This document shows positions 1 through 64,000 of a stretch of DNA of 64,000 nt, piece after piece. The notes under the pieces are model-generated. The model saw only the letters and a program-made list of their open reading frames with translations. It was not told where the DNA came from and ran no database searches. The position numbers were made by a program, and so were the translations under genes. Origin of the DNA: a virus; the IMG/VR virus record IMGVR_UViG_3300037264_001145, positions 55,616-119,615 of that record, one strand, 5' to 3'. Positions within the stretch are counted from its first letter, which is position 1, and every line of letters starts with the position of its first letter.

Positions 1-2
1 TA

Positions 3-1706
3 TATGACGGGAAAGCTATAATTCCGGCACCACTAGTGCAAGTGACCAAAGATTATATTAGAACACAAGATGGCACAAAAATAAGTGCTCTCTGGGGGAT
101 TGAACTAACTGGTACAGCCCTACCATTCAGAGGATCTCCTAGTGGCAATTTTGTTTCACCAGCAAATGCTTTTTGGACATTGGCCGGTGATCCTCCGGAC
201 GAAACTTTTGCAGATAACGACGGCGCTTTTTCAAGCCTGGTAAAAAAAGAAGAAGCCCTTAGATATTTATTTAGTTTCGATGGACAGTTATTAGAATTGT
301 ATGCTGGCGCTTCTCCGGCTACTATAAGATGTAATCCTAGAGTTGTTTCGGTAGAATTTTCGTCGGGTCAGTGGGTTGATAGATTAGAATATTCTATAAG
401 ATTAGAGGCCGATTGGGTACAGATTGCCGGTTTAGCAAAAAGTACGGAAGATACTTTTGAAGTTGAGTTGATAAGTGACGGGCAAGAAAAATGGTCTTTT
501 AACGAAGTAACTGGACAAAGTGGTGTGATCCAAGAAGTTTCTCATACTATCACAGCCCAAGGTATTTTAGGGTATGACGCAACAGGACTTCCTTATTCTG
601 GCGCTGGAGAAACAGCGGGTGGAGAGGCGTGGAAGCACGCGAAGACTTGGTGTGACAATAGGGTGCTTGGGTTTGTTGATCCCGATGTGATGCTTGCTGT
701 TCTTGGTGTGACAGGGTTAATTGGTGGGTCTTATGTAAAAAGTTCTAGCATGGGGGAACTCGATGGAGAATATTCCGTTACAGAGGAGTGGGTTTTATCT
801 CCTCAAAACTATTTTATAGAAAAATCATTTTCGTATAATAGAAACAGGGATGGTGTCATAAGCGTAGATTATGATGGAAAAATTATGGGGTTAGAGGACG
901 GAGAAGCAACTGGTGGACCTCTAGCTATAGCAAATGCTAAAGCTGCTATTCCTTCAGATGCCACGGCAAAGACAGAGACAGAACAGGCTCTTTTAGGAAT
1001 GTTGGGAACTTTTGTCTTAGGAGTTTCTCCGTCAGAGAAGAAAATTGTTATTGATAATGGAACCGCCGTAATAGACTTCTCTTTTGGTTGGACGGCTGAT
1101 GACGAGGAAGAATATACAAGAAAATGTGAAGCGGGTCTTAGTTTCAATATTAATGATTCAACTTACACACTGACTTATAGTTGCGATATTGAGGGTCATG
1201 GAGACACACCAGAAGACAGACTTGCCAACGCAGAACTTGGAATATTGAACGATGTAGATGCGAGAGCAGCGGCCATCGCGTTAATTGGAACCTCCCTCCC
1301 TGTCGGTGTCACAATAGCTACGGATTTTCAATCATCTTCTGTATCCAAGAATGAAACCGAAGGAAGTGTTAGATTTTCTTATTCGTGGAAAAATGATGAT
1401 GATGAATTCGGAAAATATGAAATTTCTATTGATATAGATTTCCCGCACGATGTCGTTGCTATACTACCAATCCCCGGAAGGGGAGCCGGACCAATCATCC
1501 AAGACATGGAAACAGTAACCCCACAGATAGTTACCGTCTCGCTTAATAGTCTTGGAAACGACACTAAACCAGATAACGCGACTATTATTGGAATCATAGA
1601 AAATGCGGCTGGTTTTGCTGGTACGTGGCTATTACAAAATGATAAAGAAAATTATTCCCCAACAAGTAAGAAGTACACAAGGACAAGATCTTATTTAGTT
1701 GATTAG
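3..1706 (+). CDS. Probable virion structural protein, 5'-partial
   Basis: The frame is open to the window edge (YDGKAIIPAPLV precedes the GTG at 36). The protein is acidic and Gly/Thr-rich, and is first in a co-oriented run of large unknown ORFs. The structural role is inferred from context only. Confidence 0.5.
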   Translation, partial: YDGKAIIPAPLVQVTKDYIRTQDGTKISALWGIELTGTALPFRGSPSGNFVSPANAFWTLAGDPPDETFADNDGAFSSLVKKEEALRYLFSFDGQLLELYAGASPATIRCNPRVVSVEFSSGQWVDRLEYSIRLEADWVQIAGLAKSTEDTFEVELISDGQEKWSFNEVTGQSGVIQEVSHTITAQGILGYDATGLPYSGAGETAGGEAWKHAKTWCDNRVLGFVDPDVMLAVLGVTGLIGGSYVKSSSMGELDGEYSVTEEWVLSPQNYFIEKSFSYNRNRDGVISVDYDGKIMGLEDGEATGGPLAIANAKAAIPSDATAKTETEQALLGMLGTFVLGVSPSEKKIVIDNGTAVIDFSFGWTADDEEEYTRKCEAGLSFNINDSTYTLTYSCDIEGHGDTPEDRLANAELGILNDVDARAAAIALIGTSLPVGVTIATDFQSSSVSKNETEGSVRFSYSWKNDDDEFGKYEISIDIDFPHDVVAILPIPGRGAGPIIQDMETVTPQIVTVSLNSLGNDTKPDNATIIGIIENAAGFAGTWLLQNDKENYSPTSKKYTRTRSYLVD

Positions 1707-1715
1707 GAGAAAGAA

Positions 1716-4469
1716 ATGGCTGACACATATACTGAAATAACATCGTCTATACAAGAGACCTTTTTTGGCTTAACACTCCAGAGATTAAATATAGACTTTG
1801 GTATTGGAGACAGTAACGGAAACGCATACACTTTTACTTTGGTAAGAGAAGATGGTCAAATATTTGCATTGAGAAATATTGACTTCACAAACGGAGTGGC
1901 TCCCTTATACCATTTTTTGTTCGGTAATATAGATATTATTGGAGCCTTGGTCTCGTGGGAAGAAAATATTATTGATATAAATGGTAATTCTATTTTTACG
2001 GTAAAATTAGCCCAATACAAAGAAATTTTTCTTGGTTCGTTTACAATAGTAGAAGATGATGAAATAGAAGCTCCTGTACTTTTTGGTAATATTATTAAAA
2101 TAAATACTATTCTTGTCACAGATTCAGAATTTGGTGGAGTTACCTACACCAATGATCCAGCACTCGACGAGGGTACAACGGAACTTGTGGGGGGTGATGG
2201 GGCGGGGGATGAACCTTTTAATCTTGGTGGTGGTGGTGGTGGTGGTAGTAGTTCTTGCGTAGCAGATAAATGTACAGAAGAAGAAACTGGCACTAGCGAC
2301 CAAGAAGTTGTTGGCCCAGACATTGCGCAAATCTTTAATTTATTTGCCGGTAGAATTTTTATGGTCGGCGAAAAACAAGTAATGTTTAATTTTCTTAATA
2401 TACTTTCCTTTAATCTGTACAGGATTCCAGTGGATGGAGAGGAATTAACTTTGTTAAATGTTATTGATTCCTATGCCGAAGACCAGGATTTTACTTATCA
2501 CTTAGGTTTCGAAGTAGTGAACAACGTTTATATTATTTCTTTTATCAAAAACAAAGGCATTAATGAATTAAGTCGTTCTTCTGTAAATTTTACCAATGTT
2601 TTAGACGCTCTTAGAAGTGCTCATGAAGGCGAGATTATGACTTTCAAAAAAGGTCATTCTATTACAGAAGGTTTTTCTCAACAATATGGAATCGAATCAA
2701 TAGTTCTCGATTTCTTCATGCAAGATGTTGTTACTGTTGTTCGTGGTGGATTAATAACGGATTTTCTTAATTTTACCGAAGTCGATATTATACCATTTTT
2801 TGGACTTTCCGAGGGTGGTGTTATTGTTGAACAACCAGACCAGGACACACTTGAGAGAATGGAGAGAATATTAAATGACGAAGAAGAAGCACCACCAGCA
2901 AATACTCGAATTAGCCAATTGATGTCTCGTTGGGGTAAAGAATTTTATGTAAATAGACGAAGATTGACACAACTTCTACCGTATACAGAAGAACAATTAG
3001 CTGCTGTTGCCTTAGAAGAACAGGCTATGATTGATTTTATAGTTGCTATGTTAGCATATTTCAACGCCCTTCCGGTTAGACAAATTGGGGATGCCGCAAG
3101 AGATGGTCGTGCGGAGCTCATAACTTTTATGGATGCATATATTATTGCAGTACCAGATGTTATCGACCAAGCTATTGAAGATATTAAAAATATTATGAAT
3201 GTCGATAATTATAATAACACCCTTAGTCTTGCGGCTGAATTTAATGTTCAAATAAATAGTTATACTCCTGGGTATCCTTCTGTAGATAGTATTTCTGCTG
3301 TTATAGGAACAAAATTAAGTTTAAATTCTACTGCGGATCTTCTTCAACAAAGAGAAGTAAGTGTATCTATACCAGACACAACAAGAGTATTATTTTCCTG
3401 TTTTCCGGTTGTTGATCATCCACTCATGGAAGATTCTATTGCTCAGGGCTTACTTAAAGATGGAGTTGGACGATGGCATTCTTATGTTCAATTACCATCA
3501 CTTAATAATAGTGATTCAACATCTAGTTATACGTGGCAATCCGCCAAGGCTATATTATCTGATGGAAACTATTTTACTAAAGTTGAACATTTCAAAAGTG
3601 GAGACATATACATTATTAGATTGGAGGATCAATTAGTACAAATACAAACAACTGCCGACGGCGAGACATCTCGTTTGACAGTACCAACAACCTTGTCGCA
3701 AACGTTTCTGTCTAGCGCAAGTCCCAATAAAAGATACGGTCCATTTATTTTTCTAGATGGTAAATTAATAGATGAACAAAGTAGTAAATATCAAAATGCA
3801 TTAGACGATCCAAGATATAGAATTAAAAATATTAATAATAATAATTTGATTCCAGAAAATTTTAGTAATAAAGGAACTCTTTCTTATACTGATACTTATG
3901 AAGCAATGGAAAATTTTGTTGTAAGAAATATAAGTGTTTTTGAATCTCACGTACAACTATTACAATCTTTTGGTTCGGTAGAAGTTGCTGGATTACCAGT
4001 ATCATTAGCTTTTGATGGAACAATTTTTCGAGATGGTAGTTTTGTTGATAGAATTGCTATTAATTTTGATGTAGGTGGTATAAAAACCGTTTATCAAGTA
4101 AAATCAAAAGACCCCAAAGGAAAATCAAAGAAAAGACCAGAGAAAAAAACAATAGATGTTCCTAAAACACCGTGCGAAGAACCAGAGCCAAGTAAAATGG
4201 GAAGAGGGGGTAAAGCTATAATTACAGGCAATGGTGGATCAGGTAGTTTTAATGTTGGTGGATATTTTTGTGAATTGGTTGGTGCTACTGATCTGGGTGT
4301 CAGAAGAAACTATGATGCAGAAAATACAGCAGAATGGAATATTGGCCAAGGACATCTTCCTATCGGAACTTTTGTTAGTCTTGAAGTCTATAGAGAAACC
4401 GAATGTGGTCCAGACTTAGCAAGATTTAGTTATCCACTAGAAGTATTTTCTCCTCCGGCGGAAGAATAA
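1716..4469 (+). CDS. Large acidic hypothetical protein (917 aa), probable tail/baseplate component
   Basis: Long clean ORF with an AGGAG RBS upstream, a poly-Gly linker and no enzymatic motif. Function inferred from context. Confidence 0.5.
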   Translation: MADTYTEITSSIQETFFGLTLQRLNIDFGIGDSNGNAYTFTLVREDGQIFALRNIDFTNGVAPLYHFLFGNIDIIGALVSWEENIIDINGNSIFTVKLAQYKEIFLGSFTIVEDDEIEAPVLFGNIIKINTILVTDSEFGGVTYTNDPALDEGTTELVGGDGAGDEPFNLGGGGGGGSSSCVADKCTEEETGTSDQEVVGPDIAQIFNLFAGRIFMVGEKQVMFNFLNILSFNLYRIPVDGEELTLLNVIDSYAEDQDFTYHLGFEVVNNVYIISFIKNKGINELSRSSVNFTNVLDALRSAHEGEIMTFKKGHSITEGFSQQYGIESIVLDFFMQDVVTVVRGGLITDFLNFTEVDIIPFFGLSEGGVIVEQPDQDTLERMERILNDEEEAPPANTRISQLMSRWGKEFYVNRRRLTQLLPYTEEQLAAVALEEQAMIDFIVAMLAYFNALPVRQIGDAARDGRAELITFMDAYIIAVPDVIDQAIEDIKNIMNVDNYNNTLSLAAEFNVQINSYTPGYPSVDSISAVIGTKLSLNSTADLLQQREVSVSIPDTTRVLFSCFPVVDHPLMEDSIAQGLLKDGVGRWHSYVQLPSLNNSDSTSSYTWQSAKAILSDGNYFTKVEHFKSGDIYIIRLEDQLVQIQTTADGETSRLTVPTTLSQTFLSSASPNKRYGPFIFLDGKLIDEQSSKYQNALDDPRYRIKNINNNNLIPENFSNKGTLSYTDTYEAMENFVVRNISVFESHVQLLQSFGSVEVAGLPVSLAFDGTIFRDGSFVDRIAINFDVGGIKTVYQVKSKDPKGKSKKRPEKKTIDVPKTPCEEPEPSKMGRGGKAIITGNGGSGSFNVGGYFCELVGATDLGVRRNYDAENTAEWNIGQGHLPIGTFVSLEVYRETECGPDLARFSYPLEVFSPPAEE
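2226..2246 (+). repeat. (GGT)7 in-frame trinucleotide repeat encoding a poly-Gly linker
   Basis: ggtggtggtggtggtggtggt read directly from the sequence. Confidence 0.9.
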
Positions 4470-4472
4470 TTT

Positions 4473-6263
4473 ATGCCAAATTTTTCAGTAAGATTAATAG
4501 ATGCACCATCCGTAGTAGCCATTATAAATGGATATACACCCTTTACTCCAGATGGAGGGATTTTTTGTGGTGGTTATCAAGGACCATTATATCCAAATCC
4601 TACAACTCTAATTTCCCCTAAGACAAAATTCAATCCATATGATTACATGGGTGGTAATGGAAATATGCCAACTGTTACTTCTCGTTCACTTCCAAATACA
4701 GGAGATAGATATAGAGGTTTAGGAAAAGGTAATCCTGGAATTAGATATAAAAATCCTGGACACATACTGGGAGTTATAGACACTTACTGTAGAATGTCTT
4801 ATGGACTTGGATTTTATAAATTATTAAGGTTGGGACAAGCCAGTTATTCTTTTGCGCCACTCATTGATGTACAAATACCTTTTAAAGTATTAAATAATAA
4901 TGGTTCACTTGATAATAAAACAATAGGGATGGCAGAATTATATCCATATTTTTCACCGTCTCCAAATTCTTGGTTATTCGCTTATGTGCCTAACATATTT
5001 TATAATACAAAAACGACATTTAATCCAAGAACTTTTGAGCCTTTTGTTTTTGATGGAAGCGGTCCAGAAACAGGTGGGAGTTCAATTAGTTTTGAAGCCT
5101 TGTTTGGTGGTGTTTATATAAGATCGTATTTTGATACAATACCATATTTTAGAGCACTCTTTGAAGAAATGGCTACTTTAATAGCTGGAATATATAATTT
5201 TAACACTTTTGAAGAAGGACTTGTGGATGACGAGACTGGTCCGTGGGCCTTAGAAGGAACTCTTGTTGCAGACTTACCGTGTCCAGCAAAACCTATAGAA
5301 GGTTCTCCTTGGCACGAAAGTAGTATTAATCCAACTTTAGGTACTCTCAATGCTCATCCAGAAGGAACAGACTACGGAGAATGGGCTTATCCAATTTCTC
5401 CTTTTCATTACTATAATGCGTGTAAAACTTTGTCTGCTCCAGAAGCCCTACTATTATTAACAGGATCTCCAGACTATCACGAAAACCGTCCTGGTACACC
5501 GTCAGCAAATTACGAATACAGATCTTTAACAGAACTTAATGCTGTAGTAAATTTATTACCAATACAAACAAATAGTTTTCTTTATAGTTTTGGTGCTAAA
5601 TGGGATTCAGTGCCCCCCTCTTTATTACCATTCGCAGAATCAACCCCCATTACCGCCGCAACACAAGTTGTTTATTCTATTTGCGATATTTGTTTTACCA
5701 CTTTTGTGCCAGGTAGCATAACTATATCTGTTAATGCAGAAATAGAAAATTACGTAAGACGGTGGTTTATGGCCGCAAGCTTGGGGGGTGGTCAAGAAAC
5801 TTTCTTTGCAAATTCCGAAAGACGATTTATTTTCAGTACTTCTGTAACCAATAATTTCGGATGGGACAGAGATTGGTTTGGTGTTCAGGGCGAAAGCGTG
5901 AATACTGTTTGGGCTGCGGAAGGAGTTTTTACCGCTGGAGAAAGATTGGGAGAACAAGAAGATATTCAAACGACCACAACTTTCAAGGATTTGTCAAAGT
6001 TTGAATCAGTAGCAAATTTAACAATCCCAGAAGGAGGAGGGTCTCGTACAGTAAGAGCAAGACTTATATTACAATCAAAAACTATGGGTGGGTGGAAGCC
6101 AACCGAAGACGTTTATTTATTATTTGGTCCATTTGACCACGAAACTTTAAAAATGTTTATTACAATTGATATTGGTCATTTCGGTACTATGACCCATAAT
6201 GTTCATATTCCATTGCGTCTAGACCGATATTATGATGTAGAAGGTTTGCCTCCAACGGAGTAA
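4473..6263 (+). CDS. Hypothetical protein (596 aa), probable virion protein
   Basis: Long ORF starting 3 nt after the previous stop; Pro/Gly/aromatic-rich; no recognised motif. Confidence 0.5.
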   Translation: MPNFSVRLIDAPSVVAIINGYTPFTPDGGIFCGGYQGPLYPNPTTLISPKTKFNPYDYMGGNGNMPTVTSRSLPNTGDRYRGLGKGNPGIRYKNPGHILGVIDTYCRMSYGLGFYKLLRLGQASYSFAPLIDVQIPFKVLNNNGSLDNKTIGMAELYPYFSPSPNSWLFAYVPNIFYNTKTTFNPRTFEPFVFDGSGPETGGSSISFEALFGGVYIRSYFDTIPYFRALFEEMATLIAGIYNFNTFEEGLVDDETGPWALEGTLVADLPCPAKPIEGSPWHESSINPTLGTLNAHPEGTDYGEWAYPISPFHYYNACKTLSAPEALLLLTGSPDYHENRPGTPSANYEYRSLTELNAVVNLLPIQTNSFLYSFGAKWDSVPPSLLPFAESTPITAATQVVYSICDICFTTFVPGSITISVNAEIENYVRRWFMAASLGGGQETFFANSERRFIFSTSVTNNFGWDRDWFGVQGESVNTVWAAEGVFTAGERLGEQEDIQTTTTFKDLSKFESVANLTIPEGGGSRTVRARLILQSKTMGGWKPTEDVYLLFGPFDHETLKMFITIDIGHFGTMTHNVHIPLRLDRYYDVEGLPPTE

Positions 6264-6264
6264 A

Positions 6265-6277
6265 AATGTGTATAAAT
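6265..6277 (+). promoter_or_regulatory. Putative phage promoter motif (AATGTGTATAAAT)
   Basis: Intergenic copy of the recurring GTGTAT(A/T)(A/T) motif, 16 nt upstream of the ATG at 6294. Confidence 0.5.
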
Positions 6278-6293
6278 TAAACGGGAGATTTGT

Positions 6294-6920
6294 ATGAGCG
6301 TATCAATTTATGTAGGAGAAGACCAATTACTTCCAAGCACTTCCGGCCTTGGTTTTTATGGGAACGATGGCTTTGGCGAATCAATACTCATAGGAGAGTA
6401 TAATGGAAGAATGTTTGTTACAAACGCCTCCGGAACAGAAGAGGGCTTTGAATGTAACAACAATAAATATTTGAACACATCTGGCGTTATTTATGGACAG
6501 ACCGGAAACGGTATTCAATTAATTAGTTTGCCAAACAGTTTAGCTACTATCAATGTCAGATTTGAATATGTGACAGAGGTTAAAACTCTTGCTGGTAGAT
6601 TTTATATATTCGATGGAACGCTGGACGTAGACGATATACCGATGACAGGCAATCCTCCAAGCGGATTAACCTGTTATACCGCCGAGACAAGACATCAAAC
6701 CGAAACCCAAATTCCTGACGGGATAGGAGATACCGATTGGCTTGACACACAAGGGAGTACTTATCTAGAGGTAATTAGTTCCCCAGGAACAAGCGGATTA
6801 AGGCCGAATGGTTCCAATACCTTAGATACGAGACATGATTGGTATATAGCTATGACCGCTACTCCATTTCAGTTTGGGAATAAGCAATTTGCTATGTATT
6901 TTGAGACTGAATTTTTATAA
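6294..6920 (+). CDS. Conserved hypothetical protein, paralog A (probable structural protein)
   Basis: Shares G(L/V)GFYG, NNKYL, NVRF, SPGxSGLxPNG, DxRHDWY and ATP motifs with 7902..8534. Confidence 0.7.
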   Translation: MSVSIYVGEDQLLPSTSGLGFYGNDGFGESILIGEYNGRMFVTNASGTEEGFECNNNKYLNTSGVIYGQTGNGIQLISLPNSLATINVRFEYVTEVKTLAGRFYIFDGTLDVDDIPMTGNPPSGLTCYTAETRHQTETQIPDGIGDTDWLDTQGSTYLEVISSPGTSGLRPNGSNTLDTRHDWYIAMTATPFQFGNKQFAMYFETEFL

Positions 6921-7746
6921 GATCTAAAATAGATTGTGTAAGTTTAGCTTCATTAAATACCTGTTTTTGAACAACTCGTATTTTAATTTTTCCGCATATA
7001 CTTATGTTTTTATCTTTATAATTCAATAATATTGTCCGTTTCTTCTTCTTCGATAATAGATTATTTTTTTGTTCATCTGTTAATTTTATGTCACCAACTA
7101 TTCTTCTTAGAGACGTTATAGGGATATCTAGCTCCATGGATATGTCTCTTAACGAACGCCCCAACGCCCTTTGTTGTCTAGCTAAAAATTCTTTTGTTGG
7201 ACCTATTGTAAGATTTATACTATCCGATAATTTTAATATTCTTTGATATTTGTTTGTTTTTTTATTTTTTTTAATAATTTTTTGTTCTTTTAATACTTGT
7301 TTTTTAATATGTTTAATGGTGCATTTATGTATGTTAAATTTATTTACAATTTCATTAAAACCAAGATTGTTTAAAATCATTTCTTTTATTTTAATTATTT
7401 TATTATTGTCGATACTACTAATTTCTTTATCAATCATTGATTTTCTGTGTAATGCCCTATCTTCTCCATTTTCTTTTGGAGTTCCCCATTTTATGTTTTC
7501 TATATTATTGTTTAATTTATTTCCATCAAGATGTCTACATTGAAAACTCTGTGGTCTATTTCCAGAAAAAGTTTCTAAAATAAGTACATGTATTTTTTCT
7601 ATTTTCCCTTTCAAACAAATAGCCATATATCCATTAGACATAATAAATGGTTTTACAAATTCCTTTTTATCTATATTAAATATTCTTCCATCTCTATAAG
7701 CTAATAAGTTATTATACCTTGGTACTATTTTGGTTTTTACTTCCAT
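6892..7746 (-). CDS. Free-standing HNH homing endonuclease with C-terminal HTH-like extension
   Basis: CRHLDGNKLNNNIENIKWGTPKEN HNH motif. Start taken at MEVKTK (7746). Confidence 0.85.
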   Translation of the reverse strand: MEVKTKIVPRYNNLLAYRDGRIFNIDKKEFVKPFIMSNGYMAICLKGKIEKIHVLILETFSGNRPQSFQCRHLDGNKLNNNIENIKWGTPKENGEDRALHRKSMIDKEISSIDNNKIIKIKEMILNNLGFNEIVNKFNIHKCTIKHIKKQVLKEQKIIKKNKKTNKYQRILKLSDSINLTIGPTKEFLARQQRALGRSLRDISMELDIPITSLRRIVGDIKLTDEQKNNLLSKKKKRTILLNYKDKNISICGKIKIRVVQKQVFNEAKLTQSILDLIKIQSQNT

Positions 7747-7778
7747 TTTTCTTTTTTCCTGACACACTTTCTACTTAT

Positions 7779-7790
7779 ATTATACACTAT
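7779..7790 (-). promoter_or_regulatory. Putative promoter motif (ATAGTGTATAAT) for the HNH gene
   Basis: Same motif family; contains TATAAT; lies upstream of the 7746 start. Confidence 0.5.
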
Positions 7791-7842
7791 CACTACCAAT
7801 TATTGTTTGTTTTTCTTAAATTTTTAAAAAGACGTGTTAAAT

Positions 7843-7855
7843 AATGTGTATTTAT
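7843..7855 (+). promoter_or_regulatory. Putative promoter motif (AATGTGTATTTAT)
   Basis: Near-copy of the 6265 motif, upstream of paralog B. Confidence 0.45.
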
Positions 7856-7901
7856 ATATGTGGTGAAATACAATCAAATTATTTTTGAAAGGGTGATATA
7901 A

Positions 7902-8534
7902 ATGGCTGCTGCGATAACTTTTTTTGGTGGTGTAGGCGCTGGCGAAACCGGCTTGGGAGCTTCTGGTGTAGGATTCTACGGCGCTACCTTTGGTAGCTCT
8001 GTTCAAGTAGCATCTTATCAGGACACGACTTTCATTACTGATACTTTAGGGACAACCAATGGTGGACAAATTGATAATAACAAGTATCTTGGTACTTCAA
8101 GTGGTGTTAAGGTTAATGCGTTTGACAATGAGATTCTTGCTAATGTTCCTACTATCTCTGGAACATTGAATGTGAGATTTACATTTGATACCCCAGTAAT
8201 GACACAAAACGGCGAGTTCAGAATTTTTGACAGAGCGGACATAACCTTACCAGCCACAGGCGTCACCTGTTGGGTAGCTATGATCGGTAACGGCGGTTCT
8301 GGTGTCAACCAGACCACTGGGGAGGCTCAGGCGGGCCATAACGGATGGGCAGCACTGTCTGGAGCATCGCCAAAATGGGTGCTGTTGGCTAGTCCAGGAG
8401 AGTCTGGTTTAAGTCCGAACGGTACGGGAACCAACGACGACAGACATGACTGGTATATATCATTGTCGGCTACACCAACATCTATCGGGTCGAAAACAGA
8501 CTTTGGGGCTTATGTCGCCCTCGAATACCTATAA
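7902..8534 (+). CDS. Conserved hypothetical protein, paralog B (probable structural protein)
   Basis: Collinear similarity to 6294..6920 over the whole length. Confidence 0.7.
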   Translation: MAAAITFFGGVGAGETGLGASGVGFYGATFGSSVQVASYQDTTFITDTLGTTNGGQIDNNKYLGTSSGVKVNAFDNEILANVPTISGTLNVRFTFDTPVMTQNGEFRIFDRADITLPATGVTCWVAMIGNGGSGVNQTTGEAQAGHNGWAALSGASPKWVLLASPGESGLSPNGTGTNDDRHDWYISLSATPTSIGSKTDFGAYVALEYL

Positions 8535-8557
8535 GTTAATTGTAGTTTAATTCAAGG

Positions 8558-8590
8558 AAAAGCCAGATTTATTCTGGCTTTTTCTTTTTT
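8558..8590 (+). terminator. Rho-independent terminator
   Basis: AAAAGCCAGA-TTTAT-TCTGGCTTTT hairpin followed by a T-run, just after the paralog B stop. Confidence 0.85.
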
Positions 8591-8595
8591 ATAAA

Positions 8596-8608
8596 ATAGT
8601 GTATAAAA
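8596..8608 (+). promoter_or_regulatory. Putative promoter motif (ATAGTGTATAAAA)
   Basis: Lies between the terminator and the GAGGAG RBS of 8625; identical 13-mer at 49782-49794 on the - strand. Confidence 0.55.
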
Positions 8609-8624
8609 TAGAGGAGCATTCTAT

Positions 8625-8963
8625 ATGAACCAGAGAACATATTGCATGGATGGCGTCACCCTCTGTGATTCGGTTCAGGAATCAAAAATTGCAAACTGGC
8701 TTTATCTAAATGGAATCACCTTTGAAGCCCACAAGAAATTACCAAAACCATCAAGACAAAAATGTGATTTTTACTTGCCGGATTATCAACTATGGGTGGA
8801 ATGGGACGGGTTGATGGCCGTAAGACAACTTTCTTCAGATCACGCAGATCTTCGGGCAGATAGAAAAGTATCATTTTATAAAAGCCACGGAATGAAATTT
8901 GTGGTCTTAAACAGAGAAAATAATTGGGAGTCTTTATTGCATGAGGCTATTTTTTTGTCATAG
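8625..8963 (+). CDS. Small PD-(D/E)XK (DUF559/Vsr-like) endonuclease
   Basis: DSVQESKIANWL...CDFYLPDYQLWVEWDG pattern. Confidence 0.65.
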   Translation: MNQRTYCMDGVTLCDSVQESKIANWLYLNGITFEAHKKLPKPSRQKCDFYLPDYQLWVEWDGLMAVRQLSSDHADLRADRKVSFYKSHGMKFVVLNRENNWESLLHEAIFLS

Positions 8964-8971
8964 GATGTGAA

Positions 8972-9223
8972 ATGAAATTCCTTAACACTCAAAAAGTATT
9001 GACTGGATTACTGGTGAGCTTATTGGGTCTGGTTGGGGGAGTAGCTGCCGCATCCTATTCTGTAGGAGTAGAAAAAACTAAAATTACACAAAAGGTTGAA
9101 GAGCACGAAAAAGCGTTGCTTGAGATAAATACATATCTTAAAGAAATAAGTCAATCTATTCGCGCTATAGAACTGGATGTGGCTGTCCTGGCTGACGAAC
9201 ATGCCAATCGAACAACCCCTTAA
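8972..9223 (+). CDS. Single-TM plus coiled-coil membrane protein (holin-like)
   Basis: N-terminal hydrophobic helix VLTGLLVSLLGLVGGVAAASY followed by a heptad-like segment. Confidence 0.45.
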   Translation: MKFLNTQKVLTGLLVSLLGLVGGVAAASYSVGVEKTKITQKVEEHEKALLEINTYLKEISQSIRAIELDVAVLADEHANRTTP

Positions 9224-9677
9224 TTGCTTCCGTTAACAGGATACTTAAAACCACAGCCTCCCCATCTGAAATTGCGTGTTTGAAATTAATAGAAGCGTCT
9301 GTTCCTTTTTTCACACTTAGTCCAATATAATAACCAGCATACATTCCTTTTTCAAATTTCAATACGGCGTTTCCATCTTTATTAGAATGAAATAAGCCCT
9401 TATATTTATCGTTATCCTTTTCTTTCGGACCAGCACCATTTTTAACACCGTCTAAAACCGATAACAGTTCTCCCATATCTGTTACGCCCAATTTGAACAC
9501 AAGCTTTTTTTTCCAATTAAATGTTGCATTTCCATTCTCGTCTTTTGTTGGAAGTTGTGCTGCTATCTCGAAAAACACACACCCCTTGTCTTTTGAAAAT
9601 TCAAATTGCGAGGCAGCGCCACTACCGTCTGGTTTAGCTTTGTATATTTTGTAAGATTCTATGAATTTAGTTTCCAT
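9165..9677 (-). CDS. Whirly-family ssDNA-binding protein
   Basis: Collinear match to plant Whirly motifs: IYKAK~IYKGK, FNWKKKLVFKLGVTDMGELLS~YDWSKKQVFSLSVTEIGTLVS, LFH~FFH, VLKFE~VLKVE, YYIGLSV~FFNLSV, EAVVL...LFDWH~EFAVL...LIGWH. Confidence 0.75.
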   Translation of the reverse strand: METKFIESYKIYKAKPDGSGAASQFEFSKDKGCVFFEIAAQLPTKDENGNATFNWKKKLVFKLGVTDMGELLSVLDGVKNGAGPKEKDNDKYKGLFHSNKDGNAVLKFEKGMYAGYYIGLSVKKGTDASINFKHAISDGEAVVLSILLTEAIKGLFDWHVRQPGQPHPVL

Positions 9678-9689
9678 TTTTCTTCACCC

Positions 9690-10547
9690 TTATCTTTTCA
9701 ATTTTTCTTGTACGTGTCCAGTTTGTCTCATATTATTGAGATTAGATAAAACAACCAATCCTTCACAATGTTTTAGATATTTCATATCTACTACGCCATT
9801 ATTAACAACAGAAGAAATCTCTAAATCATCAAGCAATTTCTTTATTGAAATACCGAGTCGATCACTTAAAAGTCTGATAGCTGTTATTTGTCCTGTATTA
9901 ATTAGTTTATTAGCATCATCTACTTCTTCGTCTTTTGTAACCCCGATTTCTTCCGCAGAAACAACTCTCTTAAGTTTTAATGCTGCACGATATGCTCTAC
10001 CCTTTGCTCTTGTATCGGCCATTGCCACTGGATAGATTGCAAAATCTTTGGTACAGTTTGACGGACACGCATCGGCTAACGCCTCGAAAATTCGTCCATC
10101 AGAAAAAACAATACTAGCCTTAGCACAAGCCCTTTCTCCATTTTCCATTGTTGGGGCAGATACAAGTTCGCATTGTTCTCTCGATACTTCCCCAAGCAAT
10201 AGTTCTGCAACACGTCGCAACCCTTCGAGACGTGGATGTTCACCATCCATTTCATCATCCTGGAACAACCCTAATACATATTGTGTCCACGCAGGACTGG
10301 ACGGTTCGGGTATGTCATTAACATTTACATCTACTGTTGTAGAAGCATCTTCTTCCGGAGGAGGATCAACCTTGACCGCATCATCTGATTCTAAATCTTG
10401 TTTTAATTTATCTAAAATAATCAAGGAATCTTCTCCGCGCTTTTCTTCTGCCAACATTTCCTTTAATGCTCCAAGCTTTAAACCAGAAATTTCTTCTTTG
10501 TCACATCCCATCATCAACAATTCTTCAACTATGTCAGACTTTTTCAT
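9690..10547 (-). CDS. Rad52/Sak-like single-strand annealing protein
   Basis: PRLEGLRRVA and PVAMADTRAKGRAYRAAL motifs typical of phage Rad52-fold annealing proteins; acidic linker. Confidence 0.65.
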   Translation of the reverse strand: MKKSDIVEELLMMGCDKEEISGLKLGALKEMLAEEKRGEDSLIILDKLKQDLESDDAVKVDPPPEEDASTTVDVNVNDIPEPSSPAWTQYVLGLFQDDEMDGEHPRLEGLRRVAELLLGEVSREQCELVSAPTMENGERACAKASIVFSDGRIFEALADACPSNCTKDFAIYPVAMADTRAKGRAYRAALKLKRVVSAEEIGVTKDEEVDDANKLINTGQITAIRLLSDRLGISIKKLLDDLEISSVVNNGVVDMKYLKHCEGLVVLSNLNNMRQTGHVQEKLKR

Positions 10548-11025
10548 TCTTCATGTCCTCGACTATGAACTTTATTATTTCAACCAAATTAAAAGATTTT
10601 ATCACCTCGCTATTAATTAACTTAACCCTTGGATCGTGACTCCATCCTTCTACGCTATTATACGAGTAAATGTAAATATTTTTTGATCTACTATTAAGGG
10701 CTGATTGAAGCGTAGAATTACTAGTAACTATCAACGGAGATGTCCACGAACAAATAAAGCGTATATCTAAAATTGGGGCCAAAACAAAGATGCACGGCTG
10801 ATCTAAATCATGGGTAAAAATCGACACGTCTACGCCGGCGAAGTTATTAAAAATGTAATTGATGTTGTTAAATGAATCAATATTCATTTGTGATTTTCCT
10901 AGATTATCGAACAGTATTGCTGTTGAAAACAATTCGCTATCCAAAGACATTCCCAATCTTTGGAAAAGAATTTCTCCATCCCTTTTTCTTTTTTCAGCTT
11001 CTTTCTTTTTATTATCCATTATCAA
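10534..11025 (-). CDS. Hypothetical protein (possibly degenerate glycosyltransferase-associated domain)
   Basis: Overlapping stop/start chain with the adjacent GT genes; no clear motif. Confidence 0.45.
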   Translation of the reverse strand: MIMDNKKKEAEKRKRDGEILFQRLGMSLDSELFSTAILFDNLGKSQMNIDSFNNINYIFNNFAGVDVSIFTHDLDQPCIFVLAPILDIRFICSWTSPLIVTSNSTLQSALNSRSKNIYIYSYNSVEGWSHDPRVKLINSEVIKSFNLVEIIKFIVEDMKNEKV

Positions 11026-11791
11026 TAATCACATTTACTGGGCATGACAAGCAAATTCCTGATAATTCTTCTTCTCTTAGGTTTTCCGTAAAAGTTCTGA
11101 ACGCTTCTGTCGGTCGCGTTAATGTCTTATAGGCATCTGTTATATAAAGTCCGTACACTTGTGGGAAAGGAAGAACAATAGTTTTGGCAATCCTATTCAT
11201 GAATGGCCAAAAGACAAATCTTGTGTCTTTATCATTCACTTCTTCTGTCATCGTTATTATATCTTTTCCAGATAAAATTTTGTTACTAGGAACAACAACG
11301 AAATATTTTTCTTTGATTGTTTTGGATATTCTCTTCACAGTTTGTTCTGGTTTTTCTTCTTCGTGACTTGGAACAAGAACGTCCAGATTTTTTAGACCTT
11401 TGTGATTTTTGAATATATCAATTATTTGCGATCTATTAGTTTTTCTTGTGACATCTGCTATGATAATTCTTTTACATAAAATAGGAATATTATAAGAATC
11501 AATAGGGCTTACTGGATATGAACTATAAGTTAAACTACGCCCAAGAGATTGAAGGTTATCGTCGTCACTATGAATAATAACAAGATCAAATTCTAGCTTA
11601 GATTCTTGTATAGCTAATTGTATTAATTTTTCCTGTGTTGCGTTCTTGTTCTTGGCCCATTTTTGGGAACGCCAGTATCGACAAAACCCAACAGCGTATG
11701 CGCATTTAGAAGTATTTATAAAAAATTGGTTAGCTAGACATTTATTATCTTTAAAATGGCAACATTTATTACAATCGCTAGCGATCACCAA
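11012..11791 (-). CDS. Hypothetical protein with N-terminal Cys cluster, weakly GT-A-like
   Basis: CNKCCHF...C...C...C N-terminus; FDLVIIH and YFVVV beta-strand pattern. Confidence 0.4.
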   Translation of the reverse strand: MVIASDCNKCCHFKDNKCLANQFFINTSKCAYAVGFCRYWRSQKWAKNKNATQEKLIQLAIQESKLEFDLVIIHSDDDNLQSLGRSLTYSSYPVSPIDSYNIPILCKRIIIADVTRKTNRSQIIDIFKNHKGLKNLDVLVPSHEEEKPEQTVKRISKTIKEKYFVVVPSNKILSGKDIITMTEEVNDKDTRFVFWPFMNRIAKTIVLPFPQVYGLYITDAYKTLTRPTEAFRTFTENLREEELSGICLSCPVNVIIDNG

Positions 11792-11797
11792 ATTCTC

Positions 11798-12808
11798 CTA
11801 ATCAACCAACGTAGCACATGGAGTATCAATTGTAGAATAAAATATCTCGTTCCACTTTTCAATGAAATTTGTGTGGCCGAACTTGTCTAAAATTGTTTGT
11901 CTTGCGTTATTTCCAATTTTTCTTGCTAAATCTTTATCGTTCATCAACTCTTTGCAACGAGAAACCATTTGATCTATATCGTTCGTTATGAAACCATTTT
12001 CACCATCTACTACGACATCTTGTATGTCTGTGGTTTTAGTTGTAACAACAGGACAACCAACAGCCATAGCTTCTAATAATTCATAAGGACAAGATAGCCA
12101 CGTCGAAGTATTGAGAAAAACAGAACATCTCCTATAGTAATCAACTAATTCATTCAAGTCTTTGGCTGGCGCAGAAAAGCCAGGAGACATTCCGATTAGA
12201 AACAATTTTATTTGTTTCCCTATCTTTTCCAGTATATCGAAACCAGTCGGACCTTTTCTGTTCTGAAAATAATCTACGTTTAACAGAACTTTGTTGTCGC
12301 AACCTGTCCAGCCATTGAATATATCTGTGTCCACACATTTCGGCATAATCATAACATCTTGTTCGTCAAGCCCCCATGCGTTACACACAAACTTGGAACA
12401 AAAAATTTGCTTATTGCTAATTTGATCCGCTAACGCCTGGATGACAAACTGATTCATTTCTGGAAAAGGCAGAAAATTATTAACGGATATAATAGGACAA
12501 CTAATACTATTGACTATTTTTAATAGATATGGATAGTCTCTAGCTCTTTGCTGACATATCACTAAGTCAATGCCCATATTTACTTGGTCTTTAGCTTCTC
12601 CTGGCAGCAAGAGAATACAGTTGTCTGGTTTTTCTCTTATTGCTGGGTTCCACATTGGGGTATTTGGTACATTCAAATAATAAAAATTGTGTCCAGTTTT
12701 TGCGAGCATGTCTTGAAATTTTTCTTCGCAATTGACAGTGAATATGTTCAACTTGTCATTGTCTGGTCGATTAATACCCCGAAGGATTGAAGAAAATTGT
12801 GTTGCCAT
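11798..12808 (-). CDS. GT-B (GT4-like) glycosyltransferase
   Basis: VFLNTSTWLSCPYELLEAMAVGCPVVTT and DVVVDGENGF GT4 C-terminal signature. Confidence 0.9.
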   Translation of the reverse strand: MATQFSSILRGINRPDNDKLNIFTVNCEEKFQDMLAKTGHNFYYLNVPNTPMWNPAIREKPDNCILLLPGEAKDQVNMGIDLVICQQRARDYPYLLKIVNSISCPIISVNNFLPFPEMNQFVIQALADQISNKQIFCSKFVCNAWGLDEQDVMIMPKCVDTDIFNGWTGCDNKVLLNVDYFQNRKGPTGFDILEKIGKQIKLFLIGMSPGFSAPAKDLNELVDYYRRCSVFLNTSTWLSCPYELLEAMAVGCPVVTTKTTDIQDVVVDGENGFITNDIDQMVSRCKELMNDKDLARKIGNNARQTILDKFGHTNFIEKWNEIFYSTIDTPCATLVD

Positions 12809-12868
12809 TATTTTTCCTAATTCGTTATAAGTTGACCATTATCGGTTAAAATTGTTACTTTTATCAAT

Positions 12869-14041
12869 CTAATCATTCAATAATCCCTTTAAAATAATAC
12901 CCACATTTTCATGAGAAAAAGCCCTGATCCTTTTTTCCGCAGCAAGACCCCTCTCCTTTAAAGTTTCATTCCCGTATTCTAAATAGGCTCTTTTAAGAGT
13001 TTCTACGAAAGATGGTAAGCAAATATCGAACCATTTTTCTGATCCAGTATACATATCATTAAAGCCATTTAATTGGCCAAAACAATACGTTAATTGTCCC
13101 TTAACTAACCACCCACAGTCAATTTCTCCGGGATATATGAATGTCTCTTTGTTGGGTTCCCAATATCTATAAGCCTGCACATAACACAATTCTGGATGAA
13201 ATCCCCAATTGCTTAAAATGACTGGATTTCCATATCCCATGGCGTCCATCGCAGGAATGTTTCCTCCTTCTCCGTGACTTGTGGAAACAAATACGTTGCA
13301 GGACGCATGAAGTTGTGATAATTGTTCGTCTGATAAACGCTCCACAAGAACCATTATTGGGGGATATTTATTTTCTTCGTTGTGTATATGAGTAGCCTTT
13401 TTTATATCGAGGATTAGCTTCCTCATTGTCTGCATTCCCCTTTCGGGCTTAAATCCTGGTACACTCGTCTTGATTACTAAAAGTACATTTTCCTGGTTTG
13501 TGAACGCCGCATAATATCCTCTTATTAAACCGGCAATATTTTTTCTTCTTGTATTTTCTCCAATAAAATAGAAAACACATTTATCTTTTGCCGCTTCAAG
13601 TTTTGATATGTTCGGTTTATTATTGTACTTTTCTATATCGCACGAATGAGGGAAAATTTTTACTGGTACTGTTACTCCGCTATTTAAACAGGCGGTTTGG
13701 TTTTGAATACTTGGAACCCAAACTTCTGTCATTTGATTTAATGAGTCAACCCATGTTTTACAAATAGTATTGGTTTCCCAATCAAAAATACCTATATTTC
13801 TTATGGTTTTAAGTGGGACGTATGTGACTGGTAGACAATGCTGAATAACAACGTCTACATTTTTCAAGTTTTTTTGTTCTAGGTGTTTAACTACACACAC
13901 TTGTTTCGGAGGAGACTGCTCCATTCTGACGGGGCGACACACAACATCGTATCCCATTTTTTCCAACGCAAGTATATTGTCTCTTGCCGCATGAGCATAT
14001 CCGGTCCCGTCTCTGTAAACCGATAAGTAGGCAATTTTCAT
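12869..14041 (-). CDS. GT-B (GT4-like) glycosyltransferase
   Basis: TGYAHAARD, RKNIAGLI and FVSTSHGEGGNIPAMDAMGYGNPVI motifs. Confidence 0.9.
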   Translation of the reverse strand: MKIAYLSVYRDGTGYAHAARDNILALEKMGYDVVCRPVRMEQSPPKQVCVVKHLEQKNLKNVDVVIQHCLPVTYVPLKTIRNIGIFDWETNTICKTWVDSLNQMTEVWVPSIQNQTACLNSGVTVPVKIFPHSCDIEKYNNKPNISKLEAAKDKCVFYFIGENTRRKNIAGLIRGYYAAFTNQENVLLVIKTSVPGFKPERGMQTMRKLILDIKKATHIHNEENKYPPIMVLVERLSDEQLSQLHASCNVFVSTSHGEGGNIPAMDAMGYGNPVILSNWGFHPELCYVQAYRYWEPNKETFIYPGEIDCGWLVKGQLTYCFGQLNGFNDMYTGSEKWFDICLPSFVETLKRAYLEYGNETLKERGLAAEKRIRAFSHENVGIILKGLLND

Positions 14042-15747
14042 TAAAACACCTCGAACTTAAGTTTTGACTTATCAACATTGATCATAGCCACTCTTTTTTC
14101 TTCGGATTGATTTCTGTGGCTTAAAATTTCAAGAAAATGATCTACCAAAGATTGTCTGTTCGTTGCTATTTTTTGACTACCTACAATTCTAAAACCAGCA
14201 TTAAGATGTTTTACCCATTCAGCGGAGAAGGCGGTGTTTACCATTTCTGGTCTATGAAATATACTCACCATGACCCAGTTTACAAACTCTACGGAATCAA
14301 ATTTATCAAAATTATCTGGTTTTGTAATCTCGGTCGTTTCTATTTGTGCAATGGGATTCAACCACGTTAAGTTTGGATCTTTGATTTCACACTGGTTCAA
14401 AACATTTACCCAAATAGCCGCTGTTCTATCCCAAGAAAAGCGAGGAAGTTTTTCCTTTTGTCCATATACGTCTACTAGTTCCGTTGCGTATTTCACGGTT
14501 TCCTTCGACATTTCTTTTCTTTTTTCAGCAGAGAATCTAACGAATTTATCTAATTTTTGTACGAAGTCGTCGTTGTTCGGAAGAGCTCTTCGTTGCTCTG
14601 TCTCCGTAATACTTTCGTAAAAATATCTCCCAACTTCTATGGGGATGCTTGTTGGACAAACAAGGTGATCTTCCATAGCAGAATATCTAACAGCCGCTAT
14701 TGGGGTTCCACAAGCCATTGCGTCGTTACACGGCATACCATAGCCCTCTGATACGCTATATTGAACATACAGATCAAACAACCTCATTATTTCAGCGAGA
14801 ACTTCTCTTGATGGAGAAGAATCGGCATTTGGAGGATGTGCTGCTTTTTGTCTGCATCGTCTACACACAGCCCATTCCCCCTGAAAGAAACTTGGATAAA
14901 CGGTTCCACAGTTGTTACATACATATGTCATTAAAACCTTTGTGCCAACCTTGAATTCTATAATTGCTCTTCCTATGTCATAACCAACGTCTGGATAACT
15001 TGTGTGCAAATATAAAAATGTCTTTTTAACTAAATCTATGTGTCCTTTTGTTTTTGCTTTATATACCCATTTAGAGAAGGCTTCTACTAAATCATAATAT
15101 AATTTTCTTTTTTGATTTCGCATGACCGTACCAATAATTATTGTACCTGGATCAATACTAAGTTTTAATTTGTGCGCCCCTTTGTCGTCTGGTGGTTTAA
15201 AAACGTTCAAGTCTGATCCGGGGGACGCAACGGTTATCATGTTTGTTCCCTTGAACGCATCTTTTTTCATTATGTCCCACGCCCACTGAGAGTATGTCAG
15301 ACACCCATCGCATCTTCTATAGATATCTAGCCACAAATCTCTTTGTGGAATTCCATCTATAGTTAACATCCAATACCAAATAAAATATTTACGAAACACA
15401 GACTTGTCTATAAATTCGTCCATCCAATAGTCACGAATAGAGAGAACAATATCTGGTTTAAAATGCAAACAAACATCATCGAATCTCCATGCTCCGAATT
15501 GATTTATTGGATTAGACTTATAGGCTTCGTGCCCCTCTTCATCACCTTCTCCTGGGGCGACGGTATAAATTTGCCATGGAACCGACTTTATTCTTGCGTC
15601 ACCGTCGCGTCCATACGCACCTAATTCCGCTATCTCGAACTCACCAGTGTCATAAATTCTTTTGATAACTTCGTGCCAATATGTTGCGAAACCAGTTGCA
15701 AGAAAAGAAGCTTCGCCGACAAAAAGAACTCTTTTCTTCCTAGACAT
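14041..15747 (-). CDS. GT-B (GT4-like) glycosyltransferase with inserted CxxC...CxxC zinc ribbon
   Basis: TGFATY and YVQYSVSEGYGMPCNDAMACGTPI motifs; CNNC...CRRC insertion. Confidence 0.88.
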   Translation of the reverse strand: MSRKKRVLFVGEASFLATGFATYWHEVIKRIYDTGEFEIAELGAYGRDGDARIKSVPWQIYTVAPGEGDEEGHEAYKSNPINQFGAWRFDDVCLHFKPDIVLSIRDYWMDEFIDKSVFRKYFIWYWMLTIDGIPQRDLWLDIYRRCDGCLTYSQWAWDIMKKDAFKGTNMITVASPGSDLNVFKPPDDKGAHKLKLSIDPGTIIIGTVMRNQKRKLYYDLVEAFSKWVYKAKTKGHIDLVKKTFLYLHTSYPDVGYDIGRAIIEFKVGTKVLMTYVCNNCGTVYPSFFQGEWAVCRRCRQKAAHPPNADSSPSREVLAEIMRLFDLYVQYSVSEGYGMPCNDAMACGTPIAAVRYSAMEDHLVCPTSIPIEVGRYFYESITETEQRRALPNNDDFVQKLDKFVRFSAEKRKEMSKETVKYATELVDVYGQKEKLPRFSWDRTAAIWVNVLNQCEIKDPNLTWLNPIAQIETTEITKPDNFDKFDSVEFVNWVMVSIFHRPEMVNTAFSAEWVKHLNAGFRIVGSQKIATNRQSLVDHFLEILSHRNQSEEKRVAMINVDKSKLKFEVF

Positions 15748-16294
15748 GTAATTTATCTCTTATTTTCTTAAACATTCTACATTTTTCTGTTCTACTTTTG
15801 TCTGTTTCGTCCGTTAATAATAAGTCCATTTCTTCTTCGGAGAGTCTGTCGTTAATTTCCATCAAATCCACTGGTTGTCTCATGTCTTGTATATCGTCAC
15901 GTATTTCATTAATCGACATAGAAAGTTGTTTTAATTCCATCAATCTTTCATAAGATATATTTAACGTTCTGGCAATATATTCTTCTGTTTTACCATTATT
16001 AATATGCTGTCTAATTTTAGATGCTAAAACTTTATCTACAAATGAAGCATGTAGCGGTCCTGTAGATTTAATAGCCTCGTTTCTCATTTCGTGACTTATT
16101 GACGCACAAACATATGTTTTGAATGAACCTTTTTCTATTTGCCATCGCTTACAAGCCTTCCACAATGCGATTAGTCCTATTTGCGTATAATCGTTGCGCG
16201 ACAAATAGCTGTTGTGATAGATGATGGATACCCTACGAGACAAGCTATTGATAAACCTAATATATTGCTTGTAGTTAGAACGGAATTTCTTCAT
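15740..16294 (-). CDS. RNA polymerase sigma-70-like factor (region 2 and HTH)
   Basis: DYTQIGLIALWKACKRW...GSFKTYVCASI region 2 pattern; IARTLNISYERL HTH. Confidence 0.75.
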   Translation of the reverse strand: MKKFRSNYKQYIRFINSLSRRVSIIYHNSYLSRNDYTQIGLIALWKACKRWQIEKGSFKTYVCASISHEMRNEAIKSTGPLHASFVDKVLASKIRQHINNGKTEEYIARTLNISYERLMELKQLSMSINEIRDDIQDMRQPVDLMEINDRLSEEEMDLLLTDETDKSRTEKCRMFKKIRDKLHV

Positions 16295-16766
16295 TCTCTT
16301 CCGCCTCTGATGGTACTGTTACTGGTTCTGGTTGCGGCTGTGATTTAACAGCAGTAGGCTTTGTCTTTTTGTTTTGGGGAGGAGCAGGAGCGGGAGCGGG
16401 AGCAACTTCCTTCTCCACAGAAGCAGCAACGACTGTTTCCCCATTTGTTTTTTGTACGACTTCAAAACTATTCAAAGTTAACACAAGAACCGTTCTTTTA
16501 TCACCCTCCGTACTAGTCCATGAATCTTGTTTAATATAACCTTCAACAAAAACAGGAACACCCTTCTTGACAAATTGTGCAAACTTTTCGGCTCTTGGTC
16601 CAAAAATTTGACACTTAACAAAAGACACTTCCTTTTGCCACGCCCCATCCTTGTCCTTATAACTCTTATTGAAGGCTAAACTTACGTTAGCCACGCTCGA
16701 AGTACCAAGTGGTCGCATTTCACTATCGGTTGTGGCGATCCCAACCCCATAAGCCTTGAGTTCCAT
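16275..16766 (-). CDS. ssb: Single-stranded DNA-binding protein (OB fold)
   Basis: KKGVPVFVEGYIKQDSW motif; acidic C-terminal tail ending EEIPF. Confidence 0.95.
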   Translation of the reverse strand: MELKAYGVGIATTDSEMRPLGTSSVANVSLAFNKSYKDKDGAWQKEVSFVKCQIFGPRAEKFAQFVKKGVPVFVEGYIKQDSWTSTEGDKRTVLVLTLNSFEVVQKTNGETVVAASVEKEVAPAPAPAPPQNKKTKPTAVKSQPQPEPVTVPSEAEENEEIPF

Positions 16767-16815
16767 TTATTTCTCCTTTAAAAACACTATTTCCATAAGA
16801 TATTATACCTGTCAC

Positions 16816-18570
16816 TCAAATTAATTTTCGAAGATCTGTAATAATTATTGATCCATTCTGTTTATGTCCAAAAATCATACAAACTAATGTGTCTTTACAA
16901 AGTCCATGAATTTTCTCATAAGTGTCTGGAAAAACTACCGCATGATCAATACTGTACGAAGAATCAGATATTGTAAGAAAACACATTGGCGCACCAGGAT
17001 TTTTCCCCTTCTTTGTCTTGGTGTGTTTTACGGAATCTATTACAGCACAAACCGAAAAACTTTCGCCGTTCAAAGCCTTAATTAAATCTAAACAATTGTG
17101 TGAAGCAGCACTATCATCTGCGTCGTCAGAAGGAGAACAACTTAAAGAAATACCAAGGAAATATTTTTCTGCTGTTGATTTACCAAGATTCGTGTCTATT
17201 TCATCTTTTGCTAATTGATTCAATTTACCTTCGATGACTTTTAATCTTTTCGGCCCGACGCATGATTTGGAGGAGGATTCGTCATAACCATTTTCTTTTA
17301 ATTTGTTGATAATATCAAGCTTGGTCATTCCAGAAAAATCAAATGTTTCCCCTAGAATATTTTTAGACCATCCTATAATATCATCTTTTTTCATAGACGA
17401 TAGAGACTTGCCTGGCATTTTTGACGCTTGTTCAACCATTTCGGTTAGAACATCTCTCATAGTTTTGTCGTCGCCATCGAACAACTTATCAAAAAACCAA
17501 TCTCTCTCCTTGTCTGTCAAGCCCCTAATTTCTTTATTTTTACCATCCTTGTCCCTGACAGACGTGCCAAATAGAATTTCTAGTTCTTTTACCATTTGCG
17601 ATCTTTCCATTTGGTAACAGTCACAGGCACCGGATTTTATTAAAGCAATCCCAACGCTTCTATGGATAAGAGGTAACGATTTTAAAAACTCGTTCCACGT
17701 AGATAAAGATTCCTTGCTTTGTTCTACGATTTTAGATATCGCAGATTGACCAACCCCCCTTATATTTGAAAGACCAAATTTTATACCGCTGTCTATCATT
17801 TGGAAGTGGACATTACGAACCCTAATATCGGGCGGAAATACATCTATCCCAAACAATCTTGCGTCCTGTACTAGCTTATAGACCTCTTCTTTGGGATCGG
17901 ATTTGTAATTAGAGAATGTTAAATAACTAGTAAAAAATTCGTTTGGAAAGTGTGTTTTTATCCAAGCCGTTGTATAACTAAGCATCCCATAACTTATGGC
18001 GTGGGATTTATTAAAAGAATATCTTTGACTTTTTTCAATCCATCCAAAAATTTGTTTTGCTGTATCTGTTGATACCAATCCTTTTTTAAGACACCCATCT
18101 ATGAATTTGATTTTTAATTTTGCCATTAGCTCTGGTTTTTTCTTACCCATGGCTTTTCTTAGTTCGTCTGCGTTCTCTAACGAGAATCCCGCAACTTCTG
18201 TTGCTATTTTGATGGCTTGTTCCTGATAGACCAAACAACCGTAAGTGTCGCCCAAAATATCTTTGAGACGTGGGTGCAAATAATTGGGTTGTTTTCTACC
18301 AAATTTTATATCTACGTATTCTTCAGATTGTCCACTTTCTAAACAACCCGGCCTCACCAATGCGGTCAGCGCAGCTAATTCCTGAATATTTGATGGCTTG
18401 ACTTTTCTAGCCCATTCTTGTCCAAGTCTAGTTTCCAGTTGAAAAACACCCGTAGTAAAACCAGAGGATATTAGTGCCCAAACCGCAGCGCAATCTAATG
18501 ATATATTATTTGAATCGAATTTGCCTTTTTCGACTTGGCAATCACAAGAAGAAAATTTAATCGTGTCCAT
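16816..18570 (-). CDS. dnaE: DNA polymerase III alpha, C-terminal half (fingers, HhH, OB fold)
   Basis: GVFQLE, LVRPG, TYGCLVYQEQ, ADELRKAMGKKK, YSFNKSHA, PPDI, FGLSNIRGVG and a C-terminal OB fold. No catalytic aspartates. Confidence 0.93.
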   Translation of the reverse strand: MDTIKFSSCDCQVEKGKFDSNNISLDCAAVWALISSGFTTGVFQLETRLGQEWARKVKPSNIQELAALTALVRPGCLESGQSEEYVDIKFGRKQPNYLHPRLKDILGDTYGCLVYQEQAIKIATEVAGFSLENADELRKAMGKKKPELMAKLKIKFIDGCLKKGLVSTDTAKQIFGWIEKSQRYSFNKSHAISYGMLSYTTAWIKTHFPNEFFTSYLTFSNYKSDPKEEVYKLVQDARLFGIDVFPPDIRVRNVHFQMIDSGIKFGLSNIRGVGQSAISKIVEQSKESLSTWNEFLKSLPLIHRSVGIALIKSGACDCYQMERSQMVKELEILFGTSVRDKDGKNKEIRGLTDKERDWFFDKLFDGDDKTMRDVLTEMVEQASKMPGKSLSSMKKDDIIGWSKNILGETFDFSGMTKLDIINKLKENGYDESSSKSCVGPKRLKVIEGKLNQLAKDEIDTNLGKSTAEKYFLGISLSCSPSDDADDSAASHNCLDLIKALNGESFSVCAVIDSVKHTKTKKGKNPGAPMCFLTISDSSYSIDHAVVFPDTYEKIHGLCKDTLVCMIFGHKQNGSIIITDLRKLI

Positions 18571-18575
18571 ATTCT

Positions 18576-18584
18576 ATTATACCA
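18576..18584 (-). promoter_or_regulatory. Extended -10 promoter (TGGTATAAT), probably giving a leaderless dnaE-C transcript
   Basis: Perfect TGnTATAAT ending 5 nt before the ATG at 18570; no SD sequence. Confidence 0.55.
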
Positions 18585-18602
18585 GCAAAGCCATTAGATT
18601 TG

Positions 18603-18803
18603 TTAGCCGTCGTACATTCCAAGCAATCTGAATCCGCCTCGTCGGTCCCTAACGTAATCTGTGCCAGGACAACCTAGAGGATAATAGGTTTTACTAACGC
18701 CACAGTTTTTTATACATTTTATTGTGATTCTATCTGTACAAGATTTATCGTGATCTATTACAAAAATACTGCCACAAGCGCATCTATATTTATGTTTTTT
18801 CAT
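18603..18803 (-). CDS. Small Cys-rich protein
   Basis: CACG...CIKNC; 66 aa; overlaps the previous stop. Confidence 0.5.
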   Translation of the reverse strand: MKKHKYRCACGSIFVIDHDKSCTDRITIKCIKNCGVSKTYYPLGCPGTDYVRDRRGGFRLLGMYDG

Positions 18804-19791
18804 TTTTATCTCTTATCGACCCTAAAAGTCTTAAAATATCAAAACTCCCATCCGAAGATACTGGCACTATCTCTTTTATTCTATCGGGAAAATGATCCCA
18901 ATAAACGATACTTTTACCACTAACATCTTCTTTCCATGGTGTTGTTAATTTAATCGCGTCCGTTAAATAATTTACCAATAATGAAAATGAACCTTGGCCA
19001 GATACAAATATGTCGGATGCGACAAGATGATAAAATGTTGAAAATACATCTTCGTCTATGTGTAATTTTATTTGTCGTTTGTCGGGAAGACGGTGCGATG
19101 ATAAAACTCGCTTTTCTTTCTCTAACATATCCCATACATATATGTGGAATGTAATGTCTTGTAGCTCTTTCATGTTGCTCAAATTTTCTATTATTTTGAA
19201 ATAATGATCAAGGCCCATCCATCTTCTATATCCATTTGCTTCTGTGACATCGCCTCTTCGGATGTGAATTCCAATATTTGTTGTGTCTTTGTCGAAATAA
19301 CACTTAAAATTTTTGACTTGTTTGGAGTTATTGTATTTTCGTTTTAGGTCGTTGTTTTCATAAATATCCCAGTCTATATCAATAAATTGTCCATCTGCCT
19401 GGCTACTTACTCTAAATAGAACATCGAGATCTTGGTTAAGCCCAGGATCTTGTATTAACTTCGCAAATTTTATATCGTCCCATGTAGTTTTTCCTTTCCA
19501 CAACCAAGGAAGTTCTATCTCTTTACACCCCTTGGGAACATCACTTGTCGCCAGTTCGCCTTCGTGAAAGTTTAAAAAATCATTCCACGCTTTCACTGGC
19601 GTTGTTATTTGATAGAAGTTTGTTCCTTTTCTGTCAAACGTTCCATCTGTTTCTCCCTGAAATGGCTGATAAACGAATTTTAGATTATATTTTTTAGCTA
19701 AAGTATATGGCACTAAAAAATTGCTAAATTGATGGCCTATTCCTGCTGCTCCACCATTATTAGCCTTCGGGTTAGATACTATGTATTTCAT
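18790..19791 (-). CDS. GT11/GT23-like (fucosyltransferase-fold) glycosyltransferase
   Basis: GIGHQ, GIHIRRGD and FVSGQGSFS motifs. Confidence 0.8.
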   Translation of the reverse strand: MKYIVSNPKANNGGAAGIGHQFSNFLVPYTLAKKYNLKFVYQPFQGETDGTFDRKGTNFYQITTPVKAWNDFLNFHEGELATSDVPKGCKEIELPWLWKGKTTWDDIKFAKLIQDPGLNQDLDVLFRVSSQADGQFIDIDWDIYENNDLKRKYNNSKQVKNFKCYFDKDTTNIGIHIRRGDVTEANGYRRWMGLDHYFKIIENLSNMKELQDITFHIYVWDMLEKEKRVLSSHRLPDKRQIKLHIDEDVFSTFYHLVASDIFVSGQGSFSLLVNYLTDAIKLTTPWKEDVSGKSIVYWDHFPDRIKEIVPVSSDGSFDILRLLGSIRDKNEKT

Positions 19792-20474
19792 TGTGGTTTA
19801 ATCCTTTCAAATAAAACATTACATGTATTAGTGCGAAGCTTATTGAAACCTGGCAACAATTTTACCAGATCTCTTTCGTAAACTCCATCTTCCCACATAT
19901 TCCCGGTACATTCTGTATATAAGTATTTTGTTATTTCTAGAGTTTCTTTTGCCCCATCAAGGAATTTGCGTTCTGCGCCATTAACGTCTGCCCATATTAA
20001 ATCTATGTTTTTTATTCCTTCTTGTTTTATAAAAGTGTCCAATCTTCTACCAAAAACACTAACTCCTTTTCCAAAAGGAATATCTGGATGTGCCCTCAAA
20101 TGTTCTTTTGGTTTATTTAAAGATCCAGAGCCGCTCCAGTCTGTTATTCCCTCCTTAATCCAATGTGGAACCCCATGGCTTTCGTAAAAAATAGTTGGTC
20201 CATCAACATCTGATATTGCTTCTTCTATCAACTTATATCTATCTCCGCAGCCCCATAATGTAGACTGGTTTTCTGACAACTCCTTGATCTTTTTTATATT
20301 TCTTGGGTCTGGTTCAAAGCTAAATACCTTGGACTTTGGAAAAACACTAAGAAAATTTCTTGTGTCCTTTCCGTCATAAGCCCCTATTTCTATAATCAAC
20401 GGGTTATCTTTGTTAATTAACCCGCCTATATATCTAATTATGTCTAGATTCATATTATGGTCTACGCTTGTCAC
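19788..20474 (-). CDS. FkbM-family methyltransferase
   Basis: IEIGAYDG, FEPDP, IDLIWADVNGAE and YLYTE motifs. Confidence 0.9.
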   Translation of the reverse strand: MTSVDHNMNLDIIRYIGGLINKDNPLIIEIGAYDGKDTRNFLSVFPKSKVFSFEPDPRNIKKIKELSENQSTLWGCGDRYKLIEEAISDVDGPTIFYESHGVPHWIKEGITDWSGSGSLNKPKEHLRAHPDIPFGKGVSVFGRRLDTFIKQEGIKNIDLIWADVNGAERKFLDGAKETLEITKYLYTECTGNMWEDGVYERDLVKLLPGFNKLRTNTCNVLFERIKPQ

Positions 20475-21007
20475 TTTTCACACTCCGTGTTTAAGCTTAT
20501 CAGTGTCCCGTTTTCAAAATCCATTTTTGGAATATAGGCGCGAGAACAATCGTCATGTTGTGAATGCTCCGTGTTTCTCCAATCCCACAACCTAATATTT
20601 TTGAATCCTATTTTTTCTAACAAATTTTTTAAAGAAACAAAATCGTAGCATGTTTTATGATATATTGTTCCGTCGCCCATTTGCATTTTTCCATAAAGCG
20701 GCCCCAAGAAATTATCTAACGAGAACATCCTTGAAAAATATAAGCGTACCATTTGTTCAAAATCTGGAACAGCTAAACGAAGAGTTCCTCCTTGTTTTAA
20801 AACCCTAAACCATTCCTCTAACACAAGCACGACTTCCGCTCTGTCGAAATACTCAAGAACATGAGAAGCATAAATTATATCAGCAGAATTATCTCCAAAA
20901 GGTAACTTTGTGACATCGTGAGAATGTAGGTATGGGAAATCTCCTCCGTCTATGCTTGTCCAGTCTGATCCAAAATCTCTTTTCCCACACCCCAAATGAA
21001 GTTTCAC
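20471..21007 (-). CDS. Class I SAM methyltransferase (type 11)
   Basis: KLHLGCG, IYASHVLEYF and RVLKQGGTLRLAVPD motifs. Confidence 0.9.
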   Translation of the reverse strand: MKLHLGCGKRDFGSDWTSIDGGDFPYLHSHDVTKLPFGDNSADIIYASHVLEYFDRAEVVLVLEEWFRVLKQGGTLRLAVPDFEQMVRLYFSRMFSLDNFLGPLYGKMQMGDGTIYHKTCYDFVSLKNLLEKIGFKNIRLWDWRNTEHSQHDDCSRAYIPKMDFENGTLISLNTECEK

Positions 21008-21423
21008 TATATGAACTCCTTGTCTTCTGTTTGGCCGTGATACGGCCCCGTTTTGTATTCGTACACAACCGTATCGTCATCTAACGACATATAGTTATGA
21101 CCGCCCTCTAGTGTGATAGAGCAATCCAAAGAATGCAATACTATGTCATCCCTCAAAATCTTATTGTCGATATCGTACAGGGTAACTTTTACCCTTCCTC
21201 TTAAGACAACCCACGACTCCTGTGCAATCTTGGTTTCATTAGAATTTTTCCATTTATGTTTGTGTGGTTTAAAAGTTTGAAGTTCACGAAGTCTGATTGT
21301 TGCCATCTGTATAAAATTATGACAAGGCACAACATCTTCTCTTCCTTCTTGAATATCAAGAAACCTATTTATTATATGTAAAAGCTTTCCTGGTATAACT
21401 TTTGAATATATGTATTCTGCCAT
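21007..21423 (-). CDS. Cupin-fold protein (WbuC-like, sugar-nucleotide cluster)
   Basis: PHKH, QESWVVLRGRV, GGHNY and YEYKTGPY motifs. Confidence 0.75.
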   Translation of the reverse strand: MAEYIYSKVIPGKLLHIINRFLDIQEGREDVVPCHNFIQMATIRLRELQTFKPHKHKWKNSNETKIAQESWVVLRGRVKVTLYDIDNKILRDDIVLHSLDCSITLEGGHNYMSLDDDTVVYEYKTGPYHGQTEDKEFI

Positions 21424-21430
21424 AATTTAT

Positions 21431-22459
21431 TTACTTTACTCTAATGGCCCCTGTCCACTTACTGCTCGATTGTATGCCTGATTTTCCGTAGTAACCAAGC
21501 CAGTATTCAACCATCTCATCCAATAATGTTTCAAACGTATATTTTGGTTTCCATCCAAGAATAGTCCTTACTTTTGTAGAATCTCCTCTTAGAAAGTTTA
21601 ATTCTTCTGGTCGTAGAAGTCTTGGATCTTGAACAACAAACTTTCTATAGTCCATACCAAGTTTACCGAAAACATAATCGCAAAGTTCTCTAACAGAATG
21701 GGCTTCGCCAGTAGCAACGGTAAAATCATCTGGTTCTTTGTGGCTTAGAATCATTTGCATCGCTCTTACATAATCATAACTGTGTCCCCAGTCTCTACTT
21801 GAATCCATATTTCCAAGCGTCAAAGTTTTTGTTAACCCAAGACTTATTTCTACCGCCCCCATGACAACTTTAGAAGTTACGAAATTACTTCCTCTGCGTG
21901 GGGATTCGTGGTTGTGAAGTATTCCATTAGAACAGAATAAGCCAAAGGCTCGGCGATAATATCTTACCATATTAAAACTAAAAAGTTTAGAGCATCCATA
22001 GACACTCACCGGGTCTTTTGGTGTCGTCTCTCTTTGAAATTTATCTTCGTCAAAATTATTTCCGAAAATCTCAGAGCTACTTGCTTGATAGAATTTAGCG
22101 CTTGGAGCAAACTTACGAAAAGCTTCTAGCATATTGGCTACGCCCAAAGCATTAATTTGTACTGTATAGATTGGTATATCCGCACTTATTCTTACGTGAG
22201 ACATAGCACCCAAATTATAGATTTCGTCTGGTTGTGATTCTTTTATGACTTTTTCTATGGAAGACCCGTCAGACAAATCTCCATAATAGGTATTTAACCT
22301 TTTAGATAAATGACATATTCTACTGTCCTGATTTTCTGCTACACTATGTCTGCGCAACATTCCATGAACATCATAGCCCAAATCCAATAAATGTTCTGCT
22401 AAATAAGAACCGTCTTGTCCACTTATACCAGTAATAAGTGCAACTCTTTTTTTGCTCAT
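21431..22459 (-). CDS. gmd: GDP-mannose 4,6-dehydratase
   Basis: ALITGISGQDGSYLAE, YQASSSE, YGCSK, NHESPRRG and RDWGH motifs. Confidence 0.97.
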   Translation of the reverse strand: MSKKRVALITGISGQDGSYLAEHLLDLGYDVHGMLRRHSVAENQDSRICHLSKRLNTYYGDLSDGSSIEKVIKESQPDEIYNLGAMSHVRISADIPIYTVQINALGVANMLEAFRKFAPSAKFYQASSSEIFGNNFDEDKFQRETTPKDPVSVYGCSKLFSFNMVRYYRRAFGLFCSNGILHNHESPRRGSNFVTSKVVMGAVEISLGLTKTLTLGNMDSSRDWGHSYDYVRAMQMILSHKEPDDFTVATGEAHSVRELCDYVFGKLGMDYRKFVVQDPRLLRPEELNFLRGDSTKVRTILGWKPKYTFETLLDEMVEYWLGYYGKSGIQSSSKWTGAIRVK

Positions 22460-23529
22460 TTTACACCTTTCGTGTCTGTATAAACCCTTTTTATTATCTT
22501 ACATATTCTTCGAATTTGCCTACTCGTCAAATCTAAGCTCGACGGTAAATATACTAGTTCTTCGGATATTTCTTTTGCGCCTGGAAATTTAGCTCTTGTT
22601 TTATATACTGGGTTGTCCGAAATACATTTATAGTATTTTGTTGCTTGAATATTTTCTGATTTTAATGCTTCTATTATTTCGTTGGCAAAATGGGTTCTGT
22701 AGACCACCATCCACAAACTTTCTTTGTCTATTGTATTCGGAGAAAATCTGTAAGGTCTAATCCCGTTTATGTAATAGTTATTGAAAACTTGCCATCGTTT
22801 TTCCAGTAGGACTTTAATATCCCTTAATTGACTTAGAACATAACTTGCTTGAATATCACTGTATCTAAAATTGACGCCAATATGCTTGTGTAGACGATCT
22901 TTTCTCCATTGATCCCCATGGTCCCTGATCTGTCCTAATCTTTTGGCTACCTTGTCATCGTCCGTCACCACAGCCCCGCCCTGACCCCCTGTAATCAATT
23001 TAGGGACACTAAAGGAGAACACCCCTACATTTCCTGTCCTGCCCGCATACGGCATCCCAATTGACTGGCATGAATCTTCTATTATTGGTATGTTATGTGT
23101 ACTACAGAATTTTTTAACAGCCCCAATATCATCTCCGTAATATGCGTTGTGATTAACGAATATTACACAACTGATGTTTTTATTAAATTTCAATTTATCT
23201 ACATCTATACAAAGCGTGTATGGATTTATGTCTACAAGCTTTACTTTATATCCCATGAATCTGGCCGCATTTGCTCCCGCCAAGAAGGTGTAGGCGGGGA
23301 ATATAATTGTAGACCCCCTTGGGAGTTTAAGGGCTTCAATAGCCATGATTAGCGCAACTGTTCCGCTCGTGGTTGTAAAGCAATATTTTGAACCAGTTAA
23401 TTTCTTGATTTCTTCTTCCAACAAAAGACATTCTGAACCCGGACCCAAATTGCCTTTGCGAAGAGTTTTAAATACAGCCCATGCATCTTTGAATCGACAT
23501 AATGGACTAAATTGAGATATTTTTTTCAT
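22456..23529 (-). CDS. DegT/DnrJ/EryC1 sugar aminotransferase (perosamine synthase-like)
   Basis: TSGTVAL, IEDSCQ and FSFSVPKLITGGQGG motifs, with the PLP lysine retained. Confidence 0.93.
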   Translation of the reverse strand: MKKISQFSPLCRFKDAWAVFKTLRKGNLGPGSECLLLEEEIKKLTGSKYCFTTTSGTVALIMAIEALKLPRGSTIIFPAYTFLAGANAARFMGYKVKLVDINPYTLCIDVDKLKFNKNISCVIFVNHNAYYGDDIGAVKKFCSTHNIPIIEDSCQSIGMPYAGRTGNVGVFSFSVPKLITGGQGGAVVTDDDKVAKRLGQIRDHGDQWRKDRLHKHIGVNFRYSDIQASYVLSQLRDIKVLLEKRWQVFNNYYINGIRPYRFSPNTIDKESLWMVVYRTHFANEIIEALKSENIQATKYYKCISDNPVYKTRAKFPGAKEISEELVYLPSSLDLTSRQIRRICKIIKRVYTDTKGVK

Positions 23530-24344
23530 ACTAAAACTTTTTCATTTAAACTATTATACAATTCTATTAGTTTGTTATTTGCACAATCTTCTGGACTGAA
23601 ATGCATCAACTTCTTGTCTGCAAAATTTTTGTCTATTCTATGTCCTACGAAATCTGACAATGTTTGAACACCAATCCCATTTGCTAAATTTCCACAATTA
23701 ACAAAAAACATATCTAGGTTTGAATAGTGGTGCAAGATGTATGTATATGTATTAAACCATAATTTTTCGAGGAAATCTTTATTTGCAACAGTTGCTTGTA
23801 AATATTCCGCATTTTTAATTATGTGAGATATGCTTTGCAGAAATTCTGACGGATGCCTAAAGACACAAATAAATTTACAGTTTTGTAAATAAGGAAGCCA
23901 AACAGGTAGGGTATATGAGAATCGCGGGTCTTTGAATAGAAATGGTTGTACGGAAATTAGTTTGAGTATTCTTTCTTGCACGCTTGCATTTACATACGCG
24001 GGATCAATGTTTTTATGACGAGGATTGCGGCGAGAATCTTTGTCAAATAGAAAGCATTCATTAAGTTTTTTAGATTCTGTAATCACTGTGTCGGTCTCTA
24101 AAGTAGCAAGCCATCCTTGTGGTGAGTTTACTTTTGTTCTTATCACATCTACTTTTGGACACGACCATAGAATATCGTCATTCAAGCCATTTACTAATGG
24201 TGTTTCAAAATATCCTTTTTCATTAAATTTATCTGCGAGGTTCCCTGCCCCCCCGATGTTATAGCTTTGTCCAGAAGTAATTGCTCCGGCCACAAGGCTA
24301 GTTCCACTTCTTCCGCATCCAAGAATTATTATATTCTTAGCCAT
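23526..24344 (-). CDS. Sulfotransferase
   Basis: ILGCGRSGTS PAPS-binding loop, KDPRF and FRHP motifs. Confidence 0.88.
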   Translation of the reverse strand: MAKNIIILGCGRSGTSLVAGAITSGQSYNIGGAGNLADKFNEKGYFETPLVNGLNDDILWSCPKVDVIRTKVNSPQGWLATLETDTVITESKKLNECFLFDKDSRRNPRHKNIDPAYVNASVQERILKLISVQPFLFKDPRFSYTLPVWLPYLQNCKFICVFRHPSEFLQSISHIIKNAEYLQATVANKDFLEKLWFNTYTYILHHYSNLDMFFVNCGNLANGIGVQTLSDFVGHRIDKNFADKKLMHFSPEDCANNKLIELYNSLNEKVLV

Positions 24345-24549
24345 TATTTTCTCGTTCTTGGATTTCGTGTTCCATACTAGCTACTTGCCATCCAATTCTC
24401 CAGTCCATGTAATCGTTTTCTTCTACCCCTTTGTCGTATGGATTGACAATTAAACCGTCACTGTTGGTAAAAGCGTCTTTGCCTAATCTGAAAGCTTTTT
24501 CGTTGAATAAATTTGGCGAATTAACCATTTTTCTTTTCCCATTCATCAT
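24337..24549 (-). CDS. Small protein with ribosome-modulation-factor-like motif
   Basis: G..AF...G...NPY......W..GW pattern. Confidence 0.45.
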   Translation of the reverse strand: MMNGKRKMVNSPNLFNEKAFRLGKDAFTNSDGLIVNPYDKGVEENDYMDWRIGWQVASMEHEIQERENNG

Positions 24550-25354
24550 AAAGGTAGTTGGGATCTCCTTCTCCCCATTCGACCCCTTCGTTTCTTACTA
24601 TACCTTCTCCACGTTTTTTATTATACAAAATTGTATTATTTCTAAATCTTTTTTTATCTTCCGTATCGGTGTAAACTTGAGGCTTTGGGTGCCAGAGATG
24701 AATTGGACGACAATTTTGATCAAAATATTGTGCTAATCCTGATTTCATTAATCTGTTGTGCATATCAGCATCAACATACCCATATGTTTTGAAATCTTCG
24801 TCATAACCACCAAGTTTCCTAAAAGCTTCCATTGGGGCACAGTGACCAAAATGCCAGCATACGTAGCTTCTTTCGTCTATTTGGTGTTCATGAGTTCTTT
24901 TTTGCAATTCTTCTGCGTTAATTTTACCACTAAAATATAAGTCCGTATCCTTTTTTTCACAAGAGTACGAGAGTCCGCCGCAACGATATAAAACTTCAGG
25001 ATGATCAAAACATCCTTTTATGAAATCTCCAGTATAAAAAAGCTCTGGATCTTTTTGGGCAAGCATTTTTGATTGTCCGTATTTGATTACAATATTTCTC
25101 ATAAAAGCGTCTCCGCGCTCCCACGGTGGAGATCTATCGAAAGTAAAATAATGTAGATTTTTTGCTTCTAGGTCTGAAAAATCTTCATGAATACTATCGT
25201 TAGCTACAAGGATCATCCATTTATCTGATGGAACAACAGTTTTTATGAGTGAGTCTAATACTCTTCTAATGTAATTTCCACGGCCAAAATTTGGTACGAG
25301 CAAGATTAAATCTCTATTTGTTATAGACCAATCAAAAGTTTTGTGTGTAATCAC
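24521..25354 (-). CDS. GT-A glycosyltransferase (GT2/GT7-like), paralog 1
   Basis: VPNFGR, AND, KDPE and GGYDEDFKTYGYVDADM motifs. Confidence 0.85.
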   Translation of the reverse strand: MITHKTFDWSITNRDLILLVPNFGRGNYIRRVLDSLIKTVVPSDKWMILVANDSIHEDFSDLEAKNLHYFTFDRSPPWERGDAFMRNIVIKYGQSKMLAQKDPELFYTGDFIKGCFDHPEVLYRCGGLSYSCEKKDTDLYFSGKINAEELQKRTHEHQIDERSYVCWHFGHCAPMEAFRKLGGYDEDFKTYGYVDADMHNRLMKSGLAQYFDQNCRPIHLWHPKPQVYTDTEDKKRFRNNTILYNKKRGEGIVRNEGVEWGEGDPNYLYDEWEKKNG

Positions 25355-25355
25355 T

Positions 25356-26123
25356 TTATCCTTCCCCCCAATTAATCTTAAGATTTCTTACAACGTTTTC
25401 GTCTCTTTTTTGAGAATATACGTCTTTCATTCCTTGATGGTTAGTGTTTATAGGTCCATGCCACAAATGAATTGGACTACAACTTTCGTCATAGAATGGT
25501 TTTAGTCCACATTTAAGCAATCTGTCATACATATCATGATCTTCTGGTCCATATGATTTAAAATCTTCATCGTAGCCATTAATTCTTCTAAAATAATCTA
25601 TTGGTACGCAATGACCATAATGCCAATAAGTATATGTATTTTTCGGTATTGTAAATTTTATAGATGCCCGGATCAATTCTGCTTCGTCTATGAACCCGTT
25701 AAAAAAACTATGTTTTTGATATTGTTTGGTTACGTATGCCAATCCCCCACATCTGTATAAAACATCTTGGTGATCTAAACAACCTTTTATAAAATCTCCT
25801 GTAAATAAAATTTCAGGATCTTTTTGTGCAAATAGCTTACATTGACAACGTTTTATGGCTATGTTGCGAATAAAAGCACCGTTACGTTCGATAAGAGGAG
25901 ATCTTTCAAACGTAAAATAATGAACATTCTTCCATTGCAAATCTTCTAGTGGTTCGTGGAACCCATCATTGATAACCAAGACTACCCACCTATCTCTTGG
26001 AACGGATGTTCTAACTAAATTATCTATAGTTCTTTGTATATAGTCCGCTCTTTGAAAGTTCGGTATAAATATAACTAAATCTTTTTTTGTTACATCCCAA
26101 TCGAAATTCTTAAAGGTTGTCAT
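25356..26123 (-). CDS. GT-A glycosyltransferase (GT2/GT7-like), paralog 2
   Basis: IPNFQR, IND, KDPE and NGYDEDFKSYGPEDHDM motifs; collinear with 24521..25354. Confidence 0.85.
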   Translation of the reverse strand: MTTFKNFDWDVTKKDLVIFIPNFQRADYIQRTIDNLVRTSVPRDRWVVLVINDGFHEPLEDLQWKNVHYFTFERSPLIERNGAFIRNIAIKRCQCKLFAQKDPEILFTGDFIKGCLDHQDVLYRCGGLAYVTKQYQKHSFFNGFIDEAELIRASIKFTIPKNTYTYWHYGHCVPIDYFRRINGYDEDFKSYGPEDHDMYDRLLKCGLKPFYDESCSPIHLWHGPINTNHQGMKDVYSQKRDENVVRNLKINWGEG

Positions 26124-27097
26124 GTTTTTACCCCCTTAACAACTGTGTTTCCAAGAGGGCCGATATATTTTACTAGATTATGTTTTGTTAATAGTAGTTG
26201 TGCGTACTCATTTGCTCTTTCGGCCTTAACTTTTTCATAAAACTCATTTTTCCCGTCAAGTTTATCATACCCACCACCGCCACATGGGTGAAAATGATCT
26301 ACTGTAACCCTATCACAATGAGCAACTTTTATTTTCTTAAAAGCTCTCAAAAAGAATACGCTATGTTCAACTACTTTAAAATCATCATCATATCCACCAA
26401 ATGCTTGAATCGCTTCTTTTTTACCCATCCAAAAAGATAGAACTATATCGACCACTGGACAACCGAATTCAATTCCTTTATCTCTTCTCTCAAAGTGAGC
26501 TATTCCTCTCGCAAGTTCCGTTTCGTTAAGACACCCAAAGTAATTAGCAAATCCTGTTACATTTCCACCCACCAAGTCTATGTTTGAATTTTCTAATATA
26601 TTTAACCATATTTCTAGTTGTGTGTGTGCTGTAAAAATAAAATCGTCGTCTAATGAAACAACATACGGGGTTGTAGCTGCGGCCATTGCTCGGTTTTTCC
26701 CATAAGAAATTCCGCTGTTATACGGCAACTTAAGAAAAGTAACATTTGGTCTTGTATTTTTAGACGGCACTCTGCTATCGTCAGCAACAATAATTTTAAT
26801 TCCTGGATAAAATTTGTCTATGCTTTTAAGGAGCCTCTCTAAACACTTAGGTCTTTCGAAGGCTTTGATCATTATTGTAACATTATCAAGCGATCCTTTC
26901 ATACCATCTCCTTTACAAAATTCTATCGGCGGAGAAATAACAATTTGTATTCCTTCTCGTATTACAGTAGCGGCTGGAAGCGTGGAAATTTGTTCCAAAA
27001 CAGAGTCTACCGTAATCGGAACTGGAGTCAAAGCCGGAGCTAATCTTCTTTGTTTCTTTTCTTCTCCAGTTAGTTCGCGCCTTTGATCATGCTTCAT
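26120..27097 (-). CDS. GT-A glycosyltransferase resembling B4GALNT1/2 (GT12-like)
   Basis: KAFERP...SI...YP...IIVADDS, TTPYVVSLDDDFIF, DLVGGNV and EHSVFF motifs. Confidence 0.75.
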   Translation of the reverse strand: MKHDQRRELTGEEKKQRRLAPALTPVPITVDSVLEQISTLPAATVIREGIQIVISPPIEFCKGDGMKGSLDNVTIMIKAFERPKCLERLLKSIDKFYPGIKIIVADDSRVPSKNTRPNVTFLKLPYNSGISYGKNRAMAAATTPYVVSLDDDFIFTAHTQLEIWLNILENSNIDLVGGNVTGFANYFGCLNETELARGIAHFERRDKGIEFGCPVVDIVLSFWMGKKEAIQAFGGYDDDFKVVEHSVFFLRAFKKIKVAHCDRVTVDHFHPCGGGGYDKLDGKNEFYEKVKAERANEYAQLLLTKHNLVKYIGPLGNTVVKGVKT

Positions 27098-27098
27098 A

Positions 27099-28286
27099 TT
27101 ATTTCCTTAAGAACAAGACCGCAGCCCTTTTTTCGTTACAATAATCGTCTTCTTTTCTCATAACAGAGGAGCATGACAAAAATGGGGTTAATCGGTGTGC
27201 TACGAATCCGCTATCTCTAAACCTTTTAGTAATATGATTTATGTCTGGAAGTTTAAGGCTCTGGTGAGTATCAATGTTACCAAAAAATACATCTGTTCTG
27301 GATTTGAGTGCGTTGGTTCCAATCTTAGTGTCTATTAAAACGGCCTCTTTGCTGGACGCAATAAGTTGGTCGATAAGGAAATCGTGTTCTTCTATATGAT
27401 GAAAAATTCCCGCGCAAATTGTAAAATCGAACTTCCTTCCGTAGAAGGTATTTTGCCAAAAGGCAGGATCGAGAATATCACAATTGATAAATTCATACCT
27501 GTCTTCTGGCAAGAACTGATTTGAACTCCAATACAAGAGACCTTGAAGAATGTACTTGTTTCTTCCCTCTAGTGCAGTTAAACTTTTCGCACCGTATCCC
27601 GCATACTTAGAACTCCAATAAGATACGTTGGACCCAATATCTAATATACTCTTGTCTTTAAAATCATATTTATTTACTACTTGATTAACTAGTAGATTTT
27701 CTCTATATGTATTTCTTGCAGATAATTCTTGTGGAGACCGGGGGGTGCCGACACCTGGGATAACCGTTTCCCCTCCTATTTTTAATGGGTAATACCATGG
27801 ATTAAGCATGTTAATAACATGATTTACATTTTGAACCCTTTTCTTTATTTCGCTAGAAGATACGCCTTTGTAGTAGGGTAGTGTGACAATCCTTGTATAA
27901 TGCGGAATGCTGGATTTAATACTTTCCCTAAGTTCGTCATCGTGAGACTCGCTTTCCACAACAACATCTGGTTTTATGTGTAATATGTTTTTGACGGGAG
28001 AATATGTGTCTTGGCAAACTACTAAATCCACATATTTTATAGACTCTATTACCCTAACTCTTTCGTCCATCGACATGATTGGAGGATTTTTTCTCTCCAT
28101 TACCGCTTCGTCTGTCAAAACTCCGACAACCAAGATGTCGCCTAAAGCCTTGGCATTTTTTAGATGAAGCACATGTCCGTAGTGAATTATATCTCCACAG
28201 ACATAAGCATAAACTATTATCGGATCGGCTGATTTCTTATGCACGGTGGATTTCCACAGTGCCATCCCTTTACTGGCGTCTTCCAT
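27099..28286 (-). CDS. Cytidylyltransferase fused to a class I SAM methyltransferase
   Basis: N-terminal GDIIHYGH (HxGH) and LVVGVLTDE motifs; C-terminal ILDIGSN, LTALEG and CAGIFHH motifs. Confidence 0.85.
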   Translation of the reverse strand: MEDASKGMALWKSTVHKKSADPIIVYAYVCGDIIHYGHVLHLKNAKALGDILVVGVLTDEAVMERKNPPIMSMDERVRVIESIKYVDLVVCQDTYSPVKNILHIKPDVVVESESHDDELRESIKSSIPHYTRIVTLPYYKGVSSSEIKKRVQNVNHVINMLNPWYYPLKIGGETVIPGVGTPRSPQELSARNTYRENLLVNQVVNKYDFKDKSILDIGSNVSYWSSKYAGYGAKSLTALEGRNKYILQGLLYWSSNQFLPEDRYEFINCDILDPAFWQNTFYGRKFDFTICAGIFHHIEEHDFLIDQLIASSKEAVLIDTKIGTNALKSRTDVFFGNIDTHQSLKLPDINHITKRFRDSGFVAHRLTPFLSCSSVMRKEDDYCNEKRAAVLFLRK

Positions 28287-28798
28287 TCTCCGTACTGCTC
28301 CTTAAGATATTTTTCTATTTGTTTTACCACATTAACCTTCACACCCTTAAATTCCACTTCTTCAAATTCGTCGAAAACATCAGGAGAATAACAATAATAC
28401 TTCTGCCCAGCATACCAAACTGAACACCATGTACAATTGACCCCTCTGTAATGAATAAACCATTCAATTTTAACCCTATTCCTGATAAAAGAAATCTCCA
28501 TACCGATGTTTCTATTACCAAGTACGTGAGCAAGTTGAAATCCTCTTGCCTTCATTTCATCTATAAGTTCCTGTTGTTTTAAATCGGTAAGATCAGAAAT
28601 ACTTGCTCCAAGATCAATATCGTCATCGTGGGCAATAAAATCTTTTTCTCTATAATAGCCAAGGCACGTACCGCAAGTAAGCCATGTGAATAGACCAATT
28701 TTATTCGCTACTTCGTAAGCGTCTCTTAAATTATCGGTAGCATCTTTCACAACCTTTGGATCAGAACCAAACAATGGCGCTACCATCCCGTTATCCAT
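28217..28798 (-). CDS. licD: LicD-family nucleotidyltransferase
   Basis: WLTCGTCLGYYRE.DFIAHDDDIDLG and YL..QYGEWKTP motifs. Start taken at MDNG (28798). Confidence 0.85.
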   Translation of the reverse strand: MDNGMVAPLFGSDPKVVKDATDNLRDAYEVANKIGLFTWLTCGTCLGYYREKDFIAHDDDIDLGASISDLTDLKQQELIDEMKARGFQLAHVLGNRNIGMEISFIRNRVKIEWFIHYRGVNCTWCSVWYAGQKYYCYSPDVFDEFEEVEFKGVKVNVVKQIEKYLKEQYGEWKTPVKGWHCGNPPCIRNQPIR

Positions 28799-28799
28799 A

Positions 28800-29585
28800 T
28801 CAAATTCCCCTTCCCCATTCACAACCACCATTCGCTACCACGTCTAGTCTTTGCAAATCTTGTTTATATGTAGATTCATTGTCTAATATTGTCTTATGAA
28901 ATCGTCTCATTATAGGATGACCTATGTGATAAGTAGTTGTTTCTTTATCTATTAACACAGGCGCTCCTGATTTCTTTAGTCTTTCGAGCATTTGCCAATC
29001 CTCATACCCATAACCAGCTCTATACTTTTCATTATACCCGCCCATATCTTTTAATTTTTGTGTTCTTATACAACAACCAGCATGAAAAGCCTGATTTCTT
29101 TTATCGCTTGCTTCCCATTGTCTTAAAATTGGTAATTTGGTTAAATCAATAAATGGATTGTCAATTATTCTTTGTGTATCACACTCATTTAATTCAACCA
29201 TTCCTCGCGGTCTGTAAACAACATCGTTAAGACCCAAGATCTTAGAAATCATATCTCCTTCTATAATAATTTCTGGATCTTTTGTAGCAAGCCATTCGCT
29301 TTGACACCGTTTTATTACAAAGTTTCTAATCATACACCCATTACGTTCATCAGCGGGATCTCTCTCGAACGTAAAATATCTTAGATTAAAGTCCCGCTCT
29401 AAATCTTCCATTGGTTCATGCGGGCCATCGTTGACAATTAAAAACATCCATTTGTCTTCTGGAACAGAAGTCTTGAATCTCTTGAGGGTTGGGATTAAAA
29501 GATGTTTTCTTTTGAAATTGGGCACATAAAACACCAAATCCCTATTGGTACAAGACCAGTCAAAATCAGTTGCCGATTTGAACAT
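28800..29585 (-). CDS. GT-A glycosyltransferase (GT2/GT7-like), paralog 3
   Basis: FDWS.T..DLVFYVPNF, VND, YFTFER, KDPE and GGYNE...GYGYED motifs. Confidence 0.85.
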   Translation of the reverse strand: MFKSATDFDWSCTNRDLVFYVPNFKRKHLLIPTLKRFKTSVPEDKWMFLIVNDGPHEPMEDLERDFNLRYFTFERDPADERNGCMIRNFVIKRCQSEWLATKDPEIIIEGDMISKILGLNDVVYRPRGMVELNECDTQRIIDNPFIDLTKLPILRQWEASDKRNQAFHAGCCIRTQKLKDMGGYNEKYRAGYGYEDWQMLERLKKSGAPVLIDKETTTYHIGHPIMRRFHKTILDNESTYKQDLQRLDVVANGGCEWGRGI

Positions 29586-29937
29586 ACCTCGTCGTTTTCC
29601 TTACCTCTACCTTCCTTGTCAAGCTTTCTTTCTTTTCAAAGCAGCCGTCGCAGATAGCTCCTTGAATCCTATAATCCCTATGACTCATCATATCCTCTAA
29701 TTGATCAAACTTGCTACCATAACCAAAATGTATTTCTATTGTTCCACCTTCTAAATTGGGTAACAAGCCTTCGTCGTCGTTCCCTGGTCCATTTGGATCG
29801 AACGGTATTTCTTTCTCGCAAACTATGCATCGCCATTCCCGCGAAGTAGTTGGTCTATTTCTACGCACAGGCTCGTCCTGATGAGGACAACAAACATTTG
29901 CTTCACACCCACAAGAATTGTATGTTTTTTTATCCAT
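29566..29937 (-). CDS. Hypothetical Cys-rich (zinc-binding) protein
   Basis: CIVC...CDGC pairs. Confidence 0.55.
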   Translation of the reverse strand: MDKKTYNSCGCEANVCCPHQDEPVRRNRPTTSREWRCIVCEKEIPFDPNGPGNDDEGLLPNLEGGTIEIHFGYGSKFDQLEDMMSHRDYRIQGAICDGCFEKKESLTRKVEVRKTTRYVQIGN

Positions 29938-30403
29938 ATATTATATCCTCAAACCCTTCCGATAAATCTGGTTTCTCCAATTGTTTATTTAATTCACAAA
30001 TTACACTGTCGGGAACTTTCTTTTCGTTTCTTCGAAAGTTGTGTTGCAAACAAGAACCCAAGCTTTTGTCAAAATATAAAGCTATGATTTTAAATCCAAA
30101 AGCTTTACCAAATTCAATCCAATAAGTCCTACTTTCTTTATTTATAAGCCACGCACTCTCATCAAGTATTATACTAAGATTTGGATTTTTGGATAAAGCA
30201 AAAATTATATGGCCGACAATTTGTTTTAAATAATCTTCTTTATCTTTATTATATTGTTCTTTGTAGAACGCTAGTCTGAAATCATCTACCGAAATAACAA
30301 CAATATTTTTTTCTCTTTCGGCTATTTTTCTTGACGCCGTTGTTTTACCAGATGCTGGCGGGGCTACGGTTAAATACAAGTACCTAGTCATCAACCTCAA
30401 CAC
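29930..30403 (-). CDS. P-loop kinase (AAA_33, polynucleotide-kinase-like)
   Basis: APPASGKTT, SVDDFR, IILDES and RR...VPDSVI motifs. Confidence 0.85.
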   Translation of the reverse strand: MLRLMTRYLYLTVAPPASGKTTASRKIAEREKNIVVISVDDFRLAFYKEQYNKDKEDYLKQIVGHIIFALSKNPNLSIILDESAWLINKESRTYWIEFGKAFGFKIIALYFDKSLGSCLQHNFRRNEKKVPDSVICELNKQLEKPDLSEGFEDIIYG

Positions 30404-32741
30404 CTTCCTGTATTTCGATACTGCTATCTATTCCGTTGATCAAGTCTTGTGCTAACCACACTTTGTCCAAGGCAACAACCCCAAGAAAGTCGAACTTTAC
30501 ACATCCAAGAGCTTCACTAGACTCCATTTCTAAGCCAACAATTCTCGTCTTGTTTTTGGGGTCGTAAATAAGAGGCACGAGGTCATTAATTGGTACATCT
30601 GCTATAACGAGACCTGCTGCGTGACGGCTTTGTGATTTTTTAGTTCCTTCCAATCTCATACTTTGATCAAATAGTGGTTTGTACCACTGATAATATTCCT
30701 TCATTTTTTCTATGTTATCAATACTCCAATTTAAAATACCGTAACTAGAATTCTCTGTTTCTTTTCGTATTTTTTGTAAATCATCTATGATCGAAGCTTC
30801 ATCTGGCATTAAACCAGTAATTTCATTGGATAAATCAAATGGGGTCATAGAGACTTCGTTTGGATTCTTGCCCTCTTTTGTTGCCTTAACTTTCATTAGA
30901 TGTTTAACTAAATCTGGCTGGGCACGGAAAACTTCTTTAAGAGCGGCTTTTCCTTGAAGTCTACCGAACGTGACCATTTGAGAGACCTTATCTTCGCCCC
31001 ATTTGTTAATCAAATATTCAACAACTTTTTCCCTAAACACCACACCAATATCCATATCTATATCGGGAAGACTAATATGGCCAGGATTTGTTTGGACGGA
31101 TTTGTTTTCATCCAACTTGCAACACATCCTTAATGCATCCACGATATGTGAATTATTTGGATTTGGAAATTCTAATCCCAAAACCTGGTCCTCTGATGAT
31201 GAACACATTGTTTGATTATTTTTGAATACTTCTAATATATATAACCACATCTTTGGATTATTATTATCTATCCAATCAGCTTCTTCTTTAAGTAATTTTT
31301 TATTATGTATACTTTTGTATTTTAAATTACATTGGATAATTAAATTCTTTATTATATTTCTTGTATCATCAATTTTTTCTTGAGTTATAGAATCGGAATT
31401 ATCTGATAACCATTCCATGAATGTTGTTGGCCCGACATCAAAGTGTGGTGGTATATTTCTTCCATGATTATAGAATCTTTCCCAATATAAATCATACTCA
31501 ATAGGATCTATTCCAGTTATATTTAGTAGATAATTAACCAAAGATCCTGCGCCAGAACCTCTTCCTTTTCCTCTTGGAGCTTTGTTTTCGTCAACAAATT
31601 TACAAGCATCATAAACAATTAGAAAATAGTCCGCAAGTCTAGCCTCTTTGATAACGGACAATTCCCTAAGCAGTCTTGTCCAGTATATTTTTTTCTTGTC
31701 CATTGATAGGTTGGACAAGATGTTTTTGGCTCCTTGAACACATAATTTTTTCAGGTAATCATCAGAAGAATCATTGTTGGGAGTTTGGTATTTAGGTAAG
31801 CAAGGTTTCCTTCCAATGCTTGTAGATTTTATCATATCGGTAATTACAAGCGTTTGTTCCATTTCGGATTTGCTATAGTGTTCCTGCATTTCTTCTGGAG
31901 AGAATATATAGAATGTATCTCGGAAGAAAAAGGACATGGTATCTGCGCCCTCTCCTTTAAGTCTAGCTTGTTCCTCTGCCGTTGTATGAAGTTGGCTATA
32001 CAGAAGTATTCTATGATCTTCAACCTGCTCCCTTTTGGCATAATGTGCATCTAACGTACAAGCAGACGGTACATCCAAAGCCTTTGATACTTCTCTCAAA
32101 CATTCCACGGCAACTTTTTGGGCTGGCATCCCTTCTTCCTGTAATTCTATGAAGTAGTTTTCCTTACCAAAAATTGAAATATATCTAGCAACAATTTCGT
32201 CGGCTATATTTCTCCAATTCGGTTTGAGTAACTTTCTAACTTCGTCCATATCTTCTGTTTGTTCGCCTATTAAACACGCCTGACCGACATCTGTGAATAA
32301 AGATTCTGATAATTCACCGATGATACAACCACTCAAACATATTAAATTGCGATTTTTAGTAAAGAGATGTAAATTATCTACGCCAATTCTAGGTTTTCTG
32401 TAAAAGTGCTCTGGTTGATTGGTGTAGCTAACAAGAGACATTAGTTCTTTTATACCATCGTCGTTTTTGGCCAGGATTGTTAAATGGTTGTGGGACTTAT
32501 TCTCGTTGGTTTTAATGGTTTGATCAAGTTTAGACGTATATATTTCACATCCGTAGACTGGTTTGATTCCATATTTTTTGCAAGCTTTTTGAAAATCAAC
32601 CATTCCAGAAACATTGCCATGATCTGTCAGAGCACAAGCTGGACAACCAATTTCTTTTGCTCTTTTAGCAATTTGTTCGGGACTTGAGAGGCCGTCTAAA
32701 AGACTAAACCAACTATGAACATGCAAACAACTATAACACAC
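30384..32741 (-). CDS. dnaE: DNA polymerase III alpha, N-terminal half (PHP, palm, thumb)
   Basis: HVHSWFSLLDG, TDHG, GCE, DAHY, GRGSGAGSLV, PDIDMD, HAAG and VKFDFLG motifs. All three catalytic Asp are present. Confidence 0.95.
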   Translation of the reverse strand: MCYSCLHVHSWFSLLDGLSSPEQIAKRAKEIGCPACALTDHGNVSGMVDFQKACKKYGIKPVYGCEIYTSKLDQTIKTNENKSHNHLTILAKNDDGIKELMSLVSYTNQPEHFYRKPRIGVDNLHLFTKNRNLICLSGCIIGELSESLFTDVGQACLIGEQTEDMDEVRKLLKPNWRNIADEIVARYISIFGKENYFIELQEEGMPAQKVAVECLREVSKALDVPSACTLDAHYAKREQVEDHRILLYSQLHTTAEEQARLKGEGADTMSFFFRDTFYIFSPEEMQEHYSKSEMEQTLVITDMIKSTSIGRKPCLPKYQTPNNDSSDDYLKKLCVQGAKNILSNLSMDKKKIYWTRLLRELSVIKEARLADYFLIVYDACKFVDENKAPRGKGRGSGAGSLVNYLLNITGIDPIEYDLYWERFYNHGRNIPPHFDVGPTTFMEWLSDNSDSITQEKIDDTRNIIKNLIIQCNLKYKSIHNKKLLKEEADWIDNNNPKMWLYILEVFKNNQTMCSSSEDQVLGLEFPNPNNSHIVDALRMCCKLDENKSVQTNPGHISLPDIDMDIGVVFREKVVEYLINKWGEDKVSQMVTFGRLQGKAALKEVFRAQPDLVKHLMKVKATKEGKNPNEVSMTPFDLSNEITGLMPDEASIIDDLQKIRKETENSSYGILNWSIDNIEKMKEYYQWYKPLFDQSMRLEGTKKSQSRHAAGLVIADVPINDLVPLIYDPKNKTRIVGLEMESSEALGCVKFDFLGVVALDKVWLAQDLINGIDSSIEIQEGVEVDD

Positions 32742-33626
32742 TTAATTGCTCCTGTTTACAGAAATTTGATGATATTTATTTTGAACATATTCTTCGCCGA
32801 ACGTATTTAAATCTGACCAAATTTGCGTACACGCATCCTCTTTATTATACGGGCACAACTTACATTTCCATGAACGGCTGCGGCGGATTAAACTGTCTTT
32901 TTTAATCTGCTGAAAAATCTCGTATAGTTGCGACAAAATAAATGGAATATCTTCGTCCGATAAACCTATCGTTGTAGGACCATCTTGTGTGTAATAAAAA
33001 GTTAAAATCACGTTTTTGTACTGTGGGTACAACGCTCTAGCCGCCATAAAATAAAATCTAGCTTGCAATTTTTGAGTTAAGCCATAAAAATCCATCTCGG
33101 TTTTATCAAAAGGACTACTTCTGGTGCCACTCTTGTAGTCTACAATCTCTATCGTGTCCCCATCAATTTCGTGAACTAGGTCAATATACCCACGTACCCG
33201 AATCTGTTTTGTCTCGCCTCCGTCCCGAATCTCCCATTCGGGGCCAGGAAGTTCTACAGCAAACCATTGTTCTGCATCTACTATTTTCAAAACATATGGA
33301 TTATAAAATTTGTCTTCGACAATTTTTAAAAATGATGCTTTGCACTTTTTGTAATCAGCCGACAGTCCGCGACTAGTAAATTTTCTTAAATCTATATGGG
33401 GGTTTTCGTCCCATGATCTATCAAACAACCACGAAGGATCGACATTTGTTTTTCCTTTTTTCTTTAATCTCGCCATCCATTCAAGGGCTGTGTGTATGAT
33501 TGTTCCAACCGTAGCGGCCTTCCCGCTACCACTAGATTCTAGTTCCAGGCAATATGTTAGCCAATATTTAAAGGGACAAAATTTATATGTATCTATGAGG
33601 CTTGAACTAAATTTGATTATACGCAT
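32742..33626 (-). CDS. PD-(D/E)XK Cas4/RecB-like exonuclease with Fe-S cysteines
   Basis: N-terminal CP, GYIDLV, IVDYKSG and C-terminal CKLCPY...C motifs. Confidence 0.85.
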   Translation of the reverse strand: MRIIKFSSSLIDTYKFCPFKYWLTYCLELESSGSGKAATVGTIIHTALEWMARLKKKGKTNVDPSWLFDRSWDENPHIDLRKFTSRGLSADYKKCKASFLKIVEDKFYNPYVLKIVDAEQWFAVELPGPEWEIRDGGETKQIRVRGYIDLVHEIDGDTIEIVDYKSGTRSSPFDKTEMDFYGLTQKLQARFYFMAARALYPQYKNVILTFYYTQDGPTTIGLSDEDIPFILSQLYEIFQQIKKDSLIRRSRSWKCKLCPYNKEDACTQIWSDLNTFGEEYVQNKYHQISVNRSN

Positions 33627-34379
33627 TTATTTTCCAGCTAGTCCATCCAGCCATTGTTCTATATGGGGTTTTATAAAATCACACTGTTCGTCCACACTCA
33701 TATTTCTATTGTCAATAACCAACGAAAATTTATCTCTGGGATAATCGTCTAATACGGTTTCAGACACATGGACATCTTTTCCTGCAACGTCTCTTAGCAA
33801 TCTTATTGTTTTACCACCAATTTCATTAATTGTATTTATTTCATTTGGAAATCTTGCGTCCGTAATTAATGCTAGTTTGATATGGTATGTTGCTGCATCT
33901 CTTCTAATTTTATTTATAGTCGCATTAACCCATGCATTATCACACATATTTCTGATTATATCTGTTCCAAAGTATTGTAAAACTTGCCTTGCTGTCATAA
34001 AACCCCGTTGTGCCACAGAATCCATATTGTATAGTTTAGATGGCATATCTTCGAATTTTAATTGTGTCAAACTGTTTTTTTGTTCTTCTGTGCCGTAACA
34101 TTGTTCATGTGTCAAACCGAGCACATCAATACAAAACTCTTTCAAACAATCAGCAAAACTATAAAGTCTTATCTCTCCGTTGCCGAACACTGTATTGAAT
34201 TCACCTTCTTCGACGGTAAACCAGTGATCATTTTTTCTGGCCTCAATTAGTCCTAATTTGTTGATCTTAAAATCTTTTATATTACCATTTCTTTTCAAAA
34301 AAGATGCGGCTATAAAATTTACAAGAGTATTTTTACCACTTCTTTTTTTGCCAGAAGCACAAACAATCAATAATTTCAT
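33627..34379 (-). CDS. Deoxynucleoside monophosphate kinase
   Basis: GKKRSGKNT, SFADCLK, RQVLQYFGTD and ITDARFPNE motifs. Confidence 0.9.
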   Translation of the reverse strand: MKLLIVCASGKKRSGKNTLVNFIAASFLKRNGNIKDFKINKLGLIEARKNDHWFTVEEGEFNTVFGNGEIRLYSFADCLKEFCIDVLGLTHEQCYGTEEQKNSLTQLKFEDMPSKLYNMDSVAQRGFMTARQVLQYFGTDIIRNMCDNAWVNATINKIRRDAATYHIKLALITDARFPNEINTINEIGGKTIRLLRDVAGKDVHVSETVLDDYPRDKFSLVIDNRNMSVDEQCDFIKPHIEQWLDGLAGK

Positions 34380-35516
34380 TCAATTATCCTTCAACAAAAA
34401 TTCCTTCGTATTATCTTTCAACACCTTACCGATTTGTTCTTTTATGTCATCGCTATTTAATTCTGCTACATCGTTTACTCTTTCAAGATTAACTGGAATT
34501 ATTCTAAAGTAATAATTAAGTTCTTCCATTAATGTTTCCGTTGCTTCTGTACCAGTCTTATCGTTGTCCATTATAAGGATCAAAGTAAGTGCGCCGGCCT
34601 TTTGGAGTAAAATTCTTTGTTCTTTAGACATGCTCGGACCCATAAGAGAAATGCTGTTTTTAATTCCAGCCATTTCCATCGCCCACACATTGCCTGGAGA
34701 TTCTACTACTATTGCTGTACCAGTTTTGCTGATACTATACTTGGCAAACCAATAATTGTATAAATACAGTTCTTTTTTGAACCCCTTGGAGTGTAACCAT
34801 TTTTCATAAAATAGACATTTATGCTTTGGTGGACAATCCATTATAGGGTTATGGAACATTTTACATGAATCGCATTTCCCCCAAATACTTCTTCCGCTCC
34901 ATCCCACCACGTATTTGCCAGATATATCTAGTATAGGGAAGAAAGATCTTTCGAAGAACAACTTGTTTTTCTTGTTGCACGAAGAAATATGATATTTGCT
35001 TATAGTATTCTCATCTACTCCACGAGTAGGATAATAGGTTGTATCTTTTACTAGGGACGGAAGCATTGTAGAAAGTGGTATCAAGCCATTTTCTTTTGCG
35101 GATTTTTTTACTCTGTATTGTTTGATGATTTTAAATATTTCTATATTCTCTGCCGTCTCTTCGTCCATTTTAAGATCGGACAAATTTAAAATAGTAGCAG
35201 CAAAGATAACAGATTCAATAAACGTAAATCTTCTGTTTAACTTGTTGGACATAGCGCCTCTTATGAGGCCAAATATACTGGTAGAATTTCCAGATATAGG
35301 ATTTTTATGACAATGTTTAGTATTGCATCTCCAGTGAGAAGTTCTTGTGGCAAAATAGAAACTTCTGTGATTATCTCCAGAGTGACATGGGCATCGACCC
35401 TGGAGATAATCGGATCGTTCAAAATATTCTACGCCAAGAGCATCCAAGATTTCCGAGACTCTTTCACAGGCTCGGTCCTGGATATACTTTATTTCTGCTT
35501 CGTTAAATTGTTTCAT
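34380..35516 (-). CDS. dnaG: DNA primase (CHC2 zinc finger plus Toprim)
   Basis: CPCH...C zinc finger, GWSGR, VVES and MDNDKTG motifs. Confidence 0.85.
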   Translation of the reverse strand: MKQFNEAEIKYIQDRACERVSEILDALGVEYFERSDYLQGRCPCHSGDNHRSFYFATRTSHWRCNTKHCHKNPISGNSTSIFGLIRGAMSNKLNRRFTFIESVIFAATILNLSDLKMDEETAENIEIFKIIKQYRVKKSAKENGLIPLSTMLPSLVKDTTYYPTRGVDENTISKYHISSCNKKNKLFFERSFFPILDISGKYVVGWSGRSIWGKCDSCKMFHNPIMDCPPKHKCLFYEKWLHSKGFKKELYLYNYWFAKYSISKTGTAIVVESPGNVWAMEMAGIKNSISLMGPSMSKEQRILLQKAGALTLILIMDNDKTGTEATETLMEELNYYFRIIPVNLERVNDVAELNSDDIKEQIGKVLKDNTKEFLLKDN

Positions 35517-36943
35517 GTTATTTTCGTATTAATAAAAGAATGCGCAAGATGAGATAGCATTTTACCCTCTTTTAATCTAGCTCTTGATAAATCAGCTAAA
35601 ACGTTTACGTAATCTCCCTTGTCCATACCTGGACCAAATCTTGTGTCGCATACGATTAATTTCTTTGTTCCGTTCGATGGTGGGTCTTCGACAAACTCCT
35701 CTTGTGTTTTACTCTTAAGGATTGTGAAATTACTGCATAACCATAAAATTCTGTCTGATCCACTTATTACTTCGGAGCCTTCTCTTTCAACACCATCTCT
35801 ATTAAGTTGTACTGTTGCCAAGATTGGCAACCCCCATTTTACAGCGAAATTGTGCATGGTAGTCATTAGAAAACCAAGCAATTGTGTTTCCTGTACATTG
35901 GCTTTCAGTCCTTCTGAATCCATAAGTTTAAGATAATCGTATATTATCAAACACGGCTTTGCTAGTCCACTATCTAAAAAGCCAACATTTTTTATCAGCC
36001 ATCTTCTAGCTAACGACAACGTTGACTCTATTGATTGACCAGCTATGTTCGTGTGTGTAATTTGTAGTTTCTTAATATTAACTATACTATCCCATACAGC
36101 GTCAGCTTCTTCTTTTATTGTGGCAAATTTTCCTGTTTCTACGTGTGTTAAATCCACGTTAGAAACGAGAGAAGTAAGTCTGTCTTGTTGCATATTTTGA
36201 TCTAACTCAGTATCCAGATATAGAACTGGGATGCCTAATTCCGCCATATTCTTGGCAACGTTTATACAAAAGAAACTCTTGGCTCCCTTAGCTCTAGCCC
36301 CAACGACGTTGACGCTACATCTTCTTAGCCCACCACCAATGCACTGGTCCCAATTTGGGAAGCCCGTTGGTAAACCAACAATATCTTTGGGGGTTTCGGA
36401 TAAAGCTTTTAATCTTTCTTCTAGATTAGAATGTACTAAGACCAAACCCTTGTCTTTGGAGTTTAATTGCCCGGTGAATTCAAAAATAGGGTTTTCTATC
36501 TTGGCGATTATATCATCTATTTTCTCACTACCCTTGATTTCCTCAATATCCTTCAAAACACCGCTTAAACACTTATGTCCTTGTCTTGCCAAGGACAATT
36601 TATATACAGATAATGCTATAGACTTAGTATTATTTTCGGTTGGACAATTGGCGAACAACGCTTCTAAATACTCTGATTCTTTTGTGTTACCATTGAATTT
36701 ATCATAACTAATCACGTTGGCGTTGGCTACTATAACTGGTATATCAAATTTTTCTAATCCCTTCTCGTGAACTAGATGTTTAATAATTGCGAATATTTTT
36801 TGGTTAATTAACCAATGAAAATCTTTGGTATCCAATATTTCTTCTATGTCAATTAATAGGTTGGCTCCATGGTTCAATATGCCAGAAAGTACGGATCTTT
36901 CGCACCCACTGTCATTTAAAATAGAAGTTTCTTTAGTCTGCAT
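35513..36943 (-). CDS. dnaB: DnaB-like replicative helicase
   Basis: GLPTGF, YLDTE, IIYDYL, VQLNR and SDRI motifs; variant Walker A ARAKGAKS. Confidence 0.9.
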   Translation of the reverse strand: MQTKETSILNDSGCERSVLSGILNHGANLLIDIEEILDTKDFHWLINQKIFAIIKHLVHEKGLEKFDIPVIVANANVISYDKFNGNTKESEYLEALFANCPTENNTKSIALSVYKLSLARQGHKCLSGVLKDIEEIKGSEKIDDIIAKIENPIFEFTGQLNSKDKGLVLVHSNLEERLKALSETPKDIVGLPTGFPNWDQCIGGGLRRCSVNVVGARAKGAKSFFCINVAKNMAELGIPVLYLDTELDQNMQQDRLTSLVSNVDLTHVETGKFATIKEEADAVWDSIVNIKKLQITHTNIAGQSIESTLSLARRWLIKNVGFLDSGLAKPCLIIYDYLKLMDSEGLKANVQETQLLGFLMTTMHNFAVKWGLPILATVQLNRDGVEREGSEVISGSDRILWLCSNFTILKSKTQEEFVEDPPSNGTKKLIVCDTRFGPGMDKGDYVNVLADLSRARLKEGKMLSHLAHSFINTKIT

Positions 36944-37472
36944 TACGACCCCTTGAAATAAGAGTTTCTAAGCACTTCCTGCATTTTTGTCCAAAGTCCT
37001 TAGTATCTGGCCTATCTGATTTAAAGTCCGTAGCACAATCAGAACATACAACATCATATTCTTTTGGTGGATCTCTTCTGGTTTTTCTTTTATTTGTTAT
37101 TGCTGCTCTCTTTTTGTTGTCCGCTACCTCTGATCTTGTAACAGTATCGTCAGTAATTGGCACCATAGTATTGCCATAATATCCTTTTTTGTTCGGATCA
37201 ACGGGTAAAACAACAGCACTATCCGCATTTTGTGAACGTTTTTTCTTTTTAGTAGTTTCTGTTGGATTCGAAGATAAAGGAGGAGAAGGATTGACTTCTC
37301 TATATTTATCTAACCATCTTCCAAGAATAATAGCTACCGCTTGATCGTCCGTGGTCGAAGAAGATGATGGAATTTCAATGTGTTCTGATGTTAATTCGTA
37401 ATACGCCTCACATATCAATTCCCATTTTTGTTCACTTATACCTTGTTTTATTTTTGATATTGGATTAGCCAT
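36933..37472 (-). CDS. Hypothetical protein with C-terminal zinc ribbon
   Basis: CSDC...CRKC. Confidence 0.6.
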   Translation of the reverse strand: MANPISKIKQGISEQKWELICEAYYELTSEHIEIPSSSSTTDDQAVAIILGRWLDKYREVNPSPPLSSNPTETTKKKKRSQNADSAVVLPVDPNKKGYYGNTMVPITDDTVTRSEVADNKKRAAITNKRKTRRDPPKEYDVVCSDCATDFKSDRPDTKDFGQKCRKCLETLISRGRNAD

Positions 37473-37884
37473 GTTTTTCCTCCAGATTTCTTTGTCTTAC
37501 TATGCCTTGTATAGCTTGACAGAACAGTTCTATGCGTCTCGATAGGTACGCAATTCTAGATAGTCTTAGTTCTACCTTTTGAACTAGTCTGCCAGCTTTT
37601 GCTTTGTCCTCATTAAACAGTCTACCAGTAATGTTTTTTGCCCATTTCAAGAATCCGTCACACTCATTGCTTTTCTTTTGAAGAAACATTAAATATTGAG
37701 ATAACATAAAAGCGTATTCTGCAAGAATCATTGTTTTTTCTTCTCTCATCTGTTGTACAGACAATTCAAATATTTTTTCAATTTCTGATCTATTCGGTTC
37801 CCTGATTATCAAACACAAGGATTCTTCCCACAATTGAAGATCGTCATTGTACTTTTTATATTCTGTATCAAAAGCATCACCCAT
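37465..37884 (-). CDS. Helical hypothetical protein (possible UvsY-like recombination mediator)
   Basis: All-helical/coiled-coil, 139 aa, two genes downstream of recA. The UvsY call is inference only. Confidence 0.35.
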   Translation of the reverse strand: MGDAFDTEYKKYNDDLQLWEESLCLIIREPNRSEIEKIFELSVQQMREEKTMILAEYAFMLSQYLMFLQKKSNECDGFLKWAKNITGRLFNEDKAKAGRLVQKVELRLSRIAYLSRRIELFCQAIQGIVRQRNLEEKHG

Positions 37885-38230
37885 AAATTTCTACCAATTT
37901 AAAATTGTTTAATTTACACCATTCTCTTTTACGACCATCTCTTTCTTGTTGTTTGTTGAAATCAATTTTGGTTCTATGAAAGAATTTTACGTGTTCAACG
38001 TGTTGTCTCCCCTGACATTCAATTACCATAAATCTTGATGGAATAAAAAAATCTAAATAAAATTTCTCAACAGGCACATACACTTCCTCAAAGATATTAT
38101 CATCTGGATACTGTTGTAATAATCGTATCTTTATTGATTTTTGAAATTTAGACCTACTGAAATTTTTGTCAGAAAGATACTTCTTTAGATTTATCTTTGT
38201 GTGAGAACCGTTTAATAGTTTAAGTATCAT
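37877..38230 (-). CDS. DUF559/Vsr-like endonuclease
   Basis: EEV...YLDFFIP..VIECQGRQH...QQERD..KREWC motif. Confidence 0.75.
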   Translation of the reverse strand: MILKLLNGSHTKINLKKYLSDKNFSRSKFQKSIKIRLLQQYPDDNIFEEVYVPVEKFYLDFFIPSRFMVIECQGRQHVEHVKFFHRTKIDFNKQQERDGRKREWCKLNNFKLVEIYG

Positions 38231-39264
38231 TTTGGCAATAGTATCTCACGAATTTCATTCTCAAATTTAACAATGTGTTCTGGATTGTTTTTGAAGTATT
38301 CACGAATCTTGTCTAATCCCTGGAGTTTTAATGGATTTTTATTTTCATCCAATATTGACGGTATATTGTACCAACTTCCACTTTTTTGAATTAATCCAAG
38401 ATTTTCGGCGTGAATTATTACATCCTTTGCTGTGTCTATACCTTCTCCGTATCTCAATGGAATTGAACACGGAATATATGGTTTTCCAAGAGCAGAACAA
38501 ACCACATTTACCATAAGATCTTGACCGTCTGGCTCGTTGGTGTCTGGATCTTTATCCCATATTTTTGCCCAATTAACATTTAGCCAAACAGAACAAGCAT
38601 AGCCTATCGCTAATCCACCCTTCTCTATAAATTTTTTCCCGTTAGGCTCCCTGTTTGTTTGAAGTTGACTAAGAAATATCACAATATTGTCGTTGTCGTC
38701 AATGGTTTGTTGAACTTTTCTAAAGAAAGAAGCTAGCAATTTTGGAGTTCCAGCCATGTCACGATTATCACCAATCAATTCACTCTGTTCTGCCATAGTA
38801 GACAAAGCCGCGATACTATCTACAACCGTGACGGCTCGTGGATTATCTTTGATTGTTTGTTCTATAATTCTAAACCAATCTTCCGCCGACAACACCTTGT
38901 CTGGCGTAGACTTGATGATATTTAATTTTTCGGTATTCAAACCTGCAATAGTTTTTAACAAACTTTGACTACATCTTCTTTCTATGTCAACATAAAAAGC
39001 TGGTCTACCATCGTTTATAGCGTTTTTAAGAATATGCAAGCAAAGACTTGTTTTACCAACCTTTGATTTTCCACTGAGCAAACACGTCACACCAGATGGA
39101 ATTCCGCCAGAGAGAGATATGTCCAATGATAATGCTGTTTTAAGTATTTCTCTTTTCTTGTCTATAATCTTGTCGGCAGTTTGAATAATGCCTTCCCCAT
39201 AGGTTCTTTCAAGAAATTTATCAAAACCCTCTTCAACAACCTTATCCGATTTTTTCTTCGCCAC
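38227..39264 (-). CDS. recA: RecA/UvsX-like recombinase
   Basis: LDISLSGGIP, GKSKVGKTS, VDIE, VVDSIAAL, FLSQ and KSGSWY motifs. Confidence 0.92.
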   Translation of the reverse strand: MAKKKSDKVVEEGFDKFLERTYGEGIIQTADKIIDKKREILKTALSLDISLSGGIPSGVTCLLSGKSKVGKTSLCLHILKNAINDGRPAFYVDIERRCSQSLLKTIAGLNTEKLNIIKSTPDKVLSAEDWFRIIEQTIKDNPRAVTVVDSIAALSTMAEQSELIGDNRDMAGTPKLLASFFRKVQQTIDDNDNIVIFLSQLQTNREPNGKKFIEKGGLAIGYACSVWLNVNWAKIWDKDPDTNEPDGQDLMVNVVCSALGKPYIPCSIPLRYGEGIDTAKDVIIHAENLGLIQKSGSWYNIPSILDENKNPLKLQGLDKIREYFKNNPEHIVKFENEIREILLPK

Positions 39265-39724
39265 TATTTTCTAACTCCCTTAAAATCGACAATTTGTTTT
39301 TGCTCCTATCGTCTAAATATCTTGAGTTTTGTTCATCGTTTTTAGACGGGAGAACTCTTGCATGGGCCATAAGCAACCTTCTCTGTCTCTCTTTTTCGTA
39401 TTCAACTTTTAATTTTCCCACTATTTTTGTGACCGTTTTTTTAGCCGACAACGATTTGATACACGTCCTTTTTATTATGTCTATTAATACAGTTTGAGCT
39501 AATGGGTTGTCGAAATTTAATAAACACGCAAATGACTCTAACATGTTTCGTAAGTTATGAACACCTTTGATTTCTCTTTTATATTTATTGGTCCAATAAA
39601 TACTGGATTTCCAAAATCTTGAAGTTAGTTTTCTATCACAGTTTAAGCAAACTAATTCTATCAGATAGTTTGGAAAATCTATCCTTAAACCAGGGGTTGT
39701 CGGAGAATCAAAAGATTTTTCCAT
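39242..39724 (-). CDS. Hypothetical protein
   Basis: Fills a gap in the contiguous minus-strand operon. Confidence 0.6.
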   Translation of the reverse strand: MEKSFDSPTTPGLRIDFPNYLIELVCLNCDRKLTSRFWKSSIYWTNKYKREIKGVHNLRNMLESFACLLNFDNPLAQTVLIDIIKRTCIKSLSAKKTVTKIVGKLKVEYEKERQRRLLMAHARVLPSKNDEQNSRYLDDRSKNKLSILRELENSGEEKIG

Positions 39725-39725
39725 A

Positions 39726-40136
39726 TTATCTATTCTCTATCAAGAAAAATCCGGTCTGTTCTTTACTCCGCGTCTCCTTGGCTACCTTGTCCCCTTTGTT
39801 AGAAATCCAAAACATAGTTGAATTTTCGCCATCAAAATAACCAACACAAACTGCGCCACCCTGTCCACCGAAAGGGAAAACTCTGACCTCCTTCATACCA
39901 TAAATATACCCCTTCTGGTTTTTGGGCATATCGAAAGAGTGGTTTCCTTCTACTAGTCGCATACCAACAATTTTAAGGTCTGTATTTGCTTCCAGAAATT
40001 GTTTCAGTCGTCTCCATGCGTGAGCAGTTTTTTCTCTGGTGTCTTGATACACATCTTTGCCGTTCGATAATTCTGCGACATAAAATCTATTAACACCAAC
40101 CGGCAAGGTAAAACTCACTAATTCCATACTATTCAT
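39726..40136 (-). CDS. Hypothetical protein
   Basis: Abuts both neighbours in the operon. Confidence 0.6.
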   Translation of the reverse strand: MNSMELVSFTLPVGVNRFYVAELSNGKDVYQDTREKTAHAWRRLKQFLEANTDLKIVGMRLVEGNHSFDMPKNQKGYIYGMKEVRVFPFGGQGGAVCVGYFDGENSTMFWISNKGDKVAKETRSKEQTGFFLIENR

Positions 40137-40469
40137 TTAAAAATTCCTTTGCGCAAGTGTAAAATGTGTCTTATTTTTTGTCTTCAAAAACGTTACATAA
40201 TAATCGAAACATGTTTTGTTACATTTTCTGAGACGGAAAAAAAGTCCACCCTTTTCATGATCTACTTTTCCTCTACTCATAGAAGAATTTTGGGGGTTAT
40301 AGAGATCTCCATCACTAGAACTTAAAACAAAGTATATACCACCAATACGATGAGCCAAAAATTCTTTTTCGTCTAAAGGCAATTGTTCTTCATTCAAAGA
40401 AGCAAGTGCTCCGTCAACGTTAATGGGGTGTGGCGTTCCATTAATATCTAAATATATTTCATCATTCAT
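40137..40469 (-). CDS. Hypothetical protein
   Basis: Abuts both neighbours in the operon. Confidence 0.6.
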   Translation of the reverse strand: MNDEIYLDINGTPHPINVDGALASLNEEQLPLDEKEFLAHRIGGIYFVLSSSDGDLYNPQNSSMSRGKVDHEKGGLFFRLRKCNKTCFDYYVTFLKTKNKTHFTLAQRNF

Positions 40470-40833
40470 TCGTTGTCGCCTTGAAAATTACGAGACCTGC
40501 TGTTTCACCAACCTTGTCGCTAACGTCAAATTTTGTTTTATCATTGGCGCATCCAGGATAAAACTGACCTTTGATTAACATCAATTTATTCATATGTTGA
40601 CATTTTTCACAAAAAACTGCTACTTTCGTTGTAATAGGTTGTATATTTTCTCTAACAAGTTCTTCGTTTGTTTTTGTTATTTGAAAAACCATTAAATCTT
40701 TTTTACAACTACTGCATGAAGCAACAATGGTCCCATGATCATATAAACCAAGGGGCGCTCGTTCTTCTGGTTTACGCAAATCAAGTCTCATCAAATATTT
40801 TCCTCCAAAGTGATTGGTCCTGGTTCCACACAA
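40462..40833 (-). CDS. Hypothetical zinc-ribbon protein
   Basis: CSSC...CEKC. Confidence 0.55.
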   Translation of the reverse strand: MCGTRTNHFGGKYLMRLDLRKPEERAPLGLYDHGTIVASCSSCKKDLMVFQITKTNEELVRENIQPITTKVAVFCEKCQHMNKLMLIKGQFYPGCANDKTKFDVSDKVGETAGLVIFKATTNE

Positions 40834-40985
40834 GGTCCATCTAATTCTCCGTGTTTAAACCATTGTTTTTTACGGTCATCGTCAGACATTATATTTAATT
40901 TTTTCTTTCCAAAAATTCTTTCCCAGTTTGCTTCTTCTACTTCTTTTGATACTTGGCAACGCCTTCTTTTATCTCCTTTTCCCAT
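40791..40985 (-). CDS. Small hypothetical protein
   Basis: MGKGDKRR...NWERIFG; operonic position. Confidence 0.5.
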   Translation of the reverse strand: MGKGDKRRRCQVSKEVEEANWERIFGKKKLNIMSDDDRKKQWFKHGELDGPCVEPGPITLEENI

Positions 40986-41183
40986 TTAAATTCCTCCACG
41001 CCAATCGGGATAGTTGTCCCTAAGATTTTTTTTGAAAACATCAGTAATATTTTCAAAATCCTCTTCCCTTATTACAATTTCGTCTGACGGTTTTCTGTCT
41101 AAACATCGACAATCTACTGTCTTTATCAATAGAGTAATTTTTCCGCTCCCTTTACAATCAGCGCAATTTGGATCTGCTTCCAT
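40986..41183 (-). CDS. Small protein with DnaJ-type CxxCxGxG motif
   Basis: CADCKGSG...CRC. Confidence 0.55.
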   Translation of the reverse strand: MEADPNCADCKGSGKITLLIKTVDCRCLDRKPSDEIVIREEDFENITDVFKKNLRDNYPDWRGGI

Positions 41184-41189
41184 AAAATA

Positions 41190-41762
41190 CTATACTATAG
41201 ACTTGGTTATTTTTGCGACGAAAGTGCCATTTGCTTTGGTAAATTTCGCCAACATTTCTTTATGTTTTTCAGTAAATGGTCCACCATTAGATGTTTGACA
41301 TTCAATTGAACCTTTAACTCTTCTTTGTGTTTCTGGGTCTGCATTTTTAATCGCGGTTGTAACAAGTCCAAGTAAACTGTTGTTTGCGCTTGCCTTAAGA
41401 TAAAACTTTATGATAAGTCCTATAGCCGTAAGAAAAAGTACAACTATAAGCCCCATACCAACCACAACCCATCCAGCGCCAGAGTATTTAATTATTCCTG
41501 AATTATTTATGGTTTTACTTACTTCTATAACTTTTTGTTCTAACTTTTCTACTGTTTCGATATTGTTGTCTACCACTGATTCAAGTTGACTAAAATTATC
41601 TTCAACAATACCCATTCTATTTTCTAATTTAGCTGCGCCGGGAGAAACACACGCCGCCGTGAAAAAAAGTAATATAATCAATATTAATCCGGTCAATAAC
41701 AGAGCCAGTGCTCCAGTGGCTACTATAAGTTTATTTCTTAACATTTTTTTTCTTCCCACCAA
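41190..41762 (-). CDS. Membrane protein (two hydrophobic segments plus coiled coil)
   Basis: Long N-terminal hydrophobic stretch ending AAC, and a second TM GWVVVGMGLIVVLFLTAIGLII. Confidence 0.65.
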   Translation of the reverse strand: MVGRKKMLRNKLIVATGALALLLTGLILIILLFFTAACVSPGAAKLENRMGIVEDNFSQLESVVDNNIETVEKLEQKVIEVSKTINNSGIIKYSGAGWVVVGMGLIVVLFLTAIGLIIKFYLKASANNSLLGLVTTAIKNADPETQRRVKGSIECQTSNGGPFTEKHKEMLAKFTKANGTFVAKITKSIV

Positions 41763-42156
41763 ACACCTTGTCCACTAATTCATCTGCTAGTTTATTGTGT
41801 TCACGACCTTCCCATTTTATTGTATACGATTTAAATTTTTCTAATAATTGTGAGACCTTATTTTTATGCTTTAAAAGCTCCACATTATTTGTCTTTGCGG
41901 CATCTGTAACTTGTTTGACTATTAATTGAGAATCAACAATTATATGAACTATTTCGACACCTGTTTTAAGAGCCTCTATTAGCCCAGAAATCAACCCACG
42001 ATATTCAGCAATATTCGATGTGCCCTTTTTACCACACTTTTTAGACCCCTGAAAAATAATTGCTCTCGGCTCTTCTGGATCAAAAGCAATCCAAGCACAC
42101 GCCATTTTTCCTTCCCTAATACCACCATCAGTCCTTAATATTATCTCGTTCAACAT
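41731..42156 (-). CDS. Ribonuclease HI
   Basis: TDGG, SNIAEY, VDSQL and HNKLADEL (D-E-D-D) motifs. Start taken at MLNEI. Confidence 0.9.
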   Translation of the reverse strand: MLNEIILRTDGGIREGKMACAWIAFDPEEPRAIIFQGSKKCGKKGTSNIAEYRGLISGLIEALKTGVEIVHIIVDSQLIVKQVTDAAKTNNVELLKHKNKVSQLLEKFKSYTIKWEGREHNKLADELVDKVFGGKKKNVKK

Positions 42157-42311
42157 ACAGTTATAGTTCCGCCTTTTCTTACAACCCATGACCGAATAGA
42201 ATCCAGGGTTTTTCCAACCATCCAACAACCAATTGGAGCAGAATTTGTAACCTTGTTGTCCATAACGACTATGCCGAATACTGCATAAGATAAAACTATA
42301 CGATACAACAT
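42150..42311 (-). CDS. Small hypothetical protein
   Basis: APIGCWMVGK..IRSWV. Start taken just after the stop at 42313. Confidence 0.45.
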   Translation of the reverse strand: MLYRIVLSYAVFGIVVMDNKVTNSAPIGCWMVGKTLDSIRSWVVRKGGTITVC

Positions 42312-42312
42312 A

Positions 42313-43227
42313 TTATCTATTGGCCCCAAGACAAATTTCTTTAAAGTTACAATATTGACATCTTTTAGTGTTATCCGTGTATTTAAAATATTCTTCATTA
42401 TCTCTATTATTATGAGCTTCTCTTAATATAATTGATTCGTTTTTAATTACTGACGCATGACCAAAAAGTTGTTGTTTATTTACGGTCAATTCTGTTTCGC
42501 CGAGTTCTCCAAGATACATTAAATAAACTGGTACTATTACTATGTCAGATAGTTTTTTAGCAAACCCCTTCTTAAGGGCGTACATCGCGTAAGTGACGAG
42601 TTGATCTATGACATTGGAGTTCACCTTCCCAGTTTTCCAGTCAAGCAAAAAAACCTTGTCGTTATGTTTAAATCCGCAGTCTATTTTTACCGAAACCTCG
42701 CTGCCATCATCCATATTAAATTTTTGAAAATCTTCTAATGCAACCCAATCTTCGGGTTTAAGATTTTGTATAATCTGTGCCATCCTAGAACTATAAAATC
42801 CTTCAATAGATTTCAAAACTATTTGTTTGCATCTGTCAGTTTCTTCTTTTACTAATCCTTCTCCGTAATAGTGCTCGAATAAATTGACAGACTTTGGAGT
42901 ATTTTTCCATTCTTTTTTAGTGGAAGAAATCCATCCAGATCGTAATTTATTAACGCCCAACTCTTGTGCGTCCTGCAAAGGCGTCCATGTTCCATTCAAC
43001 TTGTAAGTTTTAATTACATGTTCAATTACTTCATGGACAATACTTCCTGGCCACATATGTTTATTCGTTAGCTGTTTTAATAAATATGCTTGTTGGCTTC
43101 TCTGGGGGGCACTTTTGCGCCAACCTTCCCATGACTCATAATAGTTAAGAAAATACTTGTACGCACATTCTCTAAGAAGTTTTACCCTACTTTCAGACCA
43201 AGCAAATGTTAATTTAATGTCTGCCAT
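42313..43227 (-). CDS. Second PD-(D/E)XK Cas4/AddB-like nuclease
   Basis: EC..KY, VKID, LDWKTG and CQYCNFKEIC motifs. Confidence 0.85.
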   Translation of the reverse strand: MADIKLTFAWSESRVKLLRECAYKYFLNYYESWEGWRKSAPQRSQQAYLLKQLTNKHMWPGSIVHEVIEHVIKTYKLNGTWTPLQDAQELGVNKLRSGWISSTKKEWKNTPKSVNLFEHYYGEGLVKEETDRCKQIVLKSIEGFYSSRMAQIIQNLKPEDWVALEDFQKFNMDDGSEVSVKIDCGFKHNDKVFLLDWKTGKVNSNVIDQLVTYAMYALKKGFAKKLSDIVIVPVYLMYLGELGETELTVNKQQLFGHASVIKNESIILREAHNNRDNEEYFKYTDNTKRCQYCNFKEICLGANR

Positions 43228-43371
43228 TTAATAAACCCAAACTTCTATGTAGTCATAACAACATGGTTCTACATAATAAACTGGCGTTGGTACGTAAACA
43301 GTATCGGTAACAAAATCTATATCACAACCGCCCAGAAACAAACAACCAAGCATTATTAATAATTTTCCCAT
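43228..43371 (-). CDS. Small lipoprotein
   Basis: MGKLLIMLGCLFLGGC lipobox; RBS upstream. Confidence 0.5.
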   Translation of the reverse strand: MGKLLIMLGCLFLGGCDIDFVTDTVYVPTPVYYVEPCCYDYIEVWVY

Positions 43372-43372
43372 T

Positions 43373-43714
43373 TTATTCCTTCCAAAATATATAAACGTCT
43401 TTTCCTGCTTCTCTAGCAAGACTAATACTGTGTGCTGTTCCGCGAGATTTTCCATCCCAGAAGGCTACTACTATATCAGCCCCTTCTATTATAAATTCGT
43501 TTCTAATAAAACCAGCGGACTTGCCGTGAATGTCCCATCTTGGTAAGATTTCTGTTATTTCTATACCATTTTCTTCCGCGAATTTTCTTGCTAGACTGTC
43601 AGCGCCTCTTGCTCCACCACTTATGATTTTTCCTATTGCGAAACACCCAAGAGACTCTTTCATATATTCATAATTCTTGAACGATCTTGAACCAATAATG
43701 GCTACTTTATTCAT
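43373..43714 (-). CDS. SLOG-family (DUF2493/YspA-like) protein
   Basis: IIGSR, ISGGARGADSLA, AGFIRN and AFWDGKSRGT motifs. Confidence 0.85.
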   Translation of the reverse strand: MNKVAIIGSRSFKNYEYMKESLGCFAIGKIISGGARGADSLARKFAEENGIEITEILPRWDIHGKSAGFIRNEFIIEGADIVVAFWDGKSRGTAHSISLAREAGKDVYIFWKE

Positions 43715-44429
43715 TTGCTTTTATCGCTCTTTCAATAATACCCTGATCGTCTATTGTTCCTGATGCAAAATGTAATATAAATGGTTTGTTGATTTTTATT
43801 CGTTTCACCCATTCCTTTACAAATCCAATTCCTCCACTAAGTGGATGACTATTATAGATACTTCCATTTAATAATTTGATATTGGTCTTGGCATTAACTT
43901 TCATTTCTGTAATAACTTCTGACAAAGCCTTTTGATCCCTGCATGGACTATTGACATTTTCTTGCACTATGTTGTTTTGTATATCAACCCATAAATCTAT
44001 TGTAGAACCAGTGTTTATACAATTTTTGAATGCTATAAAACCAGAAGAAATATTTCGTGTTTGATATCTTGGTTTTACTTCTGGATAAATAGTTACCGCA
44101 ACATCAAAATTTTCTTCAAACAAACTTGATAAATCTTTGATTATTAAACAATCGACATCTAAAAATAACGCGTTGGTAAAATTGCTTCTTAAAAAGTTTT
44201 GAATACACAATGCTTTTCTTGCGCAATTGGTTCCAAAATCTGTTGATGGTTCAAAAATATTTCTATAGATAATTTTATTACTATCGTATGTTTTAGGGTC
44301 TAAATAAATTATAGAATCGGTATAAATATATATATTCTTTACGGAAGATTGGCTTGACCAAGAGTTGATTGTTTTTTCTAACCTTGGTGTGTAATGCGCG
44401 GAGCAATATGTGACTATATCGTAAAACAT
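43707..44429 (-). CDS. Nucleotide-diphospho-sugar transferase (GT-A, GT77-like)
   Basis: ARKA, LFLDVD, ISSGF, DQKAL and ILHF motifs. Confidence 0.75.
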   Translation of the reverse strand: MFYDIVTYCSAHYTPRLEKTINSWSSQSSVKNIYIYTDSIIYLDPKTYDSNKIIYRNIFEPSTDFGTNCARKALCIQNFLRSNFTNALFLDVDCLIIKDLSSLFEENFDVAVTIYPEVKPRYQTRNISSGFIAFKNCINTGSTIDLWVDIQNNIVQENVNSPCRDQKALSEVITEMKVNAKTNIKLLNGSIYNSHPLSGGIGFVKEWVKRIKINKPFILHFASGTIDDQGIIERAIKANE

Positions 44430-45064
44430 TCGTTCTTCTTTATTAGTTCTTTCATTGTCTCTTCGATTGATTTTTTATATTTTCTTAAGCTTCTATAAAA
44501 GGTTGTTTTAGCAATATCGTATTTTTTGAGACAATCTTCTAAACAAAGATTTGTACCATTTATTTTGATAAAAACATTTGTTCTTTTGTTTCTATTTTGT
44601 TCTTTTGAAGTAGATAATTTGCAATTCTTAGGATAATACCCTTTATTGTTTTTAATTCTATCCAAAGATTTATTAATGGGACATTCCCCTATATCTGCAA
44701 GAAAATTTTCAAATTTCATCCATCGTTTGGATACCTTTATACCGCGACCTCCGTAATTTTTATAATTAGAACATTTAAGATTTGTACATCTTTGAATCAT
44801 AGATTGCCAAATATTATATGTTTTTGAATGTTTTCCCCTTTTAGAGTGGCCGTGTTTTAAATTTTTTTTAAAAGCCATTTCTATTCTTAAACATCCACAA
44901 CTTTTAGTTTCTTTTCTAATTAAGTTATCTCCAAGAATTATTTTTTGATTTCCGCAATCACATTTACACAACCACAAAGATTTAGCAAATTTATTTTGCC
45001 CCATGTATTTGGTTGCGACCAATTTATTAAATTTCTGTCCAATCAAATTAATAAATTTAGGCAT
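44414..45064 (-). CDS. HNH-type homing endonuclease-like protein
   Basis: LIGQKF.KL, CKCDCG, KSCGC, YGGRGI and SLDRI.NN.GY...NC motifs; some consensus residues are altered. Confidence 0.75.
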   Translation of the reverse strand: MPKFINLIGQKFNKLVATKYMGQNKFAKSLWLCKCDCGNQKIILGDNLIRKETKSCGCLRIEMAFKKNLKHGHSKRGKHSKTYNIWQSMIQRCTNLKCSNYKNYGGRGIKVSKRWMKFENFLADIGECPINKSLDRIKNNKGYYPKNCKLSTSKEQNRNKRTNVFIKINGTNLCLEDCLKKYDIAKTTFYRSLRKYKKSIEETMKELIKKNECFTI

Positions 45065-46208
45065 TGTTTTTTAACCTATCTCCAATTCCATCTCTGTTTA
45101 AATAATATCCTTTATCAAAGAACGGAAAGAATTCTGGAACGAATTTAGTAATAGATCCTTTAATATCTTGCTGTATTGATACAATTGCAAATCCAACATG
45201 GGCTTCTAGTTTTTTCTTTCTCATAAATCTTGTTTGATCTTGGCAACATCCACATTGTACCATGTGTATAGCTCTTGGGTAACAATAATCAAATTTATGA
45301 TAATGTCCAATCAAACAAACCGCTGGTTTATTTCCTCCCTGAAAAGTTTCTGCTTGTTTTTGTGATGTATAAGATACTGCATATGAACTTCCTCCCCCGG
45401 CGTGCATAAGCTTTATAACACAAGATCCTTTTGGCGCTTTTAGTTCTATATCAGCTTCCATATATCCAAGATAAATTAAATCTTCTCTTCCCTGTGCTTT
45501 AGCTTCCAACATTAAATATCTGCCAAACTCTATTCCTTCTCTTTGTGTCCACCAACCTTCATGATCATCGCCGTCAACATAATATGTATTAATTCCTTTT
45601 CTTTTGGGCCAATTATCTATCGCGTATTGACATTGATCAGCTATACCGTGAGCTTTCAATTCATGAGTATTGAATCTTGCTTCACCATCAACATAATTTC
45701 CGGGACATAACACGGTATTTATTTTTCGTCTAGCAAATTCGTCGTATGCTAAATTTAATACGTCTAATCTTTCACATTTGCTTGCCATGTGCATATCAGC
45801 AACAACACCGAACTCTATGGGTTTTTCATAAAAATGATTTTCAAATGTTATTGTATTTTCTATATTATCTATAGATTTTCCAAGAGAAATATTAGAACCT
45901 TTTTTATAAATTATAAATCCTCTAGCCTCTAAGTCAGAAACTACATTTTCAACATTTTTTTTGTCTGTTTTCATTTCTTCTGAAATTTTATCTATTGTTA
46001 TCGGATTTTTTAATCTTCGCAAGACCTCAGACCTAAAAACAGGATCATTGGGTTCAAGCTTAACAGATGGAGATCCATTGATTATAACTTTTGCTTGACC
46101 GATAAGCTGTCGAGCTTTCCATATAGAAATACCTAGTTCACGAGATATTTGTTTTCGCGTTTTGTTTGATTTGATTAATCTAATTACCTTTTCTAAAAGT
46201 TCGTTCAC
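45057..46208 (-). CDS. Calcineurin-like metallophosphoesterase with N-terminal HTH domains
   Basis: ADMH, GNYVDG, GDDHE, MHA and GHYH motifs; N-terminal RKQISRELGIS and winged-helix segment. Confidence 0.8.
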   Translation of the reverse strand: MNELLEKVIRLIKSNKTRKQISRELGISIWKARQLIGQAKVIINGSPSVKLEPNDPVFRSEVLRRLKNPITIDKISEEMKTDKKNVENVVSDLEARGFIIYKKGSNISLGKSIDNIENTITFENHFYEKPIEFGVVADMHMASKCERLDVLNLAYDEFARRKINTVLCPGNYVDGEARFNTHELKAHGIADQCQYAIDNWPKRKGINTYYVDGDDHEGWWTQREGIEFGRYLMLEAKAQGREDLIYLGYMEADIELKAPKGSCVIKLMHAGGGSSYAVSYTSQKQAETFQGGNKPAVCLIGHYHKFDYCYPRAIHMVQCGCCQDQTRFMRKKKLEAHVGFAIVSIQQDIKGSITKFVPEFFPFFDKGYYLNRDGIGDRLKNNA

Positions 46209-46220
46209 TAATTTGTACCT

Positions 46221-47999
46221 TTATTCTAAAGAGCATTTTCCGGACGAGCAACTATTATCAGTAGATTCTACCTTACATTCGTTTAAATATTTTTTAGCTT
46301 CTTCTGTTGGTAAAATTTCAAGGGGTGATTTACCCTTGGATTCCTCAACGTATATTGTCATGCCTTTTAGATTTCTTATATATTTAAGAATTATATTTGA
46401 CAAATCTTTTTCTGTAGTATTTTTGGGTAAATTTATTGTTTTACTTACAGCATTGCAAATATGTTTTTGACATATTTCTTGAATCTTACAGTGTTGTTCT
46501 GGCAAAATTTGATGAGCATTTTCAAAATTTGAATAATCTTTTTTCTTTTCTATAAATTGTTTCAATAATGGATGTACCACTATTTCGCTAGATTCATTTG
46601 TCATCGAAGAATGAAGGTTTTTGTGTGTATTAAAATTTCTACGATAGACTGTAGCAAATATAGGTTCTATTCCAGAACTACATCCAGATACTATACTAGT
46701 TGTTCCAGTCGGAGCTATTGTCAAAAGAAAACTGTTTCTTATGCCATATTCTAGTATTTTTTTACGTAAACTTGGGGTTAATGATTTTTCACAAAATCCA
46801 CTTTCTATAAATCTGTGCCTATCTAATATTTGAAATTGACCTTTTTCAACACTAAGAAATATACTTGCTTCATACGCCTTCTTTTTAATGAAAAACATTA
46901 CTTTGTCTATAATAACGAGTGCATCTTTTGAACTATATTTTAATCCCATTTTAAGGAGCATATCATGCAATCCCATTATACCCATGCCTATACGACGCTC
47001 CTTTTGTGACCAATCTTTAATTATTTGTAATGGGTAATCATTTTTGTCTATTACATTGTCCAAAAATCTAACGGCAAGACGAATACTATCGTCGAGCAGA
47101 GACCAATCCATTTCTCCGTTTTCTTTAACGTGGACACTAAGATTAATTGCTCCCAAACAACATACAGAATATGGTGGTAAAATTTGTTCTCCGCATGGAT
47201 TGCTGCATGTTTGTTCTCTGCCACAGTAATATAAATTATTCATCTTTCTAGCTAATCCAATATTTAAAAAACCAGGATCTCCAGTTTTTAATGAATTTTC
47301 TATAACTTTATTATACAACCATTTAGCTTTTATGGTTTTTATGATTTTATCTTGCCATTTTAATTCTATATTACCATCGGATTCTACGAGATCAAAAAAT
47401 TTATCGTCAACTAAAACACTTATATTAGCATTATTTAATTCGTGCTTGTCTAACTTGACCGATAAAAATTCTTCTATGTCAGGATGACAATAATTTAAAC
47501 CAAATAACAGTGCGCTTCTTCTTCCTCCTCCTTCTCTTAGTTCGTTGCATATTCCATTTACAATTTTCATTAAAGATACTGCACCAGTAGCTACTCCACC
47601 ACTTCCTTTGATACTTGTACCTCTTGGTCTAATATTATCAAATGAAATTCCTATACCACCACCTAGTCCACTAATAATAGTTACTTCTTTTAAAAGTTCT
47701 CCCCATCCTTCTTTTGAATCTTCCGAAGGAAGCAGAAAACAATTCATACAAGCAGCACGTTTTCGTCCTGCTCCTCTCCATATTCTTCCACCTGGACTAA
47801 ATCTGTTAGTATTAAGTAATTCAAAAAATCTTTCTTCAAATTGTTTTATCTTTTCACCATCTTCGGCGCTGGAGATAAAATTAGAAACGCGAAGACAAGC
47901 CTCTTGAAAATTTTCATTTTCGTGTATAGCGTATCTGTCTTTAAAAATCTGGAGAGCAAAACCTTCGGGGTTGTATAAATTCAATTTATCTTCCATCAA
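46221..47999 (-). CDS. nrdJ: Ribonucleotide reductase, probable class II (B12-dependent)
   Basis: PGGRI, NCF, GGGIG, HPD, NPCGEQ, CCLGAINL and IAPTGT motifs plus C-terminal Cys pair; no beta subunit in the window. Confidence 0.85.
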   Translation of the reverse strand: MMEDKLNLYNPEGFALQIFKDRYAIHENENFQEACLRVSNFISSAEDGEKIKQFEERFFELLNTNRFSPGGRIWRGAGRKRAACMNCFLLPSEDSKEGWGELLKEVTIISGLGGGIGISFDNIRPRGTSIKGSGGVATGAVSLMKIVNGICNELREGGGRRSALLFGLNYCHPDIEEFLSVKLDKHELNNANISVLVDDKFFDLVESDGNIELKWQDKIIKTIKAKWLYNKVIENSLKTGDPGFLNIGLARKMNNLYYCGREQTCSNPCGEQILPPYSVCCLGAINLSVHVKENGEMDWSLLDDSIRLAVRFLDNVIDKNDYPLQIIKDWSQKERRIGMGIMGLHDMLLKMGLKYSSKDALVIIDKVMFFIKKKAYEASIFLSVEKGQFQILDRHRFIESGFCEKSLTPSLRKKILEYGIRNSFLLTIAPTGTTSIVSGCSSGIEPIFATVYRRNFNTHKNLHSSMTNESSEIVVHPLLKQFIEKKKDYSNFENAHQILPEQHCKIQEICQKHICNAVSKTINLPKNTTEKDLSNIILKYIRNLKGMTIYVEESKGKSPLEILPTEEAKKYLNECKVESTDNSCSSGKCSLE

Positions 48000-48002
48000 T
48001 AA

Positions 48003-48503
48003 TTATACACCTTCAACGATTTCTTTTAAATTTTCTAAAATTAAATTTTTGTTGTCCGGCTTCCATTCCACAATCTCAATCCCTTGTCCGTCAAGCATCA
48101 AATTTATTAATTTGTTATCTTGATTATCATTTAAATGAATACTTTGTGAATGATTTGATTTAATACTTCCATATATAACTTTTTTGATTCCGGATTGAAT
48201 TATTAATCTCCAACATTTTACACAAGGAAATCCGGTTATAAATAACGTTGCATTTTCTAAAGAAGAATTGCAATTGAGAATACAATTTTCTTCGCTATGT
48301 AAAATACAATCATATTTTAAGGGTCTTTCTTGAGGCATTAAATTATCGTTTGTGCCACGCACAAATCCGTTGTAACCAACTCCAATTATTTGATTTTTTT
48401 TGTTTACGGCCACACACCCATGTTTTGTTGATATGTCTGGTGATCTTTTAGAAACCCACAAAGCCATTATAGAAAAATAACTATCCCAACTCAAACGATC
48501 CAT
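48003..48503 (-). CDS. dCMP deaminase
   Basis: RSPD, GYNG, HSEEN and PCVKC motifs. Confidence 0.92.
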   Translation of the reverse strand: MDRLSWDSYFSIMALWVSKRSPDISTKHGCVAVNKKNQIIGVGYNGFVRGTNDNLMPQERPLKYDCILHSEENCILNCNSSLENATLFITGFPCVKCWRLIIQSGIKKVIYGSIKSNHSQSIHLNDNQDNKLINLMLDGQGIEIVEWKPDNKNLILENLKEIVEGV

Positions 48504-48525
48504 TAATTTTCCTTTTTAAATTTAC

Positions 48526-49254
48526 CTAATCTAATATACAAGGTATGTCATTAGATTTTAGGAATTTAATAAAAGACTTAGAAGAAATAAAATAGGAACA
48601 GTGTGTGAAAAGAATCCCGTTCTCAAACGAGACTTGATCTGCCATGCCAATTAAAAAATACTGTCCGTTACGATGAACGAACAGACCACCGCCGCTTGAT
48701 CCCGGAGAAATTTCTGCGTCAGCTACAATAAACATTCCACTAATTCTAGAAATAATTCCTTTTGTTACCGCTATAGGGTTAGCTAACTGGAACGTAGAAG
48801 TAAAAACCTCGTCCAACACATCGTATTTAGCAGTTATTGGCGCAACTGGAATGTCTCTTGAAGACAAGAAGGTAACTATAATTGAATCTATTGCTAAGTC
48901 TCCACAATGGAACGTTGCATCGTTCACTCCTATAATTTCTTCGTTGTTGTTGTATGAAGTTATTTTGACGCGAGCCGGAGTTGAAGATGAAGATATTTCT
49001 TCTCCCAACAGGATGAATACTGGTGGAGGAGTTATTAGATGATAAGCTGTTAAAACATAATATAAATTTAGATCATCTTGTTTTTCTTTGCCTATAACAA
49101 CCCCGGAACCAAAACCAAACTCGCTTTCTATCTTCACTACTGAATCGGTAATTCTACTAATAGCTTTAGGGATTTTTATAGTAGAGCTTATGTATATCAT
49201 TGTCGCAAAAAAACAACCACAAAGCATCAATAAAACTACCAATCTTTTCTTCAT
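48526..49254 (-). CDS. Trypsin-like serine protease with N-terminal signal/lipobox
   Basis: GSGVVI, LTAYH and GSSGGG motifs; N-terminus MKKRLVVLLMLCGC. Confidence 0.85.
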   Translation of the reverse strand: MKKRLVVLLMLCGCFFATMIYISSTIKIPKAISRITDSVVKIESEFGFGSGVVIGKEKQDDLNLYYVLTAYHLITPPPVFILLGEEISSSSTPARVKITSYNNNEEIIGVNDATFHCGDLAIDSIIVTFLSSRDIPVAPITAKYDVLDEVFTSTFQLANPIAVTKGIISRISGMFIVADAEISPGSSGGGLFVHRNGQYFLIGMADQVSFENGILFTHCSYFISSKSFIKFLKSNDIPCILD

Positions 49255-49272
49255 ATTATACTACCTTTCTCG

Positions 49273-49758
49273 TTACGGGACTGGTTGACGAAGAGCGTTC
49301 AAGTCTTTAATCTCCTTGAGAAGATCCAATATTTCTTTAAGGGAAGGGGTGTTAGATGTTGGTTGTGGTTGACTATTCACTCCACTGATAACTCCTGGTA
49401 TAGCAGCAATAGCACTATTAATAATACTGGTGAAAGCCTGCATGTCAGCCGTGTGTGCAGCAGCTTGAACCTGATAGAATTGGAACATAGCTTGTGCTCT
49501 TTCGGATTCAGCAGCTATAACGGGAGATGGAGACGAATTAACTTCTGCATCAACATCAAAAGATCCAGTTGTTGCATCATACTTACCTTTGACTTTACCA
49601 TTGAATTCACTACCAGCCTCAAACCTAACACCACTTCTAGTTCTCTCAAACTGAAGGGATGGATTACTAAGTTTTGCTGCGTTTTGCGGTTGAGCAAGTG
49701 TTGCACAACCTCCAATCAAACAAATTTGTGCCATCATTACCAACTTCATTACCTTCAT
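49273..49758 (-). CDS. Predicted lipoprotein
   Basis: MKVMKLVMMAQICLIGGC lipobox; AAGGAG RBS. Confidence 0.6.
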   Translation of the reverse strand: MKVMKLVMMAQICLIGGCATLAQPQNAAKLSNPSLQFERTRSGVRFEAGSEFNGKVKGKYDATTGSFDVDAEVNSSPSPVIAAESERAQAMFQFYQVQAAAHTADMQAFTSIINSAIAAIPGVISGVNSQPQPTSNTPSLKEILDLLKEIKDLNALRQPVP

Positions 49759-49781
49759 ACTATTCTCCTTTTCTTTCTTTG

Positions 49782-49794
49782 TTTTATACACTAT
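49782..49794 (-). promoter_or_regulatory. Putative promoter motif (ATAGTGTATAAAA)
   Basis: Identical to 8596-8608; intergenic, upstream of the RBS of 49758. Confidence 0.55.
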
Positions 49795-49800
49795 CTAAAC

Positions 49801-50334
49801 CTATAGATTAGTGCCAATCTGTCCTCTAAAGTTATTATTTAGCTTGTGTACCGCCTTGTTTTGTAAGTCTATTATTTTATAGCTAGAGAAACCAGTCAGT
49901 TTTGTTATTTCTAACAGGGTGTGGCTTTCTAAATACCTCATTCGTAACACGGAAGCTTCGTCTGAGGACAAAGAATCTAACAATTCTTGCACTTCTAAGC
50001 CAGAACTTACGGGATTATCGTAATAACTATTGACAAATTCTGGGTGTATCTCGGTATCGTTTCTTTGAAAATACTTGATGCTCGAATCTACATAGTGTCT
50101 TATTGTTCCATTGACTCTGTGGTAAAGAAACGTATTGAAAGATCCCTTGCTTGAATCAAAATGTATCATGGCATACAAAAGTTCTGTTTTTGCAATTGCC
50201 ATAAAATCATCAAGATAATTTGTGTCAAATCTTCCAAACATACCCTTAAATAAATCGTTAACAATTCTTTGTAACAAGTGATACTTTAATTTGTAATAAT
50301 AATTATAATATCCTTCGGTTATTCTCCTGTTCAT
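49801..50334 (-). CDS. Second sigma-70-like factor (regions 2 and 4)
   Basis: ELLYAMIHFDSSKGSFNTF region 2; LDSLSSDEASVLRMRYLE.HTL.EI region 4. Confidence 0.8.
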   Translation of the reverse strand: MNRRITEGYYNYYYKLKYHLLQRIVNDLFKGMFGRFDTNYLDDFMAIAKTELLYAMIHFDSSKGSFNTFLYHRVNGTIRHYVDSSIKYFQRNDTEIHPEFVNSYYDNPVSSGLEVQELLDSLSSDEASVLRMRYLESHTLLEITKLTGFSSYKIIDLQNKAVHKLNNNFRGQIGTNL

Positions 50335-50957
50335 TTATTTCTCACAGAAATATTATTTTCAAGTTCCTTTGACCAAATACCGTCCACTAAACCGATTTGA
50401 ATAGCCTGTTCCGGCGTCAACCAACAGGTTTGAAGCAAGAGTTCTTCAAGTTTTTTCCTCTTGATTTTAAGTTTAGAAGCAAAATCTGCTATTTTTTCTT
50501 CCGAATACTTAATTAAATGCTCGACGCAAATGTTCTGGGCCGATACGCCCGCAGGTGGTAATTCCACACACATGTTGTGTAGGAACATAGTAGAGTTTTT
50601 TGTTATGAAACGACACCCTTTGGTTCCGTACGCTGCTATAGACGCCGCCATGCTCGCTGCGGTGCCTCTTACGATAGTGTAGATCGGGAACATACATAGT
50701 TGCATTTGATCCAAAATCGCGTACCCGGCGTTTAAATCTCCACCCTCACTGTTTATATAAATAAATACGGGTAACGGAGAGGATGAGTAAAGTTGTAATT
50801 TACTATTTATAAAATCTGCTTTTGTTGAATTTATTTCTCCGGTGAGCAGAATCCGTCGTGTTCTAGTGAACATTTGTTCCACCGCCTCAACAAGTTCAAC
50901 CGGAGCATCCTCTTGGGCCGAAGGATTACAAACATCACAATCGCACTCGTTGTTCAT
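50331..50957 (-). CDS. clpP: ClpP-like protease subunit
   Basis: YINSEGG, AASMA, FLH and WLTPEQAIQIGLVD motifs; the catalytic Asp position is not conserved. Confidence 0.85.
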   Translation of the reverse strand: MNNECDCDVCNPSAQEDAPVELVEAVEQMFTRTRRILLTGEINSTKADFINSKLQLYSSSPLPVFIYINSEGGDLNAGYAILDQMQLCMFPIYTIVRGTAASMAASIAAYGTKGCRFITKNSTMFLHNMCVELPPAGVSAQNICVEHLIKYSEEKIADFASKLKIKRKKLEELLLQTCWLTPEQAIQIGLVDGIWSKELENNISVRNK

Positions 50958-51068
50958 TTTATTATTCCTTTAATTAGCCCAACAGAAATGACCATAACTT
51001 GTTGTCTCCTGCTACATATACAAATACACATTTACTTGTCGGGCTTAAAAATAAAACACGACTTTATT

Positions 51069-51278
51069 TTATAAATTCACAAGACCAGAGATCGTATTAT
51101 TATTAGATGTAATTTGTTTTCGCAATTTTTTATTCTCCTCTGTTAGTTTTCGTATCTTGTCTACAAGTTGAACCTTTGATAATTCCAATAACTTAGTATC
51201 TTCTTCTAAGGCTTTTATTTTTCTTCTTAATTCTTTTCCACCGCGTTCTAATAAACTACTCATTTTATTTCCTTCCAT
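51069..51278 (-). CDS. Small coiled-coil protein
   Basis: Heptad-rich sequence. Confidence 0.5.
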   Translation of the reverse strand: MEGNKMSSLLERGGKELRRKIKALEEDTKLLELSKVQLVDKIRKLTEENKKLRKQITSNNNTISGLVNL

Positions 51279-51781
51279 GTTCTTTTCTTTTTAATGTCGC
51301 AAATTGTTGATGGCGACACATTATAATAATAAGCTATTTCTTTTTGTGTTAAAATTTTTTCGTCTATTAATTTTAATATTTCCATAATTTCTTTATTTAT
51401 AAGTTTAGATTTACCGTTTTTAGATCCTCTATTATTTATCCATATCGGCCTTGGTTTATTTCCATGCTTTATTGTATCTTGACAATTTTCGGATCTAGTT
51501 CCCCATATTAAATTTTTAATCATATAGTTGGTTCTAATACCATTTAAGTGACGACACTCCATTTTCTGTGGACATAGACCAACAAAATATTCTAATACTA
51601 AACGATGCATTCTTACGGGTTTACGAGTATCCTTTTTACACAGATTCACACTTGGATACCCACAAGAATCAATATAAATTTTTATAATTTTATTAGAAAT
51701 AACATTTTTCACCCTATATAAGTTGGAAAATTTATATAATCCCTCAAATCCAGTAATATCTTTCCATATCTCATTTTGCAT
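51260..51781 (-). CDS. NUMOD4-HNH homing endonuclease
   Basis: EIWKDI.GFEGLY, CRHLNG and WGTRSEN motifs; C-terminal HTH. Confidence 0.85.
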   Translation of the reverse strand: MQNEIWKDITGFEGLYKFSNLYRVKNVISNKIIKIYIDSCGYPSVNLCKKDTRKPVRMHRLVLEYFVGLCPQKMECRHLNGIRTNYMIKNLIWGTRSENCQDTIKHGNKPRPIWINNRGSKNGKSKLINKEIMEILKLIDEKILTQKEIAYYYNVSPSTICDIKKKRTWKEIK

Positions 51782-52028
51782 TTTTTATTTTTTTCAATAG
51801 TTTCTGTAAATCTTTAATATTTTCTTTTTTGAAAATAAAATTATCCCAAGCACCATATTTAGACTTATAACCGAAAACATATCTTATACTAACCCAAATT
51901 CTTTTAAATAAATTTTTATATTGGTTCAAATATATTTCAGTATATAATTCATTATTTTTTTTATCATAAATAAATTTCATTGTATGTTCGGCACTAGAGC
52001 AAGAGCACTCATAAAAAAATGTTTTCAT
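51771..52028 (-). CDS. Hypothetical protein
   Basis: Operonic, with overlapping stop/start codons. Confidence 0.55.
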   Translation of the reverse strand: MKTFFYECSCSSAEHTMKFIYDKKNNELYTEIYLNQYKNLFKRIWVSIRYVFGYKSKYGAWDNFIFKKENIKDLQKLLKKIKNAK

Positions 52029-52846
52029 CTTATTCTTCTAACTCCTCTACTTCCATCCGTAAGAGTAAACAATTCCATTTTATATACGATTAATGGAAAT
52101 TCTTTTTCCATTATTTTAAACATTTCTACAGCAAGAGATCTAATTTCTGGTTCAACTCCTTCTCCACCCCTTAGATTCATAAGATATCTAACAGATCTTC
52201 CATTCAAAGTTACCATTATCTTTGTCTCTGTTGCATTTGGTAAAACAGACCTAGCCGCTTGTCTTGCTGCTTTTCTTTGTTCTGTCTTGTTTGACATATC
52301 TTTATACAATTCTGATAATTGAGTTGTTAATGTCTCATAAAAATCTCTTGATTTTAAACAGAACGCTTTCCATTCCTCTACGATTACTGGATTTATTTTT
52401 TCTAATTCTTGAATAGCTTTTGGTATAATGAAACACACTTCTGAAGAGTCCACATATCTTTGACTAAGTTGGCTATATGCTACTCCTATTCTTGTTCTAA
52501 CAAGCTCGTGAGTTAAACTACGAGAGACGTTCCATATCTGAAAATTAAAAGTTGCGTGCTCAAGACACGATTCATGTCCTACGTCTATTAGGTGTTTGAG
52601 GTGGTCTTCGTGACTACGACCCTTTAATTGCTCCCCTTTCTGTGGCCACGACTGATAACAGTTTCTTCCTCCAAACTCTATCAACCATTCTCCGTCATTG
52701 TCTCCAATATCAAGATTTGAATCTAACTTCTTTTGAAATTCTGGCCAACACATTCCTGAATCTTCTAAGAAAGCTAAAAGTCCATCTATATCTACGATAC
52801 TTTTTCCAATTAGTTTGATTTTTGGTTTAGTTACAAAATTTTCCAA
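52025..52846 (-). CDS. thyX: Flavin-dependent thymidylate synthase
   Basis: GRNCY, GHESCLEH, SRSLTHELVRTR...SQLSQRY, ARSVLPNATET and EPEIR motifs. Confidence 0.93.
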   Translation of the reverse strand: MENFVTKPKIKLIGKSIVDIDGLLAFLEDSGMCWPEFQKKLDSNLDIGDNDGEWLIEFGGRNCYQSWPQKGEQLKGRSHEDHLKHLIDVGHESCLEHATFNFQIWNVSRSLTHELVRTRIGVAYSQLSQRYVDSSEVCFIIPKAIQELEKINPVIVEEWKAFCLKSRDFYETLTTQLSELYKDMSNKTEQRKAARQAARSVLPNATETKIMVTLNGRSVRYLMNLRGGEGVEPEIRSLAVEMFKIMEKEFPLIVYKMELFTLTDGSRGVRRIR

Positions 52847-52856
52847 CGTTTTCTCC

Positions 52857-53216
52857 TTATTGTATAACTTCGTTAATTAAAAACTCTTTTATTCCATAAG
52901 TGTGACTATCTGCCAATTGATAACATTGCTTTTTCCAATTTTTTATTACAAGTAATTCTTCTATTTGCCAAAGAATATTTCTAACTTCTTGTATTCGTTC
53001 CTTAAGCATAAATTTTTCCAGGCAATTTAGACATCTTGTTTGTTCATCCTTTTTTCTACCTGGGCATTCTACCCCTGGATTTTTACCACACGCAAAACAC
53101 ATATTTGACGTTCCTGCCACACACTTAGAGCAAACGTAAGAAGTAGGAGTAATACTACTCCACGAATCTCCTGGTTGTCTACATTTATCACATATTAATC
53201 TATACTTTTTACCCAT
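52857..53216 (-). CDS. Cys-rich hypothetical protein
   Basis: Multiple CxxC pairs. Confidence 0.55.
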   Translation of the reverse strand: MGKKYRLICDKCRQPGDSWSSITPTSYVCSKCVAGTSNMCFACGKNPGVECPGRKKDEQTRCLNCLEKFMLKERIQEVRNILWQIEELLVIKNWKKQCYQLADSHTYGIKEFLINEVIQ

Positions 53217-53775
53217 TCTTTAATATCTCCAATAAATAAATATTAAACCATGCGTCAAACAACGCATGATGTTGACCAAGTTTATATTGCTCTGGCCTAT
53301 TGGCTTTAAACAAATCATTAGCAAGCCTACTTCTATCCGCCTTAAGGTCTACAAAAGACAAACCTGATGACTGCGACAAGTACATCATCACAGAATTTAA
53401 GTCCATAGAACGATAATCAAATAACGTCATTGTCCCAGGCGAACCTACTGATTGAGATAATTTTTTAATGAATTGTAAATCAAAAAATCCAATATTTAAA
53501 CCCATAATTATTATAGGTTTGTGATGATATTGATTCATCAACCAAGTATTAAAATCACAAATTACAGTGTACGGCTCTGATTTTTGTGTATTTTCTATTT
53601 TGCTAAAATCAATTTTTAAAAATGCTTGGGTCTTTGTAGACACAAATAGATCTTTGTAATATATTTCCCTATAAAACTCGTAACCATCTTTTGGATTAAC
53701 CGCACCAATTGAAATCACATTATGTTTATCTGGATCTAAACCTGTTGTTTCAATATCTAAGGAAATTATATTCAT
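53209..53775 (-). CDS. DEDDh 3'-5' exonuclease (DnaQ-like)
   Basis: LDIETTG, N..FFD and HHALFDA motifs. Confidence 0.88.
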   Translation of the reverse strand: MNIISLDIETTGLDPDKHNVISIGAVNPKDGYEFYREIYYKDLFVSTKTQAFLKIDFSKIENTQKSEPYTVICDFNTWLMNQYHHKPIIIMGLNIGFFDLQFIKKLSQSVGSPGTMTLFDYRSMDLNSVMMYLSQSSGLSFVDLKADRSRLANDLFKANRPEQYKLGQHHALFDAWFNIYLLEILKNG

Positions 53776-53776
53776 T

Positions 53777-54313
53777 TTATTTATCCTTTTTTATAATGAA
53801 TTGATTGTTCGTTACTGTTAATTTTAAATCGTTGGTTTTTATAAATTCATCAATAGCTTTTTGGACACCATTGTTCCACCACCCATTATTTCCGTAATCG
53901 TCTCCGATTATCCAACCATTTTCTTTAATTTTCGGATAAAATAATTCTATATCTTGCTTGACAAAATCATATGAGTGATTACCATCTATGTATGCGAAAT
54001 CGAAATATTTGTCTGGAAATATTTTTATTGAATGAGAGGATTTTTTTCTTAATATTGTAACTCTGGAATCCGCTTTAAATTTTTGATAAACATTATTATA
54101 TATATGATCCATATCTTCTTGGCTCTTAACATACCCACCACCGTACCACGAAGAACTGTACGAAGGTTGATATAACCATGGATCAATTAAATATAACTTT
54201 CGGGGGCTTAGGTTGTCTAATATTTCTTGAGAAAAACCTCCTTTCCATACACCTATTTCTGCGCAAATACAATTTTTTGGTAAAATATCAAATAGAAAAT
54301 TTCTTCTATCCAT
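53777..54313 (-). CDS. Class I SAM methyltransferase (Methyltransf_24-like)
   Basis: AEIGVWKG, LIDPW, YIDGNHSY and GDDY motifs. Confidence 0.88.
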   Translation of the reverse strand: MDRRNFLFDILPKNCICAEIGVWKGGFSQEILDNLSPRKLYLIDPWLYQPSYSSSWYGGGYVKSQEDMDHIYNNVYQKFKADSRVTILRKKSSHSIKIFPDKYFDFAYIDGNHSYDFVKQDIELFYPKIKENGWIIGDDYGNNGWWNNGVQKAIDEFIKTNDLKLTVTNNQFIIKKDK

Positions 54314-54317
54314 ATAA

Positions 54318-54722
54318 TTAATCCTCTACCATCATTACGTTTTGTAAAAAACAATCTTCTACTGTCATTCTTAAATTAAAATAAAACTCGTCTTCGTTAG
54401 ATTCTATATGTCCAGTTAAACTACCAATATTGTTGTTGTCTTCAATTGTAATTTTTCCATATTTGTCTGTTTGTACACTAAAAACAATAAGACCATTATC
54501 CTTTAACTCTTTTACATATGTATATGTCCACCAATAATCTTCTTCTGTTTGTGGACACGAATAACTATTCTTGTATTTGTAATATTTTCCAACATATTTT
54601 TTGAACTCTTTTTCTCTTTCGAGATCTCTTCGTTCTTGAATTTCGTGGAAACAATCACTCTTAATCTTTTCTAATTGTTTCAATGTCATTTCTTCTGGTT
54701 TTTTATTCAATAATTTACTCAT
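54318..54722 (-). CDS. Hypothetical protein
   Basis: Start taken at MSKLL after an AGGAGA RBS. The longer ORF-track start runs through the tRNA-like gene. Confidence 0.6.
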   Translation of the reverse strand: MSKLLNKKPEEMTLKQLEKIKSDCFHEIQERRDLEREKEFKKYVGKYYKYKNSYSCPQTEEDYWWTYTYVKELKDNGLIVFSVQTDKYGKITIEDNNNIGSLTGHIESNEDEFYFNLRMTVEDCFLQNVMMVED

Positions 54723-54745
54723 TTTTATTCTCCTTTCAATAAAAA

Positions 54746-54815
54746 ATCCCACGTCAGGAATCGAACCTGGGTCTCGACAATACATTTGCCGGCTTTACCA
54801 CTAAGCTACGTGGGA
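54746..54815 (-). tRNA. Non-canonical tRNA-like gene; anticodon undetermined (UGU under one folding); no encoded CCA
   Basis: TCCCACG/CGTGGGA acceptor stem, GCTT-AGTGGTA-AAGC D arm, CAGG-TTCGATT-CCTG T arm. The anticodon arm is 1-2 nt short. Confidence 0.7.
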
Positions 54816-54965
54816 CAATAAATTATTCGTCACAACCAATTGTCGTATTTATTAATTCTGTGGTATCGTATGAAAACAACTCACTCGCCAACAACACATA
54901 GTAATGCTACACAAGACGTAAAACCAATAAACTTCTTCATATACTCCCACTCCTTTAAAAATTTC

Positions 54966-55673
54966 CTAATTTACATTAAATTTAAACAATTTTTCTGTTC
55001 TATTGGCCTTACCCCCATCGGCTGTATTCATACAAGTTTTTCTTTCTATTTGCCAGACACAACTGAAATCGTCTGGTGCTTTATACTCTGACACATATAT
55101 ATCATGGATATTTGAAAATTCTCTTACTACTCTCCAAAATCTTTGATGGTCAAATGGAAATCTATATTGTGTTGTATTTATATATGGAATATCACAATAT
55201 AATAATGATCCAACAGGAACACATTTTAAAACATCTTCGTAATCAGCACAACAAAATTTAACTCCCTCTATTCCCTTTTTAAGTCTTAAAGAACTATTAT
55301 AAGCTCCTTTTATAAAATCGTACCCACCTTTTGGATCTCTTGCCACTCCCCCAAACCATTTCCCTCCAAAGCTTGTAAAGTAACCACAAAATCCAATTTC
55401 CGCATTACAAACACCACTTTTGTATAATTGTTTTAGCTCGTTATATCTATCTTCAGAAAGATTTGTTGGTGGTAGCCATCCCACTTGTATTTGTCTATAA
55501 AATTCTATTAGATATGGACAAATATCAGAAGCTATTCTTTCTCCATCCATTAATGAAATTACAGCACCACCGCCAACAAATGGTTCTACATATATTTGTT
55601 TATGTTTACGAACAGATTTCAAAAAATCAGTAAGTGGTTTTGCTATTCTTACTTTTCCTCCGACGTATCTCAA
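54966..55673 (-). CDS. Dam-like DNA adenine methyltransferase
   Basis: RYVGGK, YVEPFVGGG, SD and YCDIPY (DPPY variant) motifs. Confidence 0.85.
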   Translation of the reverse strand: MRYVGGKVRIAKPLTDFLKSVRKHKQIYVEPFVGGGAVISLMDGERIASDICPYLIEFYRQIQVGWLPPTNLSEDRYNELKQLYKSGVCNAEIGFCGYFTSFGGKWFGGVARDPKGGYDFIKGAYNSSLRLKKGIEGVKFCCADYEDVLKCVPVGSLLYCDIPYINTTQYRFPFDHQRFWRVVREFSNIHDIYVSEYKAPDDFSCVWQIERKTCMNTADGGKANRTEKLFKFNVN

Positions 55674-55684
55674 GTCTCATTCCT

Positions 55685-56203
55685 TTATAATATATGTTTC
55701 CATGTTTTATTTAATCTAATATCCCTTATTGTTTGTCTATTAACATTAAAAATTATTCCTATCTTACTATTAGATAAACCATCTTTTATCATTTGTTTAA
55801 TTCTTGGAATATCTTCTTCTTTTAATTTTGCTAAATAATGTTTAGACCCCATTTGAAATGTTTTATGTTTTATGGAATCTTGAGAATTTTCTTTGTTTGT
55901 ACCCCATTTAAGATTATTTGGATTGTTGTTTAATTGATTTCCGTCTAAGTGTCTACAAACTGAATTAACAAAAGGTTTTGGATCAATAAAAGTTTCTATT
56001 ATCAATTTGTGAACAAAAAATCTTTCGCCGATATTGTTTTTCCATAAATCAACACATAAATATCCTTTATTATTCTTATTATTTGATATAATTCTATAAA
56101 GATTATTACACCTTTTGTCTTTATGGATTCTTCTAACAAACCCTTTGTTAGATACTTGATACAACCCCTCGTATCCTTTGATATCTTTCCAAATTTCTTC
56201 CAT
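55685..56203 (-). CDS. NUMOD4-HNH homing endonuclease
   Basis: EIWKDIKGYEGLYQVSN and CRHLDGN..NN...NLKWGT..EN motifs. Start taken at the TAATG overlap. Confidence 0.87.
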   Translation of the reverse strand: MEEIWKDIKGYEGLYQVSNKGFVRRIHKDKRCNNLYRIISNNKNNKGYLCVDLWKNNIGERFFVHKLIIETFIDPKPFVNSVCRHLDGNQLNNNPNNLKWGTNKENSQDSIKHKTFQMGSKHYLAKLKEEDIPRIKQMIKDGLSNSKIGIIFNVNRQTIRDIRLNKTWKHIL

Positions 56204-56451
56204 TATTTTCCCTTGGGTAAAAACCATATTTCGTTATATAGTTTTCGTCCATTTAAGTCTTCTATGCCTTTAAATAACATTCCGTCTGCCGATATAGTAA
56301 TATCTAAAACATCCATTTCCAACATAAAAGAATGATCTTCAAGAAAACAATTTAATTTCTTGTCTTTACAATCAATATACCCGGTGTGTTTTTGGGGTTT
56401 TTCTATTTGTAAACCATTTCTTGTTTTTTGGATATAGAAATTTCCTTTCAT
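56203..56451 (-). CDS. Hypothetical protein
   Basis: Operonic with overlaps. Confidence 0.5.
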   Translation of the reverse strand: MKGNFYIQKTRNGLQIEKPQKHTGYIDCKDKKLNCFLEDHSFMLEMDVLDITISADGMLFKGIEDLNGRKLYNEIWFLPKGK

Positions 56452-56651
56452 AATATAATTTTCCTCCTCTTTGTTTCTTGTATCGGAATTATTTTATCAA
56501 AACTAAAATCGGGATGTTGATACTCCAAACAAAGGCCAGTACCAGAACATTTTAGACAATCTATATATTCTTCACATCCGGATACTCCACAATCATTATA
56601 CAAGATAAATCCACTACCAAGACATCTTTGACATTCTATACATTCTTTCAT
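56448..56651 (-). CDS. Small protein with two CxxCxGxG (DnaJ-type zinc) motifs
   Basis: CQRCLGSG and CLKCSGTG. Confidence 0.6.
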   Translation of the reverse strand: MKECIECQRCLGSGFILYNDCGVSGCEEYIDCLKCSGTGLCLEYQHPDFSFDKIIPIQETKRRKIIL

Positions 56652-56980
56652 AAAATTATTTTTCTTTTATTGGATTTTATCTTAACGGATTTCTTTTCTA
56701 TTGGTTGTCGATACATTTCATCAATTTCTGATATATAATCCACTCCTTCTAAACTGTTTGTAAATCTTATTTTTAATCCAAAAATAACTATGTCCTCAAA
56801 ATTAAGAGGATAATAAATAGGATAAGATATACGTTCAGCAGTATTCATATATTCTCTGTGTAACATTCTTATAAAACCATATTTATCTTGATCATTTACA
56901 AATAGAACATTGGGTCTTCTATTGGTTACTTTCTCAAAATTTCTTATTGCTTCCCAAATAGATTGTATCGTATCAAACAT
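56648..56980 (-). CDS. Hypothetical protein
   Basis: Operonic with overlaps. Confidence 0.55.
   Translation of the reverse strand: MFDTIQSIWEAIRNFEKVTNRRPNVLFVNDQDKYGFIRMLHREYMNTAERISYPIYYPLNFEDIVIFGLKIRFTNSLEGVDYISEIDEMYRQPIEKKSVKIKSNKRKIIL

Positions 56981-64000: not shown

Follow-up and report, generated by a model that had tools for sequence, protein, structure and literature searches.

We found that a bacteriophage genome encodes a true member of the Whirly family, a 170-aa protein belonging to a separate phage branch, and that its gene directly follows the gene of a 285-aa protein that is most likely, on structural and contextual grounds, a Rad52-type annealase. The adjacency of the two genes is conserved in other phage genomes. 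The best reading of the pair is a recombination module composed of an annealase and a single-stranded DNA (ssDNA)-binding protein, in which the Whirly protein occupies the slot usually held by a single-stranded DNA-binding protein (SSB), and we consider this reading reasonably probable.

The window, that is, the whole stretch of DNA analysed, is the 64-kb 3' end of an IMG/VR record of 119.6 kb, estimated to be about 71% complete. The genome was of the bacteriophage type, encoding a split DnaE-type Pol III alpha, DnaB and a class I RNR, as well as a sigma-70 region-2 protein, an HNH homing endonuclease and a terminase-like ORF. A BrxL-like gene was also present in the window. An algal virus with a captured host Whirly gene was rejected as the source because the genome carries the Pol III alpha, DnaB, sigma-70 region-2, HNH and terminase-like genes mentioned above together with a bacterial-type SSB and RecA. 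The pair is located in a minus-strand run of overlapping or closely spaced genes, the last four ORFs of which encode proteins of 259, 163, 285 and 170 aa. The 170-aa and 285-aa ORFs were present 12 nt apart, as the initial annotation of this DNA had described, and the OB-fold SSB and RecA that it had reported elsewhere in the phage were confirmed by Pfam matches. The features, with the evidence for each, are as follows.

9165..9677, minus strand: Whirly-family protein, 170 aa (Pfam PF08536, predicted structure)
9678..9689, minus strand: 12-nt spacer GGGTGAAGAAAA, from the stop codon (TAA) of the annealase-like gene to the Whirly ATG (direct reading)
9690..10547, minus strand: annealase-like protein, 285 aa, of an unnamed viral family (homologues, model, fold matches)
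10389..10547, minus strand: N-terminal helical domain of the annealase-like protein, residues 1-53 (secondary structure, pLDDT)
9948..10292, minus strand: core of the annealase-like protein, residues 86-200
9693..9917, minus strand: small helical C-terminal domain of the annealase-like protein, residues 211-285 (similar to the C-terminal domain of Red-beta)
10534..11025, minus strand: 163-aa protein, no function assigned (BLASTP synteny)
11012..11791, minus strand: 259-aa Cys-rich protein, no function assigned (BLASTP synteny)
16275..16766, minus strand: OB-fold SSB (PF00436, 66.9 bits)
38227..39264, minus strand: RecA-family recombinase (PF00154, 79.8 bits)

In the arrangement TAA-GGGTGAAGAAAA-ATG, a purine-rich Shine-Dalgarno-like run was observed inside the 12-nt spacer, and the 163-aa ORF overlapped the start of the annealase-like gene by 14 nt. 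The SSB gene lies 6.6 kb from the Whirly gene, and its product carries an acidic tail (...EENEEIPF). The 163-aa protein gave no explanatory match in Pfam, PHROGs, the PDB profile search or the Atlas, and the sole Pfam match of the 259-aa protein was a sub-threshold one to NmrA. No YqaJ-type exonuclease was found in this record of about 71% completeness, and no exonuclease gene was recognised adjoining the annealase-like gene.

The family membership of the 170-aa protein was examined with the Pfam Whirly profile (PF08536). The protein scored 25.5 bits (E 1.3e-5) over residues 28-144, above the gathering threshold of 23 bits, and is thereby a member of the family. The same profile was matched singly by 32 of 76 sampled members of its family at E <= 0.01, with a best E value of 1.6e-9. 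The family is large: when 1.84 billion representatives were searched exhaustively with its profile, at least 564 clusters of metagenomic sequences passed E <= 1e-3 and 313 passed E <= 1e-10, and almost all of them were stand-alone proteins of 150-190 aa. A word-indexed search with the 170-aa protein returned four close relatives only; a 12-aa C-terminal extension of the protein was absent from its relatives. When a profile built from the 76 sequences was compared with PDB sequences, the six best chains were all plant Whirly proteins, with E values of 2e-4 for StWhy2, 2.6e-3 for AtWHY2, 0.043 for p24, 0.048 for AtWHY1 and 0.14 for AtWHY3, and MRP2 came next at E 0.5. The 76-sequence profile was needed for this result, as a shallow profile of five sequences found no PDB relative. 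PHROGs gave no match for the 170-aa protein, and neither blastn nor tblastn, run with the region and the Whirly protein against 50,697 phage records, produced a match.

The structure of the 170-aa protein was predicted with AlphaFold2 (pLDDT 94.6, pTM 0.86). The predicted topology is a tandem beta-beta-beta-beta-alpha arrangement, in which strands within residues 9-63 are followed by a helix at 65-75 and strands within residues 95-136 by a helix at 138-156, and the model was superposable on solved Whirly structures. In the Foldseek search, nine plant Whirly chains ranked first with E values from 5e-8 to 5e-7. The sequence identity to the plant Whirlies was 20-28%, compared with 12-14% for the MRP proteins. 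Whirly proteins bind ssDNA without sequence specificity as homotetramers ("whirligigs") that are assembled through the C-terminal helices, and the 170-aa protein would most likely form such a tetramer.

It had been proposed that the 170-aa ORF aligns motif by motif with the plant Whirly domain, from IYK(A/G)K to a terminal WH. The landmarks of this alignment are indeed kept family-wide: Y12 was found in 72 of the 76 relatives, K or R at position 13 in 73, F53 in all 76 and W55 in 74, and the terminal W158 was kept in 58 of 61 ungapped rows. The F53-D-W55 motif corresponds to the plant Y-D-W; G20, A22, Q41, K62, H97 and E140 were also conserved, and the C-terminal helix (138-156) was conserved at L144, L147, L148 and A151. 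The N-terminal IYKAK piece falls outside the HMMER local alignments, and its match was made only by eye and by structural superposition. At this end the window protein reads I-Y-K-A-K-P-D-G-S-G-A-A-S, a loop of 4-5 residues is inserted after Y-K-A-K, and the hexapeptide KGKAAL is absent. Previous studies have reported that KGKAAL is the hallmark of land-plant Whirlies and that its second lysine (StWhy2 K67) drives 24-mer assembly (PMC3245945); green-algal and Marchantia Whirly-like proteins likewise lack the motif (PMC9070903). Since KGKAAL is absent and the second-lysine position (residue 15) is K or R in only 37 of the 76 relatives, the term "plant-type" used for the protein was too strong. 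The protein belongs to the broad PF08536 family and not to the land-plant KGKAAL subgroup.

The upstream gene had been described as Rad52/Sak-like. The word-indexed search identified 117 homologues of its 285-aa product, and 397 relatives were found in IMG/VR. The predicted structure (pLDDT 90.1) consists of an N-terminal helical domain, a disordered linker (residues 54-85), a core and a small C-terminal domain. The N-terminal domain (residues 1-53) is a helix-turn-helix followed by a long helix and appears HeH/SAP-like by eye; the core is composed of two helices, three strands and a long helix that carries an invariant T179-R180...R184 motif. The top Foldseek matches of the model were human RAD52, 80alpha Sak and Mgm101, at weak E values of at least 8e-3. 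The RAD52 and Sak alignments spanned 103-112 residues versus 60-84 for double-stranded RNA-binding domains (dsRBDs), which scored alike on the core. In structure comparison the C-terminal domain matched that of Red-beta. The segments L-E-G-L-R-R-V and T-R-A-K-G-R-A-Y-R appear to resemble the DNA-binding motifs of RAD52, E-G-H-R-V-I and T-D-G-L-K-R-A-L-R. The sole homologue in a cultured phage was gp49 of Paenibacillus phage API480 (32% identity), whose gene is flanked by a host-nuclease-inhibitor gene and an SSB gene, with the primase and Pol I genes following.

At the sequence level, the 285-aa protein matched no Pfam family, the annealase families (Rad52_Rad22, SSAP_Sak, RecT and ERF) included, and no PHROG, and none of 46 relatives matched an annealase family. 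The hhalign comparisons with 80alpha Sak (E 0.29) and lambda Red-beta (E 0.11) were not significant, and a search of the annealase profile against PDB sequences returned low-complexity noise only. The Rad52/Sak-like label is the most likely one from structure and context, and membership by sequence in any annealase family was not borne out. Two further observations are recorded as leads. The best hhalign alignment with Sak falls on the invariant TRAKGR helix, and in the Atlas the HeH family PF12949 occurred in 19% of the members of one sibling cluster, while the SSAP_Sak cluster score was only 0.86.

We then surveyed the gene neighbourhoods, and the linkage to the annealase-like gene, proposed from this one genome, was found to be conserved in others. 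In the close Whirly-first loci with DNA, which were reached through the nearer Whirly-like proteins P0003, P0004, P0124, P0126 and P0145, the annealase-like gene was directly upstream in eight of eight, and the gene of a distant Whirly member (L098) was also linked to it. A 61-kb contig encoding a Whirly protein of 34% identity showed the same gene lengths and order. Among 80 annealase-first IMG/VR loci, gathered through the annealase family, 27 carried a Whirly-like gene directly downstream, mostly at distances of -14 to +15 nt, and the two genes in relatives often abut or overlap by 1-14 nt. Further upstream, the gene of the 163-aa protein precedes the annealase gene, mostly abutting it, in nearly all Whirly-linked loci, and that of the 259-aa protein is conserved in the same block (BLASTP synteny). 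Where genes intervened in the close relatives checked (L004-L008), these were HNH homing endonucleases. In one locus (L013) the Whirly gene was lost and the annealase kept; the contig of L020 ended too early for the linkage to be scored.

The adjacency persisted across annealase divergence down to about 31% identity. In a quick maximum-likelihood tree of the annealases, linked genes fell in one major clade (24 of 26 rows), and the linked loci L035/L037/L058 and L044 formed separate lineages near a large unlinked clade, on branches of more than one change per site; linkage was found on both sides of the deepest split in the tree. These counts indicate persistence of the linkage and not independent origins, because the loci are kin. 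The N-terminal helical domain was present in all 33 Whirly-linked annealases, and all 51 annealases that lack it were unlinked, with two exceptions to the pattern. The large annealase clade without Whirly comprised 51 loci. The unlinked short form of the annealase had two conserved neighbours of its own, encoding a protein of about 263 aa with weak PD-(D/E)XK-type matches and a zinc-ribbon-like protein of about 110 aa. Conversely, three Whirly-family members (L096, L097 and L099) had no annealase neighbour.

The two genes are adjacent on the same strand and remain so in relatives, and they probably form a co-transcribed, translationally coupled phage module. In the mechanism that we propose, the upstream protein would be a Rad52-superfamily-like annealing protein built of an HeH-like domain, a beta-beta-beta-alpha core and a Red-beta-like partner-binding domain. 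The Whirly protein would coat resected or lagging-strand ssDNA and block spurious annealing at microhomologies, as plant Whirlies do. The annealase may be adapted to Whirly-coated ssDNA, possibly by means of its N-terminal domain, which is the candidate Whirly-facing part, and could overcome the Whirly block on long homology. Its C-terminal domain is the candidate part for binding the SSB tail or a nuclease and perhaps tethers the annealase to that tail. Long complementary strands would then be annealed in the course of recombination-dependent replication or repair. Since the phage already has an SSB and RecA, the need for a second ssDNA binder is not obvious. Another counterpoint to the module reading is that Whirly-fold proteins, such as ChmC and MRP1/2, can bind RNA.

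An unlikely explanation for the pair is that the Whirly protein acts independently as a second ssDNA-binding or DNA-compacting protein, either a specialised SSB or a nucleoid-type coat, and that its adjacency to the annealase-like gene reflects shared expression timing and inherited gene order. The linked loci belong to related phages in which synteny is broadly conserved, L013 kept its annealase after losing Whirly, and no annealase neighbour was found at the archaeal loci L096 and L099 or at L097. The plant Whirlies, too, have a nucleoid-architectural role (PMC9070903). However, the two genes remain neighbours, in many cases with the stop codon of one overlapping the start codon of the other, down to about 31% annealase identity and across the deepest split of the tree, and the interruptions in the close relatives checked were mobile HNH genes. 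The almost perfect tracking of Whirly presence by the annealase N-terminal domain also argues against independent action and is consistent with the recombination module.

It is quite improbable that the pair is an RNA-handling module, in which a Whirly-fold RNA binder and a protein with a dsRBD-like alpha-beta-beta-beta-alpha core would match or anneal RNAs. ChmC of jumbo phages is a precedent for a Whirly-fold RNA binder. Nevertheless, the plant ssDNA-binding Whirlies were favoured over MRP both in identity (20-28% versus 12-14%) and in the PDB search (E 2e-4 versus 0.5). In the partner protein, the alignments with RAD52 and Sak extended over more residues than those with dsRBDs (103-112 versus 60-84), and the C-terminal domain matches that of Red-beta. 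The context also points to DNA, as the API480 homologue is encoded among Gam-like, SSB, primase and Pol I genes and the neighbourhood in the window is one of DNA replication. A counter-defence device, in which both proteins would shield the ssDNA or the DNA ends of the phage from nucleases or abortive-infection sensors of the host, is the least probable of these explanations: the API480 homologue adjoins a host-nuclease-inhibitor gene, Gp77 in RAZR (9y6u), a phage protein bound in a defence complex, was among the weak Foldseek matches of the 285-aa model, and a BrxL-like gene lies in the window, but in the libraries searched neither protein was detectably similar to known anti-defence proteins, and an annealing core with a Red-beta-like tail followed by an ssDNA binder matches the architecture of a recombination module point for point.

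A bolder version of the recombination-module reading takes the phage pair as equivalent, in function and in evolution, to WHY2 and ODB1 in plant mitochondria. Whirly and the annealase would be an ancient cooperating unit, with annealing gated by Whirly and Whirly-coated ssDNA recognised by the annealase through a dedicated N-terminal domain, and plant Whirly would have descended from a lineage of prokaryotic viruses or archaea and would not be an invention of plants. We regard this version as possible and rather doubtful.

Whirly-related proteins were found beyond the linked phages. Uncharacterised proteins of cultured Acinetobacter, Bacillus, Aeromonas and Mycobacterium phages shared the Whirly fold in a BFVD structure search, and two archaeal MAG contigs with ordinary cellular neighbours carried Pfam Whirly members (L096, 40 bits; L099), without an annealase. 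The window protein belongs to a large family of phage proteins whose relation to Whirly can be seen in the sequence and which has archaeal cellular members, and one broad phage lineage ties the Whirly gene to the Rad52-like annealase gene. In plant reviews and in a 2026 preprint, Whirly is still described as plant-specific or plant-unique, and no report of prokaryotic or viral PF08536 members was found in the literature searched. Some of this ground was already known, in that a Whirly-fold phage protein (ChmC) has been published and at least one phage protein has been automatically annotated as Whirly in UniProt. With these families, the origin of plant Whirly becomes testable by phylogeny. 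If the two proteins cooperate, they would offer a simple two-protein system from a bacterial virus for a question of plant organelles, namely Whirly versus the RAD52-like ODB1 on ssDNA. Through such cooperation the Whirly protein would also represent a new class of annealase accessory in phages, with a possible use in recombineering.

Compared with the plant organellar Whirlies (StWhy1, which is PBF-2 p24, StWhy2 and AtWHY1/2/3; PDB 1l3a, 3n1h, 4koo, 4kop and 4koq), the phage protein has Pfam PF08536 in common, as well as the [FY]-D-W motif, the Y-K of the first strand and the C-terminal tryptophan. It differs in having no transit peptide and no literal KGKAAL and in being encoded in an operon with an annealase-like gene. 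Arabidopsis WHY2 has been purified together with the RAD52-like ODB1, with which it may either compete or cooperate (PMC9070903). The phage gene pair resembles this mitochondrial pairing.

The gene layout is the same as in Staphylococcus phage 80alpha, where ssb comes directly after the Sak gene (the product of which is identical to PDB 8qe9), the stop codon of the one overlapping the start codon of the other. The Sak4-SSB pair of HK620 is another module of an annealase with its cognate SSB, as cited in a preprint (bioRxiv 10.64898/2026.10.24.761589). In contrast to these Sak-SSB modules, the ssDNA binder here has the Whirly fold and not the OB fold, and a separate OB-fold SSB is encoded elsewhere in the phage. 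Unlike 80alpha Sak, to which it has no sequence similarity, the annealase-like protein has additional HeH-like N-terminal and Red-beta-like C-terminal domains. With lambda Red-beta, the likeness concerns the C-terminal domain (PDB 8tfu and 6m9k), and the phage SSB has a matching acidic ...EEIPF tail, which is a possible ligand of the Red-beta-like domain. It differs from the lambda system in that no exonuclease gene was recognised next to the phage gene, and the sequence comparison with Red-beta was not significant.

Among phage proteins, the best BFVD match was UniProt A0A6J5NR37 (E 9e-7, 24% identity), an uncharacterised protein automatically named "Whirly transcription factor [uncultured Caudovirales phage]", of which the literature searched makes no mention. 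ChmC, from the jumbo phages of the Chimalliviridae, has the Whirly fold, forms a homotetramer and binds nucleic acid with a preference for RNA; it has a disordered condensate-forming tail and plays a role in mRNA handling (bioRxiv 10.1101/2023.09.22.559000). Whereas ChmC is without detectable sequence similarity to Whirly, the 170-aa protein is detectably Whirly in sequence and is encoded in a DNA recombination context.

The annealase-like gene that precedes the Whirly gene of the window has a further small gene on its upstream side:

10534-11025, minus strand, gene for a 163-aa protein, upstream of the annealase gene

This gene was kept in nearly all loci in which the annealase gene is linked to a Whirly-like gene, mostly abutting the annealase gene on its upstream side. 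Three residues of its product were invariant (S45, N56 and F70), and nothing matching the protein was found in Pfam, PHROGs, PDB sequences or Atlas. The 163-aa protein is a possible third component of the module.

The junction between the annealase and Whirly genes was free of HNH insertion in the window. In the closest relatives (loci L004, L005, L006, L007 and L008), HNH genes were located exactly at this junction, and the inserted genes matched phrog_374 and phrog_3377, with E-values down to 1e-65. Two examples are as follows:

L004, 7329-7988, HNH homing endonuclease gene between the annealase and Whirly genes
L007, 7536-8000, HNH homing endonuclease gene between the annealase and Whirly genes

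On the downstream side, two small genes converge on the Whirly gene, and most of the linked loci keep them in this position:

8625-8963, plus strand, 112-aa protein gene
8972-9223, plus strand, 83-aa protein gene

A D-F...E-W-D-G pattern in the 112-aa protein recalls small PD-(D/E)XK nucleases, but no Pfam match was obtained for this protein. The 83-aa protein is membrane-like, and the 3' end of its gene overlaps by 59 nt the unusual 12-aa C-terminal extension of the window Whirly ORF.

Other genes of the window were also observed:

6294-6920, plus strand, paralogue of about 209 aa
6892-7767, minus strand, HNH_3/NUMOD4 homing endonuclease gene
7902-8534, plus strand, paralogue of about 209 aa
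15740-16294, minus strand, sigma-70 region-2 protein gene, directly after the SSB gene
16275-16766, minus strand, OB-fold SSB

The paralogues have similar C-terminal ends (...RHDWYI...TP...) and sit on either side of the opposite-strand endonuclease gene. The SSB combines a linker rich in Pro and Ala with an acidic tip of the canonical kind (...EENEEIPF), and the SSB-sigma gene order was the same in L007.

The short-form annealase (about 240 aa, without the N-terminal domain) belonged to a conserved trio around 7150-9050 of each of the loci L039-L091. The upstream gene (about 263 aa) gave weak matches to REase_MTES_1575, DUF2726 and homing-endonuclease PHROGs, and may encode a nuclease partner of this annealase; the downstream product (about 110 aa) is zinc-ribbon-like.

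Whirly-family genes on two archaeal contigs passed the Pfam Whirly threshold (L096 scored 40 bits):

L099, 4590-6732, Whirly-family gene region, archaeal MAG contig (NCBI GCA_043797485.1, JAZDPR010000009.1)
L096, 5698-6447, Whirly-family gene region, Micrarchaeota MAG (JAGGVH010000039.1)

The annealase gene was absent from both contigs. Their neighbours were cellular, including TFIIB, ribosomal L35Ae, TrmB, a pilus ATPase, PfkB and NFACT, and the Whirly gene of L099 overlaps a gene for a 477-aa DHH (RecJ-like) phosphoesterase at the latter's end.

BFVD structural matches revealed uncharacterised Whirly-fold proteins in several cultured phages, such as Bacillus phage W.Ph. (gp208, gp212 and gp230), Bacillus phage BPS10C and Acinetobacter phage vB_AbaM_ME3, with multiple paralogues per genome in some of the cultured phages; their identity to the window Whirly protein was only 8-16%.

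Follow-up and report, generated by a model that had tools for sequence, protein, structure and literature searches.

The sole DNA polymerase found in the source phage of the window (the whole 64,000-nucleotide stretch analysed here) is of the bacterial Pol III alpha type and is encoded as two separate proteins. The phage is uncultured and has a genome of about 170 kb, and the 119.6-kb record (about 71% complete) contains no second DNA_pol3_alpha locus. Five complete relatives carry one palm locus apiece, and neither PolA, PolB nor a beta clamp was found in the window's record and four complete relatives. We consider it likely that the two proteins form a two-chain C-family replicative polymerase of ancient fission, and that the gap between their genes acts as an exchangeable site for glycan cargo. 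A non-covalent two-chain polymerase is the best reading because the halves are intact, their catalytic motifs are invariant across many clusters and no other polymerase was found in complete relatives. The features concerned are:

30384..32741, minus strand: dnaE-N, PHP, palm and thumb half of Pol III alpha, 785 aa (Pfam, alignment, AF2)
31089..31463, minus strand: lineage-specific palm insertion, about 125 aa, between ERFYN and GHISLPDID (gap in the Taq alignment)
31050..31067, minus strand: PDIDMD motif with the first two catalytic aspartates, equivalent to E. coli D401/D403 (translation checked)
30480..30497, minus strand: KFDFLG motif with the third catalytic aspartate, equivalent to E. 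coli D555, about 30 residues before the end of the N-half
30387..30434, minus strand: acidic C-terminal tail of the N-half, 16 aa, GIDSSIEIQEGVEVDD (AF2)
16816..18570, minus strand: dnaE-C, fingers, HhH/beta-binding-region and OB half of Pol III alpha, 584 aa (Pfam, alignment, AF2, Foldseek)
18490..18570, minus strand: N-terminal head of the C-half with the CxC...LDC cysteines, MDTIKFSSCDCQVEKGKFDSNNISLDC (AF2)
18001..18015, minus strand: FNKSH fingers motif, intact, corresponding to the cyanobacterial split intein site (translation checked)
16275..16766, minus strand: SSB gene directly downstream of the C-half (Pfam SSB 1.9e-18)
11798..15747, minus strand: three conserved glycosyltransferase-like genes downstream of C-half, SSB and sigma (phrog_2170)
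53209..53775, minus strand: DnaQ-like 3'-5' exonuclease, about 20 kb upstream of dnaE-N (PF00929 match)

Both halves lie exactly at the coordinates and on the strand proposed in a sequence-only reading of this DNA, and Pfam recovers DnaE domains in each (PHP 1.7e-41 and DNA_pol3_alpha 5.3e-61 in the N-half; DNA_pol3_finger 7.5e-48 and HHH_6 1.6e-13 in the C-half). The junctions likewise read as described there. The N-half ends in ...KFDFLGVVALDKVWLAQDLIN followed by the 16-aa acidic tail, and the C-half starts with a 22-aa head that leads into ISLDC...GVFQLE. Aligned to Taq DnaE (2HPI), the N-half covers residues 7-626 and the C-half residues 642-968, and residue 22 of the latter corresponds to residue 588 of E. 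coli DnaE. At most about 15 linker residues are unaccounted for, because the alignments to the Taq and E. coli proteins leave only that much; the claim that almost nothing was lost at the split is thereby borne out. The alignments confirm that the halves together correspond to a full DnaE, cut in the linker between palm and fingers.

The predicted structures are confident (AF2 pLDDT 90.9 for the N-half and 94.8 for the C-half). The model of the C-half includes a C-terminal beta-barrel, and over its full length it gives Foldseek matches to complete DnaE structures (7PU7, 4IQJ, 3E0D, 5FKU) that extend from the fingers to the OB fold. The palm insertion forms four helices in the AF2 model and is missing in the approximately 620-aa N-halves of the wider family and in one relative (G038). 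The acidic tail is disordered in the model (pLDDT falling from 57 to 36); similar tails occur throughout the lineage and are far shorter in the wider family. The head of the C-half contains a predicted beta-hairpin at residues 3-14 with pLDDT above 90, and its CxC...LDC motif is present in most split forms and absent in readable fused and classical DnaE sequences.

The C-half was detected in 31 of 45 lineage contigs and in all ten of those at least 90% complete; it always lies downstream of the N-half on the same strand and is never fused to it, and all 27 contigs with both halves are split. In every relative, each half has a start and a stop codon of its own. Cultured phages reach no higher than about 35% identity to the halves. 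Stand-alone N-half homologues of about 770-790 aa form more than 120 clusters and related stand-alone C-halves occur in at least 527 IMG/VR stretches.

Both parts were resolved in 74 wider-family loci, of which 70 are split and four fused. The gap of these split loci has a median of about 865 bp and usually holds a proofreading-type exonuclease gene and a micro-ORF (an RNase_T/DnaQ-like gene lies inside 68 of 70). This exonuclease and the one upstream of dnaE-N in the window both belong to phrog_192, "DNA polymerase exonuclease subunit", with weak direct similarity to each other. In the polymerase trees the fused forms are basal, and a single clade (98-99% support) comprises all split forms together with two nested fused ones, which implies either re-fusions in its history or misplaced rows. 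The window's lineage is monophyletic at 100%. On this evidence the fission is old and predates the lineage. The cassette did not cause the split: the fission is the older event, and the gap in the wider family typically holds an exonuclease gene. Elsewhere in the family other cargo lies between the halves, namely an RCC1-repeat protein, metabolic dehydrogenases with an aminotransferase, and an Mtd-like protein. What is new in the window's lineage is that the gap contents are a variable glycan island, with the exonuclease gene elsewhere.

In the window this island is an 11.8-kb cassette of 17 co-oriented ORFs (18571..30383, minus strand; Pfam, PHROGs, synteny with G001-G005). All of the following lie on the minus strand:

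29930-30403: P-loop kinase
29566-29937: unknown ORF
28800-29585: GT2-like
28217-28831: LicD
27099-28286: cytidylyltransferase
26120-27097: GT2
25356-26123: GT2
24521-25354: GT2
24337-24549: 70-aa ORF
23526-24344: sulfotransferase
22456-23529: DegT aminotransferase
21431-22459: GDP-mannose 4,6-dehydratase
21007-21423: unknown ORF
20471-21007: methyltransferase
19788-20474: FkbM methyltransferase
18790-19791: unknown or weak GT
18606-18803: Cys-rich 66-aa ORF

The sequence-only reading counted the 17 ORFs correctly; its 13 glycan enzymes are slightly generous. Sugar or glycan enzymes with Pfam E <= 0.01 account for 11 of the 17 (four GT2-type transferases, LicD, cytidylyltransferase, sulfotransferase, DegT, GDP-mannose 4,6-dehydratase and two methyltransferases), to which one weak glycosyltransferase PHROG match can be added. 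No flippase or polymerase family was matched among the ORFs scanned, and Pfam recognised no homing endonuclease in the window's gap. The ORFs mostly abut or overlap, and from this packing alone dnaE-N, the cassette and dnaE-C may be co-transcribed; promoter and terminator scans performed no better than on shuffled sequence.

Across the lineage the gap ranges from 0.98 to 18.2 kb and shows at least six layouts, five of which consist largely of sugar/glycan genes, the 1-kb layout being a Macro and a UDG gene. All sampled multi-kb layouts are rich in sugar genes, and cassette types B, C, D and E are interleaved among close relatives on the polymerase tree. In particular, G042 and G014 are homologous solely over the N-half (71%) and the C-half (73%), with unrelated DNA of 10.6 and 5.0 kb, respectively, in between. 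The gap of G005 contains multi-copy HNH/NUMOD4-type genes. The earlier suggestion that the split point is a landing pad therefore stands insofar as the position is variable, and fails insofar as the cassette was thought special to the split, which predates the lineage. Within the window's own subclade (G001-G005) the cassette is stably inherited: it is syntenic, with a divergence about that of core genes, and we interpret this as exchange on an evolutionary time scale rather than an ongoing shuffle. The relatives compared pairwise are all at 70-87% nucleotide identity, and no recent cassette swap was seen among them.

However, we also have to consider that the halves came apart when a larger glycan region, passed on mostly vertically, was rearranged by movement of dnaE-C and SSB or by shifts of genes around them, and that the site between the halves is no special exchange point. 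Relocation of dnaE-C/SSB is an alternative to insertion because glycan genes also lie downstream of the C-half. The conserved glycosyltransferase-like genes just beyond C-half and SSB have homologues in G002, G003 and G039 (G002 and G003 also have an SSB homologue after the C-half) and are present also in phages with a 1-kb gap. In the latter, a small glycan cluster lies wholly downstream of the C-half, with GT2 and methyltransferase genes in G039; the synteny and core-like divergence of the cassette in G001-G005 are likewise what vertical inheritance predicts. Against this, gap content differs among close polymerase relatives, with homology stopping at the ends of the halves, and in other clades of the family the site is filled by unrelated cargo. 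The gene orders helicase-primase-kinase-nuclease-N and C-SSB-GTs are otherwise fixed, and the downstream GT2s of G039 are just 22-29% identical to the gap GT2s of the window. Rearrangement is therefore the less probable history, to which we still give some weight.

A different possibility is that each half has diverged to a function of its own, for example PHP exonuclease or phosphoesterase activity in the N-half and DNA binding in the C-half, while a host polymerase replicates the phage. It would fit with the full set of nine PHP metal ligands kept in the N-half and with the observation that no sliding clamp gene was found among the phage's genes. The N-half, however, also holds all three catalytic aspartates; D560, D562 and D564 as well as K749 and D751 of KFDFLG are invariant in alignments A1 and A4, and the GRGSGAGS motif is invariant across the family. 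The same applies to the fingers motifs of the C-half (YQEQ, LRKAMGKK and FNKSH, with H190 of the last invariant in alignment A3). Catalytic and PHP residues of the N-half and motif residues of the C-half are invariant or nearly so across 20-65 diverse homologues. Such invariance in both halves of a large, deeply diverged family would arise only with selection for polymerisation, which needs both parts, and the halves always co-occur in complete genomes. We regard separate functions as improbable. Several related C-halves carry insertions at about H190.

The halves might instead be rejoined covalently, through a split intein or other protein ligation that went unrecognised, through RNA trans-splicing or an intron, or through programmed excision of the cassette from the DNA; this is less probable still. 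Split-intein DnaE genes are known from cyanobacteria and marine metagenomes (PMC2677866), and contiguous inteins occur in relatives of the genes studied here. Precisely these relatives, whose halves give clear Intein_splicing and LAGLIDADG matches elsewhere in the genes, indicate that inteins are detectable in this family, and neither half of the window has an intein family match, in agreement with the earlier reading that intein hallmarks are lacking. A HINT fold needs more residues than the N tail (16 aa) and the C head (about 20 aa) offer, and in relatives the tail sometimes extends only 2-4 residues past the last palm helix. No Rfam intron was found, Pfam matched no recombinase in the gap, and there are no direct or att-like repeats joining the two junctions; the separate start and stop codons of each half in every relative likewise speak against rejoining. 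An assembly artefact, or decayed dnaE fragments with an intact copy in the remainder of an incomplete record, is rejected as next to impossible, since five assemblies made independently from different samples repeat the layout, as do complete genomes that carry terminal repeats and have one palm locus each, and since both ORFs are open with conserved motifs and confident folds.

In the two-chain reading, one chain comprises PHP, thumb and the palm with its Asp triad, and the other the fingers, the OB fold and, for duplex binding, the HhH region; a surface linker between palm and fingers is where the cut lies. Each chain would be made on its own, probably from a single long transcription unit on the minus strand that spans dnaE-N, the cassette and dnaE-C, and the two may join non-covalently via the native palm-fingers interface. 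The Cys-rich beta-hairpin at the start of the C chain and the flexible acidic tail of the N chain may aid this association. A precedent exists in T4-like phage 25, in which gp43A and gp43B co-purify and polymerise, and split Aeh1 NrdA is likewise active (PMC2988022, PMC3045599). Fission presumably occurred once, before the lineage parted from a very large aquatic phage family that retains a DnaQ-type exonuclease gene between the halves. After the gene had been divided, insertions into the gap could have been tolerated without harm to the enzyme; in the lineage of about 170 kb the exonuclease gene would have come to lie elsewhere and the gap to be a glycan-biosynthesis island whose modules vary by sublineage. 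Cassettes may have been exchanged between co-infecting relatives, with the two halves as likely crossover points because they are conserved, essential and the sole homology flanking the island.

The closest known counterpart is the intein-less split DnaE of uncultured aquatic phages (IMG/VR loci L084-L160), which shares the palm/fingers cut, order, strand and CxC...LDC head and falls in the same clade of the polymerase tree. It differs in its gap of about 0.87 kb, in contrast to 11.8 kb of glycan genes in the window, where the phrog_192 exonuclease lies about 20 kb upstream instead of in the gap, and where the N-half has the additional helical palm insertion of about 125 aa and a longer acidic tail. 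Cyanobacteria (Ssp/Npu DnaE split intein) likewise encode the Pol III catalytic subunit in two genes, which may be far apart. Their products are joined by trans-splicing, and the cut is at FNKSH, roughly 170-190 residues downstream of the window's cut, whereas in the window FNKSH is intact and intein halves are lacking. Metagenomic "fractured" dnaE genes, with split inteins and a homing endonuclease, are also rejoined by trans-splicing (PMC2677866).

Split PolB (gp43A/gp43B) of the T4-related Aeromonas phages 25 and 44RR and split Aeh1 NrdA have been described as "genes in pieces" (PMC2988022, PMC3045599). As in the window, an essential phage replication enzyme is made of two polypeptides, which reassemble without splicing there and, as we infer, here; mobile DNA is linked to the gap, as are the HNH/NUMOD4-type genes in G005. 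Split PolB, however, is a family B enzyme and the window's is family C. For PolB and NrdA the gap is occupied by a single homing-endonuclease gene or is a short untranslated spacer, and such splits are found in a few phages, whereas the fission considered here defines a huge family with metabolic gap cargo of up to 18 kb. In T4-like jumbo phages, a Pol III-alpha homologue is encoded by two distant genes whose products are predicted to make up a single reconstituted enzyme (Iyer et al. 2021, PMC7824862). It is a minimal catalytic core that lacks PHP and the other domains, its cut lies inside the nucleotidyltransferase/template-binding core, and a family-B replicase is present alongside it (PMC7824862); the window's enzyme is a full-size DnaE and the only polymerase found.

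Two cultured Bacillales phages have DnaE annotated in pieces. In Rossellomorea phage phiT1 (gp20/gp19/gp18) the cut falls at the same palm/fingers boundary; the phiT1 proteins share about 30% identity with the window's halves and do not belong to the split clade of the polymerase tree. About 150 bp separates its pieces, and its split may be a sequencing or frameshift artefact because a single in-frame stop parts gp19 from gp18. In Bacillus phage vB_BceM_WH1 (gp235-237), DnaE is in three pieces, and the spacers of 0.4-0.7 kb between them might be introns. Bacterial loci for O-antigen and capsule carry variable glycan gene sets flanked by conserved genes. The window's lineage resembles them in holding non-homologous glycan sets at one site between conserved genes, but differs in that the halves of a single essential viral enzyme gene form the flanks.

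The two open reading frames considered here, dnaE-N (N-half) and dnaE-C (C-half), lie in the window, which spans bases 55616-119615 of an IMG/VR virus record; the record is 119.6 kb long, with an estimated completeness of 71%. Their main features are as follows.

30384-32741, minus strand: N-half, 785 aa; Pfam PHP (1.7e-41) and DNA_pol3_alpha (5.3e-61)
31089-31463, minus strand: helical palm insertion of ~125 aa just before PDIDMD; four helices in the AlphaFold2 model
31050-31067, minus strand: PDIDMD, part of the Asp triad, N-half; invariant in alignments
30480-30497, minus strand: KFDFLG, rest of the Asp triad, N-half; invariant in alignments
16816-18570, minus strand: C-half, 584 aa; Pfam DNA_pol3_finger (7.5e-48) and HHH_6 (1.6e-13)
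18001-18015, minus strand: FNKSH, C-half residues 186-190, uninterrupted

Aligned to solved DnaE structures, the N-half covers Taq DnaE residues 7-626 and the C-half residues 642-968, while C-half residue 22 is the counterpart of E. coli DnaE residue 588. The two ORFs thus tile one DnaE from which at most a short linker is missing, and the claim of the sequence-only reading that almost nothing is lost between halves at these positions agrees with both the Pfam matches and the Taq and E. coli alignments. The fingers of E. coli DnaE begin near residue 561, which places the cut in the palm-to-fingers linker.

The whole catalytic aspartate triad sits in the N-half, together with conserved PHP ligand positions (D16, H41, E66, H86, C139, D231, H233), and its HxH motif is visible in the sequence; the C-half carries YQEQ, LRKAMGKK and FNKSH. 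PHP-ligand and catalytic columns are invariant or almost so across the homologue alignments. Folded alone, the halves reach AlphaFold2 pLDDT values of 90.9 (N) and 94.8 (C). The C-half model ends in a C-terminal barrel and finds full-length Foldseek matches in 7PU7, 4IQJ and 5FKU, from fingers to OB fold; the C-half of one relative also matches the tRNA_anti-codon OB family. Between them the chains thus supply the PHP domain and Pol-beta-like palm with three Asp as well as the fingers, HhH duplex-binding region and OB fold of a Pol III alpha, and they form no single polypeptide, the ORFs being separated by 11.8 kb and each having a start and a stop codon of its own. They are homologous members of the DnaE/Pol III alpha family with a two-chain architecture. 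The ~125-aa palm insertion has no Pfam match; it occurs in most of the ~170-kb phages related to the window (hereafter the lineage) and is missing from one relative (G038) and from the wider family of split-DnaE phages.

That the arrangement is an assembly artefact, or that the halves are decayed copies of a full-length dnaE elsewhere, were the objections raised with the sequence-only reading, and neither survives comparison with relatives. In four close relatives from different samples the N-half is 63-74% identical to that of the window. In two of them, G002 and G003, the halves share a strand and are separated by 13.25 and 13.7 kb, so that the same layout recurs in independently assembled samples; the contigs of the other two (G001, G004) end 8.4 and 12.6 kb past the N-half. 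Gap genes in close relatives are syntenic with those of the window at 40-82% identity, and the flanking helicase, primase, dNMP kinase and PD-(D/E)XK nuclease genes have diverged to a similar degree as the cassette genes. Database homologues of the N-half fall into at least 120 clusters at 50-84% identity, on contigs of up to ~180 kb, nearly all of 740-810 aa and a few of ~1140-1158 aa with an internal intein. The C-half was found in 31 of 45 lineage contigs in IMG/VR, including all ten that are at least 90% complete, and wherever found it lies downstream of the N-half on the same strand, never fused to it. No second DNA_pol3_alpha locus occurs in the 119.6-kb record, each of five complete relatives has a single palm locus, and PolA, PolB and beta clamp were found neither in the record nor in four complete relatives. 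In annotation, the two ORFs should be treated as the subunits of a single polymerase, and a label of truncated or pseudogenised dnaE should be avoided.

Covalent rejoining of the halves at the DNA, RNA or protein level is very unlikely, because the tails are short and neither intein, intron, junction repeats nor recombinase was detected. Only 16 residues (GIDSSIEIQEGVEVDD) follow the last palm helix in the N-half, a tail that shrinks to 2-4 residues in relatives, and in the C-half ~20 residues precede the resumption of DnaE homology. Pfam gives no intein or HINT family match in either half. The same method detects Intein_splicing and LAGLIDADG in several relatives, as contiguous inserts inside PHP or finger domains, and the earlier statement that neither junction bears intein hallmarks is thereby borne out. 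Introns were ruled out by the lack of any Rfam match. Excision of the cassette from the DNA was likewise rejected: no direct repeats join the two junctions (repeats were found only from paralogous GT2 genes) and none of the gap ORFs encodes a recombinase. Contiguous inteins in finger or PHP domains of already split relatives lie at L080:10615-14484, L068:7482-10097, L076:10270-13098 and L076:63-3506 (fetched loci), and in further related C-halves insertions occur near residue 188, roughly where FNKSH, the site of the split intein of cyanobacteria, is located.

Elements at the cut may help the two chains to hold together. At the junction, fused or classical DnaE has a plain linker of ~10-15 aa. 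Most split C-halves start M..F.CxC, followed by 5-25 residues and then LDC, and in the window this head is predicted by AlphaFold2 as an ordered beta-hairpin (residues 3-14, pLDDT above 90). N-halves of the lineage end in acidic tails of the VLDEEFVE type; that of the window is predicted to be disordered. Hairpin and acidic tail could possibly serve as docking elements for the two chains. Since the genes from dnaE-N to dnaE-C overlap or abut, their arrangement suggests one transcription unit. Between 15.5 and 34 kb, promoters and terminators were predicted no more often than in shuffled sequence. A sequence with a TATAAT box, TGGTATAAT (18571-18585, minus strand), stands only 6 nt before the dnaE-C start codon, with no obvious Shine-Dalgarno, and may mark a leaderless or internal start.

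The fission is widespread and appears to be old. Searched against 1.84 billion representative proteins, the C-half gave 23,456 matches; the best 150 of these are overwhelmingly stand-alone C-halves of 500-700 aa, longer if carrying inserts, and only a handful are fused, with lengths of 1040-1400 aa. A profile made from 30 of the stand-alone C-halves matched at least 527 IMG/VR stretches, from which 80 loci were fetched and 74 resolved for both parts: 70 are split and four fused. In this wider family the N-half is typically ~620 aa, with its end point as in the window, and the median gap is ~865 bp. A ~230-aa RNase_T/DnaQ-like gene (phrog_192, 'DNA polymerase exonuclease subunit'), usually preceded by a 59-80-aa ORF, occupies the gap in 68 of the 70 split loci. 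Trees were computed from 1114-1135 HMM-match columns of N plus C (FastTree, 99 rows; IQ-TREE, 48 rows), with fused DnaE from Moorella phage MTATph1 and Streptomyces phage Hydra serving as the root. Both methods place fused forms basally and unite every split form in one clade (98-99% support), with two fused proteins nested in it on long branches; the lineage of the window is monophyletic with 100% support. The simplest history would be one ancient fission followed by occasional re-fusion.

The database proteins P0261 and P0172, matched in the C-half search, are fused DnaE of 1100-1130 aa nested in the split clade, either secondary re-fusions or misplaced rows. In a distant group (L058-L060, from G043-G045; ~35% identical) the N-half is ~586 aa and the C-part is divided between two further open frames with 1.3-1.6 kb between them, so that DnaE is possibly in three pieces. 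No cultured relatives of the window's halves above ~35% identity were found, and the literature searched describes neither a cut of DnaE between palm and fingers without an intein nor a glycan island separating its halves.

The gap of the window holds 17 ORFs, all on the minus strand. This number had been given correctly by the sequence-only reading, whose count of 13 glycan enzymes reduces to eleven ORFs with clear sugar or glycan Pfam families. No exonuclease gene occurs in the gap in the window's lineage; the equivalent of the gene that sits between the halves in the wider family lies ~20 kb upstream of the polymerase genes.

53209-53775, minus strand: DnaQ-like exonuclease, phrog_192

Across the lineage the distance between the halves varies widely, and cassettes other than that of the window occupy the gap.

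Gap lengths, from N-half end to C-half start (values from a script agree within 0.2 kb for the genomes it covered)
0.98-1.03 kb: G007, G008, G039, G009
2.0 kb: G032
5.0-5.1 kb: G014, G017, G023
6.8-12.3 kb: fifteen other genomes
11.8 kb: window
13.2-13.7 kb: G002, G003
about 17 kb: G038
18.2 kb: G005

Layouts of the gap (at least six, from clustering of gap ORFs)
Type A (window, G001-G005): kinase, GT2 genes, LicD, cytidylyltransferase, sulfotransferase, DegT, GDP-mannose dehydratase, methyltransferases
Type B (G013, G026, G037, G042): GT9-like and GT1-like genes, radical-SAM methyltransferase, PfkB kinase, methyltransferases
Type C (G015, G020, G021, G030, G040): HAD phosphatase, aldolase-like gene, cupin (mannose-6-P-isomerase-like), kinase/nucleotidyltransferase, TylF methyltransferase, Caps_synth transferase
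Type D (G024, G035): cytidylyltransferase, radical SAM/SPASM, GT2 genes
Type E (G014, G023): methyltransferase-like gene, Caps_synth transferase, three further methyltransferases
Type F (1-kb gaps: G007, at L063:2367-3378; G008, G039, G009; 143-kb members of the lineage): Macro-domain gene and UDG-superfamily gene

By BLAST, the Macro and UDG genes of the 1-kb gaps have no homologues in the window. The excess length of the G005 gap (L061/L062, G005:C1:55000-79000) consists of multi-copy ~200-aa genes, namely seven copies of a family in which sampling found NUMOD4 and HNH, which are probably homing endonucleases, and two copies of a family without Pfam match. Other clades of the wider family carry other cargo at the inter-half site: an RCC1-repeat protein in one; a block of aldehyde dehydrogenase, class-III aminotransferase, UDP-glucose-dehydrogenase-like and saccharopine dehydrogenase genes (the metabolic cargo at L128:3332-9260); and opposite-strand Mtd_N-like and LRR genes (L131:1635-9324). 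Because gap contents vary within the lineage and other cargo occurs in other clades, the inter-half site is, on gene content, a recurrent cargo position, at which the multi-kb cargo of the window's lineage is largely made up of sugar genes in variable combination.

Three paralogous GT2/Glyco_transf_7C-type genes lie at 24521-26123 and 28800-29585 (minus strand) of the window, two of them in tandem and ~71% identical over 140-170-nt stretches. A 66-aa Cys-rich ORF (18606-18803, minus strand) directly upstream of dnaE-C is kept in G005 and shows no obvious kinship to the micro-ORF of 59-80 aa, with an 'SCC' motif, found after the N-half in the wider family. Ten ORFs scanned upstream in the replication module include RecA, PD-(D/E)XK nuclease, ClpP, a trypsin-like protease and a weak phosphoesterase match, with five lacking a family match; none matched a hydroxymethylase or thymidylate-synthase-like family, a result that neither favours nor disfavours DNA hypermodification as the role of the cassette.

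In related genomes the flanks are conserved and the content they enclose at this one site is non-homologous, which marks the gap as a variable island. Types B-E intermingle on the polymerase tree, where G026 (B) and G021 (C) form a pair, as do G042 (B) and G014 (E), and G035 (D) falls together with G030 and G040 (both C). Between G042 and G014, blastn homology is restricted to the halves (71% and 73%), which enclose 10.6 kb and 5.0 kb of unrelated DNA. From this distribution of types we infer cassette exchange. The genome pairs compared are 70-87% identical in nucleotides, a divergence at which breakpoints are unmappable and no recent recombinant was seen, and synonymous sites are saturated at the distances between these relatives.

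It is also possible that the C-half and SSB gene moved as a unit within a wider glycan region. Downstream of these two genes the window has three conserved glycosyltransferase genes (11798-15747), and in G039, a complete genome with a 1-kb gap, GT2 and methyltransferase genes all lie downstream of the C-half. The idea that the split point is a landing pad for an exchangeable cassette is supported as regards the variable gap content, the layouts and their interleaving; the cassette did not create the split, and synteny shows it to be stably inherited in the window's own subclade (G001-G005). Between the SSB gene and the conserved glycosyltransferases, a sigma-70 region-2 gene (15740-16294, minus strand) has no homologue at the same position in G002 or G003 and is thus a further local insertion.

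Tentatively, and with our judgement inclined somewhat against its holding in full, we propose a large phage family with a permanently two-chain Pol III alpha. In its ~170-kb lineage the halves would also act as recombination anchors of a swappable glycan-diversity island, a viral counterpart of O-antigen and capsule loci, possibly determining which sugars coat the virion or another target; as docking elements, the C-chain's Cys-rich hairpin and the N-chain's acidic tail would have evolved after fission. Pol III alpha has been studied as a single chain, so that a natural intein-less palm/fingers cut, if true, offers new material on how the fingers close on the palm, and a ready-made two-part polymerase for engineering. 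For phage genomics it implies that once an essential gene is split, the gap is a safe, recurrent site for cargo, and glycan-synthesis genes amid a replication module link the architecture of replication genes to probable surface or virion glycan diversity.

Split DnaE is known from cyanobacteria and, as split-intein 'fractured genes', from marine samples (PMC2677866), from which the window differs in both mechanism and cut site. Those systems have an N-intein of ~88-123 aa starting with Cys/Ser and a C-intein of ~35-50 aa ending in Asn plus Cys/Ser/Thr, whereas the window has neither; the cyanobacterial cut falls before CFNKSH, a motif whose FNKSH is uninterrupted in the window's C-half.

Phage enzymes cut without inteins can reassemble and work, as shown by gp43A/B, the polymerase of T4-related phages, and by the split NrdA of Aeh1 (PMC2988022, PMC3045599). 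For the window's chains, conserved motifs in both pieces and their strict co-occurrence lend indirect support to reassembly into an active enzyme. The gp43A/B and NrdA examples belong to other enzyme families, and their gap, unlike that of the window, is a homing-endonuclease gene or a short spacer. In Aeh1 nrdA and phage 25 gene 43 a homing endonuclease gene lies between the pieces, whereas the 17 gap ORFs of the window include none; multi-copy HNH/NUMOD4-type genes are found in the gap of its relative G005.

Iyer et al. described a minimal split Pol III core accompanying PolB in T4-like jumbo phages (PMC7824862). That core lacks PHP and stands beside a family-B polymerase, whereas the window has PHP, and no DNA_pol_B was found in its record or in four complete relatives. 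In the cultured Rossellomorea phage phiT1, DnaE pieces are annotated at the same palm/fingers boundary, in a distant and almost contiguous form (L163; PV767480.1, 9714-12996: gp20, 573 aa; gp19, 49 aa; gp18, 469 aa); gp19 and gp18 are in the same frame with one stop codon between them. Set against these systems, the DnaE of the window is a genes-in-pieces replication enzyme. It is the form that one lineage has elaborated from a two-chain DnaE, itself widespread and apparently undescribed, by expansion of the gap into a variable glycan island.
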